In this document: one piece after another, positions 1 through 64,000 of the stretch | Numbering within the stretch: the first letter of the stretch is position 1 | Layout: each line of letters opens with the position of its first letter | Assembly: GCA_965222445.1 (NCBI GenBank) | Contig: CBDCTY010000002.1 | Coordinates: 255,824 to 319,823, forward strand | Source: Dehalococcoidia bacterium | GTDB taxonomy: Bacteria > Chloroflexota > Dehalococcoidia > Lucifugimonadales > CAJWER01 | Length of the DNA: 64,000 bases | Direction of reading: 5' to 3' | The notes under the pieces: model-generated | The model's database searches: none | Told to the model about the DNA's origin: nothing | What the model saw: only the letters and a program-made list of their open reading frames with translations | Translations under genes and position numbers: made by a program

Positions 1-276
1 GATCTCGATGAGGTCCATCGCCCGGCCTTCGTTGATCGCGGTGCACACCGCGCACTGGTTGTCGGGCTCGCCCTGCTGTGGATCGAGGCAGTTGAGCGCC
101 TTGGCGAGGATGCGCGCCGTGCTGGTCTTGCCGGTGCCCCGGGGACCGCAGAACAGGTAGGCGTGGGCCGTCCTGTCCTGGGAGATCGCGTTACGTAGAG
201 TGCGCACGACCATCTCCTGCCCGACGACCTCGTCGAGCCTGGTGGGGCGCCACTTCCTGTAGAAGACCTCGGTCAT
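1..276 (-). CDS. dnaX: DNA polymerase III subunit gamma/tau, N-terminal part (rest of gene lies beyond window start)
   Basis: Reverse translation from ATG at 276-274 gives MTEVFYRKWRPTRLDEVVGQE...LFCGPRGTGKTSTARILAKALNC (clamp-loader Walker A). Truncated by the window edge, so absent from the ORF track. Confidence 0.85.
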   Translation of the reverse strand, partial: MTEVFYRKWRPTRLDEVVGQEMVVRTLRNAISQDRTAHAYLFCGPRGTGKTSTARILAKALNCLDPQQGEPDNQCAVCTAINEGRAMDLIEI

Positions 277-379
277 CCTGAGTCACCCGAAACGGCCGCA
301 TGAACAGGCCGCGCCTGCACGGCAGACCTGCCTCCCGCAGCCTGATGGCATACCCTATCACACGGCATCGCAGGGCGTG

Positions 380-928
380 TCACGGGCCACGGCCGGGGCC
401 TATTGGGACATCGGCCAGGATGCGGGTTTCCAGGACCTTCATGGCGGCCTCGTCGTCGGGCTCCATGTGGTCGTAGCCCATCAGGTGGAGCACACCGTGG
501 GCCAGCAGCGCCGCAAGCTCGCCCCGGACAGTGCGACCGGCCGCCGCCGCCTGACGCACCGCCTGGGGGTAGGACACGATGACCTCCCCCAGCGGCTCCG
601 CCTGGCCGGGCGGCAGCGCAAAGCCAGGCATCTCTTCGACTGGCACCCTGCCGTCCGGCTCGCCGTAGTACTCGCCCTCGTGGACGAACGAGAATGCGAG
701 AACGTCGGTCGTCTCGTCCAGGCCGCGGTGCTCCCTGTTCAGGTCCCTCACCACGTCGTCGCCGGCGAACACCACGCTGACGCCGCTCCCCGCCGGGGCT
801 TCCGCAGCGGCCAGGGCGCGGGTCACCACGTCCTCGATCCAGCCCCCCGGCGGCAGATCGTGGCCCTCGTCGATGGTCTGCACCGCCACGTCGAACGGCT
901 GCCTGCCACAGGTGGACATGCCCGCCAT
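380..928 (-). CDS. ybeY: rRNA maturation endoribonuclease YbeY
   Basis: 182-aa ORF with the metal-binding motif HGVLHLMGYDH near the C-terminus and typical YbeY length. Confidence 0.85.
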   Translation of the reverse strand: MAGMSTCGRQPFDVAVQTIDEGHDLPPGGWIEDVVTRALAAAEAPAGSGVSVVFAGDDVVRDLNREHRGLDETTDVLAFSFVHEGEYYGEPDGRVPVEEMPGFALPPGQAEPLGEVIVSYPQAVRQAAAAGRTVRGELAALLAHGVLHLMGYDHMEPDDEAAMKVLETRILADVPIGPGRGP

Positions 929-1091
929 TATAGCGGCTCACGCGGTCCCGGAGCCGTCCAGTCGGAAGTGAGGGGGAAGCACGGCAGGGATACGGTGGGC
1001 GGCGTCACCCTTGCATCGACCCGCAACAGTTCAGTCTTCGTGGGGTATGTACAGAGTCCCCTCTCGGTCGGGCCGAGAGCCCCCATCCTAA

Positions 1092-1215
1092 TACCAAGTC
1101 ACCGTGATGCCGCCGTATATGTGCGGCCAGGGAGTGGGTTCCCGCCCCGTATCGAGTACGGGGCAGGCTCTTCGCGGGAATGACGGCTTTACGGCGCGCT
1201 CAAAACGAAATGGTA
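1092..1215 (+). mobile_element. MITE-A, long form (124 bp), alpha hairpin
   Basis: TACCAAGTCACCGTGATGCCGCCGTATATG...core with CCCCGTA-TCGAG-TACGGGG...TACGGCGCGCTCAAAACGAAATGGTA. Flanked by TAA (1089-1091) and TAA (1216-1218). Confidence 0.9.
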
Positions 1216-1275
1216 TAACATTCCCTCTCACGGGGAAGGTGCAAGTCAGGGGGTAGCGACAAGAGGTCGCGGGGG

Positions 1276-2466
1276 CTACTGGCCCTCGCCGCCGCAGAGG
1301 ACCATCTGGGAGCCGTCGGCGTTGGTATGCACTTCGTAGGGCGTGCCCGCTAGATCGAAGACCAGCTTGTAGCCGGGGGTGATGACCTGGGCGTAGCCTT
1401 CACCCTCCTTGGGGCAGCCAAGGCTGGCGTCGGGCCATTGCACGCTCTCTGTGCTGTCGAGTATGAAGCCACGCTCGCCCACGCCGACCTCGTCGGCAAG
1501 CAGCTTCCGCGCCGCCGTCTCGATGCCGATCTCCTGGCACTTCGATTCGAGCTGGGCCAGCTGGGAGTCCTCGCTGCTGCCGGACGGAGCTTCCGCCGAC
1601 GTGACGGCGCTCTTCCTGATGTCGTCGAAGACCGACCCCAGGTCCGAGGACGAGCCTACGAACAAGGTATTCTCGGCGAGGTGCAGCCTGTAGGTCTCGA
1701 GGGAGCGCTGGAATGTGTAGAACTCGGGGTCCTGCTCCAGGGCGTCGGCGAATATCTTGACCGCCTCAGCCTCCCCGCACCCGCGGATGATGTCGGCGTC
1801 GCGCTGGGCCTCGGACCGTATGACCACGGCCTGCCTATCGACCGACGCGCGCTTCTCAAGGTCGGCCTTGGTGCCAGCGGCGCGCTCCCGGTCAGCGATG
1901 CGCTGGCGCTCGGCCTGCATCCTCTGGTAGATGCTGTTGGCGATCTCGCCGGGGAAGTCGGCGCGCTTCATTCGCACGTCCACTATCTGGATGCCGAAGT
2001 CCAGCAGCTTGGGCTCGACGGCGTCCCGCACACGGTTCATGACCAACTCGCGGCTCGTCTGAATGATCTCCGACTGGTCGTCGAGACCGATCTCCCGGCG
2101 GAGCTCGGACGCCACGATGTCGATGGCCCGGGAGGCCGCGCGGGACTCCGTCCTGAGCGTCTCCACGAACCTGAGCGGGTTGGTGATGCGCCCCCTGGCG
2201 TATACGTCGATCACGAGCCGCTTCTTGTCCTTAGTAAGCAGCGAGTCGGGCGGAGCGTCGAATACCAGGAGACGCCTGTCGAGATATGCGACGCGCTCGA
2301 TGAACGGCGTCTTGACGAAGAGCCCGGGGCGCTCGATCTGCCTGACCGGCTCGCCAAACCGGGTCACCACGGCAACCTGGGTCTCGTCGACCACGAAGAA
2401 TACCTGGGGGCCTACGATCCCCGCGGCCAGGACCGCGATCACTATTAGTGTTGCTATGAGTTTCAT
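1276..2466 (-). CDS. hflC: HflC-like SPFH/band-7 protease modulator with ~110-aa Cys-containing C-terminal extension
   Basis: N-terminal TM helix then SPFH domain (VVTRFGEP..., coiled Ala/Arg/Glu-rich region). Lies immediately downstream of hflK on the same strand. Confidence 0.8.
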   Translation of the reverse strand: MKLIATLIVIAVLAAGIVGPQVFFVVDETQVAVVTRFGEPVRQIERPGLFVKTPFIERVAYLDRRLLVFDAPPDSLLTKDKKRLVIDVYARGRITNPLRFVETLRTESRAASRAIDIVASELRREIGLDDQSEIIQTSRELVMNRVRDAVEPKLLDFGIQIVDVRMKRADFPGEIANSIYQRMQAERQRIADRERAAGTKADLEKRASVDRQAVVIRSEAQRDADIIRGCGEAEAVKIFADALEQDPEFYTFQRSLETYRLHLAENTLFVGSSSDLGSVFDDIRKSAVTSAEAPSGSSEDSQLAQLESKCQEIGIETAARKLLADEVGVGERGFILDSTESVQWPDASLGCPKEGEGYAQVITPGYKLVFDLAGTPYEVHTNADGSQMVLCGGEGQ

Positions 2467-2473
2467 CGGCCGC

Positions 2474-3490
2474 CTACTGCTGCCCTTCGATCGGGACTGG
2501 CAGGATACTCGATCCGGCGCCTTCCGTGACGACCACGATGTTGGTGCCCGGGTCGACTATGAACTTGTTGACGTTCGGGAGGATCTGCTCCATCGCGTCG
2601 AGATAGAGCCTCTGCCGCGTAATGTCGGGCGCCTTCCTGTACTCGGACAGGATTGCCTTGAATCTCTCGGCCTGGCCGGTGGCGAGGTTGACGCGCTCGG
2701 ACTTATCGGCCTCCGCAGCCTCCACCAGCCTGGCCGCCTCGCCGCGCGCCGTCGGGAGTATCTTCTCCTCGTAGGCGTCCGCAAGATTGATTACCGTCTC
2801 CTTGTCCTCCTTGGCCCTCACCACGTCGTCGAATGAATCGCGGACCTGGTCGGGAGGGTTCACCGCCTGCAGCTTGACCTCCCGGACGTTGATGCCCGCC
2901 TGGTAGATGTCGAGGAGCGACTGGATGAGACGCTGGGTCTCGATCTGGACCTCCTCCTTCTTGTCAGTCAGCACGTCGTCGATGGGGCGGCTGCCGACCA
3001 CCTGCCGGAGCGCCGTCTCGGCTACGTCACGCATCGTGATGCCCTCGGGGTCGACGACTCGGAAGAGGAAGTCGACGGGGTCCTTGATGTCGAATTGCAC
3101 CAGCAACTGAACGTCGACTATGTTCTCGTCGCCCGTGATCATCAGGGACTCGATGGGGACCGGCGTACTGCCCCTGAACCCCAGCTCCAGGCGGCGGATC
3201 TCGTCGACGTTGACGATAGTCTTGGTGCCGACCGGCGTGGGCGGGAACCAGTTTAGCCCAGGCCCCTGCTCGCTGTTGAACTTGCCGAAGAGCCGGAGCA
3301 CTGCGACCTGGCCCGGCTGTACCGTGTAGAAGCCGGTGGCTGCCCATGCAAGTCCCGCCACCAGCAGGACGGCCAACAGGATGTACAGGAATGCGCCCCC
3401 GCCGCCGCCTATCTTGAATCCTCCGAAGATCGAACGGAGCCGGCCCAATAGGTGCTCCAAGTTTACTTCCGGTTCGTCCTTCCTGTTCAT
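2474..3490 (-). CDS. hflK: HflK-like SPFH/band-7 protease modulator
   Basis: 338-aa ORF with a TM helix then an SPFH domain (FYTVQPGQVAVLRLFGKF...). Adjacent to hflC with a 7-nt gap. Confidence 0.8.
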   Translation of the reverse strand: MNRKDEPEVNLEHLLGRLRSIFGGFKIGGGGGAFLYILLAVLLVAGLAWAATGFYTVQPGQVAVLRLFGKFNSEQGPGLNWFPPTPVGTKTIVNVDEIRRLELGFRGSTPVPIESLMITGDENIVDVQLLVQFDIKDPVDFLFRVVDPEGITMRDVAETALRQVVGSRPIDDVLTDKKEEVQIETQRLIQSLLDIYQAGINVREVKLQAVNPPDQVRDSFDDVVRAKEDKETVINLADAYEEKILPTARGEAARLVEAAEADKSERVNLATGQAERFKAILSEYRKAPDITRQRLYLDAMEQILPNVNKFIVDPGTNIVVVTEGAGSSILPVPIEGQQ

Positions 3491-3571
3491 ACCGCTCCTG
3501 ATTATCGCCCCGCAGGTTCAACAACTATTCTAGCACACCACCGTCCGTCGAAAGTGTGAAGGCGGCCCAAT

Positions 3572-3629
3572 CCGTCGTTCCCGCGCAGAGCCTGCCCCCC
3601 CGAGCAGTCGGGGGCGGGAACCAATCCCC
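3572..3629 (-). repeat. Solo core hairpin module, reverse orientation (beta-like)
   Basis: CCGTCGTTCCCGCGCAGAGCCTGCCCCCCCGAGCAGTCGGGGGCGGGAACCAATCCCC is the reverse complement of the GGGTTCCCGCC-CCCCCGACTGCTCGGGGG-CAGGCTCT.CGCGGGAA.GACGG module. Confidence 0.75.
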
Positions 3630-3693
3630 GGCCGCCGCCATAAGATCTGGGCGGCCGAGCAATTCCATCAGTTGGTGGGGCTTCCCTGTCTTA

Positions 3694-3846
3694 TACCAAT
3701 TAGGTGTGATGCCGCCATATATCCATGAACCTGGTTGCTATGCCCTTCGACAGGATCAGGGCAGGTTTACGGCAGTGACCGGGGAAGGCGGGTTACAAAC
3801 CCGCCGCTACGATTTGAATTGACGGCGTAGTCAAAATGAATTGGTA
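3694..3846 (+). mobile_element. MITE-B (153 bp): same outer termini as MITE-A, different interior
   Basis: TACCAATTAGGTGTGATGCCGCCATATA...ACGGCGTAGTCAAAATGAATTGGTA. Shares both ends with the copy at 39253-39450. Flanks are TTA/TAA (discordant). Confidence 0.75.
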
Positions 3847-3935
3847 TAAGCTAGACGGCCCAGACTGAAACGCGCCCGTTCCAGACATGTCACCCCCGTG
3901 ATGTCATTCCGAATGCAGTGAGGAATCTAAGGGGT

Positions 3936-4244
3936 TCAGTAGTCACCGTACCATTCGATTGACAGGTCTCTCCACCGAGGGTTGAGGCTCTCGATTAGCT
4001 CCTCTTTCTTGCTGCGACGCCAGCCTTTGATCTGCTTCTCCCGCGTGACTGCGGACGAGATGTCAGGAGTCTGTTCGTAGCAGGCGAGCCAGCTGATGTT
4101 GTATCTAGCGGTAAAGCCCGTCACCAACTTCTGTTTGTGTTCGTATACCCTTCTCACAAGGTCGTTGGTGACGCCTACGTATAGGGTTCTGACGCTGTTG
4201 GTCAGAATATATACCTAGTATTGCCGGCCTGAGCCCGCGGGCAT
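3936..4244 (-). pseudogene. GIY-YIG nuclease family (UPF0213-like) gene with in-frame TAG at 4215-4217
   Basis: Reverse frame reads [56 protein letters not shown]...REKQIKGWRRSKKEELI. The GIY...YVG motif lies upstream of the track ORF (3936-4157) and after an in-frame stop. Lower GC than its surroundings. Confidence 0.6.
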
Positions 4245-4252
4245 GGGCCTTA

Positions 4253-4352
4253 TACCAAGTCACCGTGATGCCGCCGTATATGTGCGGCCAGGGAGTGGGT
4301 TCCCGCCTTCGCGGGAATGACGGATTTACGGCGCGCTCAAAATAAATTGGTA
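4253..4352 (+). mobile_element. MITE-A, short form (100 bp, lacks inner hairpin)
   Basis: TACCAAGTCACCGTGATGCC...GGGTTCCCGCCTTCGCGGGAATGACGG...AAATTGGTA. Flanked by TTA (4250-4252) and TTA (4353-4355). Confidence 0.9.
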
Positions 4353-4416
4353 TTACTCCCAAGTTGGGGGACGTTATTGGTGTGGATTACCCTTCAATAC
4401 TAAGGGTATTGGACTG

Positions 4417-5652
4417 CTATGGCTCGCCCTCACCCAGATCCTCGACCAGGGCCGCGAACTCTCCCGGCGTGCCAACGGCGGAGACCGTCGATATGAAGGT
4501 CCTGAGATCGGGTGCAGCGGACCTGAGCCGCCTCATGCCCTCGCCCACCGGGTTCGAGGACTGCGGCTGCTCCGCGTAGGTGCCTGCGAACGCGAAGTAC
4601 GCCTGGTTGATCTTGCGCAGGTGGTAGCCGTTTTCGACGAAGACTCGCCGCCGCCCCTCCATGTACATCTCCGCCTCTTCGACCTTGCCCTCGGCCAGGA
4701 GCGAGTCGACCCGCAAGCGGGTTGCCCTCATCTCCCGGCTGAAGTCGAACTTCCCGACCTCCGGCGCCGCTCCTGCCTGGGCGGGGTTGGGCGGCGGGTC
4801 GATCGTGCCCCCCAGCTTCACGTAGGCCATGTCGCCGATCTCCCGGCCCACCAGGTCCGCAAGCGTCTCGTTGATGGTGAGCATCTCGTTACTCTGATAC
4901 GTCCTTAGCCCCAGGGGCGTGAGGTGGGCGACCAGGTAGTGGTGGAGCCACTCGTGCGCCGCCGTCTGAAGTATGTGCCTCAGCGGGAAGCCCGACCGCA
5001 CTATCGCCGGGTACGTCGCCACCCCGCCTATGTCGCTCACGAGGGCCGACAGGTCCGATTCGGCCAGAAGCGCCTCCTCGATCCCCTCCCGTTCGAGGAC
5101 GGACAGGCCGGGGTCTACCAGTGCCTCGTCGTCCCTGGAGATGGTGCGGCGAGGCGACGTGACGACGACGGACGGCGGGTCGTCGAGCCGTATGTCGACC
5201 GGGGGATAGTCGACCGGGCCGTATGAGCCGAGCCCAAGCTCCGAGAGCACGGCGCTGACGGTCGCCTCTATCACCTCCTCGGCATCGTTTCGCACCGCCA
5301 TGCGTGCGGTCCTGGCGTTGCTCAGCTCCTCGTGAAGGGACGACAGGACCTCGTGGTCGTGCTTGGGGACCGAGGCTGCCCTGTCGATCTCATACGTGAG
5401 CCTGCCTATCTCGCGGCTCAGCTCCAGATAGGAGTCCAGGGCGGCCCGGCCTACCGGCCCGCTCCGCTGCGTCCACGGCAGAAGCGTGGAGAGCCTGTGC
5501 GTCCACTTGTCGAGGAGGTTCCCGGCCTCCCACGCCACGAGGCTGTACCGGAAACGGGCCGACGCCCGCTCGGCCGTGTTGAAGTGGACGCCGTCGTTGA
5601 CTTGAAGCACGGCCGCCAGGGCTAAAGCGAGCAGGACCCTGATTATCCTCAC
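4417..5652 (-). CDS. Hypothetical secreted/membrane-anchored HExxH metallopeptidase-like protein
   Basis: 411-aa ORF with an N-terminal hydrophobic signal/anchor (MRIIRVLLALALAAVL) and an HEWLHH (HExxH) motif. Family not recognised. Confidence 0.55.
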   Translation of the reverse strand: MRIIRVLLALALAAVLQVNDGVHFNTAERASARFRYSLVAWEAGNLLDKWTHRLSTLLPWTQRSGPVGRAALDSYLELSREIGRLTYEIDRAASVPKHDHEVLSSLHEELSNARTARMAVRNDAEEVIEATVSAVLSELGLGSYGPVDYPPVDIRLDDPPSVVVTSPRRTISRDDEALVDPGLSVLEREGIEEALLAESDLSALVSDIGGVATYPAIVRSGFPLRHILQTAAHEWLHHYLVAHLTPLGLRTYQSNEMLTINETLADLVGREIGDMAYVKLGGTIDPPPNPAQAGAAPEVGKFDFSREMRATRLRVDSLLAEGKVEEAEMYMEGRRRVFVENGYHLRKINQAYFAFAGTYAEQPQSSNPVGEGMRRLRSAAPDLRTFISTVSAVGTPGEFAALVEDLGEGEP

Positions 5653-5739
5653 TATATCCAGTCTATAACGGCGGGGCGCTGAGGCGGACGCCCGCTATAC
5701 TACGGCCAAGCTCAACGCATGACACGCAAGGAGGGTTAC

Positions 5740-6726
5740 ATGGCAAAGCCCAGGGTTGCGGTCCTGATAAGGGAGCCGCTCAGACGGCGGATATTGAGCG
5801 ATGACGACCTGGCGAAGCTGGAAGAGGTTGCGCAGGTCGAGCTCAGCCCCCACGAGCGAGACATGACGGAGGACGAGGTTGCGGCGATGCTGCGTAACGC
5901 CGACGGCTGCATGTCGTCCTGGGGAACGCCCCCACTGACACCCAGGATTGTCGACTCGGCGTCGGGGCTGAAGATATGGGCGCATGCCGCGGGCTCGGTC
6001 AAGCCGATGGTCGCCGACAATGCGTGGTACGGCGGCGTAACGGTGACGAGCGCCGCGCCCGCCATCGCCGAGGACGTGGCTGAGATGACCATGGCGCTGA
6101 TCACAATGGGGCTGCGGTGCGTCGTGCCGCTGAGCCGCAGGATGGCTTCCAACCAGCCGGTCGACAAGGACATCGTGCGCGCCCTCTACCGGGCCACGAT
6201 TGGCGTGATAAGCGCGAGCCACGTGGGGCGCGGGGTGATCGAACGGCTCCGACCCTACGACGCCCGAGTCCTGCTATACGATCCCTTCGTAGACCCGGAC
6301 GAGGCCGCCCGTATGGGGGCCGAGCTCGCGGACCTGGACGCGATGGCCCGCGAGAGCGACGCCGTCACCTGCCATGCGCCAAAGCTGCCTGAGACCTACC
6401 ACATGCTCGGCGAGAACCACTTCAGGGCGATGCGGGACGACACGATCGTCGTCAACACCTCGCGCGGGGACAACATCGACGAGGCAGCCCTGGTCCGCGA
6501 GCTCGAGAAGGGCCGCCTGTTCGCGTTCCTGGATGTCACCAGCCCGGAGCCCGCGGCGGCGGACAGCCCGCTGCGGAGGCTCCCTAACGTCGTACTGACG
6601 CCCCACATCGCCGGAGCCAAGTCGTTCCGCACCGGCGCCATGGCGGTGGAGGAGCTGCGCCGCTTCTTCGCCGGCGAGCCGCAGATACACCAGGTGACCA
6701 GGGACATGCTGCCAGTGATCGCATGA
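5740..6726 (+). CDS. D-isomer-specific 2-hydroxyacid dehydrogenase family protein
   Basis: The C-terminal half has family signatures (NTSRGDNIDEAALVRELEKGRL.AFLDV...PNVVLTPHIAG). AAGGAGGG RBS 6 nt before the ATG at 5740. Confidence 0.8.
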   Translation: MAKPRVAVLIREPLRRRILSDDDLAKLEEVAQVELSPHERDMTEDEVAAMLRNADGCMSSWGTPPLTPRIVDSASGLKIWAHAAGSVKPMVADNAWYGGVTVTSAAPAIAEDVAEMTMALITMGLRCVVPLSRRMASNQPVDKDIVRALYRATIGVISASHVGRGVIERLRPYDARVLLYDPFVDPDEAARMGAELADLDAMARESDAVTCHAPKLPETYHMLGENHFRAMRDDTIVVNTSRGDNIDEAALVRELEKGRLFAFLDVTSPEPAAADSPLRRLPNVVLTPHIAGAKSFRTGAMAVEELRRFFAGEPQIHQVTRDMLPVIA

Positions 6727-6887
6727 CCCGGGCTCTCGTCCTCTGTAGTATCGTCATTGGCGTCGGACCGGAGGGCGCATGACCCTGGACCATCGACGCG
6801 GGAAGCACCATGGCCTTGCGAAAGCCGCACAAGGGTATGATATGGGTGCTGCTGCCACACCCCGGCGTAGGCTAGGATCCAAGGGCC

Positions 6888-6944
6888 GGGGATGGGTTCC
6901 CGCCCCGTATCAAGTACGGGGCAGGCTCTTCGCGGGAACGACGG
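6888..6944 (+). repeat. Solo core hairpin module (alpha variant, loop TCAAG)
   Basis: GGGGATGGGTTCCCGCCCCGTATCAAGTACGGGGCAGGCTCTTCGCGGGAACGACGG. Possibly bounded by short inverted repeats GCCACACCCC (6853-6862) and GGGGCGTGGC (6947-6956). Confidence 0.8.
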
Positions 6945-6951
6945 ATGGGGC

Positions 6952-7878
6952 GTGGCGCGGCTGTTTTCGTGGGAACGGACTCACTTGAAGGCGGTCCTGC
7001 TGGCCGCACGTCCGAAGCAGTGGACGAAGAACCTGCTCATCTACGTCCCCCTGTTTTTCACGGCGGGCGACGCGTGGGATTTCTCGGACGCGGCTGCGGC
7101 CCTGTCGCTGTTGGTGAAGGCGACCGTCGCCGTCGTCCTCTTCTCCCTCGTGTCCTCGGGCCAGTACATGGTCAACGACGTCCTCGACGCCGACGAAGAC
7201 CGGCGGCACGCGAGGAAGCGCCGCCGTCCAGTGGCGTCGGGCGCTCTAGCCGCTCCGGTTGCGCTCACGTTGGGCGGCGTGCTGGCGGCCGCAGGGATCG
7301 CCGGCGCTTTCGCGCTCGAACCCGACTTCGGCTGGGTGACTGCCATCTACCTTGCGACGACTGCGGCCTACTCGTTTGCGCTGAAGAGGATCGTGCTGCT
7401 GGACGTGTTCGTAATCAGCGCCGGGTTCGTGCTCAGGACCGTGGCGGGGGCCGCGGTGCTGGACGTACCCGTGTCGCCCTGGCTATACACCTGCGCCGGG
7501 TTGGGCGCGCTCTTCATCGCCCTGTCGAAGCGGCGGAGCGAGCTCGTAAACGCGGGTAACCGCGCGCCCGAGCAGCGGGAGACCCTCGACCTTTACTCAC
7601 GCCCGCTGCTGGACCAGCTCATCGGAATCTCAGCGACCGCGGCGCTGCTGACCTACGTCCTGTACACATTCACCGCACCGAACCTGCCGGACGACCACTC
7701 GATGATGCTGACCGCGCCCTTCGCCGTCTACATCCTTTTCAGGTACATCTACCTGGTGCAGAGGCGCGGCGCAGGCGAAAACCCCGAGGACGTGTTCACC
7801 TCCGACCTGCCCATCATCGTGGCGGTCGCCCTGTGGCTCCTCACCGCCCTGGCGGTCCTGCTGAGGGCGGCCGGCTGA
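6952..7878 (+). CDS. UbiA-family prenyl/phosphoribosyl transferase (decaprenyl-phosphate phosphoribosyltransferase-like)
   Basis: Contains RPKQWTKNLL, NDVLDADEDRRHARKRRRPVASG and multiple TM helices. The track ORF starts at 6892 inside the repeat module. A GTG at 6952 or TTG at 6985 is a more plausible start. Confidence 0.75.
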   Translation: MARLFSWERTHLKAVLLAARPKQWTKNLLIYVPLFFTAGDAWDFSDAAAALSLLVKATVAVVLFSLVSSGQYMVNDVLDADEDRRHARKRRRPVASGALAAPVALTLGGVLAAAGIAGAFALEPDFGWVTAIYLATTAAYSFALKRIVLLDVFVISAGFVLRTVAGAAVLDVPVSPWLYTCAGLGALFIALSKRRSELVNAGNRAPEQRETLDLYSRPLLDQLIGISATAALLTYVLYTFTAPNLPDDHSMMLTAPFAVYILFRYIYLVQRRGAGENPEDVFTSDLPIIVAVALWLLTALAVLLRAAG

Positions 7879-8090
7879 TTGCCCGGCTTCCCTGAGGGCC
7901 TCGGCAGGTTGCGGCAACACTGTCGTCCTGAGCCAAGCGAAGGACCTGGGGTGGGGTCGCCCTCGACCTGCGTCATACGTCGACCTCGCCACCGCCCCAG
8001 GCCCGCACTCCGTTCAGGGCGACACCAACCGGCCGGTCGTTCTTCGACTGCCTGCTAGACCTGAGGCTCTGAACGCCGTAACCTTGTCCC

Positions 8091-10115
8091 ATGACCCCGC
8101 CTGACCATCTCTTCCTGGGCATACCCGCATGGGTAGGCGTCTATGTGTTCTCCGCGGCCGCCTTCCTGTTGTCGGGCTACCTGCTATACGTCAGGGTCTT
8201 CCGGCTGGTGATGCTCGGAAGGCCCGCGGATCGAACGGACCGCATGGCGAAGCGAGTACTGGGCGCGGTCCCGCTCGTGCTGGGCCAGAGCAAGGTGCTC
8301 CAGAGCTTCTCACCGCTGCGGGACCGCGCCGGGCTCGCACACTTCCTGATCTTCTGGGGGTTCCTCTCGTTCACCCTGAGCTACGTGATATTCATCTTCG
8401 GCGACTCTGTGTGGCGGTCGTTTTCGACCACGCTGCTCACCGAGACCGGGGTGCGGATATTCGCCGTCTACCTGGAGGCGCTGGCCGTCGCACTGCTGGT
8501 TGCGGTCGTCTGGGGCGCAGCCCGGCGCTGGGCGGCGACGCCGAGGCGCCTGAGCTTCGACCTGACGCAGAAACCCGAGGCCGCCATCATACTCGTGCTG
8601 ATAGGCGCGCTGATGGTGCTGACCCTCCTGACCGAGGCGTTCCACGCCGCCGCAGGCGGTAGCGGGCCGGGCTCCGCGCCGATGGGGTCGGCGTTGGGCG
8701 ACCTTCTCGCCAGCGCCGGCATCGGCGAGGACGCCGCAACGGTGCTGCACTCCCTGTCGTGGTGGGCGCACCTCGGGCTCATCCTGGGCTTCGCCGTCTA
8801 CATCCCCATGTCCAAGCACGTGCACCTCATCGGCGCGCCCCTCTCCTTCCTGTTTCGTGACCTCGAGGCGAGCGGGGCGCTTTCGACCCCGGACGACCTG
8901 GAGACGGCTGAGACGTTCGGGGCGGCCCGCGCGGCCGACTTCACCTGGAAGGAGCTGCTGGACGGCTACGCCTGCGCTGTCTGCGGCCGGTGCACCGACA
9001 TCTGTCCGGCAAACATCACCGGCAAGACCCTGTCGCCCATGCACATCGCCGAGGGCCTGAAGGACCACCTGCAGACCGCGGGAAACGACGCCGACGCGAC
9101 TCCGGTTATTGGAGATCAGGTGGGCGAGGAGGCCCTATGGGACTGCCTCACGTGCGGCGCGTGCGAGCAGGTGTGTCCCGTGGGCGTCGAGCACATCGAC
9201 ATGATCGTCGATATGCGCCGCAACCTCGTGATGGAGCAGGCCAGCATGCCGGAGACGGCGGCATCGGCGCTGATGAGCATGGAGCAGAGGGGGCACCCGT
9301 GGCGCGGCACCCAGCACACCCGCACCGACTGGGCGGACGGGCTGGGAGTCAGGACGCTTGCCGAGCACCCGGACGCCGAGGTGCTGTTCTGGGTGGGCTG
9401 CACCGCGGCCCTGGAGCAGCGAAGCCGGGGGATAGCCCGCGCCATGGCATCGGTCCTGAAGCGGGCGGGCGTCGACTTCGCCATCCTCGGCGCGGAGGAG
9501 GGCTGCACCGGCGACCCGGCCCGCCGCATGGGCAACGAGTACCTCTACCAGATCATGGCCCAGCAGAACATCGAGACCCTGGACCGCTACAACGTCAAGA
9601 AGGTAGTGACGGTCTGCCCTCACTGCTTCAACACCATCAAGAACGAGTACCCGCACCTGGGCGGCAGCTACGAGGTGATGCACTACAGCGAGCTCGCCGC
9701 CGAGCTGATAACCCAGGGCAGGATCAAGCCCGTAGTGACAATCGACACGTCGATGGCGTACCACGACTCGTGCTATCTGGGCCGCCACAACGGGGTGTAC
9801 GACGCCCCGCGCGAGGTTGCCGCTGCCATACCGGGGCTCAGGCTGGTGGAGATGGAGCGGCGGCGGGAGCGCGGCTTCTGCTGCGGCGCGGGCGGCGGCC
9901 ACATGTGGATGGAGGAGAGCCGCGGACGCCGCGTCAACCACGTCCGCACCGAGCAGGTCCTGGAGACCGGCGCAGACACGGTGGGGGTCTCGTGCCCATT
10001 CTGCCTACAGATGTTCGTCGAGGGAACCGGCTCAGTCGAAGGAGCCGAAGGCCTGCAGGCCCGCGACCTTATCGAGCTCCTCGACGAGAGCCTCGGCAAG
10101 GAGCAGCCGCACTAG
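8091..10115 (+). CDS. Membrane-anchored (Fe-S)-binding oxidoreductase, HdrD/GlpC-like with CCG domains
   Basis: N-terminal multi-TM domain. Two 4Fe-4S motifs (CAVCGRCTDICP, CLTCGACEQVCP). Cys-rich CCG-type motifs (CPHCFNT, CCGAGGGHMW, CPFC). Confidence 0.8.
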   Translation: MTPPDHLFLGIPAWVGVYVFSAAAFLLSGYLLYVRVFRLVMLGRPADRTDRMAKRVLGAVPLVLGQSKVLQSFSPLRDRAGLAHFLIFWGFLSFTLSYVIFIFGDSVWRSFSTTLLTETGVRIFAVYLEALAVALLVAVVWGAARRWAATPRRLSFDLTQKPEAAIILVLIGALMVLTLLTEAFHAAAGGSGPGSAPMGSALGDLLASAGIGEDAATVLHSLSWWAHLGLILGFAVYIPMSKHVHLIGAPLSFLFRDLEASGALSTPDDLETAETFGAARAADFTWKELLDGYACAVCGRCTDICPANITGKTLSPMHIAEGLKDHLQTAGNDADATPVIGDQVGEEALWDCLTCGACEQVCPVGVEHIDMIVDMRRNLVMEQASMPETAASALMSMEQRGHPWRGTQHTRTDWADGLGVRTLAEHPDAEVLFWVGCTAALEQRSRGIARAMASVLKRAGVDFAILGAEEGCTGDPARRMGNEYLYQIMAQQNIETLDRYNVKKVVTVCPHCFNTIKNEYPHLGGSYEVMHYSELAAELITQGRIKPVVTIDTSMAYHDSCYLGRHNGVYDAPREVAAAIPGLRLVEMERRRERGFCCGAGGGHMWMEESRGRRVNHVRTEQVLETGADTVGVSCPFCLQMFVEGTGSVEGAEGLQARDLIELLDESLGKEQPH

Positions 10116-10266
10116 CAGCCTCGCTCAGTCCGGGGCCGCAGATTTGGCTGAAATCGAGCTTAGTCGCTCCCGTACGAGGGAGTCCAACTTCGGCCACATT
10201 GCACAGGCCGGCGGTATGGTGGTAGGGTGGACATGACCATCGTCCTTCTACCCTCCAGGAGAACCG

Positions 10267-10524
10267 GTGAGCCTCAACATCAAGAACAAAGAGACCTGTA
10301 AGCTGGCCGGTGAGTTGGCGCAGCTTACAGGCGAGACCATGACCGGAGCAATCACGGTCGCGCTCAAGGAGCGCCTGGAGCGCGAGAGGCGTCAGCGCGG
10401 CTCCATCGCCCGTCTCCAGAGGATGCGCGCCATCTCTGACCGATGCGCCGTGCTGCTGCGCGAGGTAGGGCCGCCGGTGGATCACGGCGACCTGCTCTAC
10501 GACGAATGGGGATTGCCCAAGTGA
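10267..10524 (+). CDS. vapB: VapB-type antitoxin
   Basis: 85-aa GTG-start ORF (MSLNIKNKETCKLAGELAQLTGETMTGAITVALKERLERER). Its stop overlaps the GTG of the downstream PIN gene (GTGA). Confidence 0.7.
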   Translation: MSLNIKNKETCKLAGELAQLTGETMTGAITVALKERLERERRQRGSIARLQRMRAISDRCAVLLREVGPPVDHGDLLYDEWGLPK

Positions 10525-10958
10525 TCGTCGACACTTCGGCGATCATGACAATCCTGTTCGGAGAGGACGGAGCAGAGCGGTACGACGAGGCGATAGCGCA
10601 GGCGACCAGTTGCCGCATGTCGGCGGTCAACTTCCTGGAGGCGGCCATCGTCCTTGAGAGCCGCAGCGGAGCCGCGGCAGGGCACGAGCTCGACGCCTTC
10701 CTGGAAGAAGCGGGCATCGAGCTGGAACTGGTCACTCCCGAGCAGGCACAGGCCGCGCGACAGGCATGGCGGCGATTCGGCAAGGGGAACCACCCGGCAG
10801 GTCTGAACTTCGGGGACTGCTTCGCCTACGCCTTGGCGAAGACCACCCAGGAGCCCCTCCTGTTCAAGGGACGTGACTTCGCGCTCACTGATGTTGAAGT
10901 CGCGTTACGTTCCAACCAGCAGGGAAGGGACTCCGACGGACGCTATGGCAAGCAATAA
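10521..10958 (+). CDS. vapC: VapC-type PIN-domain toxin
   Basis: VIVDTSAIMTILFGEDG...GNHPAGLNFGDCFAYALAK has the PIN acidic residues. The start is taken as the GTG at 10521 overlapping the vapB stop. Confidence 0.8.
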   Translation: MIVDTSAIMTILFGEDGAERYDEAIAQATSCRMSAVNFLEAAIVLESRSGAAAGHELDAFLEEAGIELELVTPEQAQAARQAWRRFGKGNHPAGLNFGDCFAYALAKTTQEPLLFKGRDFALTDVEVALRSNQQGRDSDGRYGKQ

Positions 10959-10981
10959 CCAAGCACAAGGAGGTCGCCGTC

Positions 10982-12076
10982 ATGGCTGAGAAGCTGCGGG
11001 TAGGGTTGATCGGAGCGAATGTCGACTATGGGTGGTCGCCCCGGGCGCACATCCCGGCGCTCCTGGCGCTGCCCGACGTCGAGCTTGCCGCGGTATGCAC
11101 CGCCCACCCCGAGACGGCCCGGGAGTCGGCGGAGTTGTTCGGCGTGCCCATGGCGTTCAGCGACCACATGGAGATGCTGGAGCGCGGCGACCTCGACGCC
11201 ATCGGCGTATCGGTACGCGTGCCCAAGCACCACGCCCTCACTATGGACGTGCTGCGGGCCGGCAAGCACGTCTACACCGAGTGGCCCCTCGGAGCGGACC
11301 TGGCCGAGGCCGAGGAGATGGCCGACCTGGCACGGCAACAGGGCGTGCTCACCATGGTCGGACTGCAGGGCCGGTGCGCTCCCGAGTTCCTGCGGCTGCG
11401 CGAGCTCGTCGACGAGGGCTACGTCAGCGAGGTCCTCGCCGTTAACATGACCTCGTTCGTGCCCGGCGTGCTGAGCCGCACTTCAGACCGCACGTGGCAG
11501 AAGGACGTCGAGCTAGGCGCGAACACGCTGACCATCGCGTTCGGCCACGTCGTCGACGCCCTGTGCATGTGCCTGGGGGAGTTCGCGGAGGTGTCGGCCT
11601 CCGTCGGCACGCAGGTGCCCCAGTGGCTCGACAGCGATACCGGCGAGATGGTCGACGTCACGTCGCCCGACAACATCCTGGTCACGGGAAGGCTGGAGAG
11701 CGGCGCGCTCGCCTCGGCCCACGTGAGCGCCATACCGTGGCACAGCACAGGGTACCGTCTCGTCGTGTACGGCCGCGAGGGCACGCTGGTCTTGGAGCGG
11801 GACGACTACCCTCACCTGGGGACGATGCGCCTCAGCGGCGGCAGGGGGACGGACGCGGCGCCGGCCGAGCTTCCCATACCGGCGCGCCTGACGCAGGTCC
11901 CGGACACGGTGCCCCAGGGCCCTCCGTTCAACGTCGCGCAGATGTGGCACAGGTTCGCGGAGGGCATCAGGTCAGAAACGCCCGTCGAGCCCGACTTCGA
12001 CACCGCAGTCACCCGCCACCGCCTGCTGGAAGCCGTCCAACGGTCCTCGGACACGGGCCAGAAGCAGCGGCTGTAG
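10982..12076 (+). CDS. Gfo/Idh/MocA family oxidoreductase
   Basis: N-terminal Rossmann fold (RVGLIGANVDYGW...) and EWPL motif region (KHVYTEWPLG). Confidence 0.8.
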   Translation: MAEKLRVGLIGANVDYGWSPRAHIPALLALPDVELAAVCTAHPETARESAELFGVPMAFSDHMEMLERGDLDAIGVSVRVPKHHALTMDVLRAGKHVYTEWPLGADLAEAEEMADLARQQGVLTMVGLQGRCAPEFLRLRELVDEGYVSEVLAVNMTSFVPGVLSRTSDRTWQKDVELGANTLTIAFGHVVDALCMCLGEFAEVSASVGTQVPQWLDSDTGEMVDVTSPDNILVTGRLESGALASAHVSAIPWHSTGYRLVVYGREGTLVLERDDYPHLGTMRLSGGRGTDAAPAELPIPARLTQVPDTVPQGPPFNVAQMWHRFAEGIRSETPVEPDFDTAVTRHRLLEAVQRSSDTGQKQRL

Positions 12077-12082
12077 CTCTCG

Positions 12083-12484
12083 CTACTGATCAGGCGGGGT
12101 GATTATCTCGCATCTGGGGCCGCTGGCACGCCCGAGCCTCCGGTCCAGCGTTGCCAGTGGATAATCAAATGCCTCGGCCATTGACACGTACCAAGCGTCG
12201 TAGCTGGTTAGGTTGCTCCGCAACTCCCATATCCTGTCGGCAAATGGGGCAAATGGAAACAGGCCTAGGTCCAGCCGTAAGAGGCTCTCGTGCGCGCCCG
12301 TAGCCTCCTGCCGCGACAGGTCGCCTGTCAACTCCAGCCGTCGCAGGATATTGCTGGCTTCGGCCAGTGCCAGCTCCGGGCCAATCATTGGCCCGTCCGC
12401 CACTACAGATTCTGCCCAAGCGCCTTCAGGACCCGTGTCGACCAAGGCCGAGACCAGTACCGACGAGTCGACTACCGTCGTCAA
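12083..12484 (-). CDS. vapC: PIN-domain toxin (VapC-like)
   Basis: MTTVVDSSVLVSALVD...SYDAWYVSMAEAFDYPLATLD. Overlaps the upstream antitoxin ORF by 4 nt. Confidence 0.75.
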   Translation of the reverse strand: MTTVVDSSVLVSALVDTGPEGAWAESVVADGPMIGPELALAEASNILRRLELTGDLSRQEATGAHESLLRLDLGLFPFAPFADRIWELRSNLTSYDAWYVSMAEAFDYPLATLDRRLGRASGPRCEIITPPDQ

Positions 12485-12717
12485 ACCCGGTCCGCGTCAC
12501 GCGCTCCCAGGATGGCCGAGGGCGGGATAGGGGTTCCCGTCACTTCCTTGCGGGAGCGGACTTCCCTCAGCCACGCGCCCACGGAGGGGCGGGAAGCTAT
12601 GCGCTCCAGCTCACCCCGCAGATACTCCTGCATCGATTGGCGCTCGAGTGCGGCGCGCAAGGCCAACTCGTCGCGGACTTCCTCTGGTACGTTTCTTATC
12701 GTGATCTGGACAGTCAT
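12481..12717 (-). CDS. Ribbon-helix-helix antitoxin (FitA/VapB-like)
   Basis: 78 aa, MTVQITIRNVPEEVRDELALRAALERQSMQEYLRGEL (Arc/MetJ-type RHH). Translationally coupled to the PIN gene. Confidence 0.7.
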   Translation of the reverse strand: MTVQITIRNVPEEVRDELALRAALERQSMQEYLRGELERIASRPSVGAWLREVRSRKEVTGTPIPPSAILGARDADRV

Positions 12718-12816
12718 GCAAGCATTATGACATCAATGACAGCGTTCTGCAAGCGCACTTGCCGATCCAGCCCAGCCTCGGTCAGTCGGCCTCTTTGATT
12801 CCAGCCGCGATGCTCG

Positions 12817-13947
12817 CTAGACGACCAGCCCTGCGTCGAGTGAGTTGATCGGCGGCAGGTGGTCGATCATCAGCTCCCACGAGTCGCCGGCGTCGCGGCT
12901 GTAGAATACCTGGCCCGTCGTCGTGCCGACGTAGACGCCGCAGTCGTCGAGCGAGTCGGTCGCCATGCCCTCCCTAAGCACATGGAGGTATGCATTGCGC
13001 TGGGGCAGGCCTCTCGTCAGCGGCTCCCAGTCGTCCCCGGCATTGCGGCTCCGGTAGACCCTGAATCTTGCGTCTGTGACGTAGCGGACGCCACCGCCCA
13101 CCTCGCTGCCCAAGGCCTTGTCCTCAGGCACCACGTACACCGTGTCGGGGTCCCTGGAGTGGGTTCCCATGACCAGGCCGAACCGGGACGGCAACCCGCC
13201 GCTCAGGTCCAGCCACTGGCGCCCGCCGTCGTCGCTGCGGTAGAACCCGCAGTGGTTCTGCTGGTACAGGCGGCCGGGCCTCGAGGGGTGCGACAGCATC
13301 TTGTGCGGGCACTGGCCGAACTCCGGGAAGGGGTCGGGCATGAAGTCGGCCCGCACCCCGGCATTCATCGTCGACCAGCTTGCCCCACCGTCTTCGGTCC
13401 CGAATACCCCCACCGCCGATATCCCCACCCACATCCGGCCGTTGTCGGCAGGGTCGAGCACCATGCTGTGCAGGCACATGCCGCCAAAGCCCCCCTCCCA
13501 CATGGCACGGGTCGGGTGCTCGGAGAGAGGGACGACCTCGGCCCACGTCTCGCCGCCGTCGGAGCTCTTGAACAGCGCCGCGGGAGAGACTCCCGCATAG
13601 ACGACCCCGGGCTGGCTGGGCCTGCCGGGCTCGATGTGCCACACCTGCTCTACGGAGTCGTTCCGCTCCCAGGGGAACGCCGGGTTTACCCGCGACTTCT
13701 GCCAGGTTACACCCAAGTCCTCGCTCCGCTGCACCTCCGGTCCCCAGATCGGGCTGTTGATCGCGGCGAAGATCGTCCCATCCTCGCGGTCGTCATAGGC
13801 GAGGTGGAACACGTCGCTGCCGGCGTGGTGCGGCCCGGACAGAGACCAACTCTTACGCGCTGCATCCGCCGTGAGGAAGAACGCGCCCTTTCGAGTTCCA
13901 ACTATCAGGAGCACGTCTCCCCTGTTGGCCTCGGTGTTGGGAGGCAT
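12817..13947 (-). CDS. BNR/Asp-box repeat beta-propeller protein (sialidase/GH74-like fold)
   Basis: Six Asp-box-like motifs (SEDLGVTW, SSDGGETW, TEDGGASW, SDDGGRQW, SRNAGDDW, SRDAGDSW). Confidence 0.7.
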   Translation of the reverse strand: MPPNTEANRGDVLLIVGTRKGAFFLTADAARKSWSLSGPHHAGSDVFHLAYDDREDGTIFAAINSPIWGPEVQRSEDLGVTWQKSRVNPAFPWERNDSVEQVWHIEPGRPSQPGVVYAGVSPAALFKSSDGGETWAEVVPLSEHPTRAMWEGGFGGMCLHSMVLDPADNGRMWVGISAVGVFGTEDGGASWSTMNAGVRADFMPDPFPEFGQCPHKMLSHPSRPGRLYQQNHCGFYRSDDGGRQWLDLSGGLPSRFGLVMGTHSRDPDTVYVVPEDKALGSEVGGGVRYVTDARFRVYRSRNAGDDWEPLTRGLPQRNAYLHVLREGMATDSLDDCGVYVGTTTGQVFYSRDAGDSWELMIDHLPPINSLDAGLVV

Positions 13948-14016
13948 GTCGCCAGGTCCTTTCGCCTCGATGAATGCTCTTCAGAGAGTACGGGCCGGCA
14001 GCCGACGGCGAAAAAG

Positions 14017-14859
14017 CTACAGATCCATGCGCGTCAGGGCCTCGAACACCTCTTCGGGAGGGCGCTTGCCGAGCTTGCGCCGGTACTCGCTCACGGGCAG
14101 GTACTCGTACACCTCCGGGTTGTGCGCCACGAAGGACTCCGCGTACGACACCCGCAGGTGGGTGGCCGCGCCGGTGCCGTCCATCCCCACGCTCATCTTC
14201 CTCTGGAGCGGGCTGTCCTCGCCGTAGTGCTGCGACGTGAACTTGTTCATCGCCGCCGACTTCTTGCCGATCGTGTCCGTGATGTCGATCACCGTCGTCG
14301 GGACCCTGATGCTCAGGTTCTCCAGCACGTTGGTGCGACCCAGGTGCGTGTGGTAGAAGATCTGGGCCGCCTCCCCGCCCGTGTCTCCTCCCGTGGGCGC
14401 GTACGGCTTGCCGGGCCGTATCCCCGACGCCAGGTCTATGGCCAGCAGCGTCATCTGCGTCGTCACCGCGTGCACGGGCACCGTGTCGTAAGGCCAGTGG
14501 GTCACGATGACGTTGGGGCGGAGCTCGCCGATGACGTCGGCGATGTCATTGATCACGTCCTCACGCGGAAGCACTATGTCGTCGTTGTAGCCGAGGAATC
14601 GCACGTCCGTGACTCCCAGCTCCGCGGCCGCGGCCACCAGCTCTTGCCGCCGCTCATCCACGAGCCCGCTCATGTCGGGCATCTCGCCGCTGTCCCGGTA
14701 GTCGTCGATGGCGGCCAGGTGGTGCGACAGGCCCGTCGTGGGCACCAGGATGCAGACCCTGTCGCCCCTGGCCGTGTGCTTGGCCATGGTGCCGCCCGCA
14801 TAGATGATCGCGTCCTTCGGATGTCCCCCGAGGTTCAGGATAGTCAGCGGCTCAGCCAT
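14017..14859 (-). CDS. PIG-L/LmbE family deacetylase
   Basis: ILNLGGHPKDAIIYAGGTMAKHTARGDRVCILVPT at the N-terminus resembles the PIG-L fold signature. Confidence 0.65.
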   Translation of the reverse strand: MAEPLTILNLGGHPKDAIIYAGGTMAKHTARGDRVCILVPTTGLSHHLAAIDDYRDSGEMPDMSGLVDERRQELVAAAAELGVTDVRFLGYNDDIVLPREDVINDIADVIGELRPNVIVTHWPYDTVPVHAVTTQMTLLAIDLASGIRPGKPYAPTGGDTGGEAAQIFYHTHLGRTNVLENLSIRVPTTVIDITDTIGKKSAAMNKFTSQHYGEDSPLQRKMSVGMDGTGAATHLRVSYAESFVAHNPEVYEYLPVSEYRRKLGKRPPEEVFEALTRMDL

Positions 14860-14991
14860 TTCTTTTTCCTCCCTGGGTCAGCGTGCTGCGTAGTATATGC
14901 GCTTGCCGCCCACCTGTCAGTGCGTACGATTGCCCGCGACGCCAACCCCAACCTATAATCCGCCGCGAGTAGCGGTGCTAGGAGGCCAATC

Positions 14992-15975
14992 ATGCGGGCA
15001 GGATTCGGGCAGTTCAACCAGCCGTCCCAGGAGTATCTCCGATTTTGCGCCCAGTTCGGCGCGACCGACGTACTGCTGAACAGCGCCAACCTGCCGGGCA
15101 CGGGCGGGCGGTGGCAGCTGCACGATCTCGTGAAGCTGCGCCTTACCGTCGAGCAGTACGGACTTTCCCTATCCGCGCTTGAGAACGTGCCAGTGTCGTT
15201 CTACGACCACATCATGCTGGGCGGCCCCAGGCGCGACGAGCAGATCGAGAACATGATCGCCACAGTGCGCAACATCGCCCGCGCAGGCATTCCCATATTC
15301 GGCTACCACTGGATGCCGTCGATGGTGTGGCGCACGACGCCGGCCCACATCCGCTGCGGGGCCGTCGCCACTGCCTTCGACTACGACGAGGCCCGGGAGA
15401 TGCCCCTCACCCACGACCGTGAGTACACGGAAGAGGAGGTGTGGGAGAACCTGGAGCTCTGGATAAGGACCATCACCCCCATCGCCGAGGAGGAGGGCAT
15501 ACGCCTCGGCATACACCCCTGCGACCCGCCGGTCCCCGTCCTGGGCGGAATTCCGCAGCTCCTCCGCAGCTTCGACGCATACAAGCGGCTCGTCGAGATA
15601 TACCCGTCCGACTCCAACGGCATCGAGTTCTGCCAGGGCACGTTCTCCGAGATGGAGGGCGAGGACATCTACGAGATGATCCGGCACTTCGGCGAGCGGC
15701 AGAAGATACTCTACGTCCACTTCCGAAACGTTTCGGGGCAGGCGCCGAAGTTCCACGAGGAGTTCATCAACACCGGCTACGTGGACATGCACAGGGCCAT
15801 GACCATATACCACGAGGTCGGCTTCGACGGCTTCTTCATCGACGACCACGTGCCCCAGACCTTCCAGGACACCGAGTGGGGCCACCGCGGCCGGGCCTTC
15901 GCCAACGGGTACATCCAGGCCATGATCGAGGCCGTCACCAAAGGCGGCCGGATAGAAGCGGGCCGCACTCAATAA
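14992..15975 (+). CDS. Mannonate dehydratase (UxuA)-like TIM-barrel protein
   Basis: UxuA-like blocks (LRFCAQFGATDV, ENVPVSFYDHIMLGGP.RDEQIEN, FGYHWMP, YVHFRNV). Confidence 0.7.
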   Translation: MRAGFGQFNQPSQEYLRFCAQFGATDVLLNSANLPGTGGRWQLHDLVKLRLTVEQYGLSLSALENVPVSFYDHIMLGGPRRDEQIENMIATVRNIARAGIPIFGYHWMPSMVWRTTPAHIRCGAVATAFDYDEAREMPLTHDREYTEEEVWENLELWIRTITPIAEEEGIRLGIHPCDPPVPVLGGIPQLLRSFDAYKRLVEIYPSDSNGIEFCQGTFSEMEGEDIYEMIRHFGERQKILYVHFRNVSGQAPKFHEEFINTGYVDMHRAMTIYHEVGFDGFFIDDHVPQTFQDTEWGHRGRAFANGYIQAMIEAVTKGGRIEAGRTQ

Positions 15976-16125
15976 ACTCCGCCAGCCGGGTCGACGACCC
16001 GCACGACCCTTGGATCGATGGCCAGGGCCTCCCGCGCCTGCAGCATGGCCCACAGCGCCTTGCCGGGCGAGCCGCAGCCCCGGACCTCCACTATGGCGAC
16101 GAGCCGTTGGCCCAGATCGCCCGCG

Positions 16126-17560
16126 TCGGGCGCACCCAATGGGTGAAAGCACCAATCCCCGCGCCACGCTCCGTTTCGACCGACGTGTACGGTTGGAATT
16201 TCGTGGCGCTACCATCACCTCGGACGCTGGGCTGCTGGCCTGCCGCGAGTTGGACGATGCACTGGGACTGACGCAGACGGCGAATGAGTGTCTGCAGGAG
16301 AGTCGGGGCGGTCGTAACGTGCAGCACCGATTGGTGGGCCTTCTCAGGCAGTCGGTGTACAGTCGTCTGGCGGGCTACGAGGATACCAACGACGCTGAAC
16401 GGCTGGCCCAGGACCCGACGATGCGAATCATCGTTGGACGGCGAGACATTGACAGACCGGCCGCCAGCACCAACACCATGAGCCGGTTCGAGACCGAGGT
16501 GCTTACCCAGGACGGCAACGTGGAAGGGTTGGATCGACTGAACGCTGAGTGGGTGGACGGAGCTATGTCCCGCACGCCGCACCGGCGGGTGATCTTGGAC
16601 ATGGACAGTTCGGAGAGTCCGGTACATGGAGAACAGGAGGGATCGTCGTACAACGGTCACTTTGGGAGCATGTGCTATCACCCTTTGTTCGTGTTCAACC
16701 AGTTCGGTGACTGCGAGGGCGCGATGCTGCGTGCGGGGAACGTAGATAGCGCTCACAGGTGGCGTGACGTATTGGATCCGATCCTGTCCCGCTACGGGGC
16801 GACAGGAGTGCGCCGGTACTTTCGCGCCGACGCCGCATTCGCCAAGCCGGACATCTATGAGTACCTGGAGGAGCGGCGAGTCTTCTACGCAATACGGCTG
16901 CCGAGCAACAAAGTGCTGCAATGGGAGATCGCTCCGTTGCTATACGACCTGTGGGGAGGCCGCCGAAACGTCCAGTGATCCGATACGATGACTTCTGGTA
17001 TCGTGCTGAGAGTTGGGACCGCGCTCGGCGGGTGGTGGCCAAGGTGGAGTGGCATAGGGGAGAGCTGTTCCCTCGGGTGGGCTTCATCGTCACGAACATG
17101 ACGGCTGGCCCCGAAGGAGTGGTGCGATTCTACAATGGCAGAGGTACAGCCGAGCAGTGGATCAAGGAAGGCAAGTACGCCCTGAACTGGACTCGGCTGT
17201 CGTGCCATCGGTTCGTGGCCAACCGGGTGAGACTGTCTCTGTTCATTCTGGCGTACAACCTTGGGAACTTCCTTCGCCGGTTATGTCTGCCCAAGGCGGT
17301 CAGGCACTGGTCGCTGCGGAGCGTGCAGGTCAAGCTGATCAAGATGGGAGGCCGTCTGGTGCGGCACTCCCGGCGATTAATCTTTCAGTTGTCCGAAGTG
17401 TCGGTTCCTCGAAGGTTGTTCCAGGGAGTGTTGGATCGTATCGGCCGGTTATCGCCGGCGCCAAGCTGAGGGAGGGTACAACCACGATCTTGCCAAGGGG
17501 GAGAGCGCTCCAGGGAGTCGGCTTGTCTTCAATGCGCTTTCACCCCATTGGCGGGGGCCC
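16126..17560 (+). mobile_element. IS1380-family insertion sequence (compact, ~1.43 kb); boundaries approximate
   Basis: Imperfect inverted repeats GGGCGCACCCAATGGGTGAAAGC (16126-16150) and GCTTTCACCCCATTGGCGGGGGCCC (17536-17560) enclose the transposase. The ATG lies inside the left repeat. Confidence 0.6.
16139..17469 (+). pseudogene. IS1380-family DDE transposase, split by a frameshift near 16940-16947
   Basis: The two track ORFs (16010-16978 and 16921-17469) together read as one IS1380-type protein: ...FRGATITSDAGLL...ILDMDSSESPVHGEQEG..YNGHFG...AIRLPSNKVLQ then RPVGRPPKRP..SWDRARRVVAKVEWH.GELFPRVGFIVTN...YNGRGTAEQWIKEGK. IS1380 transposases are normally a single ORF. Confidence 0.75.
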
Positions 17561-17642
17561 GAAGACGACAAAGATGGACAAGAACCATGGTTCACGGCAA
17601 GAATCGCATCCCTATATTGGATAGACCGGAGATTGACTGGCC

Positions 17643-18137
17643 TTGCAGGACCCGAATATGATGCTACCATCTCGTTTGGGCTGCCCATTGAGCCTGAAGA
17701 CTCCCAATATGGGAAATACCGGTCAAGAGAGTCCGATGTACGTCGAATCGTTGCCGTTTCGGTTCCCGGACACACTCGAAGGCCTTGCGCGTTCGGGAGG
17801 CGTCCTGCGCGCCGAAGCCGACGGCCTCGTACTGGAGTTCCAGACCAAGGACGGTCTGTTCGGCATCATCAAGTCGGGCGTCAAGAAGGTAGCCATACCA
17901 TTCGACCGCATAGACGAGGTGCGCCTGCGGTCGAACCTCTTCAGGACGCAGCTCGAGATCAGGGTGAGCAGCATGGAGTTGGCGGCGGACGTCCCCGGCT
18001 CAGAACACGGCACGATCAGGCTCAAGGTCCCTCGGCGCTACAGGACTGAGGCCAGGGAGATGGCGCTGGAGGCGTCCGACAGGGTATCGCAATGCAAGCT
18101 CGACAGGCTTGAACGAGACATAGAGGGCGCAGAATGA
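17643..18137 (+). CDS. Hypothetical protein (start uncertain; ATG at 17736 plausible)
   Basis: 164-aa ORF with no recognisable motif. Protein-like composition from MYVESLPFRFPDTLEGL onward. Confidence 0.4.
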   Translation: MQDPNMMLPSRLGCPLSLKTPNMGNTGQESPMYVESLPFRFPDTLEGLARSGGVLRAEADGLVLEFQTKDGLFGIIKSGVKKVAIPFDRIDEVRLRSNLFRTQLEIRVSSMELAADVPGSEHGTIRLKVPRRYRTEAREMALEASDRVSQCKLDRLERDIEGAE

Positions 18138-18380
18138 CTCGCGACTCGATCGACGCGAAGATCGAGGCGTCCAGAACGAAGCTCTTGAATCTCGGGCTCC
18201 GCAACGTCCATCGGGTCGCCCGGGCGCGCCTGCCGCGCAGGCTGTTGCGGACAGACACAGGGTAGAGGATGACTCGGTGGACCTGGGAGTATGGGCTCGC
18301 GGGTCTAGCGGCTCTGTTGATCGCCTGCGGGGACCAGCCCGCTCCCCGGGATCCCACGGTCAGTCCGACGCCAACGCTGC

Positions 18381-18968
18381 CTACGCCAACCGCACGAGAG
18401 TCCGCCACCCTACAACTGGCCGAGCTGATTTCGTGGTTCCGGGGTAAAGGGCCTCGATGGGCGGCCACCGCTTCGGTCCCAGGTCCCGCGCAAGGTCGCA
18501 GTAGCGAATCGCCCATGTCGCGAACCAGGGCGTATCCGGCTCCGGAACAGGGCTGGACGACAGGCCGCGTACTGCGCCCTTGACCGTCCGGTCCAGGATG
18601 AAGTCGTTGCTGAAGCCGAACGGCCGCAGTATCTCCGACAGCGCGGCGTGGTCGATCATCTCCTGCAGGTCGTTGCCCACCCTCGCCGCATCGGAGCCGG
18701 GCGGTAAGTCGCTGCCGGGCGCCGCCACGGGATAGCTGCGGGCGCGCAGCAGCAGGTGAGCGAGCTCGTGGGCCACATGATAGGCAAGGTCGTCGTCGGG
18801 CAGCCCCACCCAGGCCGGCTCGTCCGGGGCGCTCCTGTCCGCGCCCAAGTCGCCGAAGACGGAGCTGTGGCCCTGTTCGATATGCTCGACGGACGCCGGA
18901 ATCTCCGGCCCGTACTGATCCCAGAAGGCGTCGAAGGGGTCAGTCAGTCTCCTGCCAAGTACTTCCAT
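18381..18968 (-). CDS. Hypothetical HExxH-motif protein
   Basis: 195-aa ORF with HELAH. Family not recognised. Confidence 0.45.
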   Translation of the reverse strand: MEVLGRRLTDPFDAFWDQYGPEIPASVEHIEQGHSSVFGDLGADRSAPDEPAWVGLPDDDLAYHVAHELAHLLLRARSYPVAAPGSDLPPGSDAARVGNDLQEMIDHAALSEILRPFGFSNDFILDRTVKGAVRGLSSSPVPEPDTPWFATWAIRYCDLARDLGPKRWPPIEALYPGTTKSARPVVGWRTLVRLA

Positions 18969-19137
18969 GCGCGTAACTGTTTCCCACCCTCTGCCCCGTT
19001 TCCGGGGTTAATCTTCCCCTCTATGAAGACCTTGGCACAACTCCCTGGAGGCCAGCAACATTGGTCCGGCCGTTGTTGACCGGCGCGCGGCCCTCGGCTA
19101 GAGTCCGGCCCACGCAATCATTTGCCAGGAGGACGCC

Positions 19138-19845
19138 ATGCCGTCACACCAACCTGACGAATCCTTCGATAACGCGATCATCGGGAGCAATGCCCAGATA
19201 GACCCGGACGTGATAGTCGGCTACCGGTACCACGCGGAGTGCGGCCCCGCCAGGATCGGCGACAACTGCATCCTGCACAAGGGGACGGTCATATACGGCG
19301 ACGTGACGATCGGCGACCATTTCCACACCGTCCACTACGCCGTGATACGGGCGATGGTGAAGATCGGCGACTATTGCACCATTCTCAACCACTCGACCAT
19401 CGAGGGCGTGGTCAGGATGGGCAACGGCGTCCGCATAATGTCCAACGTCTACGTCCCGTCGCGGACGTGGTTTGGCGACAACGTGTTCGTGGGGCCGGGT
19501 GTGACGTTCCTGAACGACCGCTACCCGTGCCGGCGCGAGCCGCCGCCCACGCCCCGGGGAGCGACCATACACGACGACGTGATGATCGGCGGCGGATGCA
19601 CGGTCCTTCCCGGCGTGACCATCGGCGAGAGGAGCTTCATCGCGGCGGGTGCTGTGGTGAACAAGGACGTGCCGCCCCGCAGCTTCGTCGTTGGGGTGCC
19701 CGGCCACATATCACCGCTCCCGGACCACCTCGACATGCCCAACAGCCGCCTCATCACGCGGCAGACCAGCGAGTTCTGGAATGCCCAGGCCGACTACGTC
19801 GGCGAGTCCATCTGGCCGGACTACTGGCCCGACAAGTTCGCCTAG
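19138..19845 (+). CDS. Left-handed beta-helix (hexapeptide-repeat) acyl/acetyltransferase
   Basis: Repeated [LIV]-G-x-x-x-x hexapeptides (IGDNCILHKGTVIYGDVTIGDH..., IGGGCTVLPGVTIGERSFIAAGAVV). Confidence 0.75.
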   Translation: MPSHQPDESFDNAIIGSNAQIDPDVIVGYRYHAECGPARIGDNCILHKGTVIYGDVTIGDHFHTVHYAVIRAMVKIGDYCTILNHSTIEGVVRMGNGVRIMSNVYVPSRTWFGDNVFVGPGVTFLNDRYPCRREPPPTPRGATIHDDVMIGGGCTVLPGVTIGERSFIAAGAVVNKDVPPRSFVVGVPGHISPLPDHLDMPNSRLITRQTSEFWNAQADYVGESIWPDYWPDKFA

Positions 19846-19890
19846 AGGGGCGTCGAAAGGCTGAGTTCTAGTCGGACCCGCCAAACGCGG

Positions 19891-21321
19891 CTAGACCTCA
19901 GGCAGCGGGGCGGTGTCGCCGGTGGCGCGCTGCCAGGCGCGGATCCGGCACGCCATATCCCGGACGCGCTCCCTCTGTGAGGGATCGTCGAAGAGGTTCG
20001 TGCTCTCGGTTGGATCGCCGTGGAGGTCGTAGAGCTCCCCCTGGTCGCCCTCTCCCAGGTTCAGCTTCCAGCCGTCGTGGGAGATCAGGATGCGGTGGTC
20101 GACGCCCTGGATGCCCGGAGACTCCTTCGAGTCCCGGCCGGTCCAGTCGATCATCACGTCGTTGCCCTCCAGCGAGGCCTCCTCCTTCAGGACGGGCGCG
20201 CGGCTCTCGCCCTGGATGTGACCGGGGAGGTCGGCCCCCACCAGCTCCAGCAGGGTCGGCACGGTGTCGATGTGGCTGTACCTGCCGGGAATGCGCGTCT
20301 CGCTGTCGGCCAGCCAGGGAACGCGTATGAGCATGGGGACCCTGACCGACTGCTCGTAGAAGACGGCCTTCTGGATGATGTTGTGCTCGCCCATCTGGTC
20401 ACCGTGCTCGCTGCTGTAGACGACGATGGTGTTGTCCGCGACTCCGGCATCCGCCAACGCCCGCATCATTGTTCCCACCGCCCTGTCCACCAGTGTGACC
20501 ATACCCCAGTATCGGGCGATGAGGGCGCGCCAATACTCCTCGCTGGCGGGATCCGCGGAGTCGCCGTCGAAGCCCAAGCCCGCCAGGGACTCCTCCGCTC
20601 TCTGTCGATGAATGAGGGAGGCGTTGGCCGGGGGGTCCTGCATGAAGGCGCCGCCGACGGGGATCGACTGGGGGTCGTACATATCGTTGAAGGGGCCGTC
20701 GTAGGGCGGGTGTGGCTCGAAGATGTTGACGTAGAGGGCGAAGGGGCGGTCCTTGTTCCTGTGGATGAACTCCGAGGCCCGGTTGCCCAGGAAGGTGGCC
20801 TTGGTGAGCTCTTCGGGCAGCGCCGCCGCATATTCGCGGGAGAAGACCATGGAGCCCTCGGACTCCTTGTCCGGCTCGCGTCCCCGCTCCACCAGGAAGT
20901 GGTGATAGTCGCTGAGTACCGACAGGTGCTCGTCGGCGGTGTAGTGCTCGCGGTACTGGTCCTCGATGCTAACCCATTCGTCGAAGCCGTGCTGGCGGAT
21001 GACCTCGTTGCCCAGGTGCCACTTGCCGTAGTAGGCAGTGTGGTACTCCGGGGGCAGCAGGTCGGCGATTGTCTGGACCGATTCGTCCAAGCGGACGTTG
21101 TTCTTCAGGCAGCCGTTGACGTGGGGCCACAGCCCGGTCAGGATCGTCGAGCGCGACGGCGTGCAGATGGGCGAGCTGACGTAGCCGTTCTCGAAGACGA
21201 AGCTGCCGGCCGCCAGGGAGTTGAGGTGGGGGGTCTCGATGAGGTCGTTGCCGTAGCAGGCCATCGTGTCGGCCCGTTGCTGGTCGGTAAAGATGAACAG
21301 GATGTTGGGCTGTCTCGTCAT
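19891..21321 (-). CDS. Sulfatase (formylglycine-dependent arylsulfatase family)
   Basis: PNILFIFTDQQRAD and the C-x-P-x-R active-site motif (SSPICTPSRSTILTG). Start taken at MTRQPN (21321). Confidence 0.85.
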   Translation of the reverse strand: MTRQPNILFIFTDQQRADTMACYGNDLIETPHLNSLAAGSFVFENGYVSSPICTPSRSTILTGLWPHVNGCLKNNVRLDESVQTIADLLPPEYHTAYYGKWHLGNEVIRQHGFDEWVSIEDQYREHYTADEHLSVLSDYHHFLVERGREPDKESEGSMVFSREYAAALPEELTKATFLGNRASEFIHRNKDRPFALYVNIFEPHPPYDGPFNDMYDPQSIPVGGAFMQDPPANASLIHRQRAEESLAGLGFDGDSADPASEEYWRALIARYWGMVTLVDRAVGTMMRALADAGVADNTIVVYSSEHGDQMGEHNIIQKAVFYEQSVRVPMLIRVPWLADSETRIPGRYSHIDTVPTLLELVGADLPGHIQGESRAPVLKEEASLEGNDVMIDWTGRDSKESPGIQGVDHRILISHDGWKLNLGEGDQGELYDLHGDPTESTNLFDDPSQRERVRDMACRIRAWQRATGDTAPLPEV

Positions 21322-21474
21322 TTTGCGCTCTCCCTGAAGGCCCTCAACTTTGCCATGCTGAACCCTTCGGAGATGAATCACGCCCTGCTATTGTCCTCAA
21401 TCGGAGATAAACCCAAGGAGTCCATCAGGTGGGGGTCCCGTCTCTCTAGGCGGGTGAGGGCGAAAGCTTGTGCC

Positions 21475-21945
21475 CTACATCCTGGCGAAGGGGTACGCCT
21501 CGTAGTAGGCCTCCGTGGGCTTCCACAGCCGCACGCTCAAGGGCCAGTCCTGGGCGACGAGGTTGTACTTGGGGTTCTTGTGTGGGTCGGGTATCAGCAG
21601 GAGGAATATGTGCCCGAAGATCGCCAAGACCACACCGGGGAGCGCCAGGATAGGACGCGTCCAGGGCCGGTTGAGCCACAGCCAGCTCGACCCGATCAGT
21701 CCCAGCCACACGATGAACCACAGCCCGTGGATGACGATAAGCAGGAGCATCCCCAGCACGACGGCTATGAGTCCGTGACCGATGAACTGCATGAGCTGGT
21801 CCACGGGCTTCAGCACCCACGACAGCGCCCGCGTCACCCTCATGATCAACACCCTCACGAACGACGTCAGGAAGTCGACAGGGCTGTGCTCTCGCGCGAA
21901 GCTGATGCGCGTGTCGAAGTCGTCTATGTCCCAGAGCCAACTCAC
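21475..21945 (-). CDS. Hypothetical integral membrane protein
   Basis: 156-aa ORF with 3-4 hydrophobic helices (LIAVVLGMLLLIVIHGLWFIVWLGLIG..., ILALPGVVLAIFGHIFLLLI). Confidence 0.5.
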   Translation of the reverse strand: MSWLWDIDDFDTRISFAREHSPVDFLTSFVRVLIMRVTRALSWVLKPVDQLMQFIGHGLIAVVLGMLLLIVIHGLWFIVWLGLIGSSWLWLNRPWTRPILALPGVVLAIFGHIFLLLIPDPHKNPKYNLVAQDWPLSVRLWKPTEAYYEAYPFARM

Positions 21946-22072
21946 GCGGCAGTTCCTCCCTGCGCCATCCGCGAATACCCGGCAATTCTAACACGCCCTC
22001 CCAGAGGCTGGTACGGGCGTGAGCGCGCGGCGGTTCCGATACAATGGCCAGGCGCCTGTACAGGAGAAGCCA

Positions 22073-22705
22073 ATGCTAACCCTAGTGCCCCAGGAGATCG
22101 AAGAGTACGCCGTGCAGCACACCACGCCGCTGCCGCCCCACCTCGCAGAGCTCGCCAGGTACACTGCCGGGAGGGAGGACGGGATGATGCTCTCCGGCCC
22201 GATGGAGGGCAGCCTGCTCCAGATGCTCGTCTGGGCCCTGGGCGCCCGCCGCGTGCTTGAGGTCGGCTGCTTCACAGGCTTCAGCGCACAGATGATGGCC
22301 GCCGCTCTCCCGGACGAAGGGCGGCTCGTGACCTGCGAGATCGACCCCGACAACGCAAGCGTCGCCCGCAAATACTTCGACAGGGGACCCGACGGCCACA
22401 AGATCGAGATACGCCTCGGGCCGGCCCTCGAGACCATGCAGTCGCTAGACGGCCCCTTCGACCTAGTCTTCATCGACGCCGACAAGACGCCCTACATCGA
22501 CTACTACGAGAAGGCGATGGACCTCCTCGCCGACCGCGGCATCATCGCCGTAGACAACGTGCTCTGGAGCGGCCGCGTCCTCGAACCCGAGTCGGAGTCC
22601 GACAGGGCTCTCGCCGCCTTCAACGACCACGTGGCCGGCGACCCCAGGGTGCGCCAGGTCATCCTGACCATCCGCGACGGCCTCATGCTGATCCGCAAGG
22701 CCTAG
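22073..22705 (+). CDS. Class I SAM-dependent O-methyltransferase (caffeoyl-CoA OMT-like)
   Basis: VLEVGCFTGFSA (SAM motif I) and FDLVFIDADK. Start taken at MLTLVPQE. Confidence 0.8.
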   Translation: MLTLVPQEIEEYAVQHTTPLPPHLAELARYTAGREDGMMLSGPMEGSLLQMLVWALGARRVLEVGCFTGFSAQMMAAALPDEGRLVTCEIDPDNASVARKYFDRGPDGHKIEIRLGPALETMQSLDGPFDLVFIDADKTPYIDYYEKAMDLLADRGIIAVDNVLWSGRVLEPESESDRALAAFNDHVAGDPRVRQVILTIRDGLMLIRKA

Positions 22706-22851
22706 CGTCCCGGCGCACTCATACCTGCTAAAATGGCGCCCACTCGCGCGGAAGGGGGGAAGCCGGGCTACCTCCTTGCCGAGTTCAGGTCTGTTGGAAC
22801 AGCCGGCGAATAGTACCCAACTACCGTGATGAAGGGCCCGGAGTAGACACT

Positions 22852-25800
22852 GTGCCTCACCGGCCTAACTGGTACAAGGATCATCCTGCCGCCTGTACTT
22901 GCGTGAGCTGCCGGGGTGGCCGGGAGCGCCCTTCATTCATGGAGCGGCTTCGCAGGCGGGGGAAGAAGAACGGCAGCAGAGCACGACCTCAGCGCGACTC
23001 GCCTCTTCGAGGGAAGGGCTCGGCGGCTTTCCGCAAGGGGCTCATGGACGCCCTGGGCGTCACCGACTTCGACGACGGGTCGTCCCAGATCCCGGCCGGG
23101 CGAAGCGGCAGTCCACATGGAACGTCGCCTGGGCCGAAGAAAGATTCGTTGCGGACCCCGGCCAGAGAAAGCAACCGCATGGCACGAGCCTCGTCTGGGC
23201 CGGGCAAGGTTCATTCGCAAACCCCGTCCAGGCCAAGCGCCCGCACCACTCCAACATCGCCTCAAACGGGCAAGGGTTCGTCGCAACTTCCCTCCGGGCC
23301 AAGCAGTCGAGTACCACGAACTTCCTCAGGAACGGGAGGAACGGACTGGGGCTGGTTCAAGAGAACCGCCATACTGACGATACTGCTCCTGGCAGTCGGC
23401 GGCGCTTTCGCGGTCACTACCGGCAACGCGACGGCCTGCAGCCAGCCGCCCCCGGCCGAACCCACACCGGACATAGATGCGACCGTGCAGGCCGCCATCG
23501 CTGCCGCAATACCTACAGAAACGCCGGCGCCCACGCCTGATGCCCAAGCGACTATCCAAGCCGGAGTTCAGGCTACGATGGAGGCCCTGGCTCTTACACC
23601 AACTAGTACAGCCACGCCTACCGTCACACCCACTCCCACGCCGACTATCACGAGGACGCCGACGGCAACTCCGACTCCTACACCAGTGCCCACGAGTACA
23701 CCGACGGAAACTCCGACTCCTACGCCAGTCCCCACGAGGACGCCGACGGGAACTCCGACTCCTACGCCGGTCCCAACAAGTACGCCGACGGCAGCTCCCA
23801 CCCCCACAGCGGTCCCCACGAGTACACCTGAGCCCGCGGAGCCTCCGACTGCGACACTGACGCCGACGCTCACTCCGACGAGCACGAGCACGCCCACACC
23901 CACACCCACACCCACCAACACGCCTACGCCCACCAGCACTCCGATCGTCAAGTTCGGTCCCGCGAGTGGATCGCTCGATCATGGTATTAGCGACGAGGGC
24001 ATTCCATCCTTCGATAGCAATACGCACGTTGCCGACTTCGTGACTGAGGCAACCTTCACTGCTCCCCACAACATAACCAGGAGGAGTTGGAGTAGCGGCT
24101 TCATGCTGCGGAGAGCGGGCGCGGGCAAAGCCCACGCAATCTTGATTCACAAGTCCGGGGAGTGGAGTCACTACCTGGGTAGCGGCGACTCCGAAGACGC
24201 CTCCCTTATCGCCATGGGCCCATCTCAGAACATCAGGACAGGTCGGGAGGCACAGAACCATGTCCGCGTGATGGCGGAGGGCAGTATAGGGTGGCTCTTC
24301 ATCAACGGCGCTTACGAGTCCGAACTGGACCTCAGGGGCCTCGTCGAGCCCGGGTCCGTCAGTTTGTTAGGGGCCTGGCTGACCGGAGAGGAGGTCCCGG
24401 GCCTCACGGTAGCCTTCTCTGACTTCACCGTCCAGCCACTGGGAAAGAGATACGGCCCAGAGATGGGCACAATCGAGCATAACCCAGGCGATGAACACAT
24501 CGACACGCATCCCACATCGGTATGGCTGGCGGACGGCATCATCGAGGCCCTCTTCTTCAACCCATACTCCGCGAGTGAAGGGGACTGGACAAGCGGCTTC
24601 CTGATTCGGATTGGCTCGGCCGATGAGCACCACGCCATATTCGTCAACGACAGCGGAGGGTGGCACCACTACCTGCGCGCCGGCGGTGTCGATTCCAGTC
24701 TGGCAGAGGGGTCCTCGGAGCACATATCCACCAGCCCGTCGGGCAGTAATCACATCCGCATCATTGCCCTCGGTGAGGAGGGGTGGCTGTTCGTGAACGG
24801 GGCGCCTGTGAGCACCCTTGACCTAAGCGGACTGGTTGGTTCCGGGAACGTGGCGGGCGTGGGCGCATACTTTTCGAGCCACGCTCTCGCCGGGAAGTTC
24901 ACGAGTTTCGAGGACTTCACGATATGGTCTGTTGGGACCGTGACCGCGTCCCCTCCCGCGAGTACGCCCACTCCTCTCCCAGCCACACCAACCAGCACAC
25001 CTGCAATCCCGCCAACAGCCACCCCAGTACCCATTGCCACGCCTACGCCCACACCTACCCCGGCGTCCGTTGCCACGCTCACGCCCACGCCTACACCCAC
25101 CCCGGCGTCCATTGCCACACCGACGTCCACGCCTACCCCGGCGTCGATTGCCACGCCTACGCCCTCACCCACCCCGGTGTCCATTGCCACGCCCACGTCC
25201 ACGCCTACTCCCGAAGCCACGAATACTCCGATCGCAACCGCGACTCCCGTCCCGACAACGACGGCATCGACTTCCACCCAAGCTGCCGCGCCCCCGCCTC
25301 ATCTGAAACACCTGGAAGAGAAGCAGCTCATGCTGACGCTCATCAACGCCGAGCGGGAGAAGGCCGGTGTCGGTCCCGTTGTGCTGGGAACCAACAATGC
25401 TGCCCAGTTGCACGCCGATGCGTCGCTGGAGAACTGCTTCTTTTCCCACTGGGGCATCGACGGATTGAAGCCGTACATGCGGTACAGCTTGGCCGGAGGC
25501 TACCAGTCCAACGGAGAGAATGCGCTTGGCAATCACTACTGCATTACGGCGTTGTCACAGAGTCCGGCTGGCTTCAGATACAGCCCTCTTGAAGGCATCG
25601 AGCAGGAGATTCGACAGGCCATGGAAGCCTGGATGGGTAGCCCCGGCCATCGCCGCAACATCCTGGACAGATGGCACAAGAGAGTCAACATCGGTCTCGC
25701 ATGGGACCGATACAACATCAGGGCCTACCAGCACTTCGAGGGCGATTACATACAATACGAGGAGTCGCCTAGACTAGCTGAAGGAATTCTGTATCTGTCG

Positions 25801-26301
25801 GGCAGCACGAAGAATGGAATCAAGCTAAGTGGGGAGAGACACATACTCATTGCCATTTACTATGATCCTCCGCCACAGCCGCTAACGCGCGGACAGCTTG
25901 GACAAGCAGGTTGCTATGATTCCGGCAAGCCAGTTGCATCTATAAGGTACCCACCAAGGCCTAACAGCTTCTATACGACTGATTCATACGAGAAGGAATC
26001 ACCAAGCAGTTGTCTTGACCCTAACGATGTTCCAGCAGATTGGCCAGTATCACATCCATGGTTAGACGCTCCAAAATACCTTTGGCTTCAGACAATCACT
26101 AGCCTCAGCGTGCCATGGGTTACCGCGTCACTATGGGATATTGGAGGTGACAGGTTCAACATCAGCGCTGACTTAAGCGACGTGCTAGATGAGCATGGCC
26201 CGGGTGTGTATACAGTGCTTGCATGGGGTAGAATCGGTAGCGAGAATGTGCTTATGTCAACGTATTCGATATTCCACAATCGGGAGGGAGGGGGAGGATA
26301 G
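22852..26301 (+). CDS. 1149-aa membrane-anchored secreted protein: TM, PT-rich linkers, two tandem ConA/LamG-like domains, C-terminal CAP/SCP (PR-1-like) domain
   Basis: GTG start. TM helix [15 protein letters not shown]. Two homologous ~170-aa units (..[24 protein letters not shown]...GWLFINGAY / ..[24 protein letters not shown]...GWLFVNGAP). CAP-domain block ([11 protein letters not shown]...[16 protein letters not shown]). Confidence 0.75.
23659..23826 (+). repeat. Four tandem 42-bp coding repeats ([13 protein letters not shown] units)
   Basis: CCGACGG.AACTCCGACTCCTAC.CCAGT.CCCACGAG.AC. repeated head to tail inside the 1149-aa ORF. Confidence 0.85.
25059..25210 (+). repeat. Tandem 36-42-bp coding repeats ([12 protein letters not shown] units)
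   Basis: CCGGCGTCCATTGCCACACCGACGTCCACGCCTACC-type units, about four copies, inside the second PT linker. Confidence 0.8.
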
Positions 26302-26527
26302 CAGCGGGTAACGTTGCTGCTCCATTGGCTATGTTCGCCAATTTCATTACGGCGCTGGCTCTCTTCGCGAAACCAGTCCCTATCTTCTAGCCCCACGCAT
26401 CAGCCCTTCTAGTGAATGGTGATGGGAGAAATGTTTGGTTGTGTGAGTATCTGAGATAGCCCCGGCAATTCAACCCAACACTGCTTTCCGACGTAAGTGA
26501 TCCTTGAATACCGAATCCTCCAACTAA

Positions 26528-26651
26528 TACCAAGTCACCGTGATGCCGCCGTATATGTGCGGCCAGGGAGTGGGTTCCCGCCCCGTATCGAGTACGGGGC
26601 AGGCTATTCGCGGGAATGACGGCTTTACGGCGCGCTCAAAACGAAATGGTA
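26528..26651 (+). mobile_element. MITE-A, long form (124 bp), alpha hairpin
   Basis: Near-identical to the 1092-1215 copy. Flanked by TAA (26525-26527) and TAA (26652-26654). Confidence 0.9.
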
Positions 26652-26726
26652 TAACGAGGTCTCGAGGCGTCCAGCCACACCCATACCTGCTAGAATGGCG
26701 CCCACTCGCGCGTAAGGGGAAATCGC

Positions 26727-27830
26727 ATGGCTAAACGGTACAGGGCGGCAATCGTCGGGCTCGGCAGAATCGCAACGATGATCGACGACGAGGTGGTGGG
26801 AAACCCCTACCTGCTCCTGCCCATGAGCCACATGGGCAGCTATGAGGCAGTGCAGGAGGTGGACTTCGCGGGAGGCGCGGACCCCTACGAGGAGCAGCGG
26901 GAGGCGTTCAGCCGCAAGCACGGCGTCTCGAACCTCTACTCCGACTACCGGGAGATGCTGGAGACCGAGCGCCCCGACATCGTGTCCATCTGCACGTCCG
27001 CCCGCCCGCGGGCCGATATCGTCACCACCATCGCCGCAATGGACGTGGGCGTGAAGGCGATCTGGGCGGAGAAGCCCCTCTCCATGAGTCTCGAGGAGGC
27101 CGACGACATGGTCGAGGCCTGCCGGGACGCGGGGATCGTCCTCGCCGTGAACTGCGCCCGGCGCTGGGACGCCTGGTACAGCAAGGCGCGGGAGCTCATC
27201 GACGATGGAACGATCGGCGAGGTGATGCAGGTCACCGTGTACCAGGTCGGCAACCTGTCCCACAACTCCCACATGCTCAACCTGGCCCGCTTCCTCGCGG
27301 GCGGCAGCGGGCGGGTCGAGTGGGTATTCGGCGACCTGAACGACGAGACGGCGGCCGGGCCGCACGAGGACGACGACCGGGGCGGCATCTCCTACCTGGC
27401 CTTCGAGAATGGCGTCCGGGCCCTCGTGCGCCAGGACCGGTGGCGGTACTGCGAGGCGGAGGTCGTGGGAACCGAGGGGCGCATCAGGGTGCTCAACGAC
27501 ACCCAGGACATGGAGCTGTGGGTTCGGGACGGCGAGGACGGCCTCTCGCGGCGCCTCTTCCCGCGGCGGCAGAAGATAGAGAGCGCGACAGTCCGCGCCG
27601 TCAGGGACATCATGCACTGCATCGAGACCGGCGACGAGCCGGCCAGCTCCGGCGAGGACGGCCGGCACGACCTGGAGGTGGCCGTCGCGGTCCGCGAGTC
27701 CCACAGGCGGGGCATCAAGGTCGCGCTGCCCATAGAAGACCGTACCCAGCGCATCAACTCATACGAGACCCTGCTCAGCGCCGAGGACCTCCCCAGGGCG
27801 ATCCAGAGACGGATGGCCGCGTCGTCGTGA
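26727..27830 (+). CDS. Gfo/Idh/MocA family oxidoreductase
   Basis: YRAAIVGLGRIA Rossmann N-terminus and IWAEKPLS motif. Confidence 0.8.
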   Translation: MAKRYRAAIVGLGRIATMIDDEVVGNPYLLLPMSHMGSYEAVQEVDFAGGADPYEEQREAFSRKHGVSNLYSDYREMLETERPDIVSICTSARPRADIVTTIAAMDVGVKAIWAEKPLSMSLEEADDMVEACRDAGIVLAVNCARRWDAWYSKARELIDDGTIGEVMQVTVYQVGNLSHNSHMLNLARFLAGGSGRVEWVFGDLNDETAAGPHEDDDRGGISYLAFENGVRALVRQDRWRYCEAEVVGTEGRIRVLNDTQDMELWVRDGEDGLSRRLFPRRQKIESATVRAVRDIMHCIETGDEPASSGEDGRHDLEVAVAVRESHRRGIKVALPIEDRTQRINSYETLLSAEDLPRAIQRRMAASS

Positions 27831-28036
27831 TCGACGCCGCCGCGACCTGGTTCCTCAAGTCCGAGGACGGCCAGCCCCTCGGCCAGATATACCGGAACGC
27901 CGGCGATCCGCCGCTCGCCGAGGGCGTACAGGTCGACGGCATCGGCGTGGTGGTGCGGTTCACGGAGCTCGGCTCCTCGTGCGGGATGCGCCGCTTCGAG
28001 GTGATCGTAAAGGTGGCGGCAGAACCTACGGTATAA
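27827..28036 (+). CDS. Small hypothetical protein (69 aa), GTGA-coupled to upstream gene
   Basis: The GTG at 27827 overlaps the TGA of the oxidoreductase. Reads VIDAAATWFLKSEDGQPLGQIYRNAGDPPLAEGVQVDGIGVVVRFTELG...; no homology recognised. Confidence 0.35.
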   Translation: MIDAAATWFLKSEDGQPLGQIYRNAGDPPLAEGVQVDGIGVVVRFTELGSSCGMRRFEVIVKVAAEPTV

Positions 28037-28075
28037 TCTCATCGACTCAGTGCTCGCTACCTCAGGGAGAGAACG

Positions 28076-28330
28076 ATGAGAGAGTTGACGTTTGTGCTGG
28101 AGGACGAGGAGCTCTATTCGATAATCGAAACTGAGGCGGAGGACTCGGGTCGCACCATCCAGGACATACTCGTCGAAGCCCTGCACCTGTGGCAGGTGGA
28201 GACGGAGATGGATGAGGAAGAGCGCCGAGAGGTTGAAGAGGCCAGTCGAGATTGGGAGAAAAACGGCGGCATGGAAGCCCGCGCCTTTTTCGACAGCCTT
28301 CGTGAGGAGGAGTCGCGCCTCAACAGTTGA
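28076..28330 (+). CDS. Putative antitoxin of a ParE/RelE-type module
   Basis: 84 aa and acidic (EMDEEERREVEEASRDWEKNGG). Its stop overlaps the TTG start of the toxin-like ORF (TTGA). Confidence 0.5.
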   Translation: MRELTFVLEDEELYSIIETEAEDSGRTIQDILVEALHLWQVETEMDEEERREVEEASRDWEKNGGMEARAFFDSLREEESRLNS

Positions 28331-28525
28331 GATACCTTGTCGAGGTATCGCCGGCTGCTCGGAGGGATCTTCGGCGAATCAGCCCTCAATACAGGAGCCG
28401 CGTAGAGACTGCCATTCATCAGCTGGCCCATGACCCGTATCCATACACGACCGCCAAGGTGCGAGGCCGGAGAGATACTGGCGACTTCGACTCGGGCCAC
28501 TCAGAATAATCTACGAAGTGTATAA

Positions 28526-28625
28526 TACCAAATCACCGTGATGCCGCCGTATATATGCGGCCAGGGAGTGGGTTCCCGCCTTCGCGGGAATGACGGCTTT
28601 ACGGCGCGCTCAAAATAAATTGGTA
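28526..28625 (+). mobile_element. MITE-A, short form (100 bp)
   Basis: TACCAAATCACCGTGATGCC...CCCGCCTTCGCGGGAATGACGG...AAATTGGTA. TAA on both sides; shares TAA 28626-28628 with the next copy. Confidence 0.9.
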
Positions 28626-28628
28626 TAA

Positions 28629-28752
28629 TACCAAGTCACCGTGATGCCGCCGTATATGTGCGGCCAGGGAGTGGGTTCCCGCCCCGTATCGAGTACGGGG
28701 GAGGCTCTTCGCGGGAATGACGGTTTTACGGCGCGCTCAAAACGAAATGGTA
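28629..28752 (+). mobile_element. MITE-A, long form (124 bp), alpha hairpin
   Basis: Head-to-tail with the previous copy. Flanked by TAA (28626-28628) and TAA (28753-28755). Confidence 0.9.
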
Positions 28753-28847
28753 TAAGACGTGCTCATCGTGGTAGTGGTAGAGGTCGCCTTGCGCAACGAA
28801 TCGGCTTACCGGGGACGCTAGGGAGTCGCACTATCAATAGAGACGAA

Positions 28848-30935
28848 TTGGCGTATCGACTCGGCGCCGACATCGGCGGTACCTTCACCGACATAGTTCT
28901 CCTAGGCCCCGACGGCGCGTACCACACCAAGAAGGTGCCGTCCACGCCGGCCGACTACGCCGAGGGCATCCTCGACGGCGCGGAGCAGGCTCTCGCCGAG
29001 CACGGCGTCGACGAAGCGTCGGTACGCGAGGTTATACACGGCACCACGGTCGCCAGCAACACCGTCCTGGAGAACAAGGGCGCCAGGACCGCCCTGATCA
29101 CCACCCGCGGCTTCCGGGACGTGCTGGAGCTACGGCGTCTCAGGGTGCCGCACCTCTACAGCCTCTTCTACGAGCCTCCTACGCCCCTCGTTCCCAGGAG
29201 GCTGAGGCTCGAGGTCGAAGAGCGCATGGGCGCGGACGGCGAGGTGGTGAGGCCGCTCGACGAGGAGTCGGTCTACGCCGCCGTAGAACGCATACGGGCC
29301 GAGGGCGCCGACTCCATCGCCGTGTGCCTCCTCCACTCATACCGCAACGGCGATCACGAGCGGAGGGTCGGGGAGATCGTGCGAAAGGAGCTGCCGGACG
29401 TCTTCTGCTGCCTCTCCGTGGACGTGCTGGCGGAGATCCGCGAATACGAGCGGACCAGCACAACGGTCGTGAACGCCTACCTGGGCCCGATAGTCCAGGG
29501 CTACCTGAATTCCCTCTCGGACAAGGCGCGCTCGGCAGGGATAGCCGCGCCCCTGCGGATCATGCAGTCCAACGGCGGCGTGATGTCCCTGGACAGGGCC
29601 GCGGAGTCGCCTGTCCGCATCGTCGAGTCCGGTCCCGCCGCGGGCGTCGTGGCCGCGCAGCGCGTCGGTGAGCGCGTCGGGCTGGACAACGTCATCAGCT
29701 TCGACATGGGCGGCACGACCGCCAAGGCGTCGCTGATCGAGGACGGCAGCCTGAGCTGGACGACGGAGCACGAGATCGGAGCGGGCATATCCCTGTCCAG
29801 CCGCCTTGTGAAGGGCGGGGGCCACGCCGTAAAGGTGCCCGTAGTCGACCTGGCCGAGGTGGGCGCTGGCGGCGGCAGCATCGTCTGGATCGACCGCGGC
29901 GGCGCGCTCAGGGTCGGCCCTCGCAGCGCGGGCGCGGTGCCGGGCCCCGCCTGCTACGGGGCGGGCGGCAGCGAGCCGACGGTCACCGACGCCAACGTCG
30001 TGCTGGGCTACATCAGCCCCTCGGAGCTGGCCGGCGGCGCGGTGCGGCTCAGGCCCGACCTGTCGGCCAGCGCGCTCCAGGACAGGGTCGCTGGGCCTCT
30101 GGGTACCCCGCTGCTCGAAGCTGCCTACGGCGTACACGTCGTCGCCAACGTCACGATGATCAGGGCCATCCGCGCCGTGTCGACATACAGGGGCCGCGAC
30201 CCACGTGACTTCTCGCTCATCGCCTTCGGAGGCAGCGGCCCCGTGCACGCGGCGGAGATGGCCAGGTCCCTGGGCGTTCGCACGGTCGTCGTGCCGCCCG
30301 CGCCGGGGCTCCTGTCGGCCGTCGGGCTGCTCGAGGCCCTGCCCGAGTACCACTTCGTGCAGACCCACTTCGCTCCTGTGGACGGCGTCGACCCGGACGC
30401 CGTGAGCGACGCCTACGAGAGCATGGAAAACCGCGCCGTGCGCGACCTCACCCATGAGGGATACTCGTCCGACGACATCGAGACCCGACGCGCCGCCGAC
30501 CTGCGCTACGTCGGGCAGGCGTACGAGCTCACCGTCCCGTGTCCATCCGGCAGGCTAGACTCTGCCGCCCTGAGCGCGCTGGCCGAGACCTTCCACGACG
30601 AGCACAAGCGCACCTACGGCCACAAGGCCGGCGAAGAGCCGGTCGAGATCGTGAACCTCCGGCTCACGGCTATGGGCAGGGCGGGCCAGGTCTCGCCGAC
30701 CCGCCCCGGCGGCTCCGGCGCGGCCGAGCCGCAGCGCGAGGACCGCAGCGCCTACTTCGGCGCCGAGCATGGCCTCGTCACGACCCCGGTCATCGGGCGG
30801 GGCGGGCTGGGCAGCGCCCCGGCCCAGGGGCCGCTCATCGTCGAGGAGTACGACGCCACCACCGTCGTGCCCCCGAACTGCACCGCCAGGCTCGACGACG
30901 CCGGAAACATCGTCATAGAGGTCGACGCCAACTAG
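28848..30935 (+). CDS. hyuA: Hydantoinase/oxoprolinase family, A subunit
   Basis: AYRLGADIGGTFTDIVLLGPDG..., ISFDMGGTTAKASL. The track ORF start (28641) lies inside the MITE, so the TTG at 28848 is proposed as the start. Confidence 0.85.
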   Translation: MAYRLGADIGGTFTDIVLLGPDGAYHTKKVPSTPADYAEGILDGAEQALAEHGVDEASVREVIHGTTVASNTVLENKGARTALITTRGFRDVLELRRLRVPHLYSLFYEPPTPLVPRRLRLEVEERMGADGEVVRPLDEESVYAAVERIRAEGADSIAVCLLHSYRNGDHERRVGEIVRKELPDVFCCLSVDVLAEIREYERTSTTVVNAYLGPIVQGYLNSLSDKARSAGIAAPLRIMQSNGGVMSLDRAAESPVRIVESGPAAGVVAAQRVGERVGLDNVISFDMGGTTAKASLIEDGSLSWTTEHEIGAGISLSSRLVKGGGHAVKVPVVDLAEVGAGGGSIVWIDRGGALRVGPRSAGAVPGPACYGAGGSEPTVTDANVVLGYISPSELAGGAVRLRPDLSASALQDRVAGPLGTPLLEAAYGVHVVANVTMIRAIRAVSTYRGRDPRDFSLIAFGGSGPVHAAEMARSLGVRTVVVPPAPGLLSAVGLLEALPEYHFVQTHFAPVDGVDPDAVSDAYESMENRAVRDLTHEGYSSDDIETRRAADLRYVGQAYELTVPCPSGRLDSAALSALAETFHDEHKRTYGHKAGEEPVEIVNLRLTAMGRAGQVSPTRPGGSGAAEPQREDRSAYFGAEHGLVTTPVIGRGGLGSAPAQGPLIVEEYDATTVVPPNCTARLDDAGNIVIEVDAN

Positions 30936-30959
30936 CCATTGGCGGACGATACGGTATAA

Positions 30960-31082
30960 TACCAATTTGGCGTGATGCCGCCATATATGTGCGGCTAGGG
31001 AGTGGGTTCCCGCCCCCGACTGCTCGGGGGCAGGCTCTTCGCGGGAATGACGGCTTTACGGCGCGCTCAAAATAAATTGGTA
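30960..31082 (+). mobile_element. MITE-A, long form (123 bp), beta hairpin
   Basis: TACCAATTTGGCGTGATGCCGCCATATATG...CCCCCGA-CTGC-TCGGGGG...AAATTGGTA. Flanked by TAA (30957-30959) and TAA (31083-31085). Confidence 0.9.
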
Positions 31083-31115
31083 TAATCCTCTTTCACAAGC
31101 TGGAGGAGTCCACAC

Positions 31116-31667
31116 ATGGTCACCACAACGCGGCCAATGACGGCTGAAGCGCTGCTGGATATGCCGGGGGACGGCTTCCGATACGAGTTGATCAGGGGAG
31201 AGCTGAAGAAGATGCCGCCTACAGGGTACGCTCACGGCAAATACGAGCTCTCCATGGGCGCATCACTGGCCGCCCATGTCAAGGCCAATGGTCTGGGTGA
31301 TACTTGTGGGGGAGAGACCGGCTTCTTGCTGGAATCCAATCCAGACCATGTTCGCGCTCCTGACGTAGCCTTCGTCCGACGTGAGCGAGCCGAGGCAATT
31401 GGGGATGTGCCCGGATTCTTCCCCGGCGCCCCGGACCTTGCAATCGAAATCATCTCGCCCAACGACCGGTACAGCGAGGTCGAGGAGAAGGTCGAGGACT
31501 GGCTCGGAGCGGGGACCCTAGCGGTGATTGTCGTTGACCCCCGCAGGCGAAGCGTAAAGATAAGCCGCTCACTCATGGATGCCGTCGTACTGACGGAAGC
31601 GGACACACTCGCTGTCGAACACATCGTTCCCGGCTGGCGTATGCCGGTCAGGGACATCTTCGGGTAA
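31116..31667 (+). CDS. Uma2-family (DUF820) PD-(D/E)xK endonuclease
   Basis: 183 aa: FRYELIRGELKKMPP.GYAHG...APDVAFV...PDLAIEIISP. Paralog of 39929-40480. Sits between hyuA and hyuB. Confidence 0.8.
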   Translation: MVTTTRPMTAEALLDMPGDGFRYELIRGELKKMPPTGYAHGKYELSMGASLAAHVKANGLGDTCGGETGFLLESNPDHVRAPDVAFVRRERAEAIGDVPGFFPGAPDLAIEIISPNDRYSEVEEKVEDWLGAGTLAVIVVDPRRRSVKISRSLMDAVVLTEADTLAVEHIVPGWRMPVRDIFG

Positions 31668-31681
31668 CCCGGGGCCGCGAC

Positions 31682-33406
31682 ATGCTCCCCCGCGACATCG
31701 ATCCCATCACCTTCGAGGTCATCCGCAACGGACTCGACACCCTCGTCGACGAGATGGCCCTGACGGTCATGCGGACGGCGCACTCCGGCGTCGTCAAGGA
31801 CGCCATGGACTACTCGACGGCCTTCTGCGACCGCAACGGGCAGGTAGTCGCCCAGGGCCTCACCATCGTGTGCCACCTCGGCTCCTTCCCGGACGCGGTC
31901 GCGTCCGTGATCGAGAAGTACGGCGACACGATGGCCGAGGGCGACGTCTTCATCCTGAACGACCCCTACGGCTCCGGCGGCATACACCTGCCCGACATCT
32001 ATGTGATACAGCCCGTATTCGTGGACGGCGAGCCGGAGGGCTTCGCGGGCGTCATCGCGCACCATACGGACGTGGGGGGGATCGTTCCGGGGTCGAACTC
32101 GACCGACTCCACGGAGATATACCAGGAGGGACTGCGAATCCCGACCCTGCGGCTCTACGACCGCGGGGAGCCGGTCGAGGCCGTCTTCACGATCCTCGCC
32201 GCCAACGTGCGGGTGCCCGACAAGGTGCTGGGCGACCTGAGAGCACAGATCGCCGCGGCGCGGACCGGCGAGAGGGGGCTGGTGCGCCTCACGGACCGCT
32301 ACGGCGCGTCCTCCGTGCGCCGCTACATGGACGTGCTGATCGACCACTCCGAGCACCTGGCGCGGGAGGAGATCGAGGCCCTGCCGGACGGCACCTACCG
32401 CGCGACCGGCTACATCGACGCCGACAATGTGCCCGACGGCCCGCTGGTGCTACAGGTCGCAGTGACCATCGACGGCGACCGCGTCGTGGCCGACTTCGAG
32501 GGCTCGTCGAGCCAGATGAAGGCGGGGATCAACTCGCCGCTCCCCTTCACCAAGGCTGCGGTCTACGGCGCACTGCGGCTACTGATGGACCCCGGCATCC
32601 CCAACTCCGCCGGATACACGCGACTCATTGACGTGCGCACGCCCCTCGCCTCCGTGGTGAACCCGGTGCTGCCGGCAGCCTGCGGCGCAAGGGGCATAAC
32701 CGGCTTCAGGATCATGGACACGGTGCTCGCGGCCCTGGCCCAGGCAGTACCCGACAAAGTGCCCGCCGACGGCGAGGGCGGCAACACCATCATCAGCATC
32801 GGCGGACACGCGGCGACGGGCGGCTTCGCCTACGTCGACCTGTTCGCGGGCGCGCGCGGCGCAAGGCCCACCGGCGACGGGCCGGACGGCGTCGCCCACC
32901 CGGCCGCGAACATTTCGAACACCCCCGTCGAGATTGCCGAGGTCGAGTCGCCGGTCAGGATCGAGGAGTACGGCCTCCTGCCCGACTCCGGCGGCGCGGG
33001 CAAGTACCGGGGCGCTCTATCAGAGGTCAGGAGCGTCCGCTGCCTCGCCGACGAGGCGCTCCTGCAGCTCCGGTCGGACAAGCGCGCGCACCCGCCCTAC
33101 GGGCTGCAGGGAGGCTCGCCAGGCTCGCCCTCGTACAACATCCTCAACCCCGGCGACGGCCAGCGGCTCCTGGCCACCATGGGCACCGCGCCCATGCGCC
33201 ACGGCGACCTGATCCGGCACGAGCTGGCCAGCGGCGGCGGCTGGGGCGACCCCCTGGAGCGCGACCCGGCCATGGTCCTGGCCGACTTCCTCGACGAGAA
33301 GGTCACCGCCGACCACGCCCGCCAGGTCTACGGCGTCGTCATCGACCCGGACGCGCAGCAGGTGGACACGGAAGCGACGAAGCAGCTCCGCCAAGAGCTG
33401 CAATAG
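31682..33406 (+). CDS. hyuB: Hydantoinase B/oxoprolinase family protein
   Basis: DPITFEVIRNGLDTLVDEMALTVMRTAHS.VVKDAMDYS.AF. Typical HyuB N-terminus and length (574 aa). Confidence 0.85.
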   Translation: MLPRDIDPITFEVIRNGLDTLVDEMALTVMRTAHSGVVKDAMDYSTAFCDRNGQVVAQGLTIVCHLGSFPDAVASVIEKYGDTMAEGDVFILNDPYGSGGIHLPDIYVIQPVFVDGEPEGFAGVIAHHTDVGGIVPGSNSTDSTEIYQEGLRIPTLRLYDRGEPVEAVFTILAANVRVPDKVLGDLRAQIAAARTGERGLVRLTDRYGASSVRRYMDVLIDHSEHLAREEIEALPDGTYRATGYIDADNVPDGPLVLQVAVTIDGDRVVADFEGSSSQMKAGINSPLPFTKAAVYGALRLLMDPGIPNSAGYTRLIDVRTPLASVVNPVLPAACGARGITGFRIMDTVLAALAQAVPDKVPADGEGGNTIISIGGHAATGGFAYVDLFAGARGARPTGDGPDGVAHPAANISNTPVEIAEVESPVRIEEYGLLPDSGGAGKYRGALSEVRSVRCLADEALLQLRSDKRAHPPYGLQGGSPGSPSYNILNPGDGQRLLATMGTAPMRHGDLIRHELASGGGWGDPLERDPAMVLADFLDEKVTADHARQVYGVVIDPDAQQVDTEATKQLRQELQ

Positions 33407-33419
33407 CTCCGCCTCCGTC

Positions 33420-33439
33420 ATACCGGCGACAGCCGGTAT
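33420..33439 (-). repeat. Short core-type palindrome (reverse orientation) / terminator-like hairpin after hyuB
   Basis: GTCATACCGGC-GACA-GCCGGTATCCAG has an 8-bp stem and 4-nt loop. It is the reverse-complement analogue of the short module at 40894-40922, with compensatory A/T changes. Confidence 0.6.
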
Positions 33440-33541
33440 CCAGTCCCAGACCACATGCATGGCTGAGCCTGGGGTAGCCATACATTCCCTGGACATTTCG
33501 GCCAAATGAGCCTGGAATGACTTGGAAATGAAACAGGATAT

Positions 33542-33607
33542 TTGGTACTTTTTGTATGCGAATATTCGAAACTAACGTGAAATGACTTGGAAATGAGGCG
33601 TACATGG
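33542..33607 (+). promoter_or_regulatory. AT-rich conserved leader/promoter region upstream of fic (copy A)
   Basis: TTGGTACT...CGAAACTAACGTGAAATGACTTGGAAATGAGGCGTACATGG. About 66 nt alignable with 36633-36699. The 16-mer AATGACTTGGAAATGA also occurs at 33516-33531. Confidence 0.45.
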
Positions 33608-34827
33608 CCGTCAGTCGCTACTTCGTCCCACAGAGGTGGCTGCGCTACGATGGCGCGGCCATAACAGGGCCGCTAATCGAAGCCAAGACCGCCGCCGGCG
33701 TCCTGAACCGGCTGCCGTACCTGCCTCAGTGGATCGAGCAGGCCCACGAGGAGCAGCTGCGGTTGGAGGCGGTTGGCACCACGCGCATCGAGGGCGCCGA
33801 GTTCACCCAACGCGAACAGGACGAAGCCCTTGCGCCCGACGCATCCATGCGCACCGACCTGACCCGTTCGCAGCGGCAGCTTCGGGCAGCCAATACCGCC
33901 TACCGCTGGCTCCGCTCGCAGTCGGCAGACCGGCCAGTCACCCCGGGGCTGGTCCTGGACATACACCGGCGCATCGTTACAGGCTGCGACGACGATCACT
34001 GCGAGCCCGGCGCGCTTCGGCGCTCAGGGGCGAACGTTACCTTTGGCAATCCGGTCTGCCGAGGCGCAGAGGGAGGAGACGAGCTTGCCGACATATTCGA
34101 CGCTCTCTGCCGGGCCATTGCCGCAGGGTTCCGTGGGCACGACCCCATCATTCAGGCGATGGCAGCGCACTACCACATCGGCGCCATGCACCCCTTCGAC
34201 GACGGCAACGGGCGCACCGCCCGCGCGCTGGAGGCGTTCATGCTGCAGAAGGCCGGCGTCAACAATATGGTCATGGTCAGCCTGTCCAACTACTACTACG
34301 AGCACATGGAGGAGTATCTGGCAGCGTTGTACAACTCACGCAGCCGCGGCCATGACCTCACGCCCTTCCTGAGGTTTGCGTTGCCTGCGGTCGCGGAGAG
34401 GTGCAACGCGCTGGCCGCAGAGATCGTCACCCACAACAAGAGGGTGCTCTACCGCGAGTTCGCCCAATCACTGTTCGGACGCCTGCGCAACCCCCGCCGC
34501 CGAGCGCTGGCGGAGCGGCAGCTTAGGATCATCGAGGTCCTGCTGGACTCCGGGCCTGAGAGACCGTCTGACTCGTTGGCCAGAGTGCTGACACACTACG
34601 AAGACCTCAAGTATCCTGAACGCGCATTCGTGCGGGACCTATATGACCTGCTCCGCCTGTCCGCCATCACACTTAGCGGCAACCGCATCGCTGCAGATCT
34701 AGACTGGCCGCGGAAATTCTCAGAGTCCGAATTGCTCGAAAGGTACGAACGCATGCCGTCTGTGTCATCCGCCGGTAACCCCGCCGTGGCGGACCTTTCA
34801 TGGCTGCTCGGCCGACGCCGCCGATAG
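33604..34827 (+). CDS. Fic family protein (AMPylase-type motif, Fic_N-like inhibitory motif)
   Basis: Canonical HPFDDGNGRTARAL (HxFx[DE]GNGRxxR) and an N-terminal TTRIEG ([ST]xxxE[GN]) motif. Confidence 0.9.
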   Translation: MAVSRYFVPQRWLRYDGAAITGPLIEAKTAAGVLNRLPYLPQWIEQAHEEQLRLEAVGTTRIEGAEFTQREQDEALAPDASMRTDLTRSQRQLRAANTAYRWLRSQSADRPVTPGLVLDIHRRIVTGCDDDHCEPGALRRSGANVTFGNPVCRGAEGGDELADIFDALCRAIAAGFRGHDPIIQAMAAHYHIGAMHPFDDGNGRTARALEAFMLQKAGVNNMVMVSLSNYYYEHMEEYLAALYNSRSRGHDLTPFLRFALPAVAERCNALAAEIVTHNKRVLYREFAQSLFGRLRNPRRRALAERQLRIIEVLLDSGPERPSDSLARVLTHYEDLKYPERAFVRDLYDLLRLSAITLSGNRIAADLDWPRKFSESELLERYERMPSVSSAGNPAVADLSWLLGRRRR

Positions 34828-34874
34828 GCTCCAGTCCCATCCCGGCCTCCTTCCGCCAGGGGACAAGGGGCTTA

Positions 34875-34998
34875 TACCAAGTCACCGTGATGCCGCCGTA
34901 TATGTGCGGCAAGGGAGTGGGTTCCCGCCCCGTATCGAGTACGGGGCAGGCTCTTCGCGGGAATGACGGCTTTACGGCGCGCTCAAAATGAATTGGTA
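34875..34998 (+). mobile_element. MITE-A, long form (124 bp), alpha hairpin
   Basis: Near-identical to other long copies. Flanks are TTA (34872-34874) and TAA (34999-35001), discordant. Confidence 0.9.
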
Positions 34999-35012
34999 TA
35001 ATGTCGGGCTTC

Positions 35013-36260
35013 TTACCAGGGGGGTGAGCGGCCGGGGTGCATGGAGTCCAGGGGTGCTGCCGAGGGGTCCGGTCCGTACCAGTGCTCCTTGAGCTTTTCC
35101 CTGATCCTGCGCTCGGTGGGGGTGAGCTGGGGAGAGTTTCCAGTTTCCGGTTTTGAGTTTTTGGTGGAGGCCCGGGGCGATTCGTGGGGCGGCCCTACGA
35201 TCAATCTCATGCCAGACCTCTTGCGGGCGAGCCTGTCCTCGAGGTCGGTGTCGTCGAACGTCTGGTAGGCGTTTCCGTGGCCCACAATGAGGTCGGGGGA
35301 GATGTAATGAGAGACTCCGTCCTCGTCCACCTCGAACGGGCCCTGCTCGTCGAAGGCGTAGACGGCGCCGGTGATCTCATCGCGTGCGAACTTGCAGCGG
35401 GTTATGTGGCGCGAGTCGTAGTTGGCCCGTTCGATTTCCTCGATGGTGATGGGTGGGAAGTTCCTGGTTTTTGGTTTTGGGCTCACCGCTGAGGGCGCAG
35501 AGGGAGGGTTCTTGGTTTCTGGTTCTGGGTTTCTAGTGGAGACCGAGGGCGTTTCGGCCGAGGGGACGGGATGGGTTCCCGACTTCTCGGGAACGACGGA
35601 TAGGGAGCCGGGCTCGGGGTGAGCGGGGTTGGGATGGGAGCCACGCCCCGCGCCGCCCCTCTGGGTTCCCCGTATCGAGTACGGGGCAGGCTCTGCCTTC
35701 GCAGGAACGACGGGGGTGTTGTCGTTGGTGATGTAGCCGGATAGCTCTTTGGCGGCTTCCATGCGGTGGTGGGGCTTGAAGCCCAGGAGTGTGCCGTGCA
35801 TGACGCCGGCCAGGAAGTAGACGATGGAGCGGCCGTCGCCGGTCTCCTCGCGGACGAGCTGCTGAAGCCTGCGCCGGAAGGGGTTGGGTCCGCGAGAGAC
35901 GTCCTCGCTTCGCTCGGGCGGGCTGCTCTTTATGGGGGAGCGGCGCACGGGGAGCACGCTGGTGCCACGGTACGAAGGGCGGCACTGGGCGTTGTAGTAC
36001 TTCTGCAGGTACCTGGCGACGAGTCCGGGGGCGATCTTGTCGAGTCGCCTGGCGGCGGACATGCGGTGTCGGTCCTCGAAGCCCTCGAGGCTGCCGTCGG
36101 CGACGCCGAGGTAGAACTCGGCGATGAGGCGTCCGTTGTCGGTGACCTCGCGGACGATTTCCGCCATGGTGGGCGGTCTGTTCTGTTGTGTTGCCACGCT
36201 CATGTGTTCTAGTATATCAGGCGTGTCAAGGGGGGGGAAGGATTCACCCGGATTCCCCAC
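35013..36260 (-). CDS. Hypothetical protein with two tandem ~40-aa N-terminal repeats, repeat-derived low-complexity linker and unknown C-terminal domain (start uncertain)
   Basis: Internal repeat IVREVTDNGRLIAEFYLGVADGSLEGFEDRHRMSAARRL / LVREETGDGRSIVYFLAGVMHGTLLGFKPHHRMEAAKEL supports coding. The central part is encoded through two core modules (35568-35599, 35661-35713). Confidence 0.5.
   Translation of the reverse strand: MGNPGESFPPLDTPDILEHMSVATQQNRPPTMAEIVREVTDNGRLIAEFYLGVADGSLEGFEDRHRMSAARRLDKIAPGLVARYLQKYYNAQCRPSYRGTSVLPVRRSPIKSSPPERSEDVSRGPNPFRRRLQQLVREETGDGRSIVYFLAGVMHGTLLGFKPHHRMEAAKELSGYITNDNTPVVPAKAEPAPYSIRGTQRGGAGRGSHPNPAHPEPGSLSVVPEKSGTHPVPSAETPSVSTRNPEPETKNPPSAPSAVSPKPKTRNFPPITIEEIERANYDSRHITRCKFARDEITGAVYAFDEQGPFEVDEDGVSHYISPDLIVGHGNAYQTFDDTDLEDRLARKRSGMRLIVGPPHESPRASTKNSKPETGNSPQLTPTERRIREKLKEHWYGPDPSAAPLDSMHPGRSPPW
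35568..35599 (+). repeat. Solo short core module inside an ORF
   Basis: GGGATGGGTTCCCGA-CTTC-TCGGGAACGACGG (8-bp stem GTTCCCGA/TCGGGAAC). Confidence 0.7.
35661..35713 (+). repeat. Solo core module (alpha hairpin, degenerate outer stem) inside an ORF
   Basis: CTGGGTTCCCCGTATCGAGTACGGGGCAGGCTCTGCCTTCGCAGGAACGACGGG. Confidence 0.7.
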
Positions 36261-36388
36261 CTGATTTGCACGGGCGGCGTGACGGACTGCCTCTGAGGCT
36301 ATGGCTGTGCACCTTGCCGGGGATGAGTTCCCGCCCCCGACTGCTCGGGGGCAGGCTCTTCGCGGGAATGACGGAGGTGGGGAATTTG
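36249..36388 (+). mobile_element. Family-D TIR element (~140 bp) carrying a beta core module
   Basis: Termini GATTCCCCACCT (36251-36262) and AGGTGGGGAAT (36375-36385). 9-bp direct repeat GGATTCACC at 36240-36248 and 36389-36397. Homologous to 39501-39641. Confidence 0.75.
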
Positions 36389-36632
36389 GGATTCACCGCA
36401 GAGGACGTCCTTCGGCAGGCCCTTCGACAAGCTCAGGACGGGCTCAGGACAGGCGCCGGGCACAGAGAGGAGGAGTTATGGGGAAGAGGGGAATGGCCGA
36501 AGCAGGATTCCCAGGATCGGGGGATTATCGGCATTGGGAGGGACTGGAGCAGTTGTAGGGAAGCCGGCAAGGGCATCTGCCGGTTGGCACGTTGGGTCGA
36601 GCAGGTTCGGCCGTCCCCTCGATGTTGGCGTG

Positions 36633-36699
36633 TTGGTACTATCTTATATCTATAAATCCGAAACGAACGTGAAATGAACTGGAAATGAGGCGTACATGG
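36633..36699 (+). promoter_or_regulatory. AT-rich conserved leader/promoter region (copy B) upstream of the DUF3800 gene
   Basis: TTGGTACT...CGAAACGAACGTGAAATGAACTGGAAATGAGGCGTACATGG aligns with 33542-33607. The ATG at 36696 opens a 50-codon ORF that overlaps the DUF3800 start. Confidence 0.4.
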
Positions 36700-36828
36700 A
36701 CGTTCGCATGAGATTGCCGGGCCGGGGGATTGACAGACTGGTGGGCGGTCTTCTATCATTGAAGCAGTCGACAGGGCCCCTACCGGTTGGCTCGTTGGGT
36801 CAAGCAGACCCAGTCGGCTCCTGCCTAA

Positions 36829-37575
36829 ATGCACATAGTCTACCTTGACGAATCTGGCACCCACTCGGAGGCCCGCTACTTTGTGATAGCGGGCCTTGCC
36901 GTTTTCGAACGCGAAACCTACTACCTTGCTCGGAGCCTGGACCAGATACAGGCGCGTTACCTTCCTGATGCAAGCGGGAGAGTCCCATTCCATGCCTCTT
37001 CACTGCGGGCGCGTGAAGGGCGTGTGCCGCCGCCGTTTGATTCGTTGACACAACAAGAGAGGGATAGACTGATAACAGACATCTACCACGTAATCGCCAA
37101 ATCCAAGGCTAGATTATTCGCCGTGGCCATGGAGAAGGGCTTCGTGGATGGAGACCCATATGAGCGTGGATTTGAAGAGATAGTCAACAGGTTTGACCTG
37201 ATGCTCGGTAATGACTTGAGAGATACCGGCGAGGTACAGAGAGGGCTCATTATAGTCGCGGAGTCGAGTTATCGGGAGAATCTCGAACTACTGGCTGAAC
37301 GCATAGCCACTGAAGGCCACCGATGGGGTGAGACTCACAACCTGGCTGACATTCCGTACTTTGCACCCGCCAAGAGCACTCGACTACTCCAGTTGGCAGA
37401 CTTTGTTGCTAATGCAGTGTTCGGTAGGTATGAAGGCGGATACACACAGAACTTCGACCTGATCGTTCCCAGATTCCACCAGGATGAGGGACGTATTCAC
37501 GGCCTAGTACACAGGTCCAGAGACTTTCAAAACTGCTACTGCCCAGCTTGCATACTGAGACGCCCCAACAACTAG
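36829..37575 (+). CDS. DUF3800 domain protein
   Basis: MHIVYLDESG N-terminus and LLQLADFVANAV motif, typical of DUF3800. Lower GC than the backbone. Confidence 0.75.
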   Translation: MHIVYLDESGTHSEARYFVIAGLAVFERETYYLARSLDQIQARYLPDASGRVPFHASSLRAREGRVPPPFDSLTQQERDRLITDIYHVIAKSKARLFAVAMEKGFVDGDPYERGFEEIVNRFDLMLGNDLRDTGEVQRGLIIVAESSYRENLELLAERIATEGHRWGETHNLADIPYFAPAKSTRLLQLADFVANAVFGRYEGGYTQNFDLIVPRFHQDEGRIHGLVHRSRDFQNCYCPACILRRPNN

Positions 37576-37626
37576 TCCTGACGATCAGTAAGTCCCGCTG
37601 ATAGTCTTGGCCTACAAGCGTGAATC

Positions 37627-39210
37627 ATGAAGACGCCTGAGAACCTCGTGAAGGCCGTCGAGCACCTGGAGCCGCAGGCGATTCTCCTGCTGGACACCAA
37701 CACAGTCATGGACTACCCGCAGTTCGTATCGCACAAAATTGCCGCGCCGGGGCCGTTCCTGTTGGTCGTCCCGCAAGTCGTTGACAATGAGCTACTGAGT
37801 CTGACCTTCAACAATGACCCAGAAAAGAAAGAGACGAAGCAGAGGGCTTCACGCGCTCGAAAGTATCTAGGGAAATTGTACGAGCGAGGCAACGCAGCCG
37901 ACGGTATTGGTGTTGGGAACGATCGTTGGGTAATGACCGTTAGCGCTCCCAGGCCAGCAGCCCCTGAGAACACACCCATAGAGGAGGACCAGATATGGAG
38001 GTATCTGGGCCAGGTCGATGCGGCCCTGCTGAGGCTGGCGGATGCCTGTGCCGAGGACATTTCCGACACCCGGACAGTCCTTGTCACGAAAGACAGAAAT
38101 CTAGCCCACACCGCTAGGTCACGTGGGATTGCTGTTTTCTCGTTGCCGAAGCTGCGGTCACGTGAGGCGCTGGGCGAATTGCTTGGCGATGATAGTTCCA
38201 GCGGGGTCGCAGACATTGAAGCCGACGTAGCCTCACTCTTCGATACTGACAAGAAACAGCCAGTGACTATATCGATGACCCTCGAAGAGCTCGGGAGCAA
38301 TGGAGACAATCTGATCGCGCAGGGGACTGGTCGTCTTACCTTTAGCCGCGAGAGTCATCCTTTCCGTTGGACCTACCTCTACAAGAATGCAGAGAATATC
38401 GAAGATATTGGCTCGCTGTTCGACATGATCGGCAACGCGGGGGGCATGCCTGTCGAGAATCTCGATTTCATGGGTGGGAGTGAAGAACGAATCCCAGAAC
38501 AGGTTAGACGCTTCGCCTGCTCGATGTTGGAATCAGCAGGTTGGGCCGATCTAGATTTGACCATAAACGCAACACTGATTTGGAGCGAAATACTCGATGG
38601 AGCGATTGAATGGGATCATTTTTGGCACAGGGGTCTCTATAGCCTGCTTTCGCCTCACATACGAATTCGTCTTGCATTCATGTACATGGAAGGCACCTTA
38701 TGGGGCTATAGTCAGTCGATCTTAGGCGATGGACTAGAGCAAACTCCTGATGAAATAGACGAACTTCTTCGCCTGTCCGAAGAGTACATCCTATGTTGTC
38801 TAGAAGTAATAGGACATTCACTGCCCTCTCTTCCCTCTGAGCAGGAAACGGTGAATACATTAAATAGGGCCATGGCGAACATGATGGCCAAAGACCCGAC
38901 CAAAGACGGCGAGAAGTACGCGGCATTCATAGCCAGGTATGGTGACGATGGTGGTGACGAAACTGCTCGGGTTGGCACTGATTACGACGGCATCGGCGAC
39001 GCGTATCTCAAAGCCTCTCAAGCCTATCGGGCGCTTGCTGAGTACTTGGACCATCCGACGAGCAGTTTGGATTCCGGTCTAAAGTGGCTCCTGAACGTTG
39101 CTTCAGATTCTTGGACTGTCGGACAAACGCGAGAGCGAGAGTTCAATTATGTTTTGCCTACCTTGTCCGAAGAGGATGGAAAAGCAACGACTGAGGACAA
39201 CACGGACTGA
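37627..39210 (+). CDS. PIN-domain protein fused to a ~340-aa uncharacterised C-terminal region
   Basis: N-terminal ~180 aa look PIN-like (LLLDTNTVMDY, VVPQVVDNEL, DAALLRLA, LVTKDRNLAHTARSRGI). The rest is unrecognised with an acidic C-tail. 51 nt downstream of the DUF3800 gene on the same strand. Confidence 0.6.
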   Translation: MKTPENLVKAVEHLEPQAILLLDTNTVMDYPQFVSHKIAAPGPFLLVVPQVVDNELLSLTFNNDPEKKETKQRASRARKYLGKLYERGNAADGIGVGNDRWVMTVSAPRPAAPENTPIEEDQIWRYLGQVDAALLRLADACAEDISDTRTVLVTKDRNLAHTARSRGIAVFSLPKLRSREALGELLGDDSSSGVADIEADVASLFDTDKKQPVTISMTLEELGSNGDNLIAQGTGRLTFSRESHPFRWTYLYKNAENIEDIGSLFDMIGNAGGMPVENLDFMGGSEERIPEQVRRFACSMLESAGWADLDLTINATLIWSEILDGAIEWDHFWHRGLYSLLSPHIRIRLAFMYMEGTLWGYSQSILGDGLEQTPDEIDELLRLSEEYILCCLEVIGHSLPSLPSEQETVNTLNRAMANMMAKDPTKDGEKYAAFIARYGDDGGDETARVGTDYDGIGDAYLKASQAYRALAEYLDHPTSSLDSGLKWLLNVASDSWTVGQTREREFNYVLPTLSEEDGKATTEDNTD

Positions 39211-39252
39211 CAGAAGGAGACACTCCAATGCCCCTGACCCATCTCGAAATAA

Positions 39253-39450
39253 TACCAATTAGGTGTGATGCCGCCATATAAGGGCTGAAGGAGGTGCCCG
39301 GCTTGCCCATAGCCACCCGGTCTGTGTGCAACCGCCGGGGACTGGATGGGGGACGGTTCCTGCGGGGCAGGAATCCCGGTTCAAGGCCGGAATGACGGAT
39401 TGCTGAACTGCGTCACGTTCAATTCACGGCGTAGTCAAAACGAAATGGTA
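39253..39450 (+). mobile_element. MITE-B (198 bp)
   Basis: TACCAATTAGGTGTGATGCCGCCATATA...ACGGCGTAGTCAAAACGAAATGGTA. Shares both ends with 3694-3846. Flanks TAA/TTA (discordant). Confidence 0.75.
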
Positions 39451-39500
39451 TTAGACAGGTGAGATGGCTGTATCCCAAATGTCAATACAACCTGGGGATC

Positions 39501-39641
39501 CCAGATCCACCACCTAATTTGGACGGGCGGCGTGACGGACTGCCTCTGAGGCTATGGCTGTGCACCTTGCCAGGGATGGGTTCCCGCCCCCGACTGCTCG
39601 GGGGCAGGCTCTTCGCGGGAATGACGGAGGTGGGGGATTTG
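39501..39641 (+). mobile_element. Family-D TIR element carrying a beta core module
   Basis: GATCCACCACCT...GACGGGCGGCGTGACGGACTGCCTCTGAGGCTATGGCTGTGCACCTTGCC...core...AGGTGGGGGATTTG. About 90% identical to 36249-36388. Confidence 0.7.
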
Positions 39642-39651
39642 GGGGGATGAC

Positions 39652-39869
39652 CAGGGCCTTTCCAAAGTCGTCACAATGCCATATCGTCACAATGCCATAA
39701 GAGGGGGATCTGGGAAATCCCTTCTCCCTCGGTGGGAGAAGGTTAGGATGAGGGTGACTGACTTGTATCGGTCAACGCCCCCTCACCCCCGTATCGAGTA
39801 CGGGGCAGGCTCTAACCCTCTCCCGCGAAGGGGCCCGCGAAGGGGAGAGGGAACTTTGGAAAGGCCCTA
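39652..39869 (+). mobile_element. Family-C TIR element (218 bp), complete copy
   Basis: Termini CAGGGCCTTTCCAAAGT and ACTTTGGAAAGGCCCTA match 16 of 17 as inverted repeats. 9-bp direct repeat GGGGATGAC at 39643-39651 and 39870-39878. Contains the alpha hairpin at 39787-39805 and the empty TTA site at 39743-39745. Confidence 0.8.
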
Positions 39870-39928
39870 GGGGATGACGCCCAAGGTCTGAATCGGTGTA
39901 CCATAGGCTTGGAGAGTGAGGAGGGAAT

Positions 39929-40480
39929 GTGGCTACGACGACGCGGCGCGTGACGGCGGAAGAGCTGCTGCGTATACCGAGGGGCGGCTTCCGATACGAG
40001 CTTGTCAGAGGGGAGTTGAAGAAGATGCCGCCAGCCGGACACGCCCGCGGGGAATACGCCCTGTCCATAGGGGCCTCGCTTCGGGCACACGCAAGGGCGA
40101 ACGGGCTGGGCAGGGCCTACGCCGCAGAGACGGGATTCAAGCTGGAATCCGATCCCGACCACGTTCTCGCTCCTGACGCGTCTTTCGTACGCAGCGAGAG
40201 GGCGGAAGCGGCAAGAGGGACGCCGGGGTTCTTCCCCGGCCCTCCGGACGTCGCCGTCGAGGTGATTTCGCCGAGCGATCGCTACACAGAGATCGACGAG
40301 AAGGTGGCCGACTGGCTCGACGCCGGAACGCTCGCCGTCGTGGTGGTGGACCCACGCAGCCGTACCGTCAGGATTCACCGCTCGCAGGCCGACGTCGAAG
40401 CCCTGGGGGAATCGGACACCCTCCAAGTCGGCGACGTCGTTCCCGGCTGGCGAATGCCGGTCAGGGACATATTCGAGTAG
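39929..40480 (+). CDS. Uma2-family (DUF820) PD-(D/E)xK endonuclease
   Basis: GTG start after a GAGGAGGG RBS. 183 aa, roughly two-thirds identical by eye to 31116-31667 (FRYELVRGELKKMPPAGHARG...PDVAVEVISPSD...VPGWRMPVRDIFE). Confidence 0.8.
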   Translation: MATTTRRVTAEELLRIPRGGFRYELVRGELKKMPPAGHARGEYALSIGASLRAHARANGLGRAYAAETGFKLESDPDHVLAPDASFVRSERAEAARGTPGFFPGPPDVAVEVISPSDRYTEIDEKVADWLDAGTLAVVVVDPRSRTVRIHRSQADVEALGESDTLQVGDVVPGWRMPVRDIFE

Positions 40481-40564
40481 GTATTCTCAACACGGGCAGG
40501 TGATGGGAGTCGCCAGAACCCAACGGCCTCTGGTGTACTGGCCCCGTATCCGGACATTGTGAGA

Positions 40565-40620
40565 GGGATGGATTCCCGCCCCGTATCGAGTACGGGGCAG
40601 GCTCTGCGCGGGAATGACGG
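40565..40620 (+). repeat. Solo core module (alpha hairpin)
   Basis: GGGATGGATTCCCGCCCCGTATCGAGTACGGGGCAGGCTCTGCGCGGGAATGACGG. Confidence 0.8.
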
Positions 40621-40741
40621 ATTGGATGGTATGCGCCTGTAGAGAATACCCTTCGAGTAGAGCATAAACCGCATCCCAGTACGAATGCGCCGCCCGGCGG
40701 AATCCTGTGACGTGCGGACGCCGTGAACCTGTCCCAGATTA

Positions 40742-40865
40742 TACCAAGTCACCGTGATGCCGCCGTATATGTGCGGCCAGGGAGTGGGTTCCCGCCCCGT
40801 ATCGAGTACGGGGCAGGCTCTTCGCGGGAATGACGGCTTTACGGCGCGCTCACAATGAATTGGTA
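40742..40865 (+). mobile_element. MITE-A, long form (124 bp), alpha hairpin
   Basis: Flanked by TTA (40739-40741) and TTA (40866-40868). Confidence 0.9.
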
Positions 40866-40893
40866 TTAGTAGGCGGCGATCCACATCCACCCC

Positions 40894-40922
40894 TGGATTC
40901 CGGCTTTCGCCGGAATGACGGG
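40894..40922 (+). repeat. Solo short core module, compensatory variant
   Basis: CTGGATTCCGGC-TTTC-GCCGGAATGACGG. The stem TTCCGGC/GCCGGAA replaces TTCCCGC/GCGGGAA. Confidence 0.65.
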
Positions 40923-41109
40923 TGAGTAGTGCCTACCAATTTGGGACAGCATCGGACGCCGTCAGGAATTTGACAGGCCGCCGTCCAAACGGTACATTGG
41001 CCCGACTTCTTCCCCGCCCGCTGGATTGTGGCTTCGGTCATGTCCCTGGGCGGGTGTTTTTATGCGTGCCATCATGGTCTGGACGACAGCAGTAGAAGGA
41101 GAACCGCCA

Positions 41110-43101
41110 ATGCCCCTTACCCATCTCGAAATAACATCCGACTCACCCTACGCCGATGGAAGGTCTTTTGGCGACACCGGCCCCTACCGGGAACTACGGG
41201 GCGTCGCCCACTTTGCCGTGGACCCTGACGCCCGGGTCAACTCGACCATTACGGACATCGGCCTCGCGCCCACGGACTCTGAGGGCCGTGTCCGCTTCTC
41301 GTCCCACTTCGCCTTGCTGATGCCCGCCGAGCCCGGCCGTGGGAATCGGCGGCTGTTCTTCGACGTGTGCAACAGGGGCAACAGGACCGTCTTCAACAAC
41401 TTCAACAGCGCCGGCCCGGCGGAGGACCCGGAGGCACCGCTGGCACCCGGCAACGCCTTCCTGCTCAGACACGGCTACACCGTCGTATGGTGCGGATGGC
41501 AGGCCGACGTGCCCCCGAACCCGGGCCTGATCGGGATGCAGGCGCCCCTCGCGATGGGCCCGGACGGCCCGATCACCGGCAGGATCATGAACTGGTTCCA
41601 GATCGACGAGCCGACCACCACCCACATGCTCTCCGACCGCGAGCACCTGCCGCACCCCGCCGCCGACCCGTACGAACGGACGGCAGCCCTCTACGTTCGC
41701 GACCACCCGAACGGCCCCATGGCGCAGCTAGACCGCTCCGAGTGGTCGTTCTCAAGCAACGAAGAGGAGCACGCGACCCACGTCCGCATGGACACCGGGT
41801 TCGAGCCGGGCCGCATCTATCAGCTCGTCTACACGTCCGCCTTCAGCCGCGTAGTCGGGCTGGGATTCGCGGCGGTGCGCGATGCCGTCTCGTTCCTGAA
41901 ATACGAGGACGCCGCGGCGGGCAACCCTGCGGCTGGCCTGCTCGACTACGCCTACGCGTTCGGCAGGTCCCAGAGCGGCAGATTCCTGCGCAACATGCTC
42001 CACGCGGGCGTGAACGAAGACGAGGCAGGCCGGATAGCCCTGGACGGCGTCATCGCCCACGTCGCGGGGGCGATGCGCGGCGAGTTCAACCTGCGCTTCG
42101 GCCAGCCCTCCAAGGACATCTGCTTCGTGATGCCGGAGCTGTTCCCCTTTACGGACACCCCTCAGGTCGACCCGGTGACGGCCCTTCGACAAGCTCAGGG
42201 TGAGCGTGAGGGGCTGCTGGCGCGACTCGAGACCAGCCGGACCGTGCCGAAGACGATGATGATCAACACGTCGGCGGAGTACTGGCGCGGCGACGCGGGC
42301 CTCATACACACTGACCTGGAGACGATGACCGACGCGCAGGAGCACGAGGACGTCCGCCGCTACCACTTCGCGGGCACGCAGCACGGGTCGGGTACGTTCC
42401 CGCCCGAGGAGATGCGGTCCGCCGACAACGTCCGCGGACAGGTCCCCTACAACGCGGTCGACTACAACCCCCTGCTCAGGGCCGCCCTGGTTAACCTGGA
42501 CCGCTGGGCGACGACCGGCGAGCCCGCGCCCCCGAGCCGCCACCCGTCGCTGGACGACGGTACGGCCGTAGAGTCCCACACCCTGCGGGAGCGTTTCGAG
42601 GCGATTCCGGGCGCGGTGTTCCCGCCCAGCCCAACGCGGGCCATCAGGCTCGACTACGGGCCGGACCAGGCGCTGGGCAGGACCACCAAGCTCCCGCCCG
42701 GGGAGGGCGAGACGTACCCGGCCCTGGTGTCCGACGTCGACGACGACGGGAACGAGGTCGGGGGCATCCGCCTGCCAGACGTATCCGTGGCCCTGGCGAC
42801 CAACACCGGCTGGAACCTGCGACACCCCGACATAGGCAACCCTGACCTGATCATCGGCATCACGGGCGGGCTGATGGGATGGACGCTGCCGTTCGCCGTG
42901 ACGCGCGAGGATCGGGAGGCTGCGGGCGACCCGCGCCCGTCCATCGAGGAGCGATACGCGTCGGAGGACGACTACGCTGCCAGGGTCGCCGAAGCCGCGG
43001 ACACGCTGGTGGCCGAGGGATACCTGCTGTCGGAGGACATGGCCGAGGTGGTCGAGTCGGCGCGGGCCCGCTACCGGTACTGGACGGCGCCAGCCGGGTA
43101 G
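41110..43101 (+). CDS. Uncharacterised conserved protein (possible hydrolase fold)
   Basis: 663 aa from MPLTHLEITSDSPYADG, preceded by an AGAAGGAGA RBS. No catalytic motif recognised with confidence. Confidence 0.55.
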   Translation: MPLTHLEITSDSPYADGRSFGDTGPYRELRGVAHFAVDPDARVNSTITDIGLAPTDSEGRVRFSSHFALLMPAEPGRGNRRLFFDVCNRGNRTVFNNFNSAGPAEDPEAPLAPGNAFLLRHGYTVVWCGWQADVPPNPGLIGMQAPLAMGPDGPITGRIMNWFQIDEPTTTHMLSDREHLPHPAADPYERTAALYVRDHPNGPMAQLDRSEWSFSSNEEEHATHVRMDTGFEPGRIYQLVYTSAFSRVVGLGFAAVRDAVSFLKYEDAAAGNPAAGLLDYAYAFGRSQSGRFLRNMLHAGVNEDEAGRIALDGVIAHVAGAMRGEFNLRFGQPSKDICFVMPELFPFTDTPQVDPVTALRQAQGEREGLLARLETSRTVPKTMMINTSAEYWRGDAGLIHTDLETMTDAQEHEDVRRYHFAGTQHGSGTFPPEEMRSADNVRGQVPYNAVDYNPLLRAALVNLDRWATTGEPAPPSRHPSLDDGTAVESHTLRERFEAIPGAVFPPSPTRAIRLDYGPDQALGRTTKLPPGEGETYPALVSDVDDDGNEVGGIRLPDVSVALATNTGWNLRHPDIGNPDLIIGITGGLMGWTLPFAVTREDREAAGDPRPSIEERYASEDDYAARVAEAADTLVAEGYLLSEDMAEVVESARARYRYWTAPAG

Positions 43102-43136
43102 CCTGCGAGTGTACAATGCTCGCACGGAGGTCCTCA

Positions 43137-43511
43137 ATGACGCCACAGGAACGCGACCGGATAGTCAGGGACATCATGAGGGAGACCCTTGCGGAGCGCT
43201 TCACCGACGATGAGTTCGTGTTCGACCCCATCGTGGTGGTGCCGACCGTGGACGAGTGGGGACCCGACAGCGACGGCAGCACCTATCTCGAAATCCTGAT
43301 CGTCTTCGACGGCGATTGGAAGAAGCTCGACCCCGGCTGGACGGGATCCTTGATCAGGCGCATTCGCCCGAAGCTGAACGAGGCGGGCATAGAGGAGTTC
43401 CCCGCCCCGGGATTCGTCGGGAAATCCGAGTGGCGAAGCCAACTCAAGAAGTTTCTGCGCCTCCACCCGGATATCGAGATCGAACCCGAGATGAGCCTTG
43501 AAGCCGTCTGA
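43137..43511 (+). CDS. Hypothetical protein (124 aa), upstream partner of the HEPN-like gene
   Basis: ATG at 43137, 6 nt after GGAGG. Overlaps the proposed TTG start (43498) of the next gene. Confidence 0.55.
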   Translation: MTPQERDRIVRDIMRETLAERFTDDEFVFDPIVVVPTVDEWGPDSDGSTYLEILIVFDGDWKKLDPGWTGSLIRRIRPKLNEAGIEEFPAPGFVGKSEWRSQLKKFLRLHPDIEIEPEMSLEAV

Positions 43512-44077
43512 CTACACCACCACCGCCAGGGATCTCGTAGACGCCAGCCCCAAGGGCCGCCCGCGGGAAGCCAACCTTCGCCGGGCCGTCAGTACTGCTT
43601 ATACCAATTCACCGTGATGCCGCCGTATATGTGCGACCAGGGAGTGGGTTCCCGCCTTCGCGGGAATGACGGCTTTACGGCGCGTTCAAAATGAATTGGT
43701 ATTACTACGCGCTGTTCCACTGTCTGGCAGCCTGCTGCGCCGACATGCTGGTCGGTGGCGCAGGGGCCCGACGCAGCCAGCCGGCGTGGAGGCAAGTGTA
43801 TCGGGCGTTGCAGCACGGGCCTGCGAGAAAGCGTTGCGAGCGCCAGAACATGATCTCGAGATTTCCGGGCGAAATCCAGGATCTTGCGAACCTGTTCGTC
43901 CGTATGCAGAAAGAGCGTCACCGCGCTGACTATGACCCCGACGCTGTTTTCTACAAGACTTACGTGCGCGTTCGTATTGCCCAAGCATCGATTCTCATAA
44001 AGCGCTTCAACAGAGTTCCCGCAAAGGACCGGCGCGCCTTCGCGGTCTACGTCCTGCTGGACATCAGGGGCGACTAG
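43498..44077 (+). pseudogene. HEPN-like protein gene interrupted by a short MITE-A
   Basis: The 5' part (43498-43601) reads ...ASPKGRPREANLRRAVSTAY. The 3' part (43705-44077) reads YALFHCLAACCADMLVGG...MQKERHRADYDPDAVFY.... Removing 43602-43704 (element plus one TTA) joins them in frame as ...AVSTAYYALFH.... Confidence 0.65.
43602..43701 (+). mobile_element. MITE-A, short form (100 bp)
   Basis: TACCAATTCACCGTGATGCC...CCCGCCTTCGCGGGAATGACGG...GAATTGGTA. Flanked by TTA (43599-43601) and TTA (43702-43704). Confidence 0.9.
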
Positions 44078-45114
44078 GCCCCGGCTGCATCCTGCTCCCA
44101 CACGATAATCGGCTTGCCCGTAGCACCGGTGTCGAACAGGGTGTAGGCTTCCGGAGTCTGGTCGAGGGAGTACCTGTGCGTTATCAGGCGGTCCAGCGGG
44201 ACGGCCCTGTCCACCACGAAGTTGGCGGCCTCGGCCAGTCCGGACAGGCTGAACGTCCACGACCCGTAGATGGTGAGCTGCCTGTGGATGATCTGGTCGC
44301 TGACGTCGAACGACGTGGGGTTGCCCTCGCCCACGAAGCACACGCGCCCCCAGTACCGGACGGAATCGAGCGCATTCCGCCTCACTTCCGGGATACCGGT
44401 CGCGTCCAGCGTGGCGTCGGCTCCCTCGCCGCCGGTGAGATCCCGTATCGCGGCCTCGGCGTCGGTCCCGGATGCGTCGATCACCACGTCGGCCCCGAGC
44501 TCGCCCGCCAGCGCCAGCCGCTCGGCTATCACGTCGACGGCGATCACCCTGGCGCCCATCGCCTTGGCGAACATCGCGGCGCTTGCGCCGACCGGCCCTT
44601 GTCCGAATACGGCGACCGTGTCGACGCCCGAGACCCCCAGCCGCTTCACAGCGTGGAACGCCGTGCCCGTGCCGCACGCGACCGCCGCGCCCTGGTCGAA
44701 CGGCAGCGAGTCCGGCATCTTCACGCACGTCGACGCCGGGCACAGCAGGTAGTCCTGGTGGCCTCCGTCCTTGGTGGCGCCGTAGATCTCGTGGTGGACC
44801 AGGCACATCTGCGTGTAGCCGATCCGGCACATCGAGCAGGCGTTGCAGCCGGTGTAGTGGTGCATCATCACGCGGTCGCCGACACGGACCGACGTGACCC
44901 CCGGCCCGACCTCCGCGACCACCCCGCAGGGCTCGTGCCCGGCGACGCGGAGCGGCTCGGTTAGCTCCGAGGCAGGCAGCCTGTAGCGCATCAGGTCGCT
45001 ACCGCACAGCCCCGACGCCATCATCTTCAGCACAACTTCCCCGGGGCCTGGCTCCGGCTTGGGGAAGTCCCTAACCTCCATCCGCCTGTCCCCAACGAAG
45101 ACCGCACCTTTCAC
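44074..45114 (-). CDS. Zinc-dependent medium-chain alcohol/polyol dehydrogenase
   Basis: GLCGSDL..., GHEPCGVV, GQGPVG nucleotide-binding motif. 346 aa. Confidence 0.85.
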   Translation of the reverse strand: MKGAVFVGDRRMEVRDFPKPEPGPGEVVLKMMASGLCGSDLMRYRLPASELTEPLRVAGHEPCGVVAEVGPGVTSVRVGDRVMMHHYTGCNACSMCRIGYTQMCLVHHEIYGATKDGGHQDYLLCPASTCVKMPDSLPFDQGAAVACGTGTAFHAVKRLGVSGVDTVAVFGQGPVGASAAMFAKAMGARVIAVDVIAERLALAGELGADVVIDASGTDAEAAIRDLTGGEGADATLDATGIPEVRRNALDSVRYWGRVCFVGEGNPTSFDVSDQIIHRQLTIYGSWTFSLSGLAEAANFVVDRAVPLDRLITHRYSLDQTPEAYTLFDTGATGKPIIVWEQDAAGA

Positions 45115-45188
45115 CCTTCAGCCCTCCTACACGTACCGTCAGCCACCTCGAACCCTCCGTTCTCGAGTCGCCTCATCCTACCCACCGA

Positions 45189-45389
45189 CTACGAGGAGCG
45201 ATCCGCAAGCAGCGCTCGCACCGTAGGCACCAATTCGCTGGGGAGGTCCATTACCATCTGCGTGACGTCCTCAATAGCGGCCTCATCTTCGGCAACCGCT
45301 TCGTCCTCGGTTAGCGAATCATAGTGGTGAAGGATGCGCTGGACGCGCCCTTCGTCCCATCTTGGCGGGATGTTTGCCGTGTCGTTCAT
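45189..45389 (-). CDS. Small acidic hypothetical protein (66 aa)
   Basis: MNDTANIPPRWDEGRVQRILHHYDSLTEDEAVAEDEAAIED.... Start chosen downstream of the hisIE stop. Confidence 0.4.
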   Translation of the reverse strand: MNDTANIPPRWDEGRVQRILHHYDSLTEDEAVAEDEAAIEDVTQMVMDLPSELVPTVRALLADRSS

Positions 45390-45411
45390 CTTCGGATGGG
45401 AGCGGTCAGCT

Positions 45412-46035
45412 CTACTGCCTGCGGTCGCGGAGGTGGGTGTAGATGTCCTCCGGCTTGGCGCCGTTGGCCGACAGCAGGACCAGCAGGTGGTACAGCAGGT
45501 CGGCCGCCTCGCGGGCCAGGGCATCTTTATCGAGCTTCACGCCCGCGATCACTGTTTCGCCCGCCTCCTCGATGACCTTCTGGCCTATCCGGTCCACTCC
45601 GCCCCTGAACAGCTCCGTCGTGTAGCTGCCCTCGGGCAGGCTCCTCTTGCGGTCCTGGATCACCGAGAAGAGCTCGTCGAGAATCCCCGGCCCGCCCTCG
45701 GACCTCTCGAAGTCGGGCATCTCTTCCAGCGCGGTGAAGAAGCAGACGCGCTCACCCGTGTGGCATATCGGGCCGTCCGGGTCCACCTGCAGCAGTATCA
45801 CGTCCGCGTCGCAGTCGATGGCCGCCGACCTGACACGCATGTAGTTGCCGGATACCTCGCCCTTGTGCCACAGGTCGGCCCTGCTGCGGCTGTAGAACCA
45901 GACCTCGCCGCCCTCCAGCGTCCGTTTGAGCGCGCCTGGGCTCATGTAGCCCAGCATGATCACCTCGCCCGTATCCGCATTCTGGGCAATGGCGGGTACT
46001 AGTCCCTTGTCATCGAGCTGGACTGTCACTGTCAA
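45412..46035 (-). CDS. hisI: Bifunctional phosphoribosyl-AMP cyclohydrolase / phosphoribosyl-ATP pyrophosphatase
   Basis: LVPAIAQNADTGEVIMLGYMS...WFYSRSR..LWHKGE.SGN (HisI) followed by a HisE-like C-terminal half (ELF.VI..RK......SYT..L). Confidence 0.85.
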   Translation of the reverse strand: MTVTVQLDDKGLVPAIAQNADTGEVIMLGYMSPGALKRTLEGGEVWFYSRSRADLWHKGEVSGNYMRVRSAAIDCDADVILLQVDPDGPICHTGERVCFFTALEEMPDFERSEGGPGILDELFSVIQDRKRSLPEGSYTTELFRGGVDRIGQKVIEEAGETVIAGVKLDKDALAREAADLLYHLLVLLSANGAKPEDIYTHLRDRRQ

Positions 46036-46074
46036 ACCGCCTCCGTTTTCGCGTCCAGAGACCCTTGCGTAACC

Positions 46075-46365
46075 CAGGGCCTTTCCAAAGTCGTCACAAT
46101 GCCATAAGAGGGGATCTGGGAAATCCCTTCTCCCTCGATGGGAGAAGGTTATACCAAGTCACCGTGACGCCGCCGTATATGTGCGGCCAGGGAGTGGGTT
46201 CCCGCCCCGTATCGAGTACGGGGCAGGCTCTTCGAGGGAATGACGGCTTTACGGCGCGCTCAAAATAAATTGGTATTAGGATGAGGATGACTGGACTTGT
46301 ATCGGTTGACGCCCCCTCACCCCCGTATCGAGTACGGGGCAGGCTTTTCGCCGGAATGACGAGGT
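46075..46365 (+). mobile_element. Family-C element, right end missing or diverged, with MITE-A nested inside
   Basis: Starts CAGGGCCTTTCCAAAGTCGTCACAATGCCATAAGAGG. Colinear with 39652-39810 except for the MITE-A insertion at 46152-46275. The alpha hairpin lies at 46321-46339. Confidence 0.7.
46152..46275 (+). mobile_element. MITE-A, long form (124 bp), alpha hairpin, nested in family-C element
   Basis: Flanked by TTA (46149-46151) and TTA (46276-46278). The homologous uninterrupted site is GAAGGTTAGGATG at 39738-39750. Confidence 0.92.
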
Positions 46366-47207
46366 TGTGCGAGGTCTCCATCCACCGGGCGTATCGGAAG
46401 GCCCCGGCTGCTGAGGTATTCCTTCACTTCGGCCACCCTCAGCTTGCCGAAATGGAAGATGCTGGCGGCCAGCACCGCGTCGGCCTTACCGGTGCTCGCA
46501 GCCTCGTAGAGGTGCTCTGCCTCTCCCGCGCCGCCGCTGGCGATGACCGGCACGTCTACAGCTTCGGATATCTCGCGGAGCAGCTCCAGGTCGTACCCGG
46601 TCTGCTGACCGTCGGTGTCCATACTCGTTACCAGGAGCTCGCCCGCGCCTAGATCGGCTGCGCGTACTGCCCACCGTACAGCGTCCACTCCGGTGGGCCT
46701 CCTTCCGCCGTGGGTGTAGACCTCCCACACGGAGTCCTCGTCCAGGGCAAGGCTGGTGTCGGCGGGCGTCGGCGAAGCCTCGGTGGCATCCTCCAAACCG
46801 GGGGCGACTCGCTTCACGTCCATCGCTACGACGATGCACTGGCATCCGAAGTGGTCCGACGCCTCCGCGATTAGGCTAGGATCCCGGACAGCGGCCGTAT
46901 TTAGAGATACCTTGTCCGCCCCGGCCTCCAGCAGGCCCCTCACGTCCTCGACCGAGCGGACGCCTCCACCCACCGTCAGGGGTATGAATACCCGCTCGGA
47001 GACCTGCTTGAGCACGTCCATCATGATCTCGCGCGAGTCGGAGCTGGCCGTGATGTCCAGGAACACCAGCTCGTCCGCGCCCTCTCGATCATAGAAGGCC
47101 GCAAGCTCGGCCGGGTCGCCTGCGTCCCTGATGTCGACGAAGCTGACGCCCTTGACGACGCGCCCCCGGTCGACATCCAGGCACGGAATGATCCTCTTGG
47201 TCAGCAT
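46317..47207 (-). CDS. hisF: Imidazole glycerol phosphate synthase cyclase subunit, with repeat-derived ~20-aa C-terminal tail
   Basis: [20 protein letters not shown]...RDAGDP...A..Y...[13 protein letters not shown]. The last residues, ...[15 protein letters not shown], are encoded by the family-C/core repeat. Confidence 0.85.
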
Positions 47208-47932
47208 GACTGCGCCCCTCTTACTGCTGCCATCGCCTCACCCAAGTCGATGGCCCCAGTATAGACCGCCGAGCCCACTATCGCTCCCTCCACAGGGACG
47301 GCCGCGAGCCGGGATACGTGCTCCACCGACGACACGCCGCCGGCAACCAGCACCTTCATTCCCGTCGCCGCCGCCAGCTCCTCGACTCCGGCGAAGTTCG
47401 GCTCCGTGAGGGTGCCGTCCCTGGAGATGTCAGTGTAGACGACGCGCTCCACGCCAGTCGACTCCAGCTTTAGCGCGAAGTCCACGGCATCAACGCCGCT
47501 CTCGCGGGTCCAGCCGCTGAGGGCGACCCTGCCTCCCCGGGCGTCGACGCTGACAACCAGCGCACCCGCGCCGAGCTCTCTCAGCAGGCTCCCCACAAGG
47601 CTGGGGTCCTCCACCGCCGCGGTGCCGACCACCACCCGGTCCACTCCCATCTCCACGGCCTTCAGCGCCGAATCGACATCGCGGACGCCCCCGCCGTACT
47701 GTACGGGTACGGGCGACGACCCTGCGATCTCGGCTACGATCTCAATGTTGGGCGCCCGTCCCTCCCTGGCCCCGTCCAGGTCGACGACGTGGAGGCGCTC
47801 CGCTCCCCGCTCGACCCAGTGGGCCGCCATGTCGACGGGCGAGTCGGAGAATACCGTCTCCCGGTCGTAGTCGCCCTGGAAGAGGCGGACGCAGCGCCCG
47901 CCCCTGATGTCTATTGCCGGTATGACTTCCAC
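47201..47932 (-). CDS. hisA: 1-(5-phosphoribosyl)-5-[(5-phosphoribosylamino)methylideneamino]imidazole-4-carboxamide isomerase
   Basis: GTG start. [19 protein letters not shown]... and the GG.R..D... pattern. Overlaps the hisF start by 7 nt. Confidence 0.85.
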
Positions 47933-48022
47933 CGTCTACCCCATAAGAGTTGGACGAACCCGCCAAGCTTGACAAGTGAGGAGGATATGGTAATCATTGA
48001 CGTGGACTCTCCACAAGTCTAA

Positions 48023-48146
48023 TACCAAGTCACCGTGATGCCGCCGTATATGTGCGGCCAGGGAGTGGGTTCCCGCCCCGTATCGAGTACGGGGCAGGCT
48101 CTTCGCGGGAATGACGGCTTTACGGCGCGCTCAAAATAAATTGGTA
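48023..48146 (+). mobile_element. MITE-A, long form (124 bp), alpha hairpin
   Basis: Flanked by TAA (48020-48022) and TAA (48147-48149). Confidence 0.9.
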
Positions 48147-48266
48147 TAACCCAACGAAGCGTGAGCTTGGCATGGATGGGGGCCTCACGCCCCCCTTGAG
48201 GCTCACGATAGGGTTTCGGCGACTTGTGGAGAGTAGCCAACATCCTCGCCACAAGGGGGCTTTATC

Positions 48267-49547
48267 GTGCTGAAGCCCAAAACTCTCGCAGCGATTGGCA
48301 TAATCATCGCACTGATGGTCGGGGGCGGTGTGGTGATGGGCCAGCAGACTTCGGCCTGCATCACCGGAGGGGCTGTCGCGTCCGGCAACGCCGGTCTCGC
48401 CGCCGACTGCGAGGCCCTGTTGGATTCGAAGGATACCCTTCGAGGCACCGCGGACCTCAACTGGTCGTCCTCTCTCTCCATAAGGCGGTGGGATGGCGTC
48501 CGCCTTGGGGGAACCCCCGAGCGGGTGACCATAATCAGGCTTCAGAAGAAGGGGCTGAGCGGGCAGATACCCGCGGCCCTGGGCAGGCTGGATGCGCTGG
48601 AAGAGCTCTGGCTGTATGACAATGAGCTCACCGACGCCATTCCCCCCGAGATGGGGAACCTGACCAACCTGCGCTGGCTGTTCGTCTCCACCAACAGTCT
48701 GAGCGGGCAGATACCGGAGACGTTGAACAGCCTGACCCTGGACAGGCTATGGCTCCAGCAGAACGACTTCACGGGCTGCGTGCCGTACAACCTCACGCAG
48801 ACAAGAGAGTACAAGGTGGACAGGGGGCTCCCTGCGTGCGCGCTGCTTGGGAACGCCACGCCGACGCCTGCGCCCCCTGGCGCCACGCCAACGCCCGTAC
48901 TGCCGCAGCCGACACCGTCCGGCGACAGGTTGGGAGCAATCGAAGGCAGGCTCAGCGATGTCGAGAGAAGAGTTGCAGCCCTAGAGGCTGATATGGCTCG
49001 ACTTCTGGCTACACCAACTCCAACTTCGACTCCGACACCAGGCCCTTCGCCGACGCCGGAACCTACTCCAACACCTACTCCAACACCTGATCTTGGTACC
49101 CAACAGCTACCCGTACCATTTGGGACTACCTTCACCATCCAGAACTCCACCACCGATCATTGGGAGTTCACGATCCTCAAGACTACCCCAGACGCTACAA
49201 GTGATATCCTCAACCATAGTCGGTACAATGACCCTCCAGCGCCTGGAAATCAGTTCTACATGGTGAGAGTGAGAGCCAAGTACCTGGGCACAGGTTCCGA
49301 AAAGTTCGGATACTACAGCAGGTTGAAGTCTCTGGGCGAAGGCGGCGTAGTCTATTCATGGCTTAGGAACAACTGTGGATCAGTTCCAGATAGACTCCCC
49401 GATCCCGAGCTATTCAAGAACGGACAGATCGAAGGCAATCAGTGTTGGGAGATTGCCTCGTCGGACGCCGATTCCCTGGTTCTAATTGTCGAACCAGACA
49501 GCAGTAGACACAGCCGGCATTGGTTCTCGCTCACACCGTCGCCATAA
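48267..49547 (+). CDS. Secreted leucine-rich-repeat protein with PT linker and C-terminal beta-sandwich-like domain
   Basis: Signal/anchor LAAIGIIIALMVGGGVV. Plant-type LRRs (LSGQIPAALGRLDALEELWLYDNELTDAIPPEMGNLTNLRWLFVSTNSLSGQIP). PT-rich linker. The 3' third has lower GC. Confidence 0.7.
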   Translation: MLKPKTLAAIGIIIALMVGGGVVMGQQTSACITGGAVASGNAGLAADCEALLDSKDTLRGTADLNWSSSLSIRRWDGVRLGGTPERVTIIRLQKKGLSGQIPAALGRLDALEELWLYDNELTDAIPPEMGNLTNLRWLFVSTNSLSGQIPETLNSLTLDRLWLQQNDFTGCVPYNLTQTREYKVDRGLPACALLGNATPTPAPPGATPTPVLPQPTPSGDRLGAIEGRLSDVERRVAALEADMARLLATPTPTSTPTPGPSPTPEPTPTPTPTPDLGTQQLPVPFGTTFTIQNSTTDHWEFTILKTTPDATSDILNHSRYNDPPAPGNQFYMVRVRAKYLGTGSEKFGYYSRLKSLGEGGVVYSWLRNNCGSVPDRLPDPELFKNGQIEGNQCWEIASSDADSLVLIVEPDSSRHSRHWFSLTPSP

Positions 49548-49682
49548 CAAGCTGGGGAAAGGGGCAGGGCGTACTGTAGTAGTTGGGCAAGGGAGAGTCC
49601 TCCGACGGCGGCGATGCCCCGGCGGCCTGCCGCCGGCTAGGGGTGGTGTGCTTCACGACAATGCGCCGGCTCCCGACATCAC

Positions 49683-50306
49683 CTACCCCACCAGCCCGAC
49701 GAAATTCCTGTAGATCATCAGCCCCGTGTCGCCGCTCTTCTCGGGGTGGAACTGGACCGCCGCTACGTTGTCCCACGCGACTGCCGAGCAGAACTCGACG
49801 CCGTAGGTCGTCGTTCCGGCAAACAGGCTCCTGTCCTCGGGGTCGGCGTAGTAGCTGTGCACGAAGTAGAAGTACGACCCGTCGGGCACACCCTCGAAGA
49901 CGGCGTGCTTACGGAGCAGGCCGACGCGGTTCCATCCCATGTGCGGCACCTTGTAGCCGGGCGGAAGCCGACGCACCCAGCCCTTCAGCAGGCCAAGGCC
50001 GGGCTCGACGCCCTCGTCGGACCCCTCCAGCAATAGCTGCAGCCCCAGGCAGACGCCCAGGAAGGGCCTGCCGCTGCGGACGAACTCGCGGATAGGCTCG
50101 ACCAGCCCTCGCTCCCTGAGGCGCCTCATCGAAGAGTCGTTCGCGCCCTGGCCGGGGAATACCATCGCGTCCGCGTCGCCGATCACCCCCCGGTCGCTCG
50201 TGATGACGGCGGTCGCGCCGAAGCGTTCGAGCGCCCTCTGGACGCTGCGAAGGTTGCCCGCGTCGTAGTCGACGATGGCTACGTACTTCCCGTTGCCAGC
50301 CATGGG
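49683..50306 (-). CDS. hisH: Imidazole glycerol phosphate synthase glutamine amidotransferase subunit
   Basis: VAIVDYDAGNLRSV..AL...G, PGQGA, LGVCLGLQLL, YFVHSY. Start taken at MAGNGKY. Confidence 0.85.
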   Translation of the reverse strand, partial: PMAGNGKYVAIVDYDAGNLRSVQRALERFGATAVITSDRGVIGDADAMVFPGQGANDSSMRRLRERGLVEPIREFVRSGRPFLGVCLGLQLLLEGSDEGVEPGLGLLKGWVRRLPPGYKVPHMGWNRVGLLRKHAVFEGVPDGSYFYFVHSYYADPEDRSLFAGTTTYGVEFCSAVAWDNVAAVQFHPEKSGDTGLMIYRNFVGLVG

Positions 50307-50392
50307 AAACCATCGTAGCACGGCGGGACTGGCGTTTGACAGGCTTGCGGGGCGTCAATAGAATGCCGGCGAATCCACGCCGGAGCAGCCAG

Positions 50393-51877
50393 ATGTCCCG
50401 ACGGAATCTCGTATTCATCATGAGCGACCAGCAGCGGCGGGACTCGATGGGCTGCTATGGGAGCGAGTGGGCGCAGACCCCGAACCTCGACGCACTGGCG
50501 TCTTCGGGCCACGTATTCGAGAACGCCTACGTCACGCAGGCCGTGTGCACGCCGGCCCGCGCTTCGATCATGACCGGCCTCTACCCCCATACAGCCGGGC
50601 CCATCGTGAACAAGCTGCCGCTTTCTCCCGACGTTCCCGTGCTGTCCGAGATGGTGTCCGATGAGTACGCGTGCGGGTACATGGGCAAGTGGCACCTGGG
50701 CGACGACGTCATCAAGCAGCACGGCTTTGACGTTTGGGTCAGCACCGAGGACTCCCACCGGGAGAGCTACACCCGCCGCGAGCACCGGCGCGTGCTGTCC
50801 GACTACCATCACCACCTCGTCTCCAACGGGTTCGAGCCCGACATCAAGGTCGGCGGCGACATGGTCTTCTCCCCCGACGCCAGGGCGCGCCTGCCGAAAG
50901 AGTTTCAGATGGCGTCCTTCCTGGCCGACCGCGCCGAGCGGTTCATTGCGGAGAACAGCGGCCGGCCCTTCGTGCTGTACGTCAGCACCTTCGAGCCCCA
51001 CTCGCCCTACGACGGGCCGTTCGACTCGCAATACGACCCCGACGTGATACCCACGGGGCCCGCATTCCTGAAGAGGCCCGAGGGCGCCGCCCTCGTCAAC
51101 AAGGTGCGCGCTGACTACTTCATGCAGTACCTACACGGCGGCAGCATCGCCAAAGACGACTACATGTCCAACACGCTGGCGCCCGGCCACGACCTGTCCA
51201 CCGAGGCTGGCTGGCGACGCCTGAGGGCGCAGTACTACGGCACCGTGACACTGGTCGACAGGATGGTGGGGCGGATCGCCGCCGCGCTGGAGCGGGCGGG
51301 CGTCGCCGACGACACGGCGGTCGTCTTCACGACCGAGCACGGGGACATGCTGGGCGACCACGGGATGCTGGAGAAGCGGTCGTTCTACGAGGAGTCGGCG
51401 AGGGTCCCGATGCTCATGCGCGTCCCCTGGCTGTCGTCCGGCCCGAGCAGGGTGAATGGCAGCGTGAGCCAGATCGACCTCGTACCGACGCTCCTCGACG
51501 TACTGGGCGAGCCTATCCCGGCCCACATCGAAGGCAAGAGCCTCGGGCCCGTTCTTGGTGGCGGCGATACCCTGGCCGACAACGACGTCTTCATGGAGTG
51601 GAACGGCATCAGTCCCAACCTGAGCGACAGGTTCCTGGGCAGCGAGGCGATCAACCGAATGCTGGCGCAGCCGTACCGGTCGGTCGTATCCGACAGGTGG
51701 AAGCTGAACCTCTGCGCGGGCGACCAGGGGGAGCTGTTCGACCTCCGCGCCGACCCCTACGAGGAGACCAACCTCTTCGACGATCCCACCTGCCGGGACC
51801 GCGTCCTCGACATGGCTGCTCGCATTCGCATGTGGCAGTACGAGACTGGAGATTCTGCCCCACTCCCTTCCGTGTAA
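50393..51877 (+). CDS. Sulfatase (formylglycine-dependent family)
   Basis: NLVFIMSDQQRRD and the C-x-P-x-R motif (AVCTPARASIMTG). Paralogous to 19891-21321. Confidence 0.85.
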   Translation: MSRRNLVFIMSDQQRRDSMGCYGSEWAQTPNLDALASSGHVFENAYVTQAVCTPARASIMTGLYPHTAGPIVNKLPLSPDVPVLSEMVSDEYACGYMGKWHLGDDVIKQHGFDVWVSTEDSHRESYTRREHRRVLSDYHHHLVSNGFEPDIKVGGDMVFSPDARARLPKEFQMASFLADRAERFIAENSGRPFVLYVSTFEPHSPYDGPFDSQYDPDVIPTGPAFLKRPEGAALVNKVRADYFMQYLHGGSIAKDDYMSNTLAPGHDLSTEAGWRRLRAQYYGTVTLVDRMVGRIAAALERAGVADDTAVVFTTEHGDMLGDHGMLEKRSFYEESARVPMLMRVPWLSSGPSRVNGSVSQIDLVPTLLDVLGEPIPAHIEGKSLGPVLGGGDTLADNDVFMEWNGISPNLSDRFLGSEAINRMLAQPYRSVVSDRWKLNLCAGDQGELFDLRADPYEETNLFDDPTCRDRVLDMAARIRMWQYETGDSAPLPSV

Positions 51878-52084
51878 TCGGGCACCCGGCTACCGCCACA
51901 AGTCGCCGGGCATGATACGTCTCATGAACCCGTCGAACATGGGGACGGTAAATGAAGTATCTCCATGACTTGGGCTCCATATCATGCCCTTCTCGATCAG
52001 TTGGCTGCGAGTGGGAGCCAGAGACGTTACGCGGCGGCCCAGAACACCGGCAATATCGCCCGAGCGATGAGGCCCGGCGCCTAG

Positions 52085-52897
52085 GGCCTGTTCACACTAA
52101 TTAACCAGATCATGTTACAATCCGGGAATGGAAATCACAGAAGCTCAGTACCAACTTATTGCACCGATCCTTCCCGTTCAACGTGGCAACGTCAGCTTGC
52201 CGAACCTGCAAGTTCTCAACGCCATCTTGTATGTCGCCGAGCAGGGCTGCAAGTGGCGGGGGTTGCCGCCTCGATTTGGCAACTGGCACACTGTATACAT
52301 GCGGATGAACCGTTGGTCAAAGAATGGGGTGCTCGACCGGATATTCGAATATCTGCAACGAGAGCAGATAGTGCGCATCAAGCTCGAGGCGGTTTCGATG
52401 GACAGCACCATCGTCAAGGTCCATCCCGATGGTACGGGTGCGTTAAAAAAAACGGACCCCAGGCCATCGGCAAGTCCCGTGGCGGTTGGACCACCAAGAT
52501 TCATATGGTTGCCGCGGATGCTAGAACAGCCGTAACGTTCTCCCTCTCTCCCGGACAGGCCCACGACGCGCCAGAGGGGCGGAAGTTGTTGACACGCCTT
52601 GGCTCACAGGGCCAGAAGCCGTTCCTGATAATGGACCGGGCATACGAGGGGAATGAGACCCGCCAACTGGCGTTGGCGCTGGGGTTCACGCCGGTTGTTC
52701 CGCCCCTGAGCACCCGAGTTGACCCTTGGGAGTACGACCGGGAGATGTACAAGAGGCGGAACGAAATCGAGCGGTTGTTCCGTCGGTTGAAGGGGTTTCG
52801 TCGCATCTTCTCTCGCTTTGAGAAGCTCGACACGCTCTTCCTCGGGTTCATCCTGTTTGCCCTCATCTTCGATGCGCTACGTTAGTGTGAACAGGCC
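52085..52897 (+). mobile_element. IS5-family insertion sequence (813 bp)
   Basis: Perfect 16-bp terminal inverted repeats GGCCTGTTCACACTAA (52085-52100) and TTAGTGTGAACAGGCC (52882-52897). Flanked by CTAG on both sides (52081-52084, 52898-52901). Confidence 0.9.
52128..52885 (+). CDS. IS5-family transposase (DUF4096-type N-terminus + DDE), two frames joined by predicted -1 frameshift
   Basis: orfA reads MEITEAQYQLIAPILP...LNAILYVAEQGCKWRGLP..FGNWHTVY.RMNRW. orfB reads ...GGWTTKIHMVAD...LIMDRAYEGNETR...RNEIERLFRRLKGFRRI. The frames overlap at an A8 run (52445-52452), and orfB is in the -1 frame. Confidence 0.85.
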
Positions 52898-53901
52898 CTA
52901 GTTGGGCCATGGCTCGAAGGTATATCTTCTCTGCGGGGGTAAGCCGGTCAAACCTGACCCGGAAGAAGCTCTCGTCGAGGTCGGCGACGGCCTGGCGGGA
53001 AGCGTCCTCTACATCCACCTCTGTGATGGGAGAGCTCTCGGCCATGTCCCACACATGCTTCCCCCACTCCTGCAGGAAGTATGGATAGCATTGGGTTTGG
53101 GAAACGATGGCGTCGAGTGCGCGGGGCTCTATCCGCACCCCTTCGTCTTTCGCGGGCTTGGCAATCGCAAGCCTGGCGTCTTCAGGTGACAGCGCTCCGA
53201 TCTCAGTGAACTCGAATAGCCTCTCGGCGTAAGATTTGGCTCTCCCCACGCGGCCCCGCACCTGGGGCAGTCCCGCCCCAACCATGGTCACGGGGAGCCG
53301 ACGCTGAGATGTCCGGTGCAATGCCGTGATCAATGCCGCGAGCTCTTCCTCCTTCACATATTGGAACTCGTCGATGAAAAGCGTCAGGCAGCTTTCGTCC
53401 GCCCTAGCGGCATTTCCGACAACCTCGAGCAAGTCCTGCAGGTCGGCTTCCAGGTCGCCGTTGTCGGCTAAGCCGGGTTCAGGTTCGAAGTCCAGTCCGA
53501 CTTCGATGTCCTGAAACTTCACCTTCAGAGCTCCGGCAAAGCCGGCAAGTCCTCGAAGAGCTCGCTGCGCCAGCTGCTTTGCGGCCTCTCTATTCGAGAG
53601 CTTCAGCAAGGCCAGACGTAGCTGGGGCGCCAAAGTCGCGGGTAGGGAGCGGCCTTCAGGCGCTTCGATCCGCAGGGCACAGATGCCGTTCGCCTCGGCG
53701 TCCTCTCGGATACGGTCCAGCAGCACAGTCTTCCCAACGCCCCGCAGACCCACCATCATCACGCCCTTGCTGGGGCGCCCGATCCTGGTCCTCTCCAGTG
53801 CGATCCGCGCGGTCTCGCGAACCTCGTGGCGGCCGGCCAGCTCTGGGGGCTGTGTGCCGGCTCCTGGCGCATATGGGTTGCGAATCGGGTCCATGGGGTC
53901 G

Positions 53902-53929
53902 ATTATAGGGAGTTTATCCCAGTTTACAA
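53902..53929 (-). promoter_or_regulatory. Sigma-70-like promoter for the ATPase gene (possibly leaderless transcript)
   Basis: Reverse strand: TTGTAA, 16 nt, TATAAT, then 7 nt before the ATG at 53894. Confidence 0.35.
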
Positions 53930-54084
53930 GGAAAGCCTAATATGGCTAACTTTGCTATAAATGGTCGGAACGGGCGGTAGAGGTCGGCGATTGGGAGGGA
54001 GTTTACCCCAGTTTACAAGAAAGCCCTAACATGGCTAACTTTGCTATAAATGGTCAGAACGGGCGGTAGCGGTTGGTGATCGGC
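53908..54084. repeat. Tandem ~89-bp duplication including the last codons of nadE
   Basis: Unit 1 (53908-53996) and unit 2 (53997-54084) both read GGGAGTTTA.CCCAGTTTACAAG.AAAGCC.TAA.ATGGCTAACTTTGCTATAAATGGTC.GAACGGGCGGTAG.... Unit 2 holds the true nadE 3' end. Confidence 0.85.
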
Positions 54085-55805
54085 ATACGGCGGTCCCGGC
54101 CGAAGCTGCGGGGCGTGATCTTGATGCCTGGCGGCGCCTGGCGGCGCTTGTACTCGCTGCGGTCGACTAGCATCACCACATGCTCGACGACGCTACGCTC
54201 GAACCCCAGGCCAACAATCTCGTCGAAGCTCAGGTCGTCCTCGACGTAAGCCTTGAGGATGGGGTCCAGCACCTCGTAGGGCGGCAGGCTGTCCTCGTCT
54301 TTCTGGTCCGGGCGCAGCTCCGCGCTGGGCGGCTTCGTCAGGACAGCCTCGGGTATCACGGGCCTGTCCCCGAGCGAGTTCCTGTACTCCGCGAGTTCGT
54401 ACACCAGTGTCTTGGGCACGTCCTTGATGACCGCGTAGCCGCCTGCCATGTCGCCGTATATCGTCGCGTATCCGACGGCCATCTCGCTCTTGTTTCCGGT
54501 CGTGAGGACTATGCCGCCGAACTTGTTGGCGAGGGCCATCACCAGCATCCCTCGGGTGCGCGACTGCAGATTCTCCTCGGCAATGCCGTGCTCACCGCCC
54601 CTGAAACGAGGCTCCAGGGCGTCCAGGTATGCGGAGAACGGCCCCTCTATGGGGATCTCCCACAGCTCCAGGCCCAGGCCCTCAGCAAGGCCCCGTGCGT
54701 CCAGGACCGACCCCTCCGATGAGTACCGGGAAGGCATCGCCACCCCAATGACGTTGTCCGGGCCAAGAGCATCGGCGGCTATCGCGGCCACGACGCTGGA
54801 GTCGATCCCTCCCGACAGCGCTACGTACACCTGCTCGAAACCCGTCTTGTGGACGTAGTCGCGCGTGCCGAGCACCAGGGCCGCGTACACCTCGGCGGCG
54901 CCGTCCAGCTCCGTAGGAGCGTTCGCGGCGCTCAGGGCCCTGCGAGGGCCTGAGGGCGCGTCCGACACGTCGACGTGGACGGCCTTGCCCACGTCATCCA
55001 GGCTTCCCAAGCGCTCGCTCCTCGGCCTCGTGTCGCGGAGCCTCGACCTGAATACCGCCCCGACCTCGAGATCCGCTACGACCAGGTCCTCCTCGAACTG
55101 CCGCCCCCTGGCGACCTCCTCGCCCAGCGGGTCGTGGATGATGGAGCCTCCGTCGAAGACCAGCTCGTCCTGGCCACCTACCATGTTCACGTAGGCGACG
55201 AACAGCCCGTTGTCGACGGCCCTCACCGACAGCATCCGCTCCCGCGTCCCTCGCTTGCCAGCGTAGAAGGGCGATGCGCTGACGTTGACGATCACCTCAG
55301 CCCCGGCGGCCCGCTGCACCACCGTCGGCCCCACCGAAAACCAGATGTCCTCGCATATGTTCACGCCGACGGGCGTACCGGCAACGGAGAAGACCGGACA
55401 CTCGGTACCGGCCTGGAAGTACCGCTCCTCGTCGAAGACCCCGTAGTTCGGCAGGTATATCTTGTGGTACTTGCCCACGACCTCGCCGTCGTACATGACC
55501 GCCGCGGCGTTGTAGACGTAGGAGTTCGCGTCCGCGAACCCGACCACCACGGCAATGTCTCTGGAAGCCGACGCAACCTGCCGCATCTTCCGGATGTTCT
55601 CCTGGATGAACTGCGGCTTGAACAGCAGGTCCTCAGGCGGGTATCCGGGGATGGCGAGCTCTGGGAACGCAACCAGGTCAGCGCCCACGTCGCGGGCGCG
55701 GTCTATGTAGTCGATGATCCTTCTGGTGTTGCCGTCCAGGTCGCCGACCGTGGGGTTGGTCTGTGCCAGGGCGATTCGAAATGTGCGCACGGCGTCTCCG
55801 CCCAT
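54054..55805 (-). CDS. nadE: Glutamine-dependent NAD+ synthetase
   Basis: N-terminal nitrilase/CN-hydrolase domain (FRIALAQTNPTVGDL..N...I, FPELAIPGYPPEDL, NICEDIW) plus C-terminal NAD synthetase (ALSGGIDSSVVAA). Start taken at the ATG at 55805; the longer track ORF is unsupported. Confidence 0.85.
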   Translation of the reverse strand: MGGDAVRTFRIALAQTNPTVGDLDGNTRRIIDYIDRARDVGADLVAFPELAIPGYPPEDLLFKPQFIQENIRKMRQVASASRDIAVVVGFADANSYVYNAAAVMYDGEVVGKYHKIYLPNYGVFDEERYFQAGTECPVFSVAGTPVGVNICEDIWFSVGPTVVQRAAGAEVIVNVSASPFYAGKRGTRERMLSVRAVDNGLFVAYVNMVGGQDELVFDGGSIIHDPLGEEVARGRQFEEDLVVADLEVGAVFRSRLRDTRPRSERLGSLDDVGKAVHVDVSDAPSGPRRALSAANAPTELDGAAEVYAALVLGTRDYVHKTGFEQVYVALSGGIDSSVVAAIAADALGPDNVIGVAMPSRYSSEGSVLDARGLAEGLGLELWEIPIEGPFSAYLDALEPRFRGGEHGIAEENLQSRTRGMLVMALANKFGGIVLTTGNKSEMAVGYATIYGDMAGGYAVIKDVPKTLVYELAEYRNSLGDRPVIPEAVLTKPPSAELRPDQKDEDSLPPYEVLDPILKAYVEDDLSFDEIVGLGFERSVVEHVVMLVDRSEYKRRQAPPGIKITPRSFGRDRRMPITNRYRPF

Positions 55806-55883
55806 AGCTGGGGATGCGGGCGCCCGGAGTATAGCATAGGGCCGTACAATGGCCGAACTGGACGCAGGCATAGGAGGAGAAGC

Positions 55884-56786
55884 ATGAGCCGTTCGAACGC
55901 CGTGGTTGAACGCACCAGGGGCCCGGTGGCGCCCCTGAACATCTGCTTCGACGACGACGCGTCTGTGGACTTCGGAGCCGTGCGGAGCTACGTCGACTGG
56001 CTGTGCGAGAACGGCGCGCCGATCTTGCTGCTCACCTACGGCAGCAGCGAGTACGCCTACCTGTCGGATGACGAAGTGTGGCGGCTCACTGCCGAGATCG
56101 CGGACGTCAACGGGGGGCGCGCGCTCTTCGTCGCCGCGACAGGCTGGTGGAAGACCACGACGTGCCGTGACTACCTCAGGCATGCCGACGCGGTGGGAGC
56201 GGACGCGGTGAAGATACAGCTGCATCCGAGCTTCCCGACAGACCGGGATGCGTACCTCCGATTCTTCGATCTCATCGAGCCAGCGTCGGACATCCCGCTC
56301 TGGCTCCTAGATCCCCCTCTCGCCACCGGCATCGAGCTGGCCGCGCGGGACAACGTGGTCGGCGCCAAGGTGCACGACACGTCCGACTACCACACCATGA
56401 CGCGCGAGACCCGCAACCTGAACTTTGCGACGGTCTGCGCCGGGCAGATGCGAAGCATGGTGTTCGGCTACATGCTCGGGTCGCCTGCCTACCTGTGCAC
56501 CGTCGCGCCGTTCGCCCTCCGAATCGCGTTCGACTTCTTCGACGAGCTGGAGGCACGGCAGTACGACGACGCAATGGCGATGGCCTTTCGTTACGAAGAC
56601 CCCTGGTTGAAGGCGGCCCTGGAGGTCGGATGGATACACGCGATCAAGGAGGCCGTCCGACAGCGCGGCCTGTACCCTAACAGCAATCCATGCCCGCCCC
56701 AGCCGGGTACGACGCGGGAGCAGAGCGCGAAGGTCGCCGAGGCCATGGAGGCCGTGTTCGGGCTGCTTCCGGTTTCGCCGTTCTGA
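55884..56786 (+). CDS. Dihydrodipicolinate synthase/N-acetylneuraminate lyase family aldolase-like protein
   Basis: 300 aa from the ATG at 55884, after an AGGAGG RBS. Weak DapA-family resemblance (PLNICFDDDASVDFGAVRSYVDWL...GA..ILLL...SE...LS..E). Function uncertain. Confidence 0.5.
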   Translation: MSRSNAVVERTRGPVAPLNICFDDDASVDFGAVRSYVDWLCENGAPILLLTYGSSEYAYLSDDEVWRLTAEIADVNGGRALFVAATGWWKTTTCRDYLRHADAVGADAVKIQLHPSFPTDRDAYLRFFDLIEPASDIPLWLLDPPLATGIELAARDNVVGAKVHDTSDYHTMTRETRNLNFATVCAGQMRSMVFGYMLGSPAYLCTVAPFALRIAFDFFDELEARQYDDAMAMAFRYEDPWLKAALEVGWIHAIKEAVRQRGLYPNSNPCPPQPGTTREQSAKVAEAMEAVFGLLPVSPF

Positions 56787-57020
56787 GCATGCTGAGCTGG
56801 CGCCCGGGGCTGTTCAGTTCGATTTCGGGCTATGTCGATTGAGGGTGGTTCTACGGAGAGGCTGGACGGAGACAGCGCTGGTATCCTGCGGCTAGCACTC
56901 GAATCCTGAAGGCGTCAACAAGTTGATCTGTCCCAAGTCCGCTTCCTCTCCCGTAGCACCGCCCTGAGCATTTCGCGAGGACTCCCGGGCCCTCTATTCT
57001 GTCGGCGTGTGCCAGCCATT

Positions 57021-57029
57021 TGGTATAAT
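57021..57029 (+). promoter_or_regulatory. Extended -10 promoter element (TGGTATAAT) upstream of proB
   Basis: CCATTTGGTATAATCGC lies 34 nt before the proB ATG and resembles the right terminus of MITE-A (..AAATGGTATAA). Confidence 0.35.
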
Positions 57030-57062
57030 CGCAAGTGCCCCGGCCGCTGCCCCGTGACTCCC

Positions 57063-58235
57063 ATGTCATCCTCCAACAACAATACGCCCTCCGCATCGCC
57101 CGGCCTCGACGACAAGGCCGTCTACCGCAGGGTGGTCGTGAAGGCTGGCACGACCCTGCTCACGAAGGGCGGAGACCGTCTGAACCTGCAGGTGATGGCG
57201 ACGCTGGTCGAGCAGATCGCCGAGCTTCGTCAGGATGGGGTCGAGATCATCCTCGTTACGTCGGGGGCAGTGGCCGCCGGCCGTCACGTCCTGGGAGTGC
57301 CCCGCGAAGGCCGGGGCGTCCCTTTCAGGCAGGTCCTGGCGGCGGCGGGACAGGGCAGGCTCATGCACGCCTACGAGCAGCTATTCGAGTGGAATCAGAC
57401 TCCCGTGGCGCAGGCACTGCTCTCTCGCAAGGACCTGACCGAGAGGCAGGGCTACCTGAACATTCGCAATACACTCACGAAGCTGATCGACCTGGGCGTG
57501 GTTCCGATAGTGAACGAGAACGACGTAGTGGCGGTCGACGAGCTGGCGGGGGAGTTCTTCGGGGACAACGACAACCTCTCGGCCATGGTCGCAAACCTCG
57601 TGGACGCCGATCTGCTGGTCATCCTGGGGCAGACGGAGGGGCTGTTCACCGCCGACCCCCACCTGGACCCGGACGCCAGGCTCATTCCACTGGTGGAGCG
57701 CGTGGACGAGAGCATCGAAGCTGCGGCCAGCGGCTCCTGGCAGGGACAGGGCCAGGGGGGCATGACGACCAAGCTGGAAGCGGCCAAGCTGGCCACGGCT
57801 TCGGGAGTTCACATGGCGATTGCGAGCGGCTTGGCGCCGGACGCAATCCGCAGATTGATTAGAGGCGAGCATATCGGCACGTTCTTCCCTGCCACGGCTT
57901 CGAAGATGGAGAGCCGCAAGCGCTGGATGCTGAGCGGACTATCGACGAAGGGCCGGATAGTCGTTGACGACGGGGCCGCGAAGGTGCTCAGGAGCAGGAA
58001 CGTCAGCCTGCTTCCCGCGGGCGTCACGAGAGTGGACGGCTCCTTCGTCCGTGGCGACATCGTTGCGGTCCTCGACGTGGAGATGAACGAGATCGCCGCC
58101 GGGATCACCAACTACGGCTCGGCGGACGTGGAAAAGATCAAGGGCCGCCAGTCGGGCGAAGTGGAAGGACTGCTGGGCCACGAGTACGGCGACGAGGTCG
58201 TGCACCGCAGCAACATGGTGCGCATGGAGCGGTGA
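57063..58235 (+). CDS. proB: Glutamate 5-kinase with PUA domain
   Basis: RVVVKAGTTLLT, ILVTSGAVAAG, PIVNENDVVA, and a C-terminal PUA-like domain (GRIVVDDGAAKVL..RNVSLLPAGV). Confidence 0.88.
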   Translation: MSSSNNNTPSASPGLDDKAVYRRVVVKAGTTLLTKGGDRLNLQVMATLVEQIAELRQDGVEIILVTSGAVAAGRHVLGVPREGRGVPFRQVLAAAGQGRLMHAYEQLFEWNQTPVAQALLSRKDLTERQGYLNIRNTLTKLIDLGVVPIVNENDVVAVDELAGEFFGDNDNLSAMVANLVDADLLVILGQTEGLFTADPHLDPDARLIPLVERVDESIEAAASGSWQGQGQGGMTTKLEAAKLATASGVHMAIASGLAPDAIRRLIRGEHIGTFFPATASKMESRKRWMLSGLSTKGRIVVDDGAAKVLRSRNVSLLPAGVTRVDGSFVRGDIVAVLDVEMNEIAAGITNYGSADVEKIKGRQSGEVEGLLGHEYGDEVVHRSNMVRMER

Positions 58236-58243
58236 CCTACACA

Positions 58244-58380
58244 CGGGGCCTTTCCAAAGTTGGCTCCCTGCGGAAGGGACATACCCTACCGCCCACCTGG
58301 ATTCCCGCCCCCGACTTCTCGGGGGCAGGCTCTGCGCGGGAATGACGGTATGTGGTTTATGGGACAATGGAAAGGCCCTG
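58244..58380 (+). mobile_element. Family-C TIR element (137 bp) with beta-type core, inserted in the proB-proA spacer
   Basis: Termini CGGGGCCTTTCCAAAG and CAATGGAAAGGCCCTG. Direct repeat GACCTACACA (extendable to 15 bp GACCTACACACGGGG) at 58234-58243 and 58381-58390. Core at 58298-58348. Confidence 0.75.
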
Positions 58381-58406
58381 GACCTACACACGGGGAGCGT
58401 GAACAG

Positions 58407-59681
58407 ATGCAAGCAGTATCCGTCGACCTCCGGGCTATGGGCAAGAGGGCGCGCACGGCGGCCCATAAACTCACAACCCTCTCCACCGAAGCGAAGAATG
58501 AGGCGCTGACCAACATCGCAGCCGGCCTTGCGTCGAGGCAGGACGAGATCCTCTCGGCCAACGAGTCGGACTGCGAGAGGGCCGGCCGCGATGGAATGAG
58601 CGCCGCTTCCCTCGACCGCCTCGTGCTCGACCCCGGGCGGCTGGAGGGCATGGCGAGGGACGTCATGTCCGTCGCCGCTCTTCCCGACCCCGTGGGCGAG
58701 ATCTTGGAGTCCAGGGAGCTGCCGAACGGCCTCCAGGTCAGCAGGCGCAGGGTCCCCCTTGGCGTGATCGGCGCAATCTACGAGAGCCGGCCCAACGTCA
58801 CGGTCGACATAGCCGCGCTCTGCTTCAAGTCGGGGAACGCGGTGATCCTGAAGGGCGGCAGCGAGGCGCTGGCCTCGAACTCCGTGCTGGCCTCGGTCGT
58901 CAGAGACGGTATCGAGGCATCGGGAGCGCCCGCCGACGCCGTCCAGTTCGTCGACTCGACGGACCGCGCCCTGGTGGGCGAGATGCTCGCCATGAAGGAG
59001 TACATCGACCTCGTGGTGCCGCGCGGGGGCGCGGAGCTCGTGCGCCGCGTCGCATCCGAGGCGGCCATGCCGGCCATCACCGGCGGCATCGGGGTGTGCC
59101 ATACATACGTGGACAGGGATGCGGACATCGACATGGCAATCTCCATCGTCCACAACGCAAAGGTGCAACGGCCCTACGTCTGCAACGCGCTGGACACGGT
59201 GCTGGTCCACTCCATGGCGGCCCCGAAGTTCCTGCCGCGCATCGCCCAGTCGTGGGCCGACGACGGCGTGGAGATGCGCTGCGACCGCCGCGCCCTGAGC
59301 ATCCTCGGCCAGGCCGACGAGCGAAATACCCGCCTCGCAGCCGAGGACGACTGGGGCACGGAATTCCTCGCCCTCACCGCCGCCATCAAGGTCGTCGACT
59401 CTATGGACGAGGCCCTGGCCCATATCGAGACATACACGTCGGGACACACCGAGGCCATCGTCACCGACGACCGGGAGTCGGCCACACGGTTCGTCGACGA
59501 GGTGGATGCCGGGGTCGTGATGGTCAACGCCAGCACACGGTTCAACGACGGCTCCCAGCTCGGGCTCGGCGCGGAGGTCGGGATCAGCACCGACAAGCTG
59601 CACGCCCGCGGCCCCATAGGCCTCACCGAGCTGACCTCATACAAGTGGACGGTATTCGGAACGGGACAGGTACGTACCTAG
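58407..59681 (+). CDS. proA: Gamma-glutamyl phosphate reductase
   Basis: LGVIGAIYESRPNVT.D, ILKGGSEA, CNA.DT.LVH. Start taken at the ATG at 58407, downstream of the repeat. Confidence 0.88.
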   Translation: MQAVSVDLRAMGKRARTAAHKLTTLSTEAKNEALTNIAAGLASRQDEILSANESDCERAGRDGMSAASLDRLVLDPGRLEGMARDVMSVAALPDPVGEILESRELPNGLQVSRRRVPLGVIGAIYESRPNVTVDIAALCFKSGNAVILKGGSEALASNSVLASVVRDGIEASGAPADAVQFVDSTDRALVGEMLAMKEYIDLVVPRGGAELVRRVASEAAMPAITGGIGVCHTYVDRDADIDMAISIVHNAKVQRPYVCNALDTVLVHSMAAPKFLPRIAQSWADDGVEMRCDRRALSILGQADERNTRLAAEDDWGTEFLALTAAIKVVDSMDEALAHIETYTSGHTEAIVTDDRESATRFVDEVDAGVVMVNASTRFNDGSQLGLGAEVGISTDKLHARGPIGLTELTSYKWTVFGTGQVRT

Positions 59682-59753
59682 AGTCGACCGGCAGCCCCTA
59701 CCGATAACGGAGTGTTGGGACGGGGCGGACCACATGCAATCAGAGGCACCCTA

Positions 59754-60068
59754 ATGGCAAGATTCTTCTTCGAACGAGAGTGCAGGACCCCGTATTCAGA
59801 GTGTTACACGGTCCTGGACGACGACGATCCAATAGGCCGCGTGGACATACACTTCGCCGAGGTGATGATCCACTCCACGGTGAGCATCGGCGAGAGCCTC
59901 ACGAACGACGACATCCAGGACCTGATCGACGCAATCGACCGTGAGCTGCTGGACGCTATGGGCATCGTAAAGCAGGAGCTCGTGATCCACGTGCACCAGG
60001 GGCGCGACCTGGGCGTCTTCACCACGCGGGGCTTCGAGGGCAACGGCGGCCACGAGCGCCTGAACTAA
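59754..60068 (+). CDS. Hypothetical protein (104 aa)
   Basis: MARFFFERECRTPYSECYTVLDDDDPIGRVDIHFAE.... Its TAA stop (60066-60068) doubles as the left target duplication of the following MITE. Confidence 0.45.
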   Translation: MARFFFERECRTPYSECYTVLDDDDPIGRVDIHFAEVMIHSTVSIGESLTNDDIQDLIDAIDRELLDAMGIVKQELVIHVHQGRDLGVFTTRGFEGNGGHERLN

Positions 60069-60191
60069 TACCAGTTCGCTGTGATGCCGCCGTATATGTG
60101 CGGCCAGGGAGTGGGTTCCCGCCCCCGACTGCTCGGGGGCAGGCTCTTCGCGGGAATGACGGCTTTACGGCGCGCTCAAAACGAAAAGGTA
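60069..60191 (+). mobile_element. MITE-A, long form (123 bp), beta hairpin
   Basis: TACCAGTTCGCTGTGATGCC...CCCCCGACTGCTCGGGGG...GAAAAGGTA. TAA on both sides; shares TAA 60192-60194 with the next copy. Confidence 0.9.
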
Positions 60192-60194
60192 TAA

Positions 60195-60317
60195 TACCAA
60201 GTCACCGTGATGCCGCCGTATATGTGTGGCCAAGGAGTGGGTTCCCGCCCCCGACTGCTCGGGGGCAGGCTCTTCGCGGGAATGACGGCTTTACGGCGCG
60301 CTCAAAACGAAATGGTA
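60195..60317 (+). mobile_element. MITE-A, long form (123 bp), beta hairpin
   Basis: Head-to-tail with the previous copy. Flanked by TAA (60192-60194) and TAA (60318-60320). Confidence 0.9.
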
Positions 60318-60347
60318 TAACTCCCCGCTTGGGCTGAGCGCCGGGCA

Positions 60348-62357
60348 TCAGGACGCGTGGACGAAGAGCCCCACCCTGCGCCACAGGTCCACTCCCTGCA
60401 GCCGCAGAGTGACGACCTCGCCGGAGGCGACAGATCTCGGCAGCTCCGCCCGGACGCGGAAGGGGAACTCCACCAGCTCCAGGAGCGCGGTGCGGCGGCC
60501 TCCGCTGTCCAGCACGACCGCCTCGAACAGGTCCGGGCCGCCTGGAGGCATCCGCGCGCCCTCGAGATACTTCAGGAACCAGTACCTCTTCCGCCCCTCC
60601 TCGATCCTCGACAGCTCCCTCATCTGCACCTCGGCCCGCTGTGCGACCGATTCCACCTCGTCCGGCGCGTACAGGGGTTTGCCATCGGCCAGGAAACCGC
60701 CAATCTGCCGCTGTACGATCAGGTCGGGGTAGCGCCTCAGAGGGGACGTCGCCTGGAGATACGCGCTCACGCCGAGCCCATCGTGCGCCATCGGCTCCGT
60801 GGATACTCGCGCCGCCTGCATCCGTCGGGCGACGCTGTAGCGCGTCATAAGCGGCGTGGCCCGCTCGTCGAGCCCAGACAGGCCCGGCATGTCCGAAAGG
60901 TCCGGGCGCCGCTGGGACCGGTACACGGCGGGCAGCCCGTTCTCGGAGCAGAACCGGGCAAGGAGCGAGTTGCACAGTATCATCAGCTCGGCCACTATCT
61001 GATTGCCGGGCGACGAGCGGTCCCGCAGGCTGACCTCGACCTCCCCCGACGCCCGGACCTTGACGCTCATCTCATGCTGGTCTATGTTGACGGCCCCCTG
61101 CTTCTCGCGCTTGAGTCGAAGGGCGTTGGCTAGGCGGCACAGCCCCTCGATCATCGGGCGCCGGCGCCCCCCTGTCTGCACCACCGCATCGACCTCCTCG
61201 TATGAGAGGGCCGCGGCGCTCCTGATCGTCGACGGCACCACATGCCAGCTAGACACGTCTCCTTCTCCGGTCAACTCCGCAACCAAGCTGACCGCCAGCC
61301 GCTCCTCGCCCGGGTCCAGGCTTCCCGCGCCCCTCGTAAGGGCATCGGGAAGCATCGGTATGGTGCGCTCCGGGAGGTAGAGGCTCGCCATGCGCCGGTC
61401 CGCCTCCCGGTCCATCGGCCCCGCTCGAGGCGCAAGCGCCCCCGCGTCCGCGATGTGCACTCCGAGCCGGTAGCCGGACTCCAGGACCTCCAGGGAGAGG
61501 GCGTCGTCCCTGTCGGTCGTCTCCTCGTCGTCGATCGTGACCGCGTCGAGGTGGGTGAGGTCCTCCCTGTCCGACCCGCTCGGCGCGAAGGCCGCGGCTA
61601 TTGCCTGTCCCTCCTCCAGCGCCTCGGACGGGAAGTCCGAACGAATCCCCGCCCTTCGGAGCTCCAGGGACTCGTCCGGGCCGAATACGCCGGAGCTCAC
61701 CAGCATCTCGAAGCAGGCACGCTGGAGGTCGCGAGTCGCCGGCGACGACGCCTCCACCAGCTCTCTGGCCACCCTGCGGCGGGGAAGGTCCTCGCCGTGG
61801 ACGGCGTAGCCGACCAGCACATCGACCAGGGACTCCTGGTGGGGGCTCATAGCCTCGGGGAGCCGGCCTGCGGACATGGCATCGACCAGCCCCCGCGCGT
61901 CCCGCGCGTTCTCGGCCTCGCGCCGCCGCCTCTCCAGCAGGTTCTCATGGTCTTCCCGCGTTCGCGGCCTGTACTTCCCCGTGCCGCTCAAGAAGAGGTC
62001 GGTCGCTCGTTCTAGGCAGAGGAGCAGCGCCGTGAGTTCCAGGGCCCCCGGACTCGCTGGCCAGTAGAGCTCGGCCAGATCCTCCAGCGAGGACTCCTCC
62101 TGCTCGTCGGTAAGGACGTCCCACACCTCTGAGAGGTCGATCTCACTGGATGCGTCCCTGGCGTTGTCGCAAAACTCCTCGAAGCGCTCCGCCTCATCCG
62201 CCAGAACGCCGGTAGTGAGCATGACCCGCTCGGAAGGAATTCGGGCAACCTTATTCCTACCGAGGAGAACGGAAACTCGCCCGTTCCGCTCTTCACGGAA
62301 ACGGACGATTGTCACCCCACCACTCAGGCGGGCAACTAGGATTTCGCCCGGAAGCAT
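60348..62357 (-). CDS. rnr: RNB-domain 3'-5' exoribonuclease (RNase R/RNase II family)
   Basis: 669 aa with the RNB catalytic block (AVTIDDEETTDRDDALSLE), later RNB motifs and a C-terminal S1-like region. Confidence 0.8.
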   Translation of the reverse strand: MLPGEILVARLSGGVTIVRFREERNGRVSVLLGRNKVARIPSERVMLTTGVLADEAERFEEFCDNARDASSEIDLSEVWDVLTDEQEESSLEDLAELYWPASPGALELTALLLCLERATDLFLSGTGKYRPRTREDHENLLERRRREAENARDARGLVDAMSAGRLPEAMSPHQESLVDVLVGYAVHGEDLPRRRVARELVEASSPATRDLQRACFEMLVSSGVFGPDESLELRRAGIRSDFPSEALEEGQAIAAAFAPSGSDREDLTHLDAVTIDDEETTDRDDALSLEVLESGYRLGVHIADAGALAPRAGPMDREADRRMASLYLPERTIPMLPDALTRGAGSLDPGEERLAVSLVAELTGEGDVSSWHVVPSTIRSAAALSYEEVDAVVQTGGRRRPMIEGLCRLANALRLKREKQGAVNIDQHEMSVKVRASGEVEVSLRDRSSPGNQIVAELMILCNSLLARFCSENGLPAVYRSQRRPDLSDMPGLSGLDERATPLMTRYSVARRMQAARVSTEPMAHDGLGVSAYLQATSPLRRYPDLIVQRQIGGFLADGKPLYAPDEVESVAQRAEVQMRELSRIEEGRKRYWFLKYLEGARMPPGGPDLFEAVVLDSGGRRTALLELVEFPFRVRAELPRSVASGEVVTLRLQGVDLWRRVGLFVHAS

Positions 62358-62440
62358 AGTCCCTCGATTCTAGCATCCTGCCCGAAGTGGGGAGAGATCA
62401 GGCGGGGGGCTCTTACCTCTTCCCCGAGGGGGAAGACTGA

Positions 62441-62563
62441 TACCAATTTGGCGTGATGCCGCCATATATGTGCGGCCAGGGAGTGGGTTCCCGCCCCCGA
62501 CTGCTCGGGGGCAGGCTCTTCGCGGGAATGACGGCTTTACGGTGCGCTCAAAATGAATTGGTA
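62441..62563 (+). mobile_element. MITE-A, long form (123 bp), beta hairpin
   Basis: TACCAATTTGGCGTGATGCCGCCATATATG...GAATTGGTA. Flanked by TGA (62438-62440) and TGA (62564-62566). Confidence 0.9.
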
Positions 62564-62566
62564 TGA

Positions 62567-62958
62567 GATGGGGGCTCTCGGCTCACCCTGAAGGGCCTCC
62601 AAGATGACGTGCTCAACCCCTTCCCATATTCCCAAGAACGTCCGTATTCCAGAATCGCAACACGCGGAAACTCCTCGATTCCAGCCACGCGGTCCTTTCG
62701 TTATCGCAGCGACTTCCAGCGTGTTGGCCCCCGTCAAGCTCGACTATCAGCCTCTGCTCGAAACAGAGGAAGTCGACGATGTAAGCGCCAATGGGCTGCT
62801 GCCTGCGGAACCGATATCCGGATAGCTGTCGCTTCCGTAGATGTTGCCACAGGAGGCCCTCAGCTTTCGTGGCATTGCGCCTAAGGATTCTCGCTCTATC
62901 CTCTGGAATCAGCGGTCCCTTGCCATTCGGAATAGAGTGACCGCTTTCTTTCTCCCAT
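62567..62958 (-). pseudogene. DUF559 (Vsr-like) endonuclease-domain gene, apparently frameshifted at both ends and abutting a MITE
   Basis: The central frame reads IPNGKGPLIPEDRARILRRNATKAEGLLWQHLRKRQLSGYRFRRQQPIGAYIVDFLCFEQRLIVELDGGQH...VLRFWNTDVL. The only nearby ATG (62958) and the expected C-terminus (EGVEHVILEAL) are in other frames. Confidence 0.5.
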
Positions 62959-63031
62959 ATGGTTTGCGTGCTCAGTGGGCTAGGTGAGAGCCCCCATCCT
63001 AACCTTTCCCCTCGGGGGGAAGGGACTTGCG

Positions 63032-64000
63032 CTAGTTCAGGTCGGCGAGCCTGGGCATGACGTCCTGTTTCAGGATGGTCATCGAGTCGAGCCATTTGTC
63101 GCGCGGCTCCCACTCGTGCCCCATCGCCAAGAGAACGCCGAACCCGCCCAGGTCTTCGTACAGCGTGTGGAGCTTCTCGGCCACGTCGTCCGGGCTGCCG
63201 ACGATGAAGACGTTGTCGACCAGGTACTCCGGCGTCACGTCGGAGTCCGGCATATTGACGTCCACCTTCATGATGTCCAGCATCCGCGCCATAGGCAGGC
63301 TGCGAAGGAAATACTGGTCGAAGTCGCGCGCGAGCACGCCGTTGAGCGCCTCGCGGCGCGCGCGAGCCGTCGTGTCCGATATGTAGACCTCGCGGGCGAC
63401 CCTCCACTGGGACCTGTCGGCGGCGCGCCCGGCCTTCGCCGCACCCTTCTCGACGGCCTCCCAGTGCGTCTTGACCACGCGGGTGGGCACCAGGTTGATG
63501 CTGAGCGGCAGCCAACCCCGCTCGCCCGCCATCTCCAGCGTGTCGGACCGCTCGGATACGCCCGCGACGGCCATGGGCGGGTGGGGTACCGTGTACGGCT
63601 TGACGTGAAACCTCAGCCCTATCTCGTCTATGGGCTCCGGTATGTTGAAGCGCCAGTGCCTGTGCTCGTAGAGGCCCGGCTTCGGGTCCTCCCACAACTG
63701 CAATATCAGGTCGATCGCGTCCTTCGTCAACTCCCTGTGCTCGCCGGTCTTGGGGTCGACGCCGAAGACCTCGAAGTCGCCCGAGAACCCTCCCGAACCG
63801 ACCCCCCACATGAACCTGCCCTTGGCCATGTGGTCGAGCTGCGCTACGCGGTGGGCGATCATGAAGGGGTTGTGGTTCGGCATGCAGGTGACGCCCGTGC
63901 CCAAACCTATGCTCTTAGTCACGCCCAGGGCCTGGGCAATGAAGAGGTCGGGCGCTGGGATGTTCTCCCACTCCGCCGTGAAGTGCTCGCCTATCCACGC
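63032..64000 (-). CDS. LLM-class (luciferase-like) flavin-dependent oxidoreductase, 5' end beyond window
   Basis: ...AWIGEHFTAEWENIPAPDLFIAQALGVTKSIGLGTGVTCMPNHNPFMIAHRVAQLDHMAKGRFMWGVGSG.... The reading frame stays open to the window end. Confidence 0.8.
   Translation of the reverse strand, partial: AWIGEHFTAEWENIPAPDLFIAQALGVTKSIGLGTGVTCMPNHNPFMIAHRVAQLDHMAKGRFMWGVGSGGFSGDFEVFGVDPKTGEHRELTKDAIDLILQLWEDPKPGLYEHRHWRFNIPEPIDEIGLRFHVKPYTVPHPPMAVAGVSERSDTLEMAGERGWLPLSINLVPTRVVKTHWEAVEKGAAKAGRAADRSQWRVAREVYISDTTARARREALNGVLARDFDQYFLRSLPMARMLDIMKVDVNMPDSDVTPEYLVDNVFIVGSPDDVAEKLHTLYEDLGGFGVLLAMGHEWEPRDKWLDSMTILKQDVMPRLADLN

Follow-up and report, generated by a model that had tools for sequence, protein, structure and literature searches.

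What kind of sequence recurs sixteen times within 64 kb of an uncultured Dehalococcoidia genome, and how did it come to lie there always on the same strand? Searching the window (the whole 64-kb stretch of DNA analysed here) with the core GTGATGCCGCCRTATA, allowing up to 2 mismatches, gave 16 matches, all on the + strand, against a chance expectation of 0.06, and at the positions and with the lengths that a sequence-only reading had listed. All 16 copies have exact boundaries of the form TACCA...(T/A)GGTA; that reading had every copy running from TACCA to TGGTA, which is correct for the start of all of them and incorrect for the end of copy 60069, which reads AGGTA. The copies are 124 bp (seven), 123 bp (four), 100 bp (three), 153 bp (one) and 198 bp (one) long, occur at a density of one per 4 kb and are all intergenic, two of them within the his operon. 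They are non-coding at all these lengths (100-198 bp) and have no ORF of their own, as the ORFs of neighbouring genes merely extend into them. We consider it very probable that they form a family of non-autonomous DNA transposons (MITEs), moved in trans by a transposase that our searches did not find and that is likely a DDE enzyme of the IS5 / PIF-Harbinger kind. The copies, with the 3 bp outside their left and right ends where given, are the following.

1092..1215, + strand: MITE-A copy, 124 bp, flanks TAA/TAA
3694..3846, + strand: B-type copy, 153 bp, only the ends in common with MITE-A, discordant flanks TTA/TAA
4253..4352, + strand: MITE-A copy, 100 bp, without the inner 24-nt hairpin, flanks TTA/TTA
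26528..26651, + strand: MITE-A copy, 124 bp, flanks TAA/TAA, also present at sister MAG locus L085 (122/124 identical)
28526..28625, + strand: MITE-A copy, 100 bp, first of a head-to-tail tandem pair, one TAA common to both copies
28629..28752, + strand: MITE-A copy, 124 bp, second of the tandem pair with 28526
30960..31082, + strand: MITE-A copy, 123 bp, variant inner hairpin, flanks TAA/TAA
34875..34998, + strand: MITE-A copy, 124 bp, discordant flanks TTA/TAA
39253..39450, + strand: B-type copy, 198 bp, discordant flanks TAA/TTA
40742..40865, + strand: MITE-A copy, 124 bp, flanks TTA/TTA
43602..43701, + strand: MITE-A copy, 100 bp, flanks TTA/TTA
46152..46275, + strand: MITE-A copy, 124 bp, flanks TTA/TTA, nested in another repeat in the hisF/hisIE interval
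48023..48146, + strand: MITE-A copy, 124 bp, flanks TAA/TAA, with an LRR gene in the hisA/hisH interval
60069..60191, + strand: MITE-A copy, 123 bp, ending AGGTA, first of a tandem pair
60195..60317, + strand: MITE-A copy, 123 bp, flanks TAA/TAA, second of the tandem pair with 60069
62441..62563, + strand: MITE-A copy, 123 bp, flanks TGA/TGA

Both flanks read T-N-A in 16/16 copies. The middle base agrees between left and right in 13 of them, where shuffling leads one to expect 7.6 (p=0.005), and our recount returned the same three discordant copies (3694, 34875 and 39253) as before. Across two genomes left and right concur in 33 of 41 copies, a figure reached by 0 of 200,000 shuffles. All four middle bases occur among the concordant flanks (TAA 21, TTA 9, TGA 2, TCA 1), TAA and TTA accounting for 30/33, and the preference extends outwards: T never precedes the TNA (C does so in 18/32) and A follows it in 1/32. 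In one case, the ORF at 59712-60068, the left TAA of copy 60069 serves as the stop codon. Empty sites carry a single TNA, and one of them lies in the window itself, in a paralogue of the repeat in which copy 46152 sits.

39743..39745, + strand: empty TTA target

There GAAGG-TTA-GGATG stands against the filled GAAGG-TTA-[MITE 46152-46275]-TTA-GGATG, and exact empty sites for copy 43602, again with a single TTA, are found in L096 of the sister MAG and in L098. The 3-bp TNA target-site duplication that had been proposed is thus proven by the in-window empty site, the empty sites of relatives and the agreement of the flanks.

The relatives compared, namely the sister MAG CBDHCU01 (including L085 and L096), L097 and L098, are 87-93% identical to the window, and at this distance at least 8 window copies are absent from the same place. 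The whole insert is missing for copy 46152 in three relatives, for copy 48023 with its LRR gene in three relatives, and in L097 for copy 30960, which together with a Uma2 gene was inserted between the hydantoinase A and hydantoinase B genes; around copy 40742, 0.6 kb is absent from L098. Conversely, two L098 copies occupy places that are empty in the window, and the 28526/28629 locus holds two tandem copies in the window, one in the MAG and none in L097. Since at least 8 copies are missing in relatives and one locus exists in 0-, 1- and 2-copy states, the family moved recently, as its earlier reader had suspected, and it did so repeatedly. Four marks of a MITE were found: a non-coding length below about 500 bp, inverted ends, a duplication of fixed length and insertion polymorphism. 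Between orthologous copies 7 of 224 nt differ, against 33 of 401 in the flanks (p=0.016), and this better conservation hints at conversion or at a constraint beyond pure selfish spread.

Recombination or deletion explains two of the three discordant flank pairs. As the L098 counterpart of the flanks of copy 34875 retains TTA-CATTGAGTTG-TAA, copy 34875 in the window bridges a pair of TNA sites separated by 13 bp, and from this arrangement it may be read as two insertions that collapsed or as one with an adjacent deletion. To the left of copy 39253 lie codons 1 to 8 of a gene paralogous to that at 41110; the homology breaks off precisely at TAA|TACCA, and the sequence on the right is unrelated.

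The left end, TACCAANTNNNNGTGATGCCGCC, has the layout TACCAA-N7-GTGATGCCGCCRTATA, and the right end, ACGGCGNNNTCAAAANNNNNTGGTA, the layout ACGGCG-N3-TCAAAA-N5-TGGTA. They form imperfect terminal inverted repeats, in which 17 of 26 positions match in copy 1092, a count made by hand before and upheld here, and 19 of 26 match with the commonest right end; TACCA and CGCCGTA match perfectly, and the ends base-pair in the predicted fold. A-type and B-type copies have about 28 bp on the left and about 26 bp on the right in common and nothing else, and the interior between these two conserved, unequal ends is exchangeable and without coding capacity. The 124/123-bp and 100-bp classes arise because a nested 24-nt hairpin is present or absent, in agreement with the sequence-only reading, which had attributed them to a variant or missing inner hairpin. 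One example is given here.

40796..40819, + strand: 24-nt inner hairpin and tail (CCCGTATCGAGTACGGGGCAGGCT), in the loop of a TTCCCGC/GCGGGAA hairpin

The inner hairpin module is found in two other MITE families, at least three in all, which differ in their ends and duplication lengths, and its stem is kept through paired changes (CCCGC/GCGGG versus CCGGC/GCCGG; CCCCGTA/TACGGGG versus CCCCCGA/TCGGGGG). The junction TGGTA+TAA(+T) resembles an extended -10 box.

The orientation of the copies, on which the sequence-only reading did not remark, is 16:0 irrespective of the direction of neighbouring genes, and a symmetric DDE reaction would not lead one to expect this. Neighbouring copies less than 10 kb apart have the same orientation in 24 of 26 pairs. 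This strict local co-orientation, the sharing of the hairpin module with other families and the nested 24-nt hairpin are new observations. The relation of orientation to compositional skew (GC, GC3) was positive in the MAG blocks (p=0.009) and opposite, not significant, in the window, where no tRNA genes were available as orientation markers. We tentatively raise the possibility, which we regard as somewhat doubtful, that chromosomal polarity imposes the orientation, either through fork-oriented insertion of the DDE type or because the shared hairpin module is tolerated or useful on one strand only.

Orientation linked to replication has its classic case in IS200/IS605 (PMC3971601, PMC5027513), and the polarity of all 16 copies whatever the gene direction, that of the 24 neighbour pairs, the hairpin-rich anatomy and the nested hairpin without evident duplication around it would all suit single-strand movement by an HUH (Y1) enzyme with fork-oriented insertion, as in PATEs derived from IS200/IS605 or REP driven by RAYT. 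As in IS200/IS605 and PATEs, orientation here is consistent along the chromosome whatever the direction of transcription (PMC3971601). Both, however, lack inverted ends and a duplication and lie 3' of a fixed short sequence, whereas the elements described here have true terminal inverted repeats and a proven, target-dependent duplication, and their target is palindromic rather than a fixed 5' tetra- or pentanucleotide. The right TNA covaries with the left (A, T, G, C) and not with the element subtype, while a 3' end borne by the element would stay constant. Furthermore, a TTA that adjoins copy 34875 in the window has, in L098, a copy in the opposite orientation beside it, and no Y1 transposase was found among the window ORFs tested. 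We therefore hold single-strand movement to be highly improbable.

Equally improbable in our estimate is that the copies are structural or regulatory repeats maintained by the host, similar to REP/BIME, or small RNA genes, and that they spread by recombination rather than transposition. The stable fold (-30.5 kcal/mol, z = -3.3), the better conservation of orthologous copies, the intergenic placement and the recurrence of the inner hairpin with its paired stem changes in other repeat families are consistent with such a role. The inner hairpin modules, and only these, resemble REP/BIME/REPIN in being short imperfect palindromes, rich in G+C and asymmetrically tailed, that recur in several contexts with paired stem changes; unlike REP/BIME/REPIN, they form part of MITEs belonging to at least three families, and no RAYT gene, conserved GTAG head or inverted-pair (REPIN) arrangement was seen. 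Exact target duplications and empty sites argue against host-maintained repeats, and so do an orientation independent of neighbouring genes, folding that is not strand-specific (-30.5 versus -30.1 kcal/mol on the two strands), the lack of any Rfam match (none at gathering score, none at E<=1 over 39200-40900) and promoter- or terminator-like sites that show no excess over shuffles. Least probable of all, to the point of being negligible, is an IS630/Tc1-mariner-type MITE with a TA duplication whose boundaries were misplaced: a one-base shift does turn TAA or TTA flanks into a TA duplication, but the TGA/TGA and TCA/TCA copies defy such parsing, different element ends would be required at TAA and TTA sites, and the empty sites would differ from those observed if the element were CCA...TGG and duplicated TA.

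The preferred reading, a MITE family moved in trans by a DDE transposase, calls for a partner with the same ends. No transposase-coding element with MITE ends was found in the window, in 23 sister-MAG blocks or at the loci of three relatives. The previous statement that the window holds no such partner still applies, because neither of its transposase elements has TACCA/TGGTA ends.

16010-17469: IS1380-family transposase gene, frameshifted (broken)
52084-52898: IS5-family IS

A 16-mer scan of the genome collection gave no partner among the matches listed, at least 95 and mostly chance matches, the 16-mer being too short; the 28-nt left end found nothing in metagenomes and viral sequences, and blastn of the MITE against plasmids gave no match. 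Exact-protein look-ups of three window ORFs likewise gave no record, so the genome of the window lies outside the collection queried. A protein search with OrfB of the MAG IS5 element returned only other IS5 transposases, none of them from MAG contigs. Two long MAG repeats considered as partners proved to be an IS5-family IS and an IS4-family IS without TACCA ends, and six loci with a left end and no right end (L021, L022, L036, L040, L083 and L088), considered as long elements, are instead truncated or mosaic copies. The IS5-family elements compared, in the window and the MAG, have the ends GAGCCTATCC... and GGGCCTGTTC..., unrelated to those of the MITE, and TACCAAG... shows no similarity to GAGCCTATCCGA (MAG IS) or GGGCCTGTTCACAC (window IS). 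The sister MAG nevertheless carries a 927-bp IS5-family IS in a TNA target (flanks TTA/TAA; ends unrelated to the MITE), and at L085 it occupies the very TAA that a MITE copy uses, the left TAA of the orthologue of copy 26528.

Judging from the target and the duplication length, the enzyme would most likely be a DDE transposase of the IS5 / PIF-Harbinger superfamily. The IS5 family, as known from ISfinder, duplicates 2-4 bp, typically TNA. The elements resemble IS1031/IS427/ISL2 of that family and PIF/Harbinger-Tourist in their 3-bp T-N-A or T-W-A duplication within a roughly palindromic site, and the TWA duplication with an extended palindromic target of PIF/Harbinger-Tourist is found here as well (C favoured before the TNA, A avoided after it). 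They are also like IS5-superfamily MITEs, being short and non-coding with inverted ends, many copies near genes and subfamilies with only the ends in common, and the IS5-family IS of the sister genome inserts at the same TNA sites. IS5 subgroups have GG or GAG ends and Tourist-type elements GGGCCTGTTTGG-like ends; curiously, the ends of the window IS at 52084, which is unrelated to the MITE, are GGGCCTGTTCAC. The MITE ends differ from both types, reading TACCAA... rather than GG/GAG and TACCAAG... rather than the GGGCCTGTTTGG type; unlike IS5/Harbinger MITEs, moreover, the two ends are markedly unequal (17-19/26), the copies are strand-polarised and the cognate transposase was not found. IS1031-group elements recognise three nucleotides (PMC2516522), and canonical Harbinger elements, related to IS5, make 3-bp duplications (PMC12730594).

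Taken together, we propose that a transposase supplied in trans would bind both ends, which probably serve as its binding sites, and cut with a 3-nt stagger where the target, roughly a palindrome, reads (not T)-TNA-(not A). The element would be inserted and repair would then duplicate the TNA. Insertion into a TNA adjoining a resident copy has given the head-to-tail tandems, and recombination or deletion has removed the agreement of flanks. The one-strand orientation may be set at or soon after insertion by chromosomal polarity, possibly the direction of replication.

Classical bacterial MITEs include Correia/NEMIS of Neisseria, RUP of Streptococcus pneumoniae, ERIC/IRU and the cyanobacterial Nezha. 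The family described here is like them in its size of about 100-200 bp, inverted ends, short duplication, intergenic position, long hairpin and length classes due to indels, whereas theirs is a duplication of TA or of a longer target, and they come from IS630, IS4 and other families. We know of no strict co-orientation among classical bacterial MITEs, and a literature search found no report of it.

The elements, which duplicate a 3-bp T-N-A target on insertion, are of a known kind. They record a burst of insertion that is recent in this uncultured lineage of Dehalococcoidia, for close relatives lack most of the copies in the part compared. Operons were reshaped, the his operon by two inserts and the hydantoinase A/B pair by one, tandem arrays were formed and small elements became nested within each other. 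For annotation, MITE copies account for spurious ORF extensions and breaks in synteny. If either version of the polarity proposal is true, these would be strand-aware MITEs, unlike classical bacterial ones. Transposon biology gains a useful lead, in that elements which were inserted independently and which make duplications all lie on one strand; this may link a DDE-type reaction to the direction of replication.

All 16 copies of the studied MITE, an element of 100-198 bp whose copies are named here by their start positions, were recovered in the window with the core GTGATGCCGCCRTATA, every match lying on the + strand against a chance expectation of 0.06, so the copies proposed by the sequence-only reading stand at their positions. 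Seven copies are 124 bp long, four 123 bp, three 100 bp, one 153 bp and one 198 bp. That reading had every copy run from TACCA to TGGTA; the start is indeed invariant (16/16), whereas the end holds in 15, copy 60069 ending in AGGTA. The conserved left end (first ~28 nt) reads TACCAA-N7-GTGATGCCGCCRTATA and the right end (last ~26 nt) ACGGCG-N3-TCAAAA-N5-TGGTA. The two pair as inverted repeats at only 17-19 of 26 positions, in agreement with the 17/26 counted by hand, and the mismatch between them is itself conserved.

T-N-A (TNA) borders both sides of all 16 copies, and the middle base agrees left and right in the 13 reported earlier, compared with 7.6 expected by shuffling (p = 0.005). Enlarging the test by 25 further complete copies from the sister MAG (CBDHCU01), among the matches listed, gave concordant flanks in 33 of 41 copies (TAA 21, TTA 9, TGA 2, TCA 1); the shuffled expectation was 18 of the 40 tested pairs, and 33 was reached in 0 of 200,000 shuffles. 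The empty-site comparison invoked for the duplication also holds. A repeat at 39651-39813 recurs at 46074-46368, the first without the MITE and the second with copy 46152, the empty site reading GAAGG-TTA-GGATGAGG (TTA at 39743-39745) and its filled counterpart GAAGG-TTA-[TACCA...TGGTA]-TTA-GGATGAGG. Similarly, the site of copy 43602 is empty, with a single TTA (...CTGC-TTA-CTACGCG...), in the his region of the MAG (L096) and in a locus of another related assembly (L098). These three independent lines, namely the empty site in the window, the empty sites of relatives and the 33/41 concordance, settle the boundaries and the 3-bp TNA duplication. In the rebuilt targets the base 5' of TNA is never T (C in 18/32) and the base 3' of it is A in 1/32; the target is roughly palindromic, of the C-TNA-G type.

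Reading the duplication as TA is contradicted by the TGA and TCA copies and by the empty sites. A 3' TNA carried by the element itself, in the style of single-strand transposons, was rejected as well, as the same right-end variant borders TAA, TTA, TGA or TCA, matching the left flank. The objection raised from three discordant copies (3694, 34875 and 39253) is correct in its count (3/16), yet two of them are accounted for. At the locus of copy 34875, L098 keeps TTA-CATTGAGTTG-TAA and the window copy covers both TNA sites, which fits two insertions collapsed via recombination, or an adjacent deletion. Copy 39253 has on its left the beginning of a paralogue of gene 41110, with homology stopping exactly between TAA and TACCA. 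The objection thus persists for copy 3694.

The tested window ORFs (Pfam, NCBIfam) are housekeeping or accessory apart from the first two of the following features, and none is a transposase gene with the ends of the MITE, as had been proposed for the window.

52084-52898: IS5-family IS, 815 bp; ORF 52112-52885 (NF033580); ends GGGCCTGTTCACAC / GTGTGAACAGGCCC
16010-17469: IS1380-family transposase gene; two overlapping ORFs, frameshift or pseudogene
L085 2656-3582, sister MAG: IS5-family IS, 927 bp; orfA/orfB, DUF4096 + DDE_Tnp_1 (NF033580); ends GAGCCTATCCGAYAAC, GAG...CTC

The ends are in every case unlike those of the studied MITE, and a left-end scan of metagenome and viral collections found nothing. 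The 815-bp IS duplicates TA within CTAG and is missing at the same place in relatives, and is therefore a recent insertion; its ends resemble those of plant Tourist/PIF elements. The 927-bp IS, of which L001 of the MAG holds a truncated copy (5973-6843), is inserted with TTA/TAA flanks exactly in the TAA next to the MITE orthologue of copy 26528 (CAAC-TAA-TACCA in the window vs CAAC-TTA-[IS]-TAA-TACCA in the MAG), indicating that TNA-using enzymes are present in the lineage. The studied element behaves as a classical MITE whose target is of the IS5 / PIF-Harbinger type, and it shows all generic MITE features apart from an identified partner. Its ends differ from those of the IS5 subgroups at hand and of Tourist elements, and the features that define IS200/IS605 derivatives or TA-duplicating MITEs are lacking. 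Judged from target and duplication length alone, its putative transposase would belong to the IS5 / PIF-Harbinger superfamily (PMC2516522; PMC12730594).

The MITE is abundant in the sister MAG ('Dehalococcoidia bacterium isolate 55646556-...'), of which L085 is syntenic to window 21.9-29.3 kb (~93% identity); L096, L098 and L097, a locus of a further related assembly, are syntenic to ~28.7-60 kb (86-93%). As the two window segments lie on different MAG contigs, rearrangements separate the two genomes. The presence/absence polymorphism sought among relatives was found. In that syntenic stretch the window carries copies 30960, 34875, 39253, 40742, 43602, 46152 and 48023, while L097 has none, the MAG none in the aligned part and L098 three, elsewhere or in another form. 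One locus exists in three states, with no copy in L097 (ACA-CAAT-GACG), one in the MAG and two in tandem in the window, and at least 8 of the window's loci are lineage-specific insertions. Copies 26528 and 28526 are common to window and MAG, and therefore the family is older than the split and has been active since in each lineage. Compared with L085 these copies (26528-26651 and 28526-28625) are identical at 122/124 and 95/100 positions vs 368/401 in the flank (p = 0.016), a hint of gene conversion between the copies, or of constraint.

All 16 window copies are intergenic. ORF 59712-60068 takes its stop codon from the left TAA of copy 60069, and two head-to-tail tandem pairs (28526/28629 and 60069/60195) have one TAA common to both members. 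Between hisF and hisIE, which are 1-2 bp apart in three relatives, copy 46152 sits within a nested composite (46057-46380) in which an outer GAGACC...GGTCTC element encloses a GGGCCTTTCC-ended element and this in turn the copy. Copy 48023, between hisA and hisH, forms with a leucine-rich-repeat gene on the opposite strand a 1.7-kb insert (47944-49682) missing in three relatives. Uma2-family endonuclease paralogues at 30928-31676 and 39929-40480 (73% DNA identity) each adjoin a MITE copy, the former splitting a hydantoinase A/B gene pair that is adjacent in L097. A 6.3-kb lower-G+C island (34777-41104; 0.56 over 36-40 kb) with DUF3800, PIN_4 and Uma2 genes includes three copies of the studied MITE as well as two belonging to another MITE family; L097, where Fic and alpha/beta-hydrolase genes are neighbours, lacks it. 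Elsewhere, a large ORF (22852-26301) contains long Pro/Thr-rich repeats with a period of 36-42 nt (23614-23972, 24974-25248) and has diverged from the MAG far more than the sequence around it; two tandem 88-bp units, 89% identical (53907-54083), adjoin gene 54054-56225.

The interior of the MITE is exchangeable, the B-type copies (the 153- and 198-bp ones and those in relatives) having only the ends in common with the 100/123/124-bp A type. The A-type interior contains a hairpin, TTCCCGC-loop-GCGGGAA, followed by TGACGG (module H), and the B-type stem CCGGC/GCCGG is a paired change. As the earlier reading had it, the length classes differ in an inner hairpin: in the 100-bp class the loop of module H is 4 nt long, and in the 124- and 123-bp ones it additionally carries a small hairpin with tail, of 24 or 23 nt. 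Its two forms, CCCCGTA..TACGGGG-CAGGCT and CCCCCGA..TCGGGGG-CAGGCT, again show paired changes. The two strands taken singly are predicted to fold equally well, each as one long, imperfect hairpin (-30.5 and -30.1 kcal/mol, z about -3.3 to -3.8). An Rfam search of the MITE gave no match, and promoter- or terminator-like sites are not enriched in it. The right end plus TAA duplication, TGGTATAA(T) (e.g. 28621-28631, 60187-60197), resembles an outward-facing extended -10 promoter box by its sequence; a simple promoter scan gave no enrichment. Both module H and the small hairpin are also found outside the studied MITE.

6884-6951, 35668-35719, 40564-40625, 3565-3635 (- strand), 39787-39811, 46321-46345: solo module H or 24-nt small hairpin
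58249-58380: third MITE family, 132 bp; ends GGGCCTTTCCA.../...TGGAAAGGCCC; module H inside; flanking 15-bp direct repeat GACCTACACACGGGG
36247-36390, 39500-39643, L001 ~6852-6985: further MITE family, ~144 bp; ends CCCAGATCCACCACCT; apparent 5-7 bp duplications; module H

Three relatives lack the 132-bp element between proB and proA, and the repeats at 39651 and 46074 begin with the same end. A 1.47-kb repeat of the MAG (L010 100-1569 = L063 1-1470, 99.5% identical) encodes an IS4-family transposase and is a possible partner for the MITE family with long duplications.

The 16 window copies, all on one strand, represent 14 independent loci (two-sided p 1.2e-4). Of the repeat pairs in the window, 234 are direct and 11 inverted, the latter being only those with the module-H copy 3565-3635 plus two matches between sulfatase gene paralogues. 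The + copies are sense to neighbouring genes in 6 cases, antisense in 4, between convergent genes in 5 and between divergent genes in 1, and hence transcription does not determine the orientation. A B-type copy of L098, at the TTA that also borders window copy 34875, has the reverse orientation.

Neighbours <10 kb apart are nearly always co-oriented in the MAG, and in 24 of 26 pairs once the window is included, but MITE orientation switches repeatedly over hundreds of kb. Solo module-H or small-hairpin copies in the window are oriented like the MITEs in 8 of 9 cases, and solo module-H copies run in the same direction as MITEs of the same block in 25 cases and opposite in 7 (p = 0.002), many of them sitting within two other MITE families whose ends and duplication lengths differ. 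The MAG blocks suggest a link to replication: of 21 blocks, 17 have the MITE top strand as the G-rich one, co- and anti-oriented genes are unlike in GC3 skew (p = 0.009), and 60% of coding bases run in the orientation of the MITE; the window skew shows the opposite trend, not significant (p = 0.08). IS families are known to be biased in orientation with respect to replication, in some genomes also those of IS5 type (PMC3971601); we found no report in the literature of such a bias in MITEs. The orientation seen here may have arisen by replication-coupled insertion followed by rearrangement, by strand-specific retention of module H, or by oriented local hopping. Strand-aware insertion or retention of the studied MITE we regard as a tentative idea, rather doubtful at present. 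Two things take this family beyond the routine: copies inserted independently lie on one strand, and their build is modular and nested.

What the first reader, a model, noticed from the sequence alone, without database searches (positions are those of the whole stretch)
1092..62563. All 21 TIR-bounded repeat copies share one orientation regardless of flanking gene direction
Every MITE-A/B copy (16), every family-C copy (39652, 46075, 58244) and both family-D copies (36249, 39501) read in the same direction on the + strand. The neighbouring genes lie on both strands. For example, 1092 sits between minus-strand ybeY and hflC, and 30960 sits between plus-strand hyuA and hyuB. No reverse-oriented copy is visible: the peptide signature PHIYGGITVTWY appears only in minus-strand ORFs of the track.

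If orientation were random, 21 copies all agreeing has probability 2^-20. Cut-and-paste DDE transposition is not expected to be strand-polar. Polarity tied to the chromosome strand rather than to transcription is known for ssDNA transposons of the IS200/IS605 type and for replication-oriented motifs. This suggests replication-coupled insertion or selection for a strand-specific function. Solo core modules are less strict (5 plus, 2 minus).
Basis: partly seen in the sequence, partly recalled or inferred. Interest (0 to 1): 0.78.

Follow-up and report, generated by a model that had tools for sequence, protein, structure and literature searches.

The report
One-way IS630-derived MITEs carrying REP hairpin
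A recently amplified 131-base miniature transposon, built from insertion-sequence ends around a widely conserved hairpin, points the same way at all 16 sites in this window whatever its neighbouring genes do, and in a sister genome its direction tracks DNA strand composition over long domains, which points to a link with replication that is not yet proven.

Summary
All 16 A/B copies lie on the + strand. So do the C and D copies and all but one of the other core hairpins (21 + to 1 −). Neighbouring genes lie on both strands.

The repeat is a true MITE. It has TACCAAnT inverted ends and a 3-bp TNA duplication, identical on both sides in 66 of 77 copies. A relative supplies a clean empty site. 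Both ends derive from the right end of a 1.17-kb IS630-family element. They flank a REP-like hairpin of the CGTC type, which also occurs in other MITE families, solo, and in 57 unrelated metagenome contigs.

Insertions are recent: relatives about 90–94% identical in DNA lack them.

In a sister MAG the orientation is mixed genome-wide (28 + / 42 −) but forms long same-direction domains. It is unrelated to gene direction (165 co-oriented, 166 anti-oriented genes). It tracks gene-strand-corrected GC3 skew (b = 0.043, run-level p = 0.01).

The window's own skew is weakly opposite. ori and ter could not be mapped.

Replication-linked polarity is therefore the best explanation, at moderate confidence. 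Whether it arises at insertion or through the hairpin module is open. Orientation bias of insertion sequences relative to replication is already known, so I rate this a new variant of a known kind.

The parts
1089..1219 (+). MITE-A copy (131 nt; TSD TAA/TAA), between two minus-strand genes (ybeY, SPFH/Band 7)
   Evidence: nhmmer 155 bits; sequence; Pfam
3691..3850 (+). Element with A-type ends but a different interior and no core hairpin
   Evidence: 31 bits, model positions 2-132
4250..4356 (+). MITE-B copy (107 nt; simple REP-like hairpin, no inner hairpin; TSD TTA/TTA)
26525..26655 (+). MITE-A copy, shared with the sister MAG (L067:4975)
28523..28628 (+). MITE-B copy, shared with the sister MAG; head-to-tail with the next copy and sharing one TAA
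28626..28756 (+). MITE-A copy, specific to the window (absent from the MAG)
30957..31086 (+). MITE-A' copy between hyuA and Uma2/hyuB; a clean empty site (GGTA-TAA-TCC) exists in relative L066
34872..35002 (+). MITE-A copy, specific to the window (absent from the MAG and the other relatives), between convergent genes
39250..39454 (+). Element with A-type ends and a different interior
40739..40869 (+). MITE-A copy upstream of the plus-strand Abhydrolase_10 gene
43599..43705 (+). MITE-B copy
46149..46278 (+). MITE-A copy nested inside a family-C element, between minus-strand his genes; the site is empty in L064
48020..48149 (+). MITE-A copy
60066..60195 (+). MITE-A' copy, head-to-tail with the next copy
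60192..60321 (+). MITE-A' copy
62438..62566 (+). MITE-A' copy (TSD TGA/TGA), between two minus-strand genes
36247..36390 (+). Family-D MITE (ends about GGATTCCCCACCT / AGGTGGGGAAT) carrying the same core hairpin
   Evidence: (D13)
39500..39643 (+). Family-D MITE, second copy (94% identical)
39651..39871 (+). Family-C MITE (TIR AGGGCCTTTCCAAAGT) carrying only the inner hairpin plus CAGGCTC
   Evidence: (D16, D18)
46074..46380 (+). Family-C element (right end not intact) with the nested MITE-A
58243..58381 (+). Family-C-type TIR element with the full core
   Evidence: (D16, I15)
6883..6950 (+). Solo core hairpin (REP-like plus inner hairpin)
35562..35713 (+). Two solo core hairpins inside the 415-aa minus-strand ORF
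40559..40626 (+). Solo core hairpin
40884..40930 (+). Solo short REP-like hairpin with a compensatory stem variant (TTCCGGC/GCCGGAA)
3566..3635 (-). The only reversed core hairpin in the window
   Evidence: (I3-I25)
52083..52904 (+). IS5-family insertion sequence (DUF4096 + DDE_Tnp_1). Its TIR GGGCCTGTTCACAC resembles the family-C TIR. It is 98% identical to a copy in relative L069

Best explanation
The repeat is a non-autonomous transposon (MITE). It consists of two inverted copies of the right end of an IS630-family insertion sequence, flanking a REP-like hairpin of the CGTC type that carries a second hairpin in its loop. It inserts at C|TNA|G sites and duplicates TNA. It amplified recently in this lineage.

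Its one-way orientation is most likely set relative to the replication fork, not relative to genes. The strand on which the hairpin pairs with G·T wobbles tends to lie on the G-rich strand, which is the lagging-strand template. Orientation therefore stays constant over long chromosomal domains and flips between them.

Two sub-mechanisms remain open:
(a) Fork-coupled insertion, as proposed for transposases that bind replisome parts.
(b) A strand-specific property of the shared hairpin module, read as single-stranded DNA, which allows or retains only one orientation.

I lean slightly towards (b). The two ends of the MITE are near-equivalent, so the hairpin is its main asymmetric part. Unrelated MITE families and solo hairpins also share the polarity.

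Shown: anatomy, mobility, recency, independence from genes, domain structure and the skew association. Inferred: the link to replication, and its mechanism.
For: Anatomy and mobility:
- TIRs and a TNA duplication identical on both sides in 66 of 77 copies; palindromic target.
- Empty site in L066.
- Relatives at about 90–94% DNA identity lack the copies.
- Insertions are polymorphic between the window and the sister MAG.

Parent element:
- L066:260-1436 has the same termini and encodes HTH_23/29/32 + DDE_3.
- Both MITE ends match the IS right end.

Polarity:
- 16 of 16 copies in the window are +; cores are 21 + to 1 −.
- No relation to flanking genes.
- In the sister MAG, same-orientation domains of hundreds of kb: contig_7 (CBDHCU010000009.1; printed 'contig 9') is all + over 187–491 kb and 18 − / 3 + over 537–1356 kb. 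contig_5 is 13 − / 3 + once the two extra copies from L067 are added.
- Pairs closer than 50 kb share orientation 72–74% of the time against 52% expected.

Skew:
- GC3 skew = −0.085 × gene strand + 0.042 × MITE orientation (± 0.013 by block and domain bootstrap).
- Run-level sign-flip test gives p = 0.010.
- A/B copies alone give b = 0.035 ± 0.0105.

Hairpin strand:
- Compensatory stem variants, and a G·T base pair on the + strand in 140 of 177 cores.
- One-sided changes across metagenome copies are wobbles on that same strand.

Shared polarity:
- Families C, D and solo cores are + in the window.
- Non-A cores agree with neighbouring A/B copies 21:11 to 24:12 in the MAG.

Precedent: IS orientation bias relative to local GC skew (PMC3971601).
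Against: - The window's own gene-strand-corrected GC3 skew is −0.026 ± 0.017. That is weakly opposite to the rule seen in the MAG. The orthologous MAG blocks are exceptions too.
- There is no gene-strand bias relative to MITE orientation (165:166), although the organism may simply lack such a bias.
- One MAG contig (contig_6, CBDHCU010000008.1; printed 'contig 8') shows at least three switches. Pairwise concordance falls to chance beyond about 150 kb. This needs rearrangements, or a domain-scale cause other than replichores.
- No KOPS-like skewed oligomer emerges when blocks are oriented by MITE direction.
- Other proxies for fork direction are split: the rpsP operon and gyrB are co-oriented, EF-Tu with a tRNA cluster is anti-oriented, and tRNA units run 5:3.
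- At least one polymorphic MAG copy is reversed relative to its neighbours.
Confidence: 0.5

Rival explanations
1. Domain-scale coherence without replication. New copies arise mostly by short-range transposition from neighbouring copies and keep the donor's orientation, or whole blocks are inherited or rearranged together. Each region is then seeded by one founder with an arbitrary orientation.
For: - Concordance is strongest below 50 kb and decays to chance by 150–400 kb.
- Sub-variants cluster locally: three of the four A' copies lie at 60–62.5 kb.
- Head-to-tail pairs share one TSD.
- The window's skew does not fit the replication rule.
Against: - No known IS630/Tc1-type mechanism preserves orientation in local hops.
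- Founder orientation would be random with respect to GC3 skew, yet the sign is associated at run level (p = 0.01).
- Unrelated MITE families and solo cores share the direction.
- Copies are mosaics of left, core and right variants rather than local clades.
Confidence: 0.25
2. Selection at the RNA level. The element acts in transcripts, for example as a stabiliser, terminator or small RNA, and is kept only in the sense orientation of a transcription unit.
For: - The hairpin uses G·U-compatible pairs on one strand.
- REPs are often thought to act as RNA (PMC3733652).
Against: - Orientation is unrelated to the direction of the upstream or downstream gene in the window and in the MAG.
- No Rfam family matches at gathering score, and only one chance-level match (E = 3.2) at the permissive threshold.
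- Metagenome copies show no clear gene-relative orientation.
Confidence: 0.05
3. The A/B elements are single-strand (HUH, IS200/IS605- or RAYT-type) transposons. Their polarity is the classical lagging-strand-template bias.
For: - The core is REP-like, and REPs are substrates of Y1 transposases (PMC3733652, PMC6006769).
- The polarity resembles that of IS200/IS605 (PMC3971601).
Against: - A/B copies have terminal inverted repeats, a 3-bp duplication of a palindromic target and a clean empty site. These are hallmarks of DDE transposition and are absent from IS200/IS605 elements.
- The termini match an IS630-family element.
- This reading may still apply to the solo cores, which were not analysed for insertion signatures.
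Confidence: 0.05
4. Chance, or post-hoc selection of an unusually uniform window in a genome whose copies are oriented at random.
For: The window was picked because it looked striking. Genome-wide the sister MAG is mixed (28 + / 42 −).
Against: - 16 of 16 has p = 3e-5, and there are also 10 + to 1 − independent cores.
- The MAG shows the same local coherence and long runs.
Confidence: 0.03

Closest known systems
IS630-family-derived bacterial MITEs (for example RUP of Streptococcus pneumoniae, attributed to IS630-Spn1; from my own knowledge)
   Same: Short and non-coding, with terminal inverted repeats matching an IS630-family element (HTH + DDE_3 transposase). Inserts at TA-containing targets, reaches high copy number, is mostly intergenic, and is polymorphic between close relatives.
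   Different: - The duplication is 3 bp (TNA), not the canonical TA.
- Both ends derive from the IS right end.
- The interior is a REP-like hairpin shared with other MITE families.
- Copies are strongly co-oriented over long domains, a property I know of no report of for such MITEs.
Replication-related orientation bias of insertion sequences (Gomez et al. 2014, PMC3971601)
   Same: Element orientation correlates with the local GC-skew sign rather than with neighbouring genes. The authors argue the bias arises at insertion. IS630 is listed as showing 'mixed' bias, and IS5a as showing no clear trend in individual chromosomes (significant overall in Firmicutes).
   Different: - That survey scored full-length ISs by transposase direction. 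MITEs were not examined, and no biased family was found outside Proteobacteria, Actinobacteria and Firmicutes.
- Here the polar object has near-equivalent ends and no transposase gene.
- Several unrelated families share the direction.
CGTC-tagged REP elements (Di Nocera et al. 2013, PMC3733652; includes Neisseria dRS3 and Rickettsia RPE)
   Same: Read on the minus strand, the core is CGTC-A-TTCCCGC-GAAG-GCGGGAA-C-CCA. It has the CGTC head, a stem of about 8 bp, a 4-nt loop and a CCA tail, as described for CGTC-1. No dedicated transposase is evident. It can sit inside genes, and it occurs across many unrelated contigs.
   Different: - In most copies the loop is expanded by a second, covarying hairpin plus CAGGCTC.
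- In this lineage it occurs as singletons carried inside MITEs, all pointing one way, rather than as head-to-head dimers.
- The paper does not list Chloroflexi as hosts of CGTC repeats.
IS200/IS605 elements and their miniature derivatives
   Same: Strong strand polarity relative to the fork, and dependence on hairpins formed in single-stranded DNA.
   Different: Those elements have no terminal inverted repeats and make no target duplication. The A/B copies have both, so they are not members. Only the way the polarity might work is comparable.

Membership tests
Bacterial MITE | Short non-coding element bounded by terminal inverted repeats | tested here: met
   107–131 nt; ends TACCAAnT.../...AnTTGGTA with subterminal GCCGTA; only repeat-derived ORFs
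Bacterial MITE | Target-site duplication and recoverable empty sites | tested here: met
   TNA identical on both sides in 66 of 77 copies. Empty site GGTA-TAA-TCC in L066 against the filled site at window 30957
Bacterial MITE | Autonomous partner with matching ends | tested here: met
   L066:260-1436 has termini TAATACCATTT/AAATGGTATTA, a right subterminal match of 26 identical bases across 31 alignment columns, and encodes HTH_23/29/32 + DDE_3. It lies in a relative, not in the window, and its reading frame is split
IS630 / Tc1-mariner derivatives | Duplication of a TA dinucleotide | tested here: not met
   The duplication is TNA, including TGA/TGA ×3 and TCA/TCA ×2, which a TA model cannot explain
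IS200/IS605-type single-strand transposons | No TIRs, no target duplication, insertion 3' of a fixed tetra- or pentanucleotide | tested here: not met
   TIRs and a 3-bp TSD are present, and the target is palindromic (C|TNA|G)
CGTC-type REP (PMC3733652) | CGTC head, 8–9-bp stem starting with A/T pairs, 4–5-nt loop, short CCA tail | tested here: met
   MITE-B core on the minus strand reads CGTC-ATTCCCGC-GAAG-GCGGGAAC-CCA. The first stem pair is A·C (G·T on the other strand) in 140 of 177 cores, A-T in 20 and G-C in 12. In the A form the loop is expanded
CGTC-type REP (PMC3733652) | Mostly arranged as head-to-head dimers | tested here: not met
   Singletons in the window and the MAG. In many metagenome contigs a second CGTC hairpin lies about 25 nt upstream in the opposite sense, or the unit forms a long palindrome
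Replication-oriented mobile elements (sense of PMC3971601) | Orientation correlates with local GC-skew sign independently of gene direction | tested here: inconclusive
   Met in the sister MAG (b = 0.043; p = 0.001 by bootstrap, 0.010 by run-level sign flip). Not met in the window itself (−0.026 ± 0.017)
Replication-oriented mobile elements (sense of PMC3971601) | Orientation switches at ori and ter | not testable with these tools
   Only 63 8-kb blocks of the MAG and 64 kb of the window are held. No dnaA, dnaN or parB was found in them
Polar chromosome motifs (KOPS/Chi-like) | A short oligomer strongly skewed towards one strand along the replichore | tested here: not met
   With blocks oriented by MITE direction and repeats masked, no 8-mer and no 7-mer exceeds z of about 4.3, which is chance level for the number tested. 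The one 6-mer above that, GGTGGG (218:111, z = 5.9), overlaps the family-D end (AGGTGGGG) and is probably unmasked repeat copies, not a KOPS-like motif

The most novel reading that the evidence does not exclude
The widely conserved CGTC-type hairpin module is itself the polar determinant. It is read as a single-stranded DNA hairpin on the lagging-strand template. It therefore imposes replication-strand polarity on any transposon that carries it. This would explain why unrelated MITE families (IS630-like, IS5-like and others) have each captured the same module, and why they all point the same way.
Probability: 0.2. Interest if true: 0.8.

Novelty: new variant of a known kind. Interest (0 to 1): 0.58.

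Why it matters
If the polarity is truly tied to replication, these abundant young MITEs would mark current fork direction in a lineage whose GC skew and gene-strand bias are weak. That would help map ori, ter and recent inversions in uncultured Chloroflexota-like genomes.

It would also extend replication-oriented transposition from full-length ISs in a few phyla to non-autonomous elements in a poorly studied phylum.

The shared hairpin offers a handle on the long-standing question of what CGTC-type REPs do and how they spread without a dedicated transposase.

Tried and rejected
- Rfam, at gathering score on the whole window and at the permissive threshold on 39.2–40.9 kb: no family matches the elements. 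No tRNA genes lie in the window.
- KOPS/Chi-like skewed k-mers after orienting blocks by MITE direction: none.
- Gene-direction explanation: rejected.
- Asymmetric target motif that could dictate orientation: the target is palindromic.
- Age difference between copies that conform to their domain and exceptions, using profile score as a proxy: none (149 against 150 bits).
- Markers of ori or ter in the held loci (DnaA, ParB, FtsK motifs): none. Only gyrB and a XerC-like gene turned up.
- tRNA, EF-Tu and rpsP as proxies for fork direction: split and uninformative.
- Exact look-up of a window protein: not on record. The window's genome itself is not in the collections; the best HydB hit is 98% identical.
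- JGI metagenome scan for the MITE-A end: no hits.
- TA-duplication model for the TSD: rejected by the TGA and TCA cases.


Full report

Yes. Repeat finding and a profile built from the copies (nhmmer) give 16 end-to-end copies of one element, all on the + strand. They start at 1089, 3691, 4250, 26525, 28523, 28626, 30957, 34872, 39250, 40739, 43599, 46149, 48020, 60066, 60192 and 62438.

Eleven are about 131 nt (A and A'). Three are 107 nt (B). Two have the same ends but a different interior (3691 and 39250). No full-length copy lies on the − strand, which has a two-sided probability of 3e-5.

The two D copies and the three C-type elements are also in the + sense. Using the asymmetric right flank of the shared core hairpin, I count 21 cores on + and one real one on − at 3566. 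The inner-hairpin tail GGGGCAGGCT occurs exactly 18 times on + and once on −.

A gene map based on codon-position GC and Pfam shows flanking genes on both strands. Five copies lie between two minus-strand genes. At least three lie between plus-strand genes. Four lie between convergent genes.

**2. What the element is**

The ends are imperfect inverted repeats (TACCAAnT... / ...AnTTGGTA). I pooled copies from the window and a sister genome. The three bases outside the ends are T-N-A and identical on both sides in 66 of 77 copies: TAA 38, TTA 23, TGA 3 and TCA 2. The wider target is palindromic, roughly C|TNA|G.

A relative supplies a clean empty site. L066 reads GGTA-TAA-TCC exactly where the window has GGTA-TAA-[element]-TAA-TCC. 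These are hallmarks of DDE-type transposition. They exclude an IS200/IS605-type mechanism for these copies.

A 1.17-kb element in relative L066 (positions 260–1436) has the same termini. It encodes HTH_23/29/32 and DDE_3 domains, which is an IS630-family transposase. Both ends of the MITE resemble the right end of that IS. The MITE is therefore two inverted right ends around an unrelated core. The 3-bp duplication differs from the canonical TA of IS630.

**3. The core**

Read on the minus strand, the core of the B form is CGTC-ATTCCCGC-GAAG-GCGGGAAC-CCA. This matches the published description of CGTC-1 REPs: a CGTC head, an 8-bp stem, a 4-nt loop and a CCA tail (PMC3733652).

In the A form the loop holds a second hairpin plus CAGGCTC. 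That hairpin comes in two covarying versions, CCCCGTATCGAGTACGGGG and CCCCCGACTGCTCGGGGG.

Across 177 cores from the window and related loci, the outer stem shows compensatory double changes: TTCCGGC/GCCGGAA, TACCCGC/GCGGGTA and TTCCCGA/TCGGGAA. Its basal pair is G·T on the + strand in 140 cases, A-T in 20 and G-C in 12. On the other strand the common form would be an A·C mismatch. The + strand is therefore the one that folds best.

The same core sits in family D, in a C-type element, in a further family seen in the sister genome (TIR GTGTTGACATTT), and solo. The inner hairpin alone sits in family C.

A 27-nt core pattern occurs in 57 JGI metagenome contigs whose G+C ranges from 45 to 71%, at one or two copies per contig. 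The inner hairpin covaries across them, and one-sided changes are again wobbles on the same strand. The MITE-A end itself has no JGI hit. The core is thus an old, widespread module that several young MITEs have picked up.

**4. Age**

Four syntenic loci were fetched through the HydB protein: L064, L065, L066 and L069. The HydB proteins are 95–98% identical to the window's, and the DNA about 90–94% identical. These loci lack nearly all the copies that the window carries between 26.5 and 48 kb.

The sister MAG CBDHCU01 is about 92% identical and is labelled Dehalococcoidia. It shares the copies at 26525, 28523 and 30957. It lacks those at 28626 and 34872. It has one extra copy, reversed, where the window has none. 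The family is therefore recently and probably still active.

**5. Does orientation follow replication?**

It returned 63 8-kb blocks, almost all from CBDHCU01, with contig coordinates. Contig names below are the assembly's own (contig_1, contig_5, contig_6, contig_7 = GenBank CBDHCU010000001..07..08..09). The tables print the last digit of the GenBank accession instead, so their 'contig 7', 'contig 8' and 'contig 9' are contig_5, contig_6 and contig_7 here.

- Genome-wide the orientation there is mixed, 28 + against 42 −.
- It is arranged in long runs. contig_7 is all + from 187 to 491 kb and 18 − / 3 + from 537 to 1356 kb.
- contig_5 is 13 − / 3 + over 148–712 kb, once the two extra copies seen in L067 are added.
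- contig_6 has several switches.
- Pairs closer than 50 kb agree in 72–74% of cases against 52% expected. Beyond about 150 kb agreement is at chance.
- Orientation is unrelated to flanking genes: ++ 9, −− 10, +− 11, −+ 8; 165 co-oriented against 166 anti-oriented genes.
- It is related to strand composition. In a regression of third-codon-position GC skew, the gene-strand term is −0.085 and the MITE-orientation term is +0.042 ± 0.013 by block and domain bootstrap.
- Flipping whole runs at random gives p = 0.010. A/B copies alone give 0.035 ± 0.0105.

The + strand of the element therefore tends to be the G-rich strand. By the usual convention this is the leading-strand sequence, which is physically the lagging-strand template.

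**6. Evidence against**

- The window itself has a corrected GC3 skew of −0.026 ± 0.017, the wrong sign though weak. The orthologous MAG blocks behave the same way.
- No skewed KOPS-like oligomer appears.
- Other proxies for fork direction are split.
- Several switches on one contig require inversions or a different cause.

One reading reconciles these points. Young insertions report the current fork direction, whereas GC3 skew reports long-term history, so a segment inverted before the burst would disagree. I cannot test this reading here.

If each copy follows its domain with probability about 0.85, as in the MAG, a run of 16 of 16 has a probability of about 0.07. The window is then at the strong end of the same phenomenon, not something different.

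**7. Mechanism**

Replication-linked polarity explains four things: gene independence, long domains, the skew association, and the sharing of direction by unrelated families.

Two routes are possible. The first is fork-coupled insertion, as argued for many IS families by Gomez et al. (PMC3971601). The second is a strand-specific property of the hairpin module.

The second route gains weight from three points:
- The MITE's ends are near-equivalent.
- The one clearly asymmetric part is the core, whose pairing is better on one strand.
- Cores in other contexts share the direction, 10 + to 1 − in the window and 21:11 to 24:12 in the MAG.

The first route gains weight from the two core-less elements with A-type ends, which are also +, and from how young the insertions are. 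I cannot separate the two routes with the data in reach.

**8. Comparison and novelty**

The element is a member of the MITE class, and by its ends is IS630-derived. It fails the TA-duplication criterion. It is not an IS200/IS605-type element. Its core fits the CGTC-REP description but not the usual dimer arrangement.

Orientation bias of ISs relative to replication is known, including for DDE families. A strongly one-way MITE whose direction is shared by other MITE families through a common REP-like module is not something I found described. I rate it a new variant of a known kind, of moderate to good interest. Its value depends on a whole-genome test that is simple to run once complete contigs are available.

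Noticed in passing
window 52083-52904 (+): An intact-looking IS5-family insertion sequence (DUF4096 + DDE_Tnp_1 in two frames, TIR GGGCCTGTTCACAC, flanked by CTAG). It is 98% identical to a copy in relative L069, while the neighbouring genes are only 83–91% identical. Its TIR resembles that of MITE family C.
   Followed up: partly
window 35013-40480: A lower-GC island of about 5.5 kb. It holds a 415-aa ORF with internal repeats and embedded core hairpins, DUF3800 and PIN_4 genes, and a second Uma2 copy. It is absent from relatives L064, L066 and L069 but present in the sister MAG. MITE copies lie close to both edges (34872–35002 and 40739–40869). After the island the MAG continues with rpsP-rimM instead of Abhydrolase_10, so this is a rearrangement breakpoint.
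   Followed up: partly
L070-L126 (JGI metagenome contigs): The 27-nt core GGGGCAGGCTCTKCGCGGGAAYGACGG is found in 57 contigs with G+C from 45 to 71%. A second CGTC-type hairpin often lies about 25 nt upstream in the opposite sense, and sometimes the unit is a long perfect palindrome. The inner hairpin covaries. There is no Rfam family for it.
   Followed up: partly
window 46074-46380; L056 2403-2653: Nested MITEs: a MITE-A inside a family-C element in the window, and a core-less C-type element inside a MITE-A in the sister MAG.
   Followed up: no
window 22705-26719: A 4-kb segment encoding a Thr/Pro-rich repetitive protein (36- and 42-nt periodic repeats at 23.6–25.3 kb). It is bracketed by 53-nt direct repeats that are 89% identical (22705–22757 and 26667–26719). 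In relative L066 it is replaced by about 0.9 kb.
   Followed up: no
window 53907-54083: Two tandem 88-nt units (spaced 89 nt start to start), 89% identical, just upstream of the NAD synthase gene.
   Followed up: no
L039 514-1014 (sister MAG), against window 21350-21385: A MAG-specific insertion cluster. It contains a MITE-A reversed relative to its neighbours, next to another MITE family (TIR GTGTTGACATTT) that carries the core in the regional direction. The same TIR bounds an IS5-like element in L064, at the site where the window has MITE-A 30957.
   Followed up: partly
window 31117-31666 and 39930-40480: Two paralogous Uma2-family (putative restriction endonuclease) genes, 73% identical in DNA, both on the + strand. 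Each sits just upstream of a conserved gene, and each has a MITE copy nearby.
   Followed up: no

Follow-up and report, generated by a model that had tools for sequence, protein, structure and literature searches.

In the 64-kb stretch of Dehalococcoidia DNA analysed here (64,000 nucleotides, hereafter the window), a repeat called family C has one copy at 39.7 kb and another at 46.1 kb, and the second carries 124 bp that the first lacks. This locus raises the question of whether the two copies are the empty and the filled state of one target and, if so, what moved and into what. The insert belongs to a family designated MITE-A. It was inserted in a second MITE at the end of hisF with duplication of TTA, an instance of transposon nesting that is clear but ordinary.

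Filled and empty copies of the target

The following features define the site.

46152..46275, + strand, MITE-A copy, 124 bp, with TACCAA/TTGGTA termini within imperfect 27-nt TIRs
46149..46151, unstranded, TTA target-site duplication, left copy
46276..46278, unstranded, TTA target-site duplication, right copy
39743..39745, unstranded, single TTA, paralogous empty site

The initial annotation had read the two family-C copies as a filled and an empty site, and the coordinates and sequences that it quoted for both are exact. The 39.7-kb copy is GGGAGAAGG-TTA-GGATGAGG, with TTA at 39743-45. The 46.1-kb copy is GGGAGAAGG-TTA-(46152-46275)-TTA-GGATGAGG, and its 124-bp insert has the ends TACCAAGT...AATTGGTA. 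The TTA said to be single in one copy and double in the other is so base for base.

MAFFT misplaced the insert when the copies were aligned in their raw form, and a local alignment from which 46152-46278 (the 124-bp element and one TTA) had been removed was used in its stead. When 39652-39869 was aligned in this way with 46075-46365, the colinearity that had been claimed held over 39651-39811, with 140 identical columns, four substitutions and three indels. Of the indels, two are of 1 bp and the third is a 16-bp tandem duplication present in the 39.7-kb copy. No difference falls within 10 bp of TTA. The closest ones are 12 bp to the left and 11 bp to the right of it, which fixes the boundary without ambiguity; the duplicated sequence is TTA alone and not TA or GTTAG.

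The MITE-A family

A BLAST search with the 124-bp insert found 14 full MITE-A copies in the window, with a mean column identity of 86% when aligned. They start at 1092, 4253, 26528, 28526, 28629, 30960, 34875, 40742, 43602, 46152, 48023, 60069, 60195 and 62441. The 24-nt left end of the insert recurs 11 times and its 20-nt right end 13 times in the window, against an expectation of 0, which is far beyond chance. Identical TNA triplets flank 13 of the 14 full copies. GTDB representative genomes were also scanned for the pattern, and the matches listed all fell in one genome, the long-read Dehalococcoidia MAG CBDHCU01. Parts of the window are syntenic with this MAG at 88-95% identity; the window thus comes from a related organism. 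We collected 62 loci of 8 kb (about 0.5 Mb) from CBDHCU01, and they contain at least 68 full MITE-A copies. These 68 and the 14 of the window make up the 82-copy set used below.

The triplets on the two sides are identical in 67 of the 82 copies (TAA 40, TTA 22, TCA 4, TGA 1), and 77 have TNA on both sides. MITE-A therefore has a target-site duplication of fixed length, 3 bp. The target is V|TNA|B, where position -4 is C, G or A and position +4 is G, C or T, with C favoured before the triplet and G after it. The site G|TTA|G of the 46.1-kb insertion fits this consensus. The boundaries TACC...GGTA proposed in the initial annotation are supported by the TNA flanks of the 82 copies, by an orthologous empty site and by a further copy of the target module (see below).

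Both ends of MITE-A fit a common 26-nt pattern, TACCAANTCANNNTGANNNCGCCGTA. The outermost 6 bp of the TIRs, TACCAA/TTGGTA, are perfect, and the imperfect 27-nt arms are 70% complementary. The element is non-coding and is 124 bp long, or 100 bp in a short form. Its interior consists of a REP-like core in which hairpins are nested, and the whole element is predicted to fold into a rod-shaped hairpin (RNA, -50.6 kcal/mol, z = -3.4). No copy lies inside or overlaps a called gene, and Rfam gave 0 matches at gathering score in the whole window. Variants with the same ends and other interiors were found in the window (3694-3846 and 39253-39450) and in two MAG loci (L053 3858-4052 and L039 7683-7852), as is expected if one transposase serves several MITE subfamilies. 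No described MITE family from Chloroflexota or Dehalococcoidia was found in the literature that was searched, and MITE-A appears to be undescribed.

In 11 of the 82 copies TNA is present on both sides with a different middle base. They are the window copy 34875-34998 (TTA/TAA) and 10 copies in MAG loci, for example L050 7839-7962 and L049 3512-3635, and the last two have an identical 10-nt right flank. The mismatched triplets and this common flank suggest that copies have recombined or that a larger repeat was the insertion target. Two tandem pairs occur in the window, at 28526-28752 and 60069-60317, and each pair has a common TAA. TNA beside an existing MITE-A copy thus seems, from such arrangements, to be a preferred target.

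Candidate transposase

Like PIF/Harbinger elements, which duplicate TWA, and related groups, which make 3-bp duplications at C|TNA|G (PMC4482050, PMC2213677), MITE-A duplicates 3 bp (TNA/TWA) at a target resembling C|TNA|G in the 82-copy set. PIF/Harbinger is related to bacterial IS5 (PMC4482050, PMC2213677), and the fixed 3-bp TNA duplication with its preference for flanking C...G points to a DDE enzyme of this IS5 / PIF-Harbinger class. MITE-A is thus most probably a non-autonomous DNA transposon that was mobilised in trans by a DDE transposase, duplicated TNA and was inserted in a resident family C. The superfamily of the enzyme and its action in trans are what we infer, since 0.58 Mb of sequence contained no transposase gene with MITE-A termini.

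The proposed course of events is as follows. A family-C copy would have landed earlier in a short insertion with inverted repeats that lies at the hisF 3' end. A DDE transposase acting in trans would recognise the imperfect 27-nt TIRs of MITE-A (TACCAANTCANNNTGANNNCGCCGTA), and the 124-bp element would move non-autonomously, by cut-and-paste or copy-and-paste. Cuts staggered by 3 nt at a V|TNA|B target, followed by repair, would duplicate TNA. A MITE-A copy would in this way have entered the TTA of the resident family-C element.

We searched the window and 65 loci (0.58 Mb) for an autonomous element with TACCAA... ends by TIR pairs, long repeats and phmmer with the local transposases, and none was found. 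The searches yielded IS4-like and IS5-family ISs, none with MITE-A ends. Three IS5-family ISs were considered as partner and rejected, their TIRs (GAGCCTATCC..., GGGCCTGTTC... and GGTAGTGTTG...) being unrelated to those of MITE-A; no TIR is common to MITE-A and any of the three. The first, with the TIR GAGCCTATCCGA, is about 930 bp long, has DUF4096 and DDE_Tnp_1_2 ORFs and is flanked by TTA/TTA in L038. In L017 (2656-3582) it lies exactly on the TNA beside a MITE-A copy, and the orthologous TAA of the window (26525-26527) is empty. The second, in the window at about 52086-52899, has the TIR GGGCCTGTTCACAC, a TA duplication within CTAG and two ORFs with an A8 slippery run (frameshift site) at about 52447. 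The third, with the TIR GGTAGTGTTGACATTT, occurs in L005 and L035. Judged by these sequences, the lineage has active IS5-family ISs, with a target of the same kind as that of MITE-A.

Two other classes were considered and rejected for MITE-A. An IS630/Tc1-mariner type would duplicate TA, and the empty sites hold the whole triplet once. An origin from IS200/IS605 or from REP/RAYT does not agree with the TIRs and with a duplicated triplet that covaries on both sides.

Orientation of the copies

The + strand carries all 14 MITE-A copies of the window and the two window variants that share their ends. With the two tandem pairs discounted, this bias has a two-sided binomial p of about 1e-4. The flanking genes of the window are on both strands, and the flanking-gene configurations of the 82-copy set (++ 25, -- 14, +- 19, -+ 17) have no relation to orientation, so a link with the strand or transcription of the flanking genes was rejected. 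In CBDHCU01 the strands are balanced, with 34 copies on + and 34 on -. Neighbouring copies there are co-oriented in 44 of 64 cases (permutation p = 0.002), and same-strand runs comprise 8-9 copies over 170-270 kb. Solo core repeats have the orientation of a MITE-A copy in the same locus in 32 cases and the opposite one in 14. The orientation of MITE-C (family C) is not correlated with that of MITE-A in the same locus.

A palindromic TNA target alone does not predict the uniform orientation of the 14 window copies, and this speaks against a DDE mechanism. Strand-specific, single-strand movement by an HUH/Y1 enzyme (IS200/IS605- or RAYT-like) would account for it, TNA then being a target motif together with a look-alike end. 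The co-orientation of neighbours in CBDHCU01 and the mostly co-oriented solo occurrence of the REP-like core fit such movement as well. The middle base of the triplet, however, covaries between the two sides in each of the four forms counted above; the triplet is present once in empty sites, and terminal inverted repeats are present. These three features indicate staggered double-strand cutting and not insertion of the IS200/IS605 type, and we consider single-strand movement very unlikely.

Under mobilisation by a DDE transposase, the orientation bias needs another source. Mean GC skew differs between loci with + and - MITE-A copies, which weakly suggests a link with the direction of replication; the sign of the skew agrees with orientation in only 33 of 52 cases (p = 0.07), and the replication-type skew of the window is about zero. 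That MITE-A insertion, or later survival of the copies, is directional at the DNA level, for example by coupling to replication-fork direction, is a speculative and rather doubtful proposal. If it were true, copy orientation would preserve, like a fossil, the direction in which a much-rearranged genome was replicated, and directionality would be unusual for a DDE element with a palindromic TNA duplication. Hu and Derbyshire are said to have reported an orientation preference in 1998 for IS903, a member of the IS5 family. Co-orientation would be the sole feature of wider interest here, and only if confirmed genome-wide.

Empty sites in other genomes

A second pair of empty and filled sites, orthologous in this case, involves the following copy.

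28526..28625, + strand, MITE-A copy, 100-bp type, TAA duplication, orthologous site empty in L017

The CBDHCU01 locus L017 reads CGAAGTACATAA|TACC..., and the window reads CGAAGTGTATAA(100-bp MITE-A)TAA|TACC... At the junction, ...ACATAA|TACC in L017 thus corresponds to ...GTATAA(100 bp)TAA|TACC in the window. It follows that a second MITE-A went into the TAA beside an older copy. Filled and empty sites are therefore at hand both as paralogs (39743-45 vs 46149-278) and as orthologs (L017 vs window 28526-28628). MITE-A is mobile and insertion-polymorphic between related genomes. The hairpin module of family C was also found in L066, a metagenome contig from another organism, where it has a single TTA, GGGAGAAGGTTAGGATGAGGGTG. 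This third copy of the target module agrees with the 39.7-kb copy and with the filled-versus-empty reading.

The comparison of two copies by itself gives no polarity. An ancestral family C may have held MITE-A, and the 39.7-kb copy may have lost it by precise excision or by TTA-TTA recombination, since recombination across the 3-bp repeat would restore a single TTA. The single TTA in the other organism's contig argues against such a loss, as does a TIR-based survey of CBDHCU01, in which none of the family-C-type elements sampled had a MITE-A insert. Moreover, more than 80 unrelated sites are occupied by MITE-A, every one with a TNA duplication of its own, and other copies are insertion-polymorphic at orthologous loci. 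Loss from the 39.7-kb copy is thus highly improbable, and gain of MITE-A by the 46.1-kb copy is the reading that we retain.

Family C is a variant of a second MITE family

The two family-C copies have the following parts.

39652..39869, + strand, full family-C (MITE-C) copy, 218 bp, 16/17-bp TIRs, MITE-A site empty
39643..39651, unstranded, left 9-bp target-site duplication of family C, GGGGATGAC
39870..39878, unstranded, right 9-bp target-site duplication of family C, GGGGATGAC
46075..46151, + strand, family-C copy, left part, with the left TIR CAGGGCCTTTCCAAAGT (46075-46091) and the hairpin module CCTTCTCCC/GGGAGAAGG
46279..46345, + strand, family-C copy, continuation after MITE-A, colinear with 39746-39811 up to GGCAGGCT, without right TIR
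46346..46364, + strand, tail of the REP-like core repeat, TTTCGCCGGAATGACGAGG, joined to family C at a shared 27-nt hairpin

Family C had been described as a repeat. It is one, and it is itself a MITE, with the 17-bp TIR CAGGGCCTTTCCAAAGT and a 9-bp duplication; in the 39.7-kb copy the TIRs match perfectly over 16 bp. When the 218-bp copy was compared by BLAST with 0.5 Mb of CBDHCU01, only the shared 27-nt hairpin matched and no full copy was found. A TIR-based search of the same MAG showed that some 30 elements, each 114 bp long, end in the family-C TIR CAGGGCCTTTCCAWWGT, nearly all with a perfect 9-bp duplication; these relatives rule out that family C is a mere two-copy repeat. A third element of the window with the family-C TIR (58244-58380, 137 bp) has the 9-bp duplication GACCTACAC. 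Family C is thus a variant of a second MITE family, which makes a 9-bp duplication. Nesting also occurs in the reciprocal direction. Each of two MITE-A copies of CBDHCU01 (L042 2406-2650 and L036 543-788) contains a 114-bp element that bears the family-C TIR, and these inserts have the 9-bp duplications CGGCCAGGG and CGTGATGCC.

The 46-kb family-C copy has the left TIR only, the tail of the REP-like core repeat having taken the place of its right part. This right end, joined at the 27-nt hairpin, is indeed chimeric, and the 11 MITE-A copies with mismatched TNA flanks suggest exchange between copies; that the whole 46-kb structure is a chimera made by illegitimate or homologous recombination of repeat modules, and not by transposition, is nevertheless barely conceivable, because its MITE-A segment is complete, has the exact termini of the family and a perfect 3-bp duplication at a site, G|TTA|G, that fits the consensus target, a set of features that recombination would not yield.

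The outer insertion and the hisF-hisIE junction

The features around the nest are as follows.

46058..46380, unstranded, whole inserted block, 323 bp, missing from relatives
46054..46057, unstranded, TCCA, left copy of the 4-bp duplication of the block, single in the relative L064
46381..46384, unstranded, TCCA, right copy of the 4-bp duplication of the block
46317..47207, - strand, hisF (Pfam His_biosynth), last 19 codons and stop (46317-46376) from the inserted block
45412..46035, - strand, hisIE (Pfam PRA-CH and PRA-PH), likely start GTG at 46029 with GGAGG upstream

The closest relatives, L063 and L064, were recovered through HisIE (97% and 90% identity). Their hisF-hisIE spacing is 49 bp and 1 bp, respectively, without repeats. 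L064 aligns to both sides of the window region, and all of 46058-46380 is an insertion. Family C, MITE-A and this outer insertion flanked by TCCA form a nest of at least three layers, the outer one with TCCA, family C of the 9-bp class and MITE-A with the 3-bp TTA. The initial annotation had placed such nesting in the hisF-hisIE intergenic region; the nesting stands, and the site is more than intergenic, the block being inserted in the 3' end of hisF.

The arms of the block, GAGACCCTTGCGTAACC (46058-74) and GGTTGTGCGAGGTCTCCA (46363-80), form an imperfect inverted repeat. No other copy of the arm GAGACCCTTGCGTAACC was found in the sampled loci, and its lone other match, in the window, has three mismatches, so that a repeat family defined by the outer ends of the block was not established. 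Their first bases resemble the GAGACC...GGTCTC ends of some IS5-family elements (PMC4596501), a likeness that may serve as a lead only.

HisF of L064 ends in ...RPVDGKTEAV*, and the C-terminus of the window protein differs. Its last five residues (KTEAV in L064) are exchanged for 19 repeat-encoded residues and a stop. The hisF stop and the hisIE start overlap in L064, an arrangement that suggests translational coupling. In this relative the original hisF 3' end also contains GGAGG, the ribosome-binding site of hisIE. The inserted block has parted hisIE from hisF, and the overlap is lost in the window. A scan of 45950-46450 for promoters and terminators found nothing. The rewritten HisF C-terminus and the broken hisF-hisIE overlap are thus consequences of MITE activity.

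Comparison with known elements

MITEs derived from IS5-family ISs are known from prokaryotes. The MITEs of Porphyromonas gingivalis and the ATR element of Neisseria have TIRs that match such ISs (PMC4596501; reviewed in PMC2229807 and PMC10969869). Like them, MITE-A is small, non-coding and multi-copy, has TIRs and a short duplication, lies between genes or at gene ends, and shares its genome with IS5-family ISs. Unlike theirs, its TACCAA... termini have no counterpart among the IS5-family ISs found here.

The eukaryotic PIF/Harbinger-Tourist (TWA) and NuwaII (C|TNA|G) elements have the same 3-bp TNA duplication and C...G flanks (PMC4482050, PMC2213677), and for them validation by paralogous empty sites is standard and nesting is frequent, as here. 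They differ from MITE-A in being eukaryotic and in their TIR sequences, and the analogy is a mechanistic one, only through the IS5-like DDE superfamily. Nested MITE insertions are routine in plants and are known in bacteria (PMC2229807, PMC10969869, PMC2213677).

The core of MITE-A (GGGTTCCCGC-hairpin-CAGGCTCTTCGCGGGAATGACGG), GC-rich and folded as a nested hairpin, also occurs solo in intergenic DNA, like REP, BIME and REPIN sequences, and REPINs differ from MITE-A in having neither TIRs nor a TNA duplication (PMC3116915). No RAYT gene came to notice in the course of the analysis.

Within the core, some MITE-A copies have a 24-nt inner hairpin, CCCGTATCGAGTACGGGGGAGGCT. It is present in a window copy (28682-28705), missing from its ortholog (L017 559-658) and also missing from the window copies at 4253, 28526 and 43602. 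Other MITE-A copies have a second version of the hairpin, CCCCGACTGCTCGGGGG, at the same position. The difference could be due to insertion, deletion or gene conversion, and there is a smaller possibility that the hairpin is itself a tiny mobile insert. Elhai et al. are said to have described in 2008 small dispersed repeats (SDR) of Nostoc, tiny elements nested inside MITEs. Like these, the 24-nt hairpin is found in some MITE copies and not in others that are otherwise their orthologs or paralogs. Unlike them, it occurs in almost no context other than the core repeat, and gene conversion or a deletion subfamily would account for it equally as well as mobility.

The ends, target and duplication given above define an abundant MITE family cleanly in Dehalococcoidia, from an under-studied phylum, together with a second family that makes a 9-bp duplication. 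Such definitions help the annotation and assembly of repeat-rich Dehalococcoidia MAGs.

Other rearrangements in the window

Breakpoints of synteny with close relatives coincide with MITE copies, a further consequence of MITE activity. In the close relative L063, 91 bp stand in place of a 6.3-kb segment of the window (34828-41089). This segment is bounded by direct MITE-A copies at 34875 (flanked by TTA/TAA) and 40742, has a lower GC content (0.56 at 36-40 kb), encodes PIN_4, DUF3800 and Uma2 proteins and holds the 39.7-kb family-C copy. The genes hisH and hisA adjoin in L063 and L064, and in the window 1.75 kb (47933-49682) lies between them, with a MITE-A copy (48023) and an opposite-strand gene for a leucine-rich-repeat, Pro/Thr-rich protein (48267-49547). 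An exact search with HisA of the window matched no record.

The IS4-like element found in CBDHCU01 is a 1.48-kb IS (L005 94-1570) that encodes a 442-aa DDE_Tnp_1 transposase and has the TIR GGGCGGGTTTGAAACC... At least six copies occur in this MAG (L005, L014, L039, L045, L046 and L049), with 93-99.7% identity.
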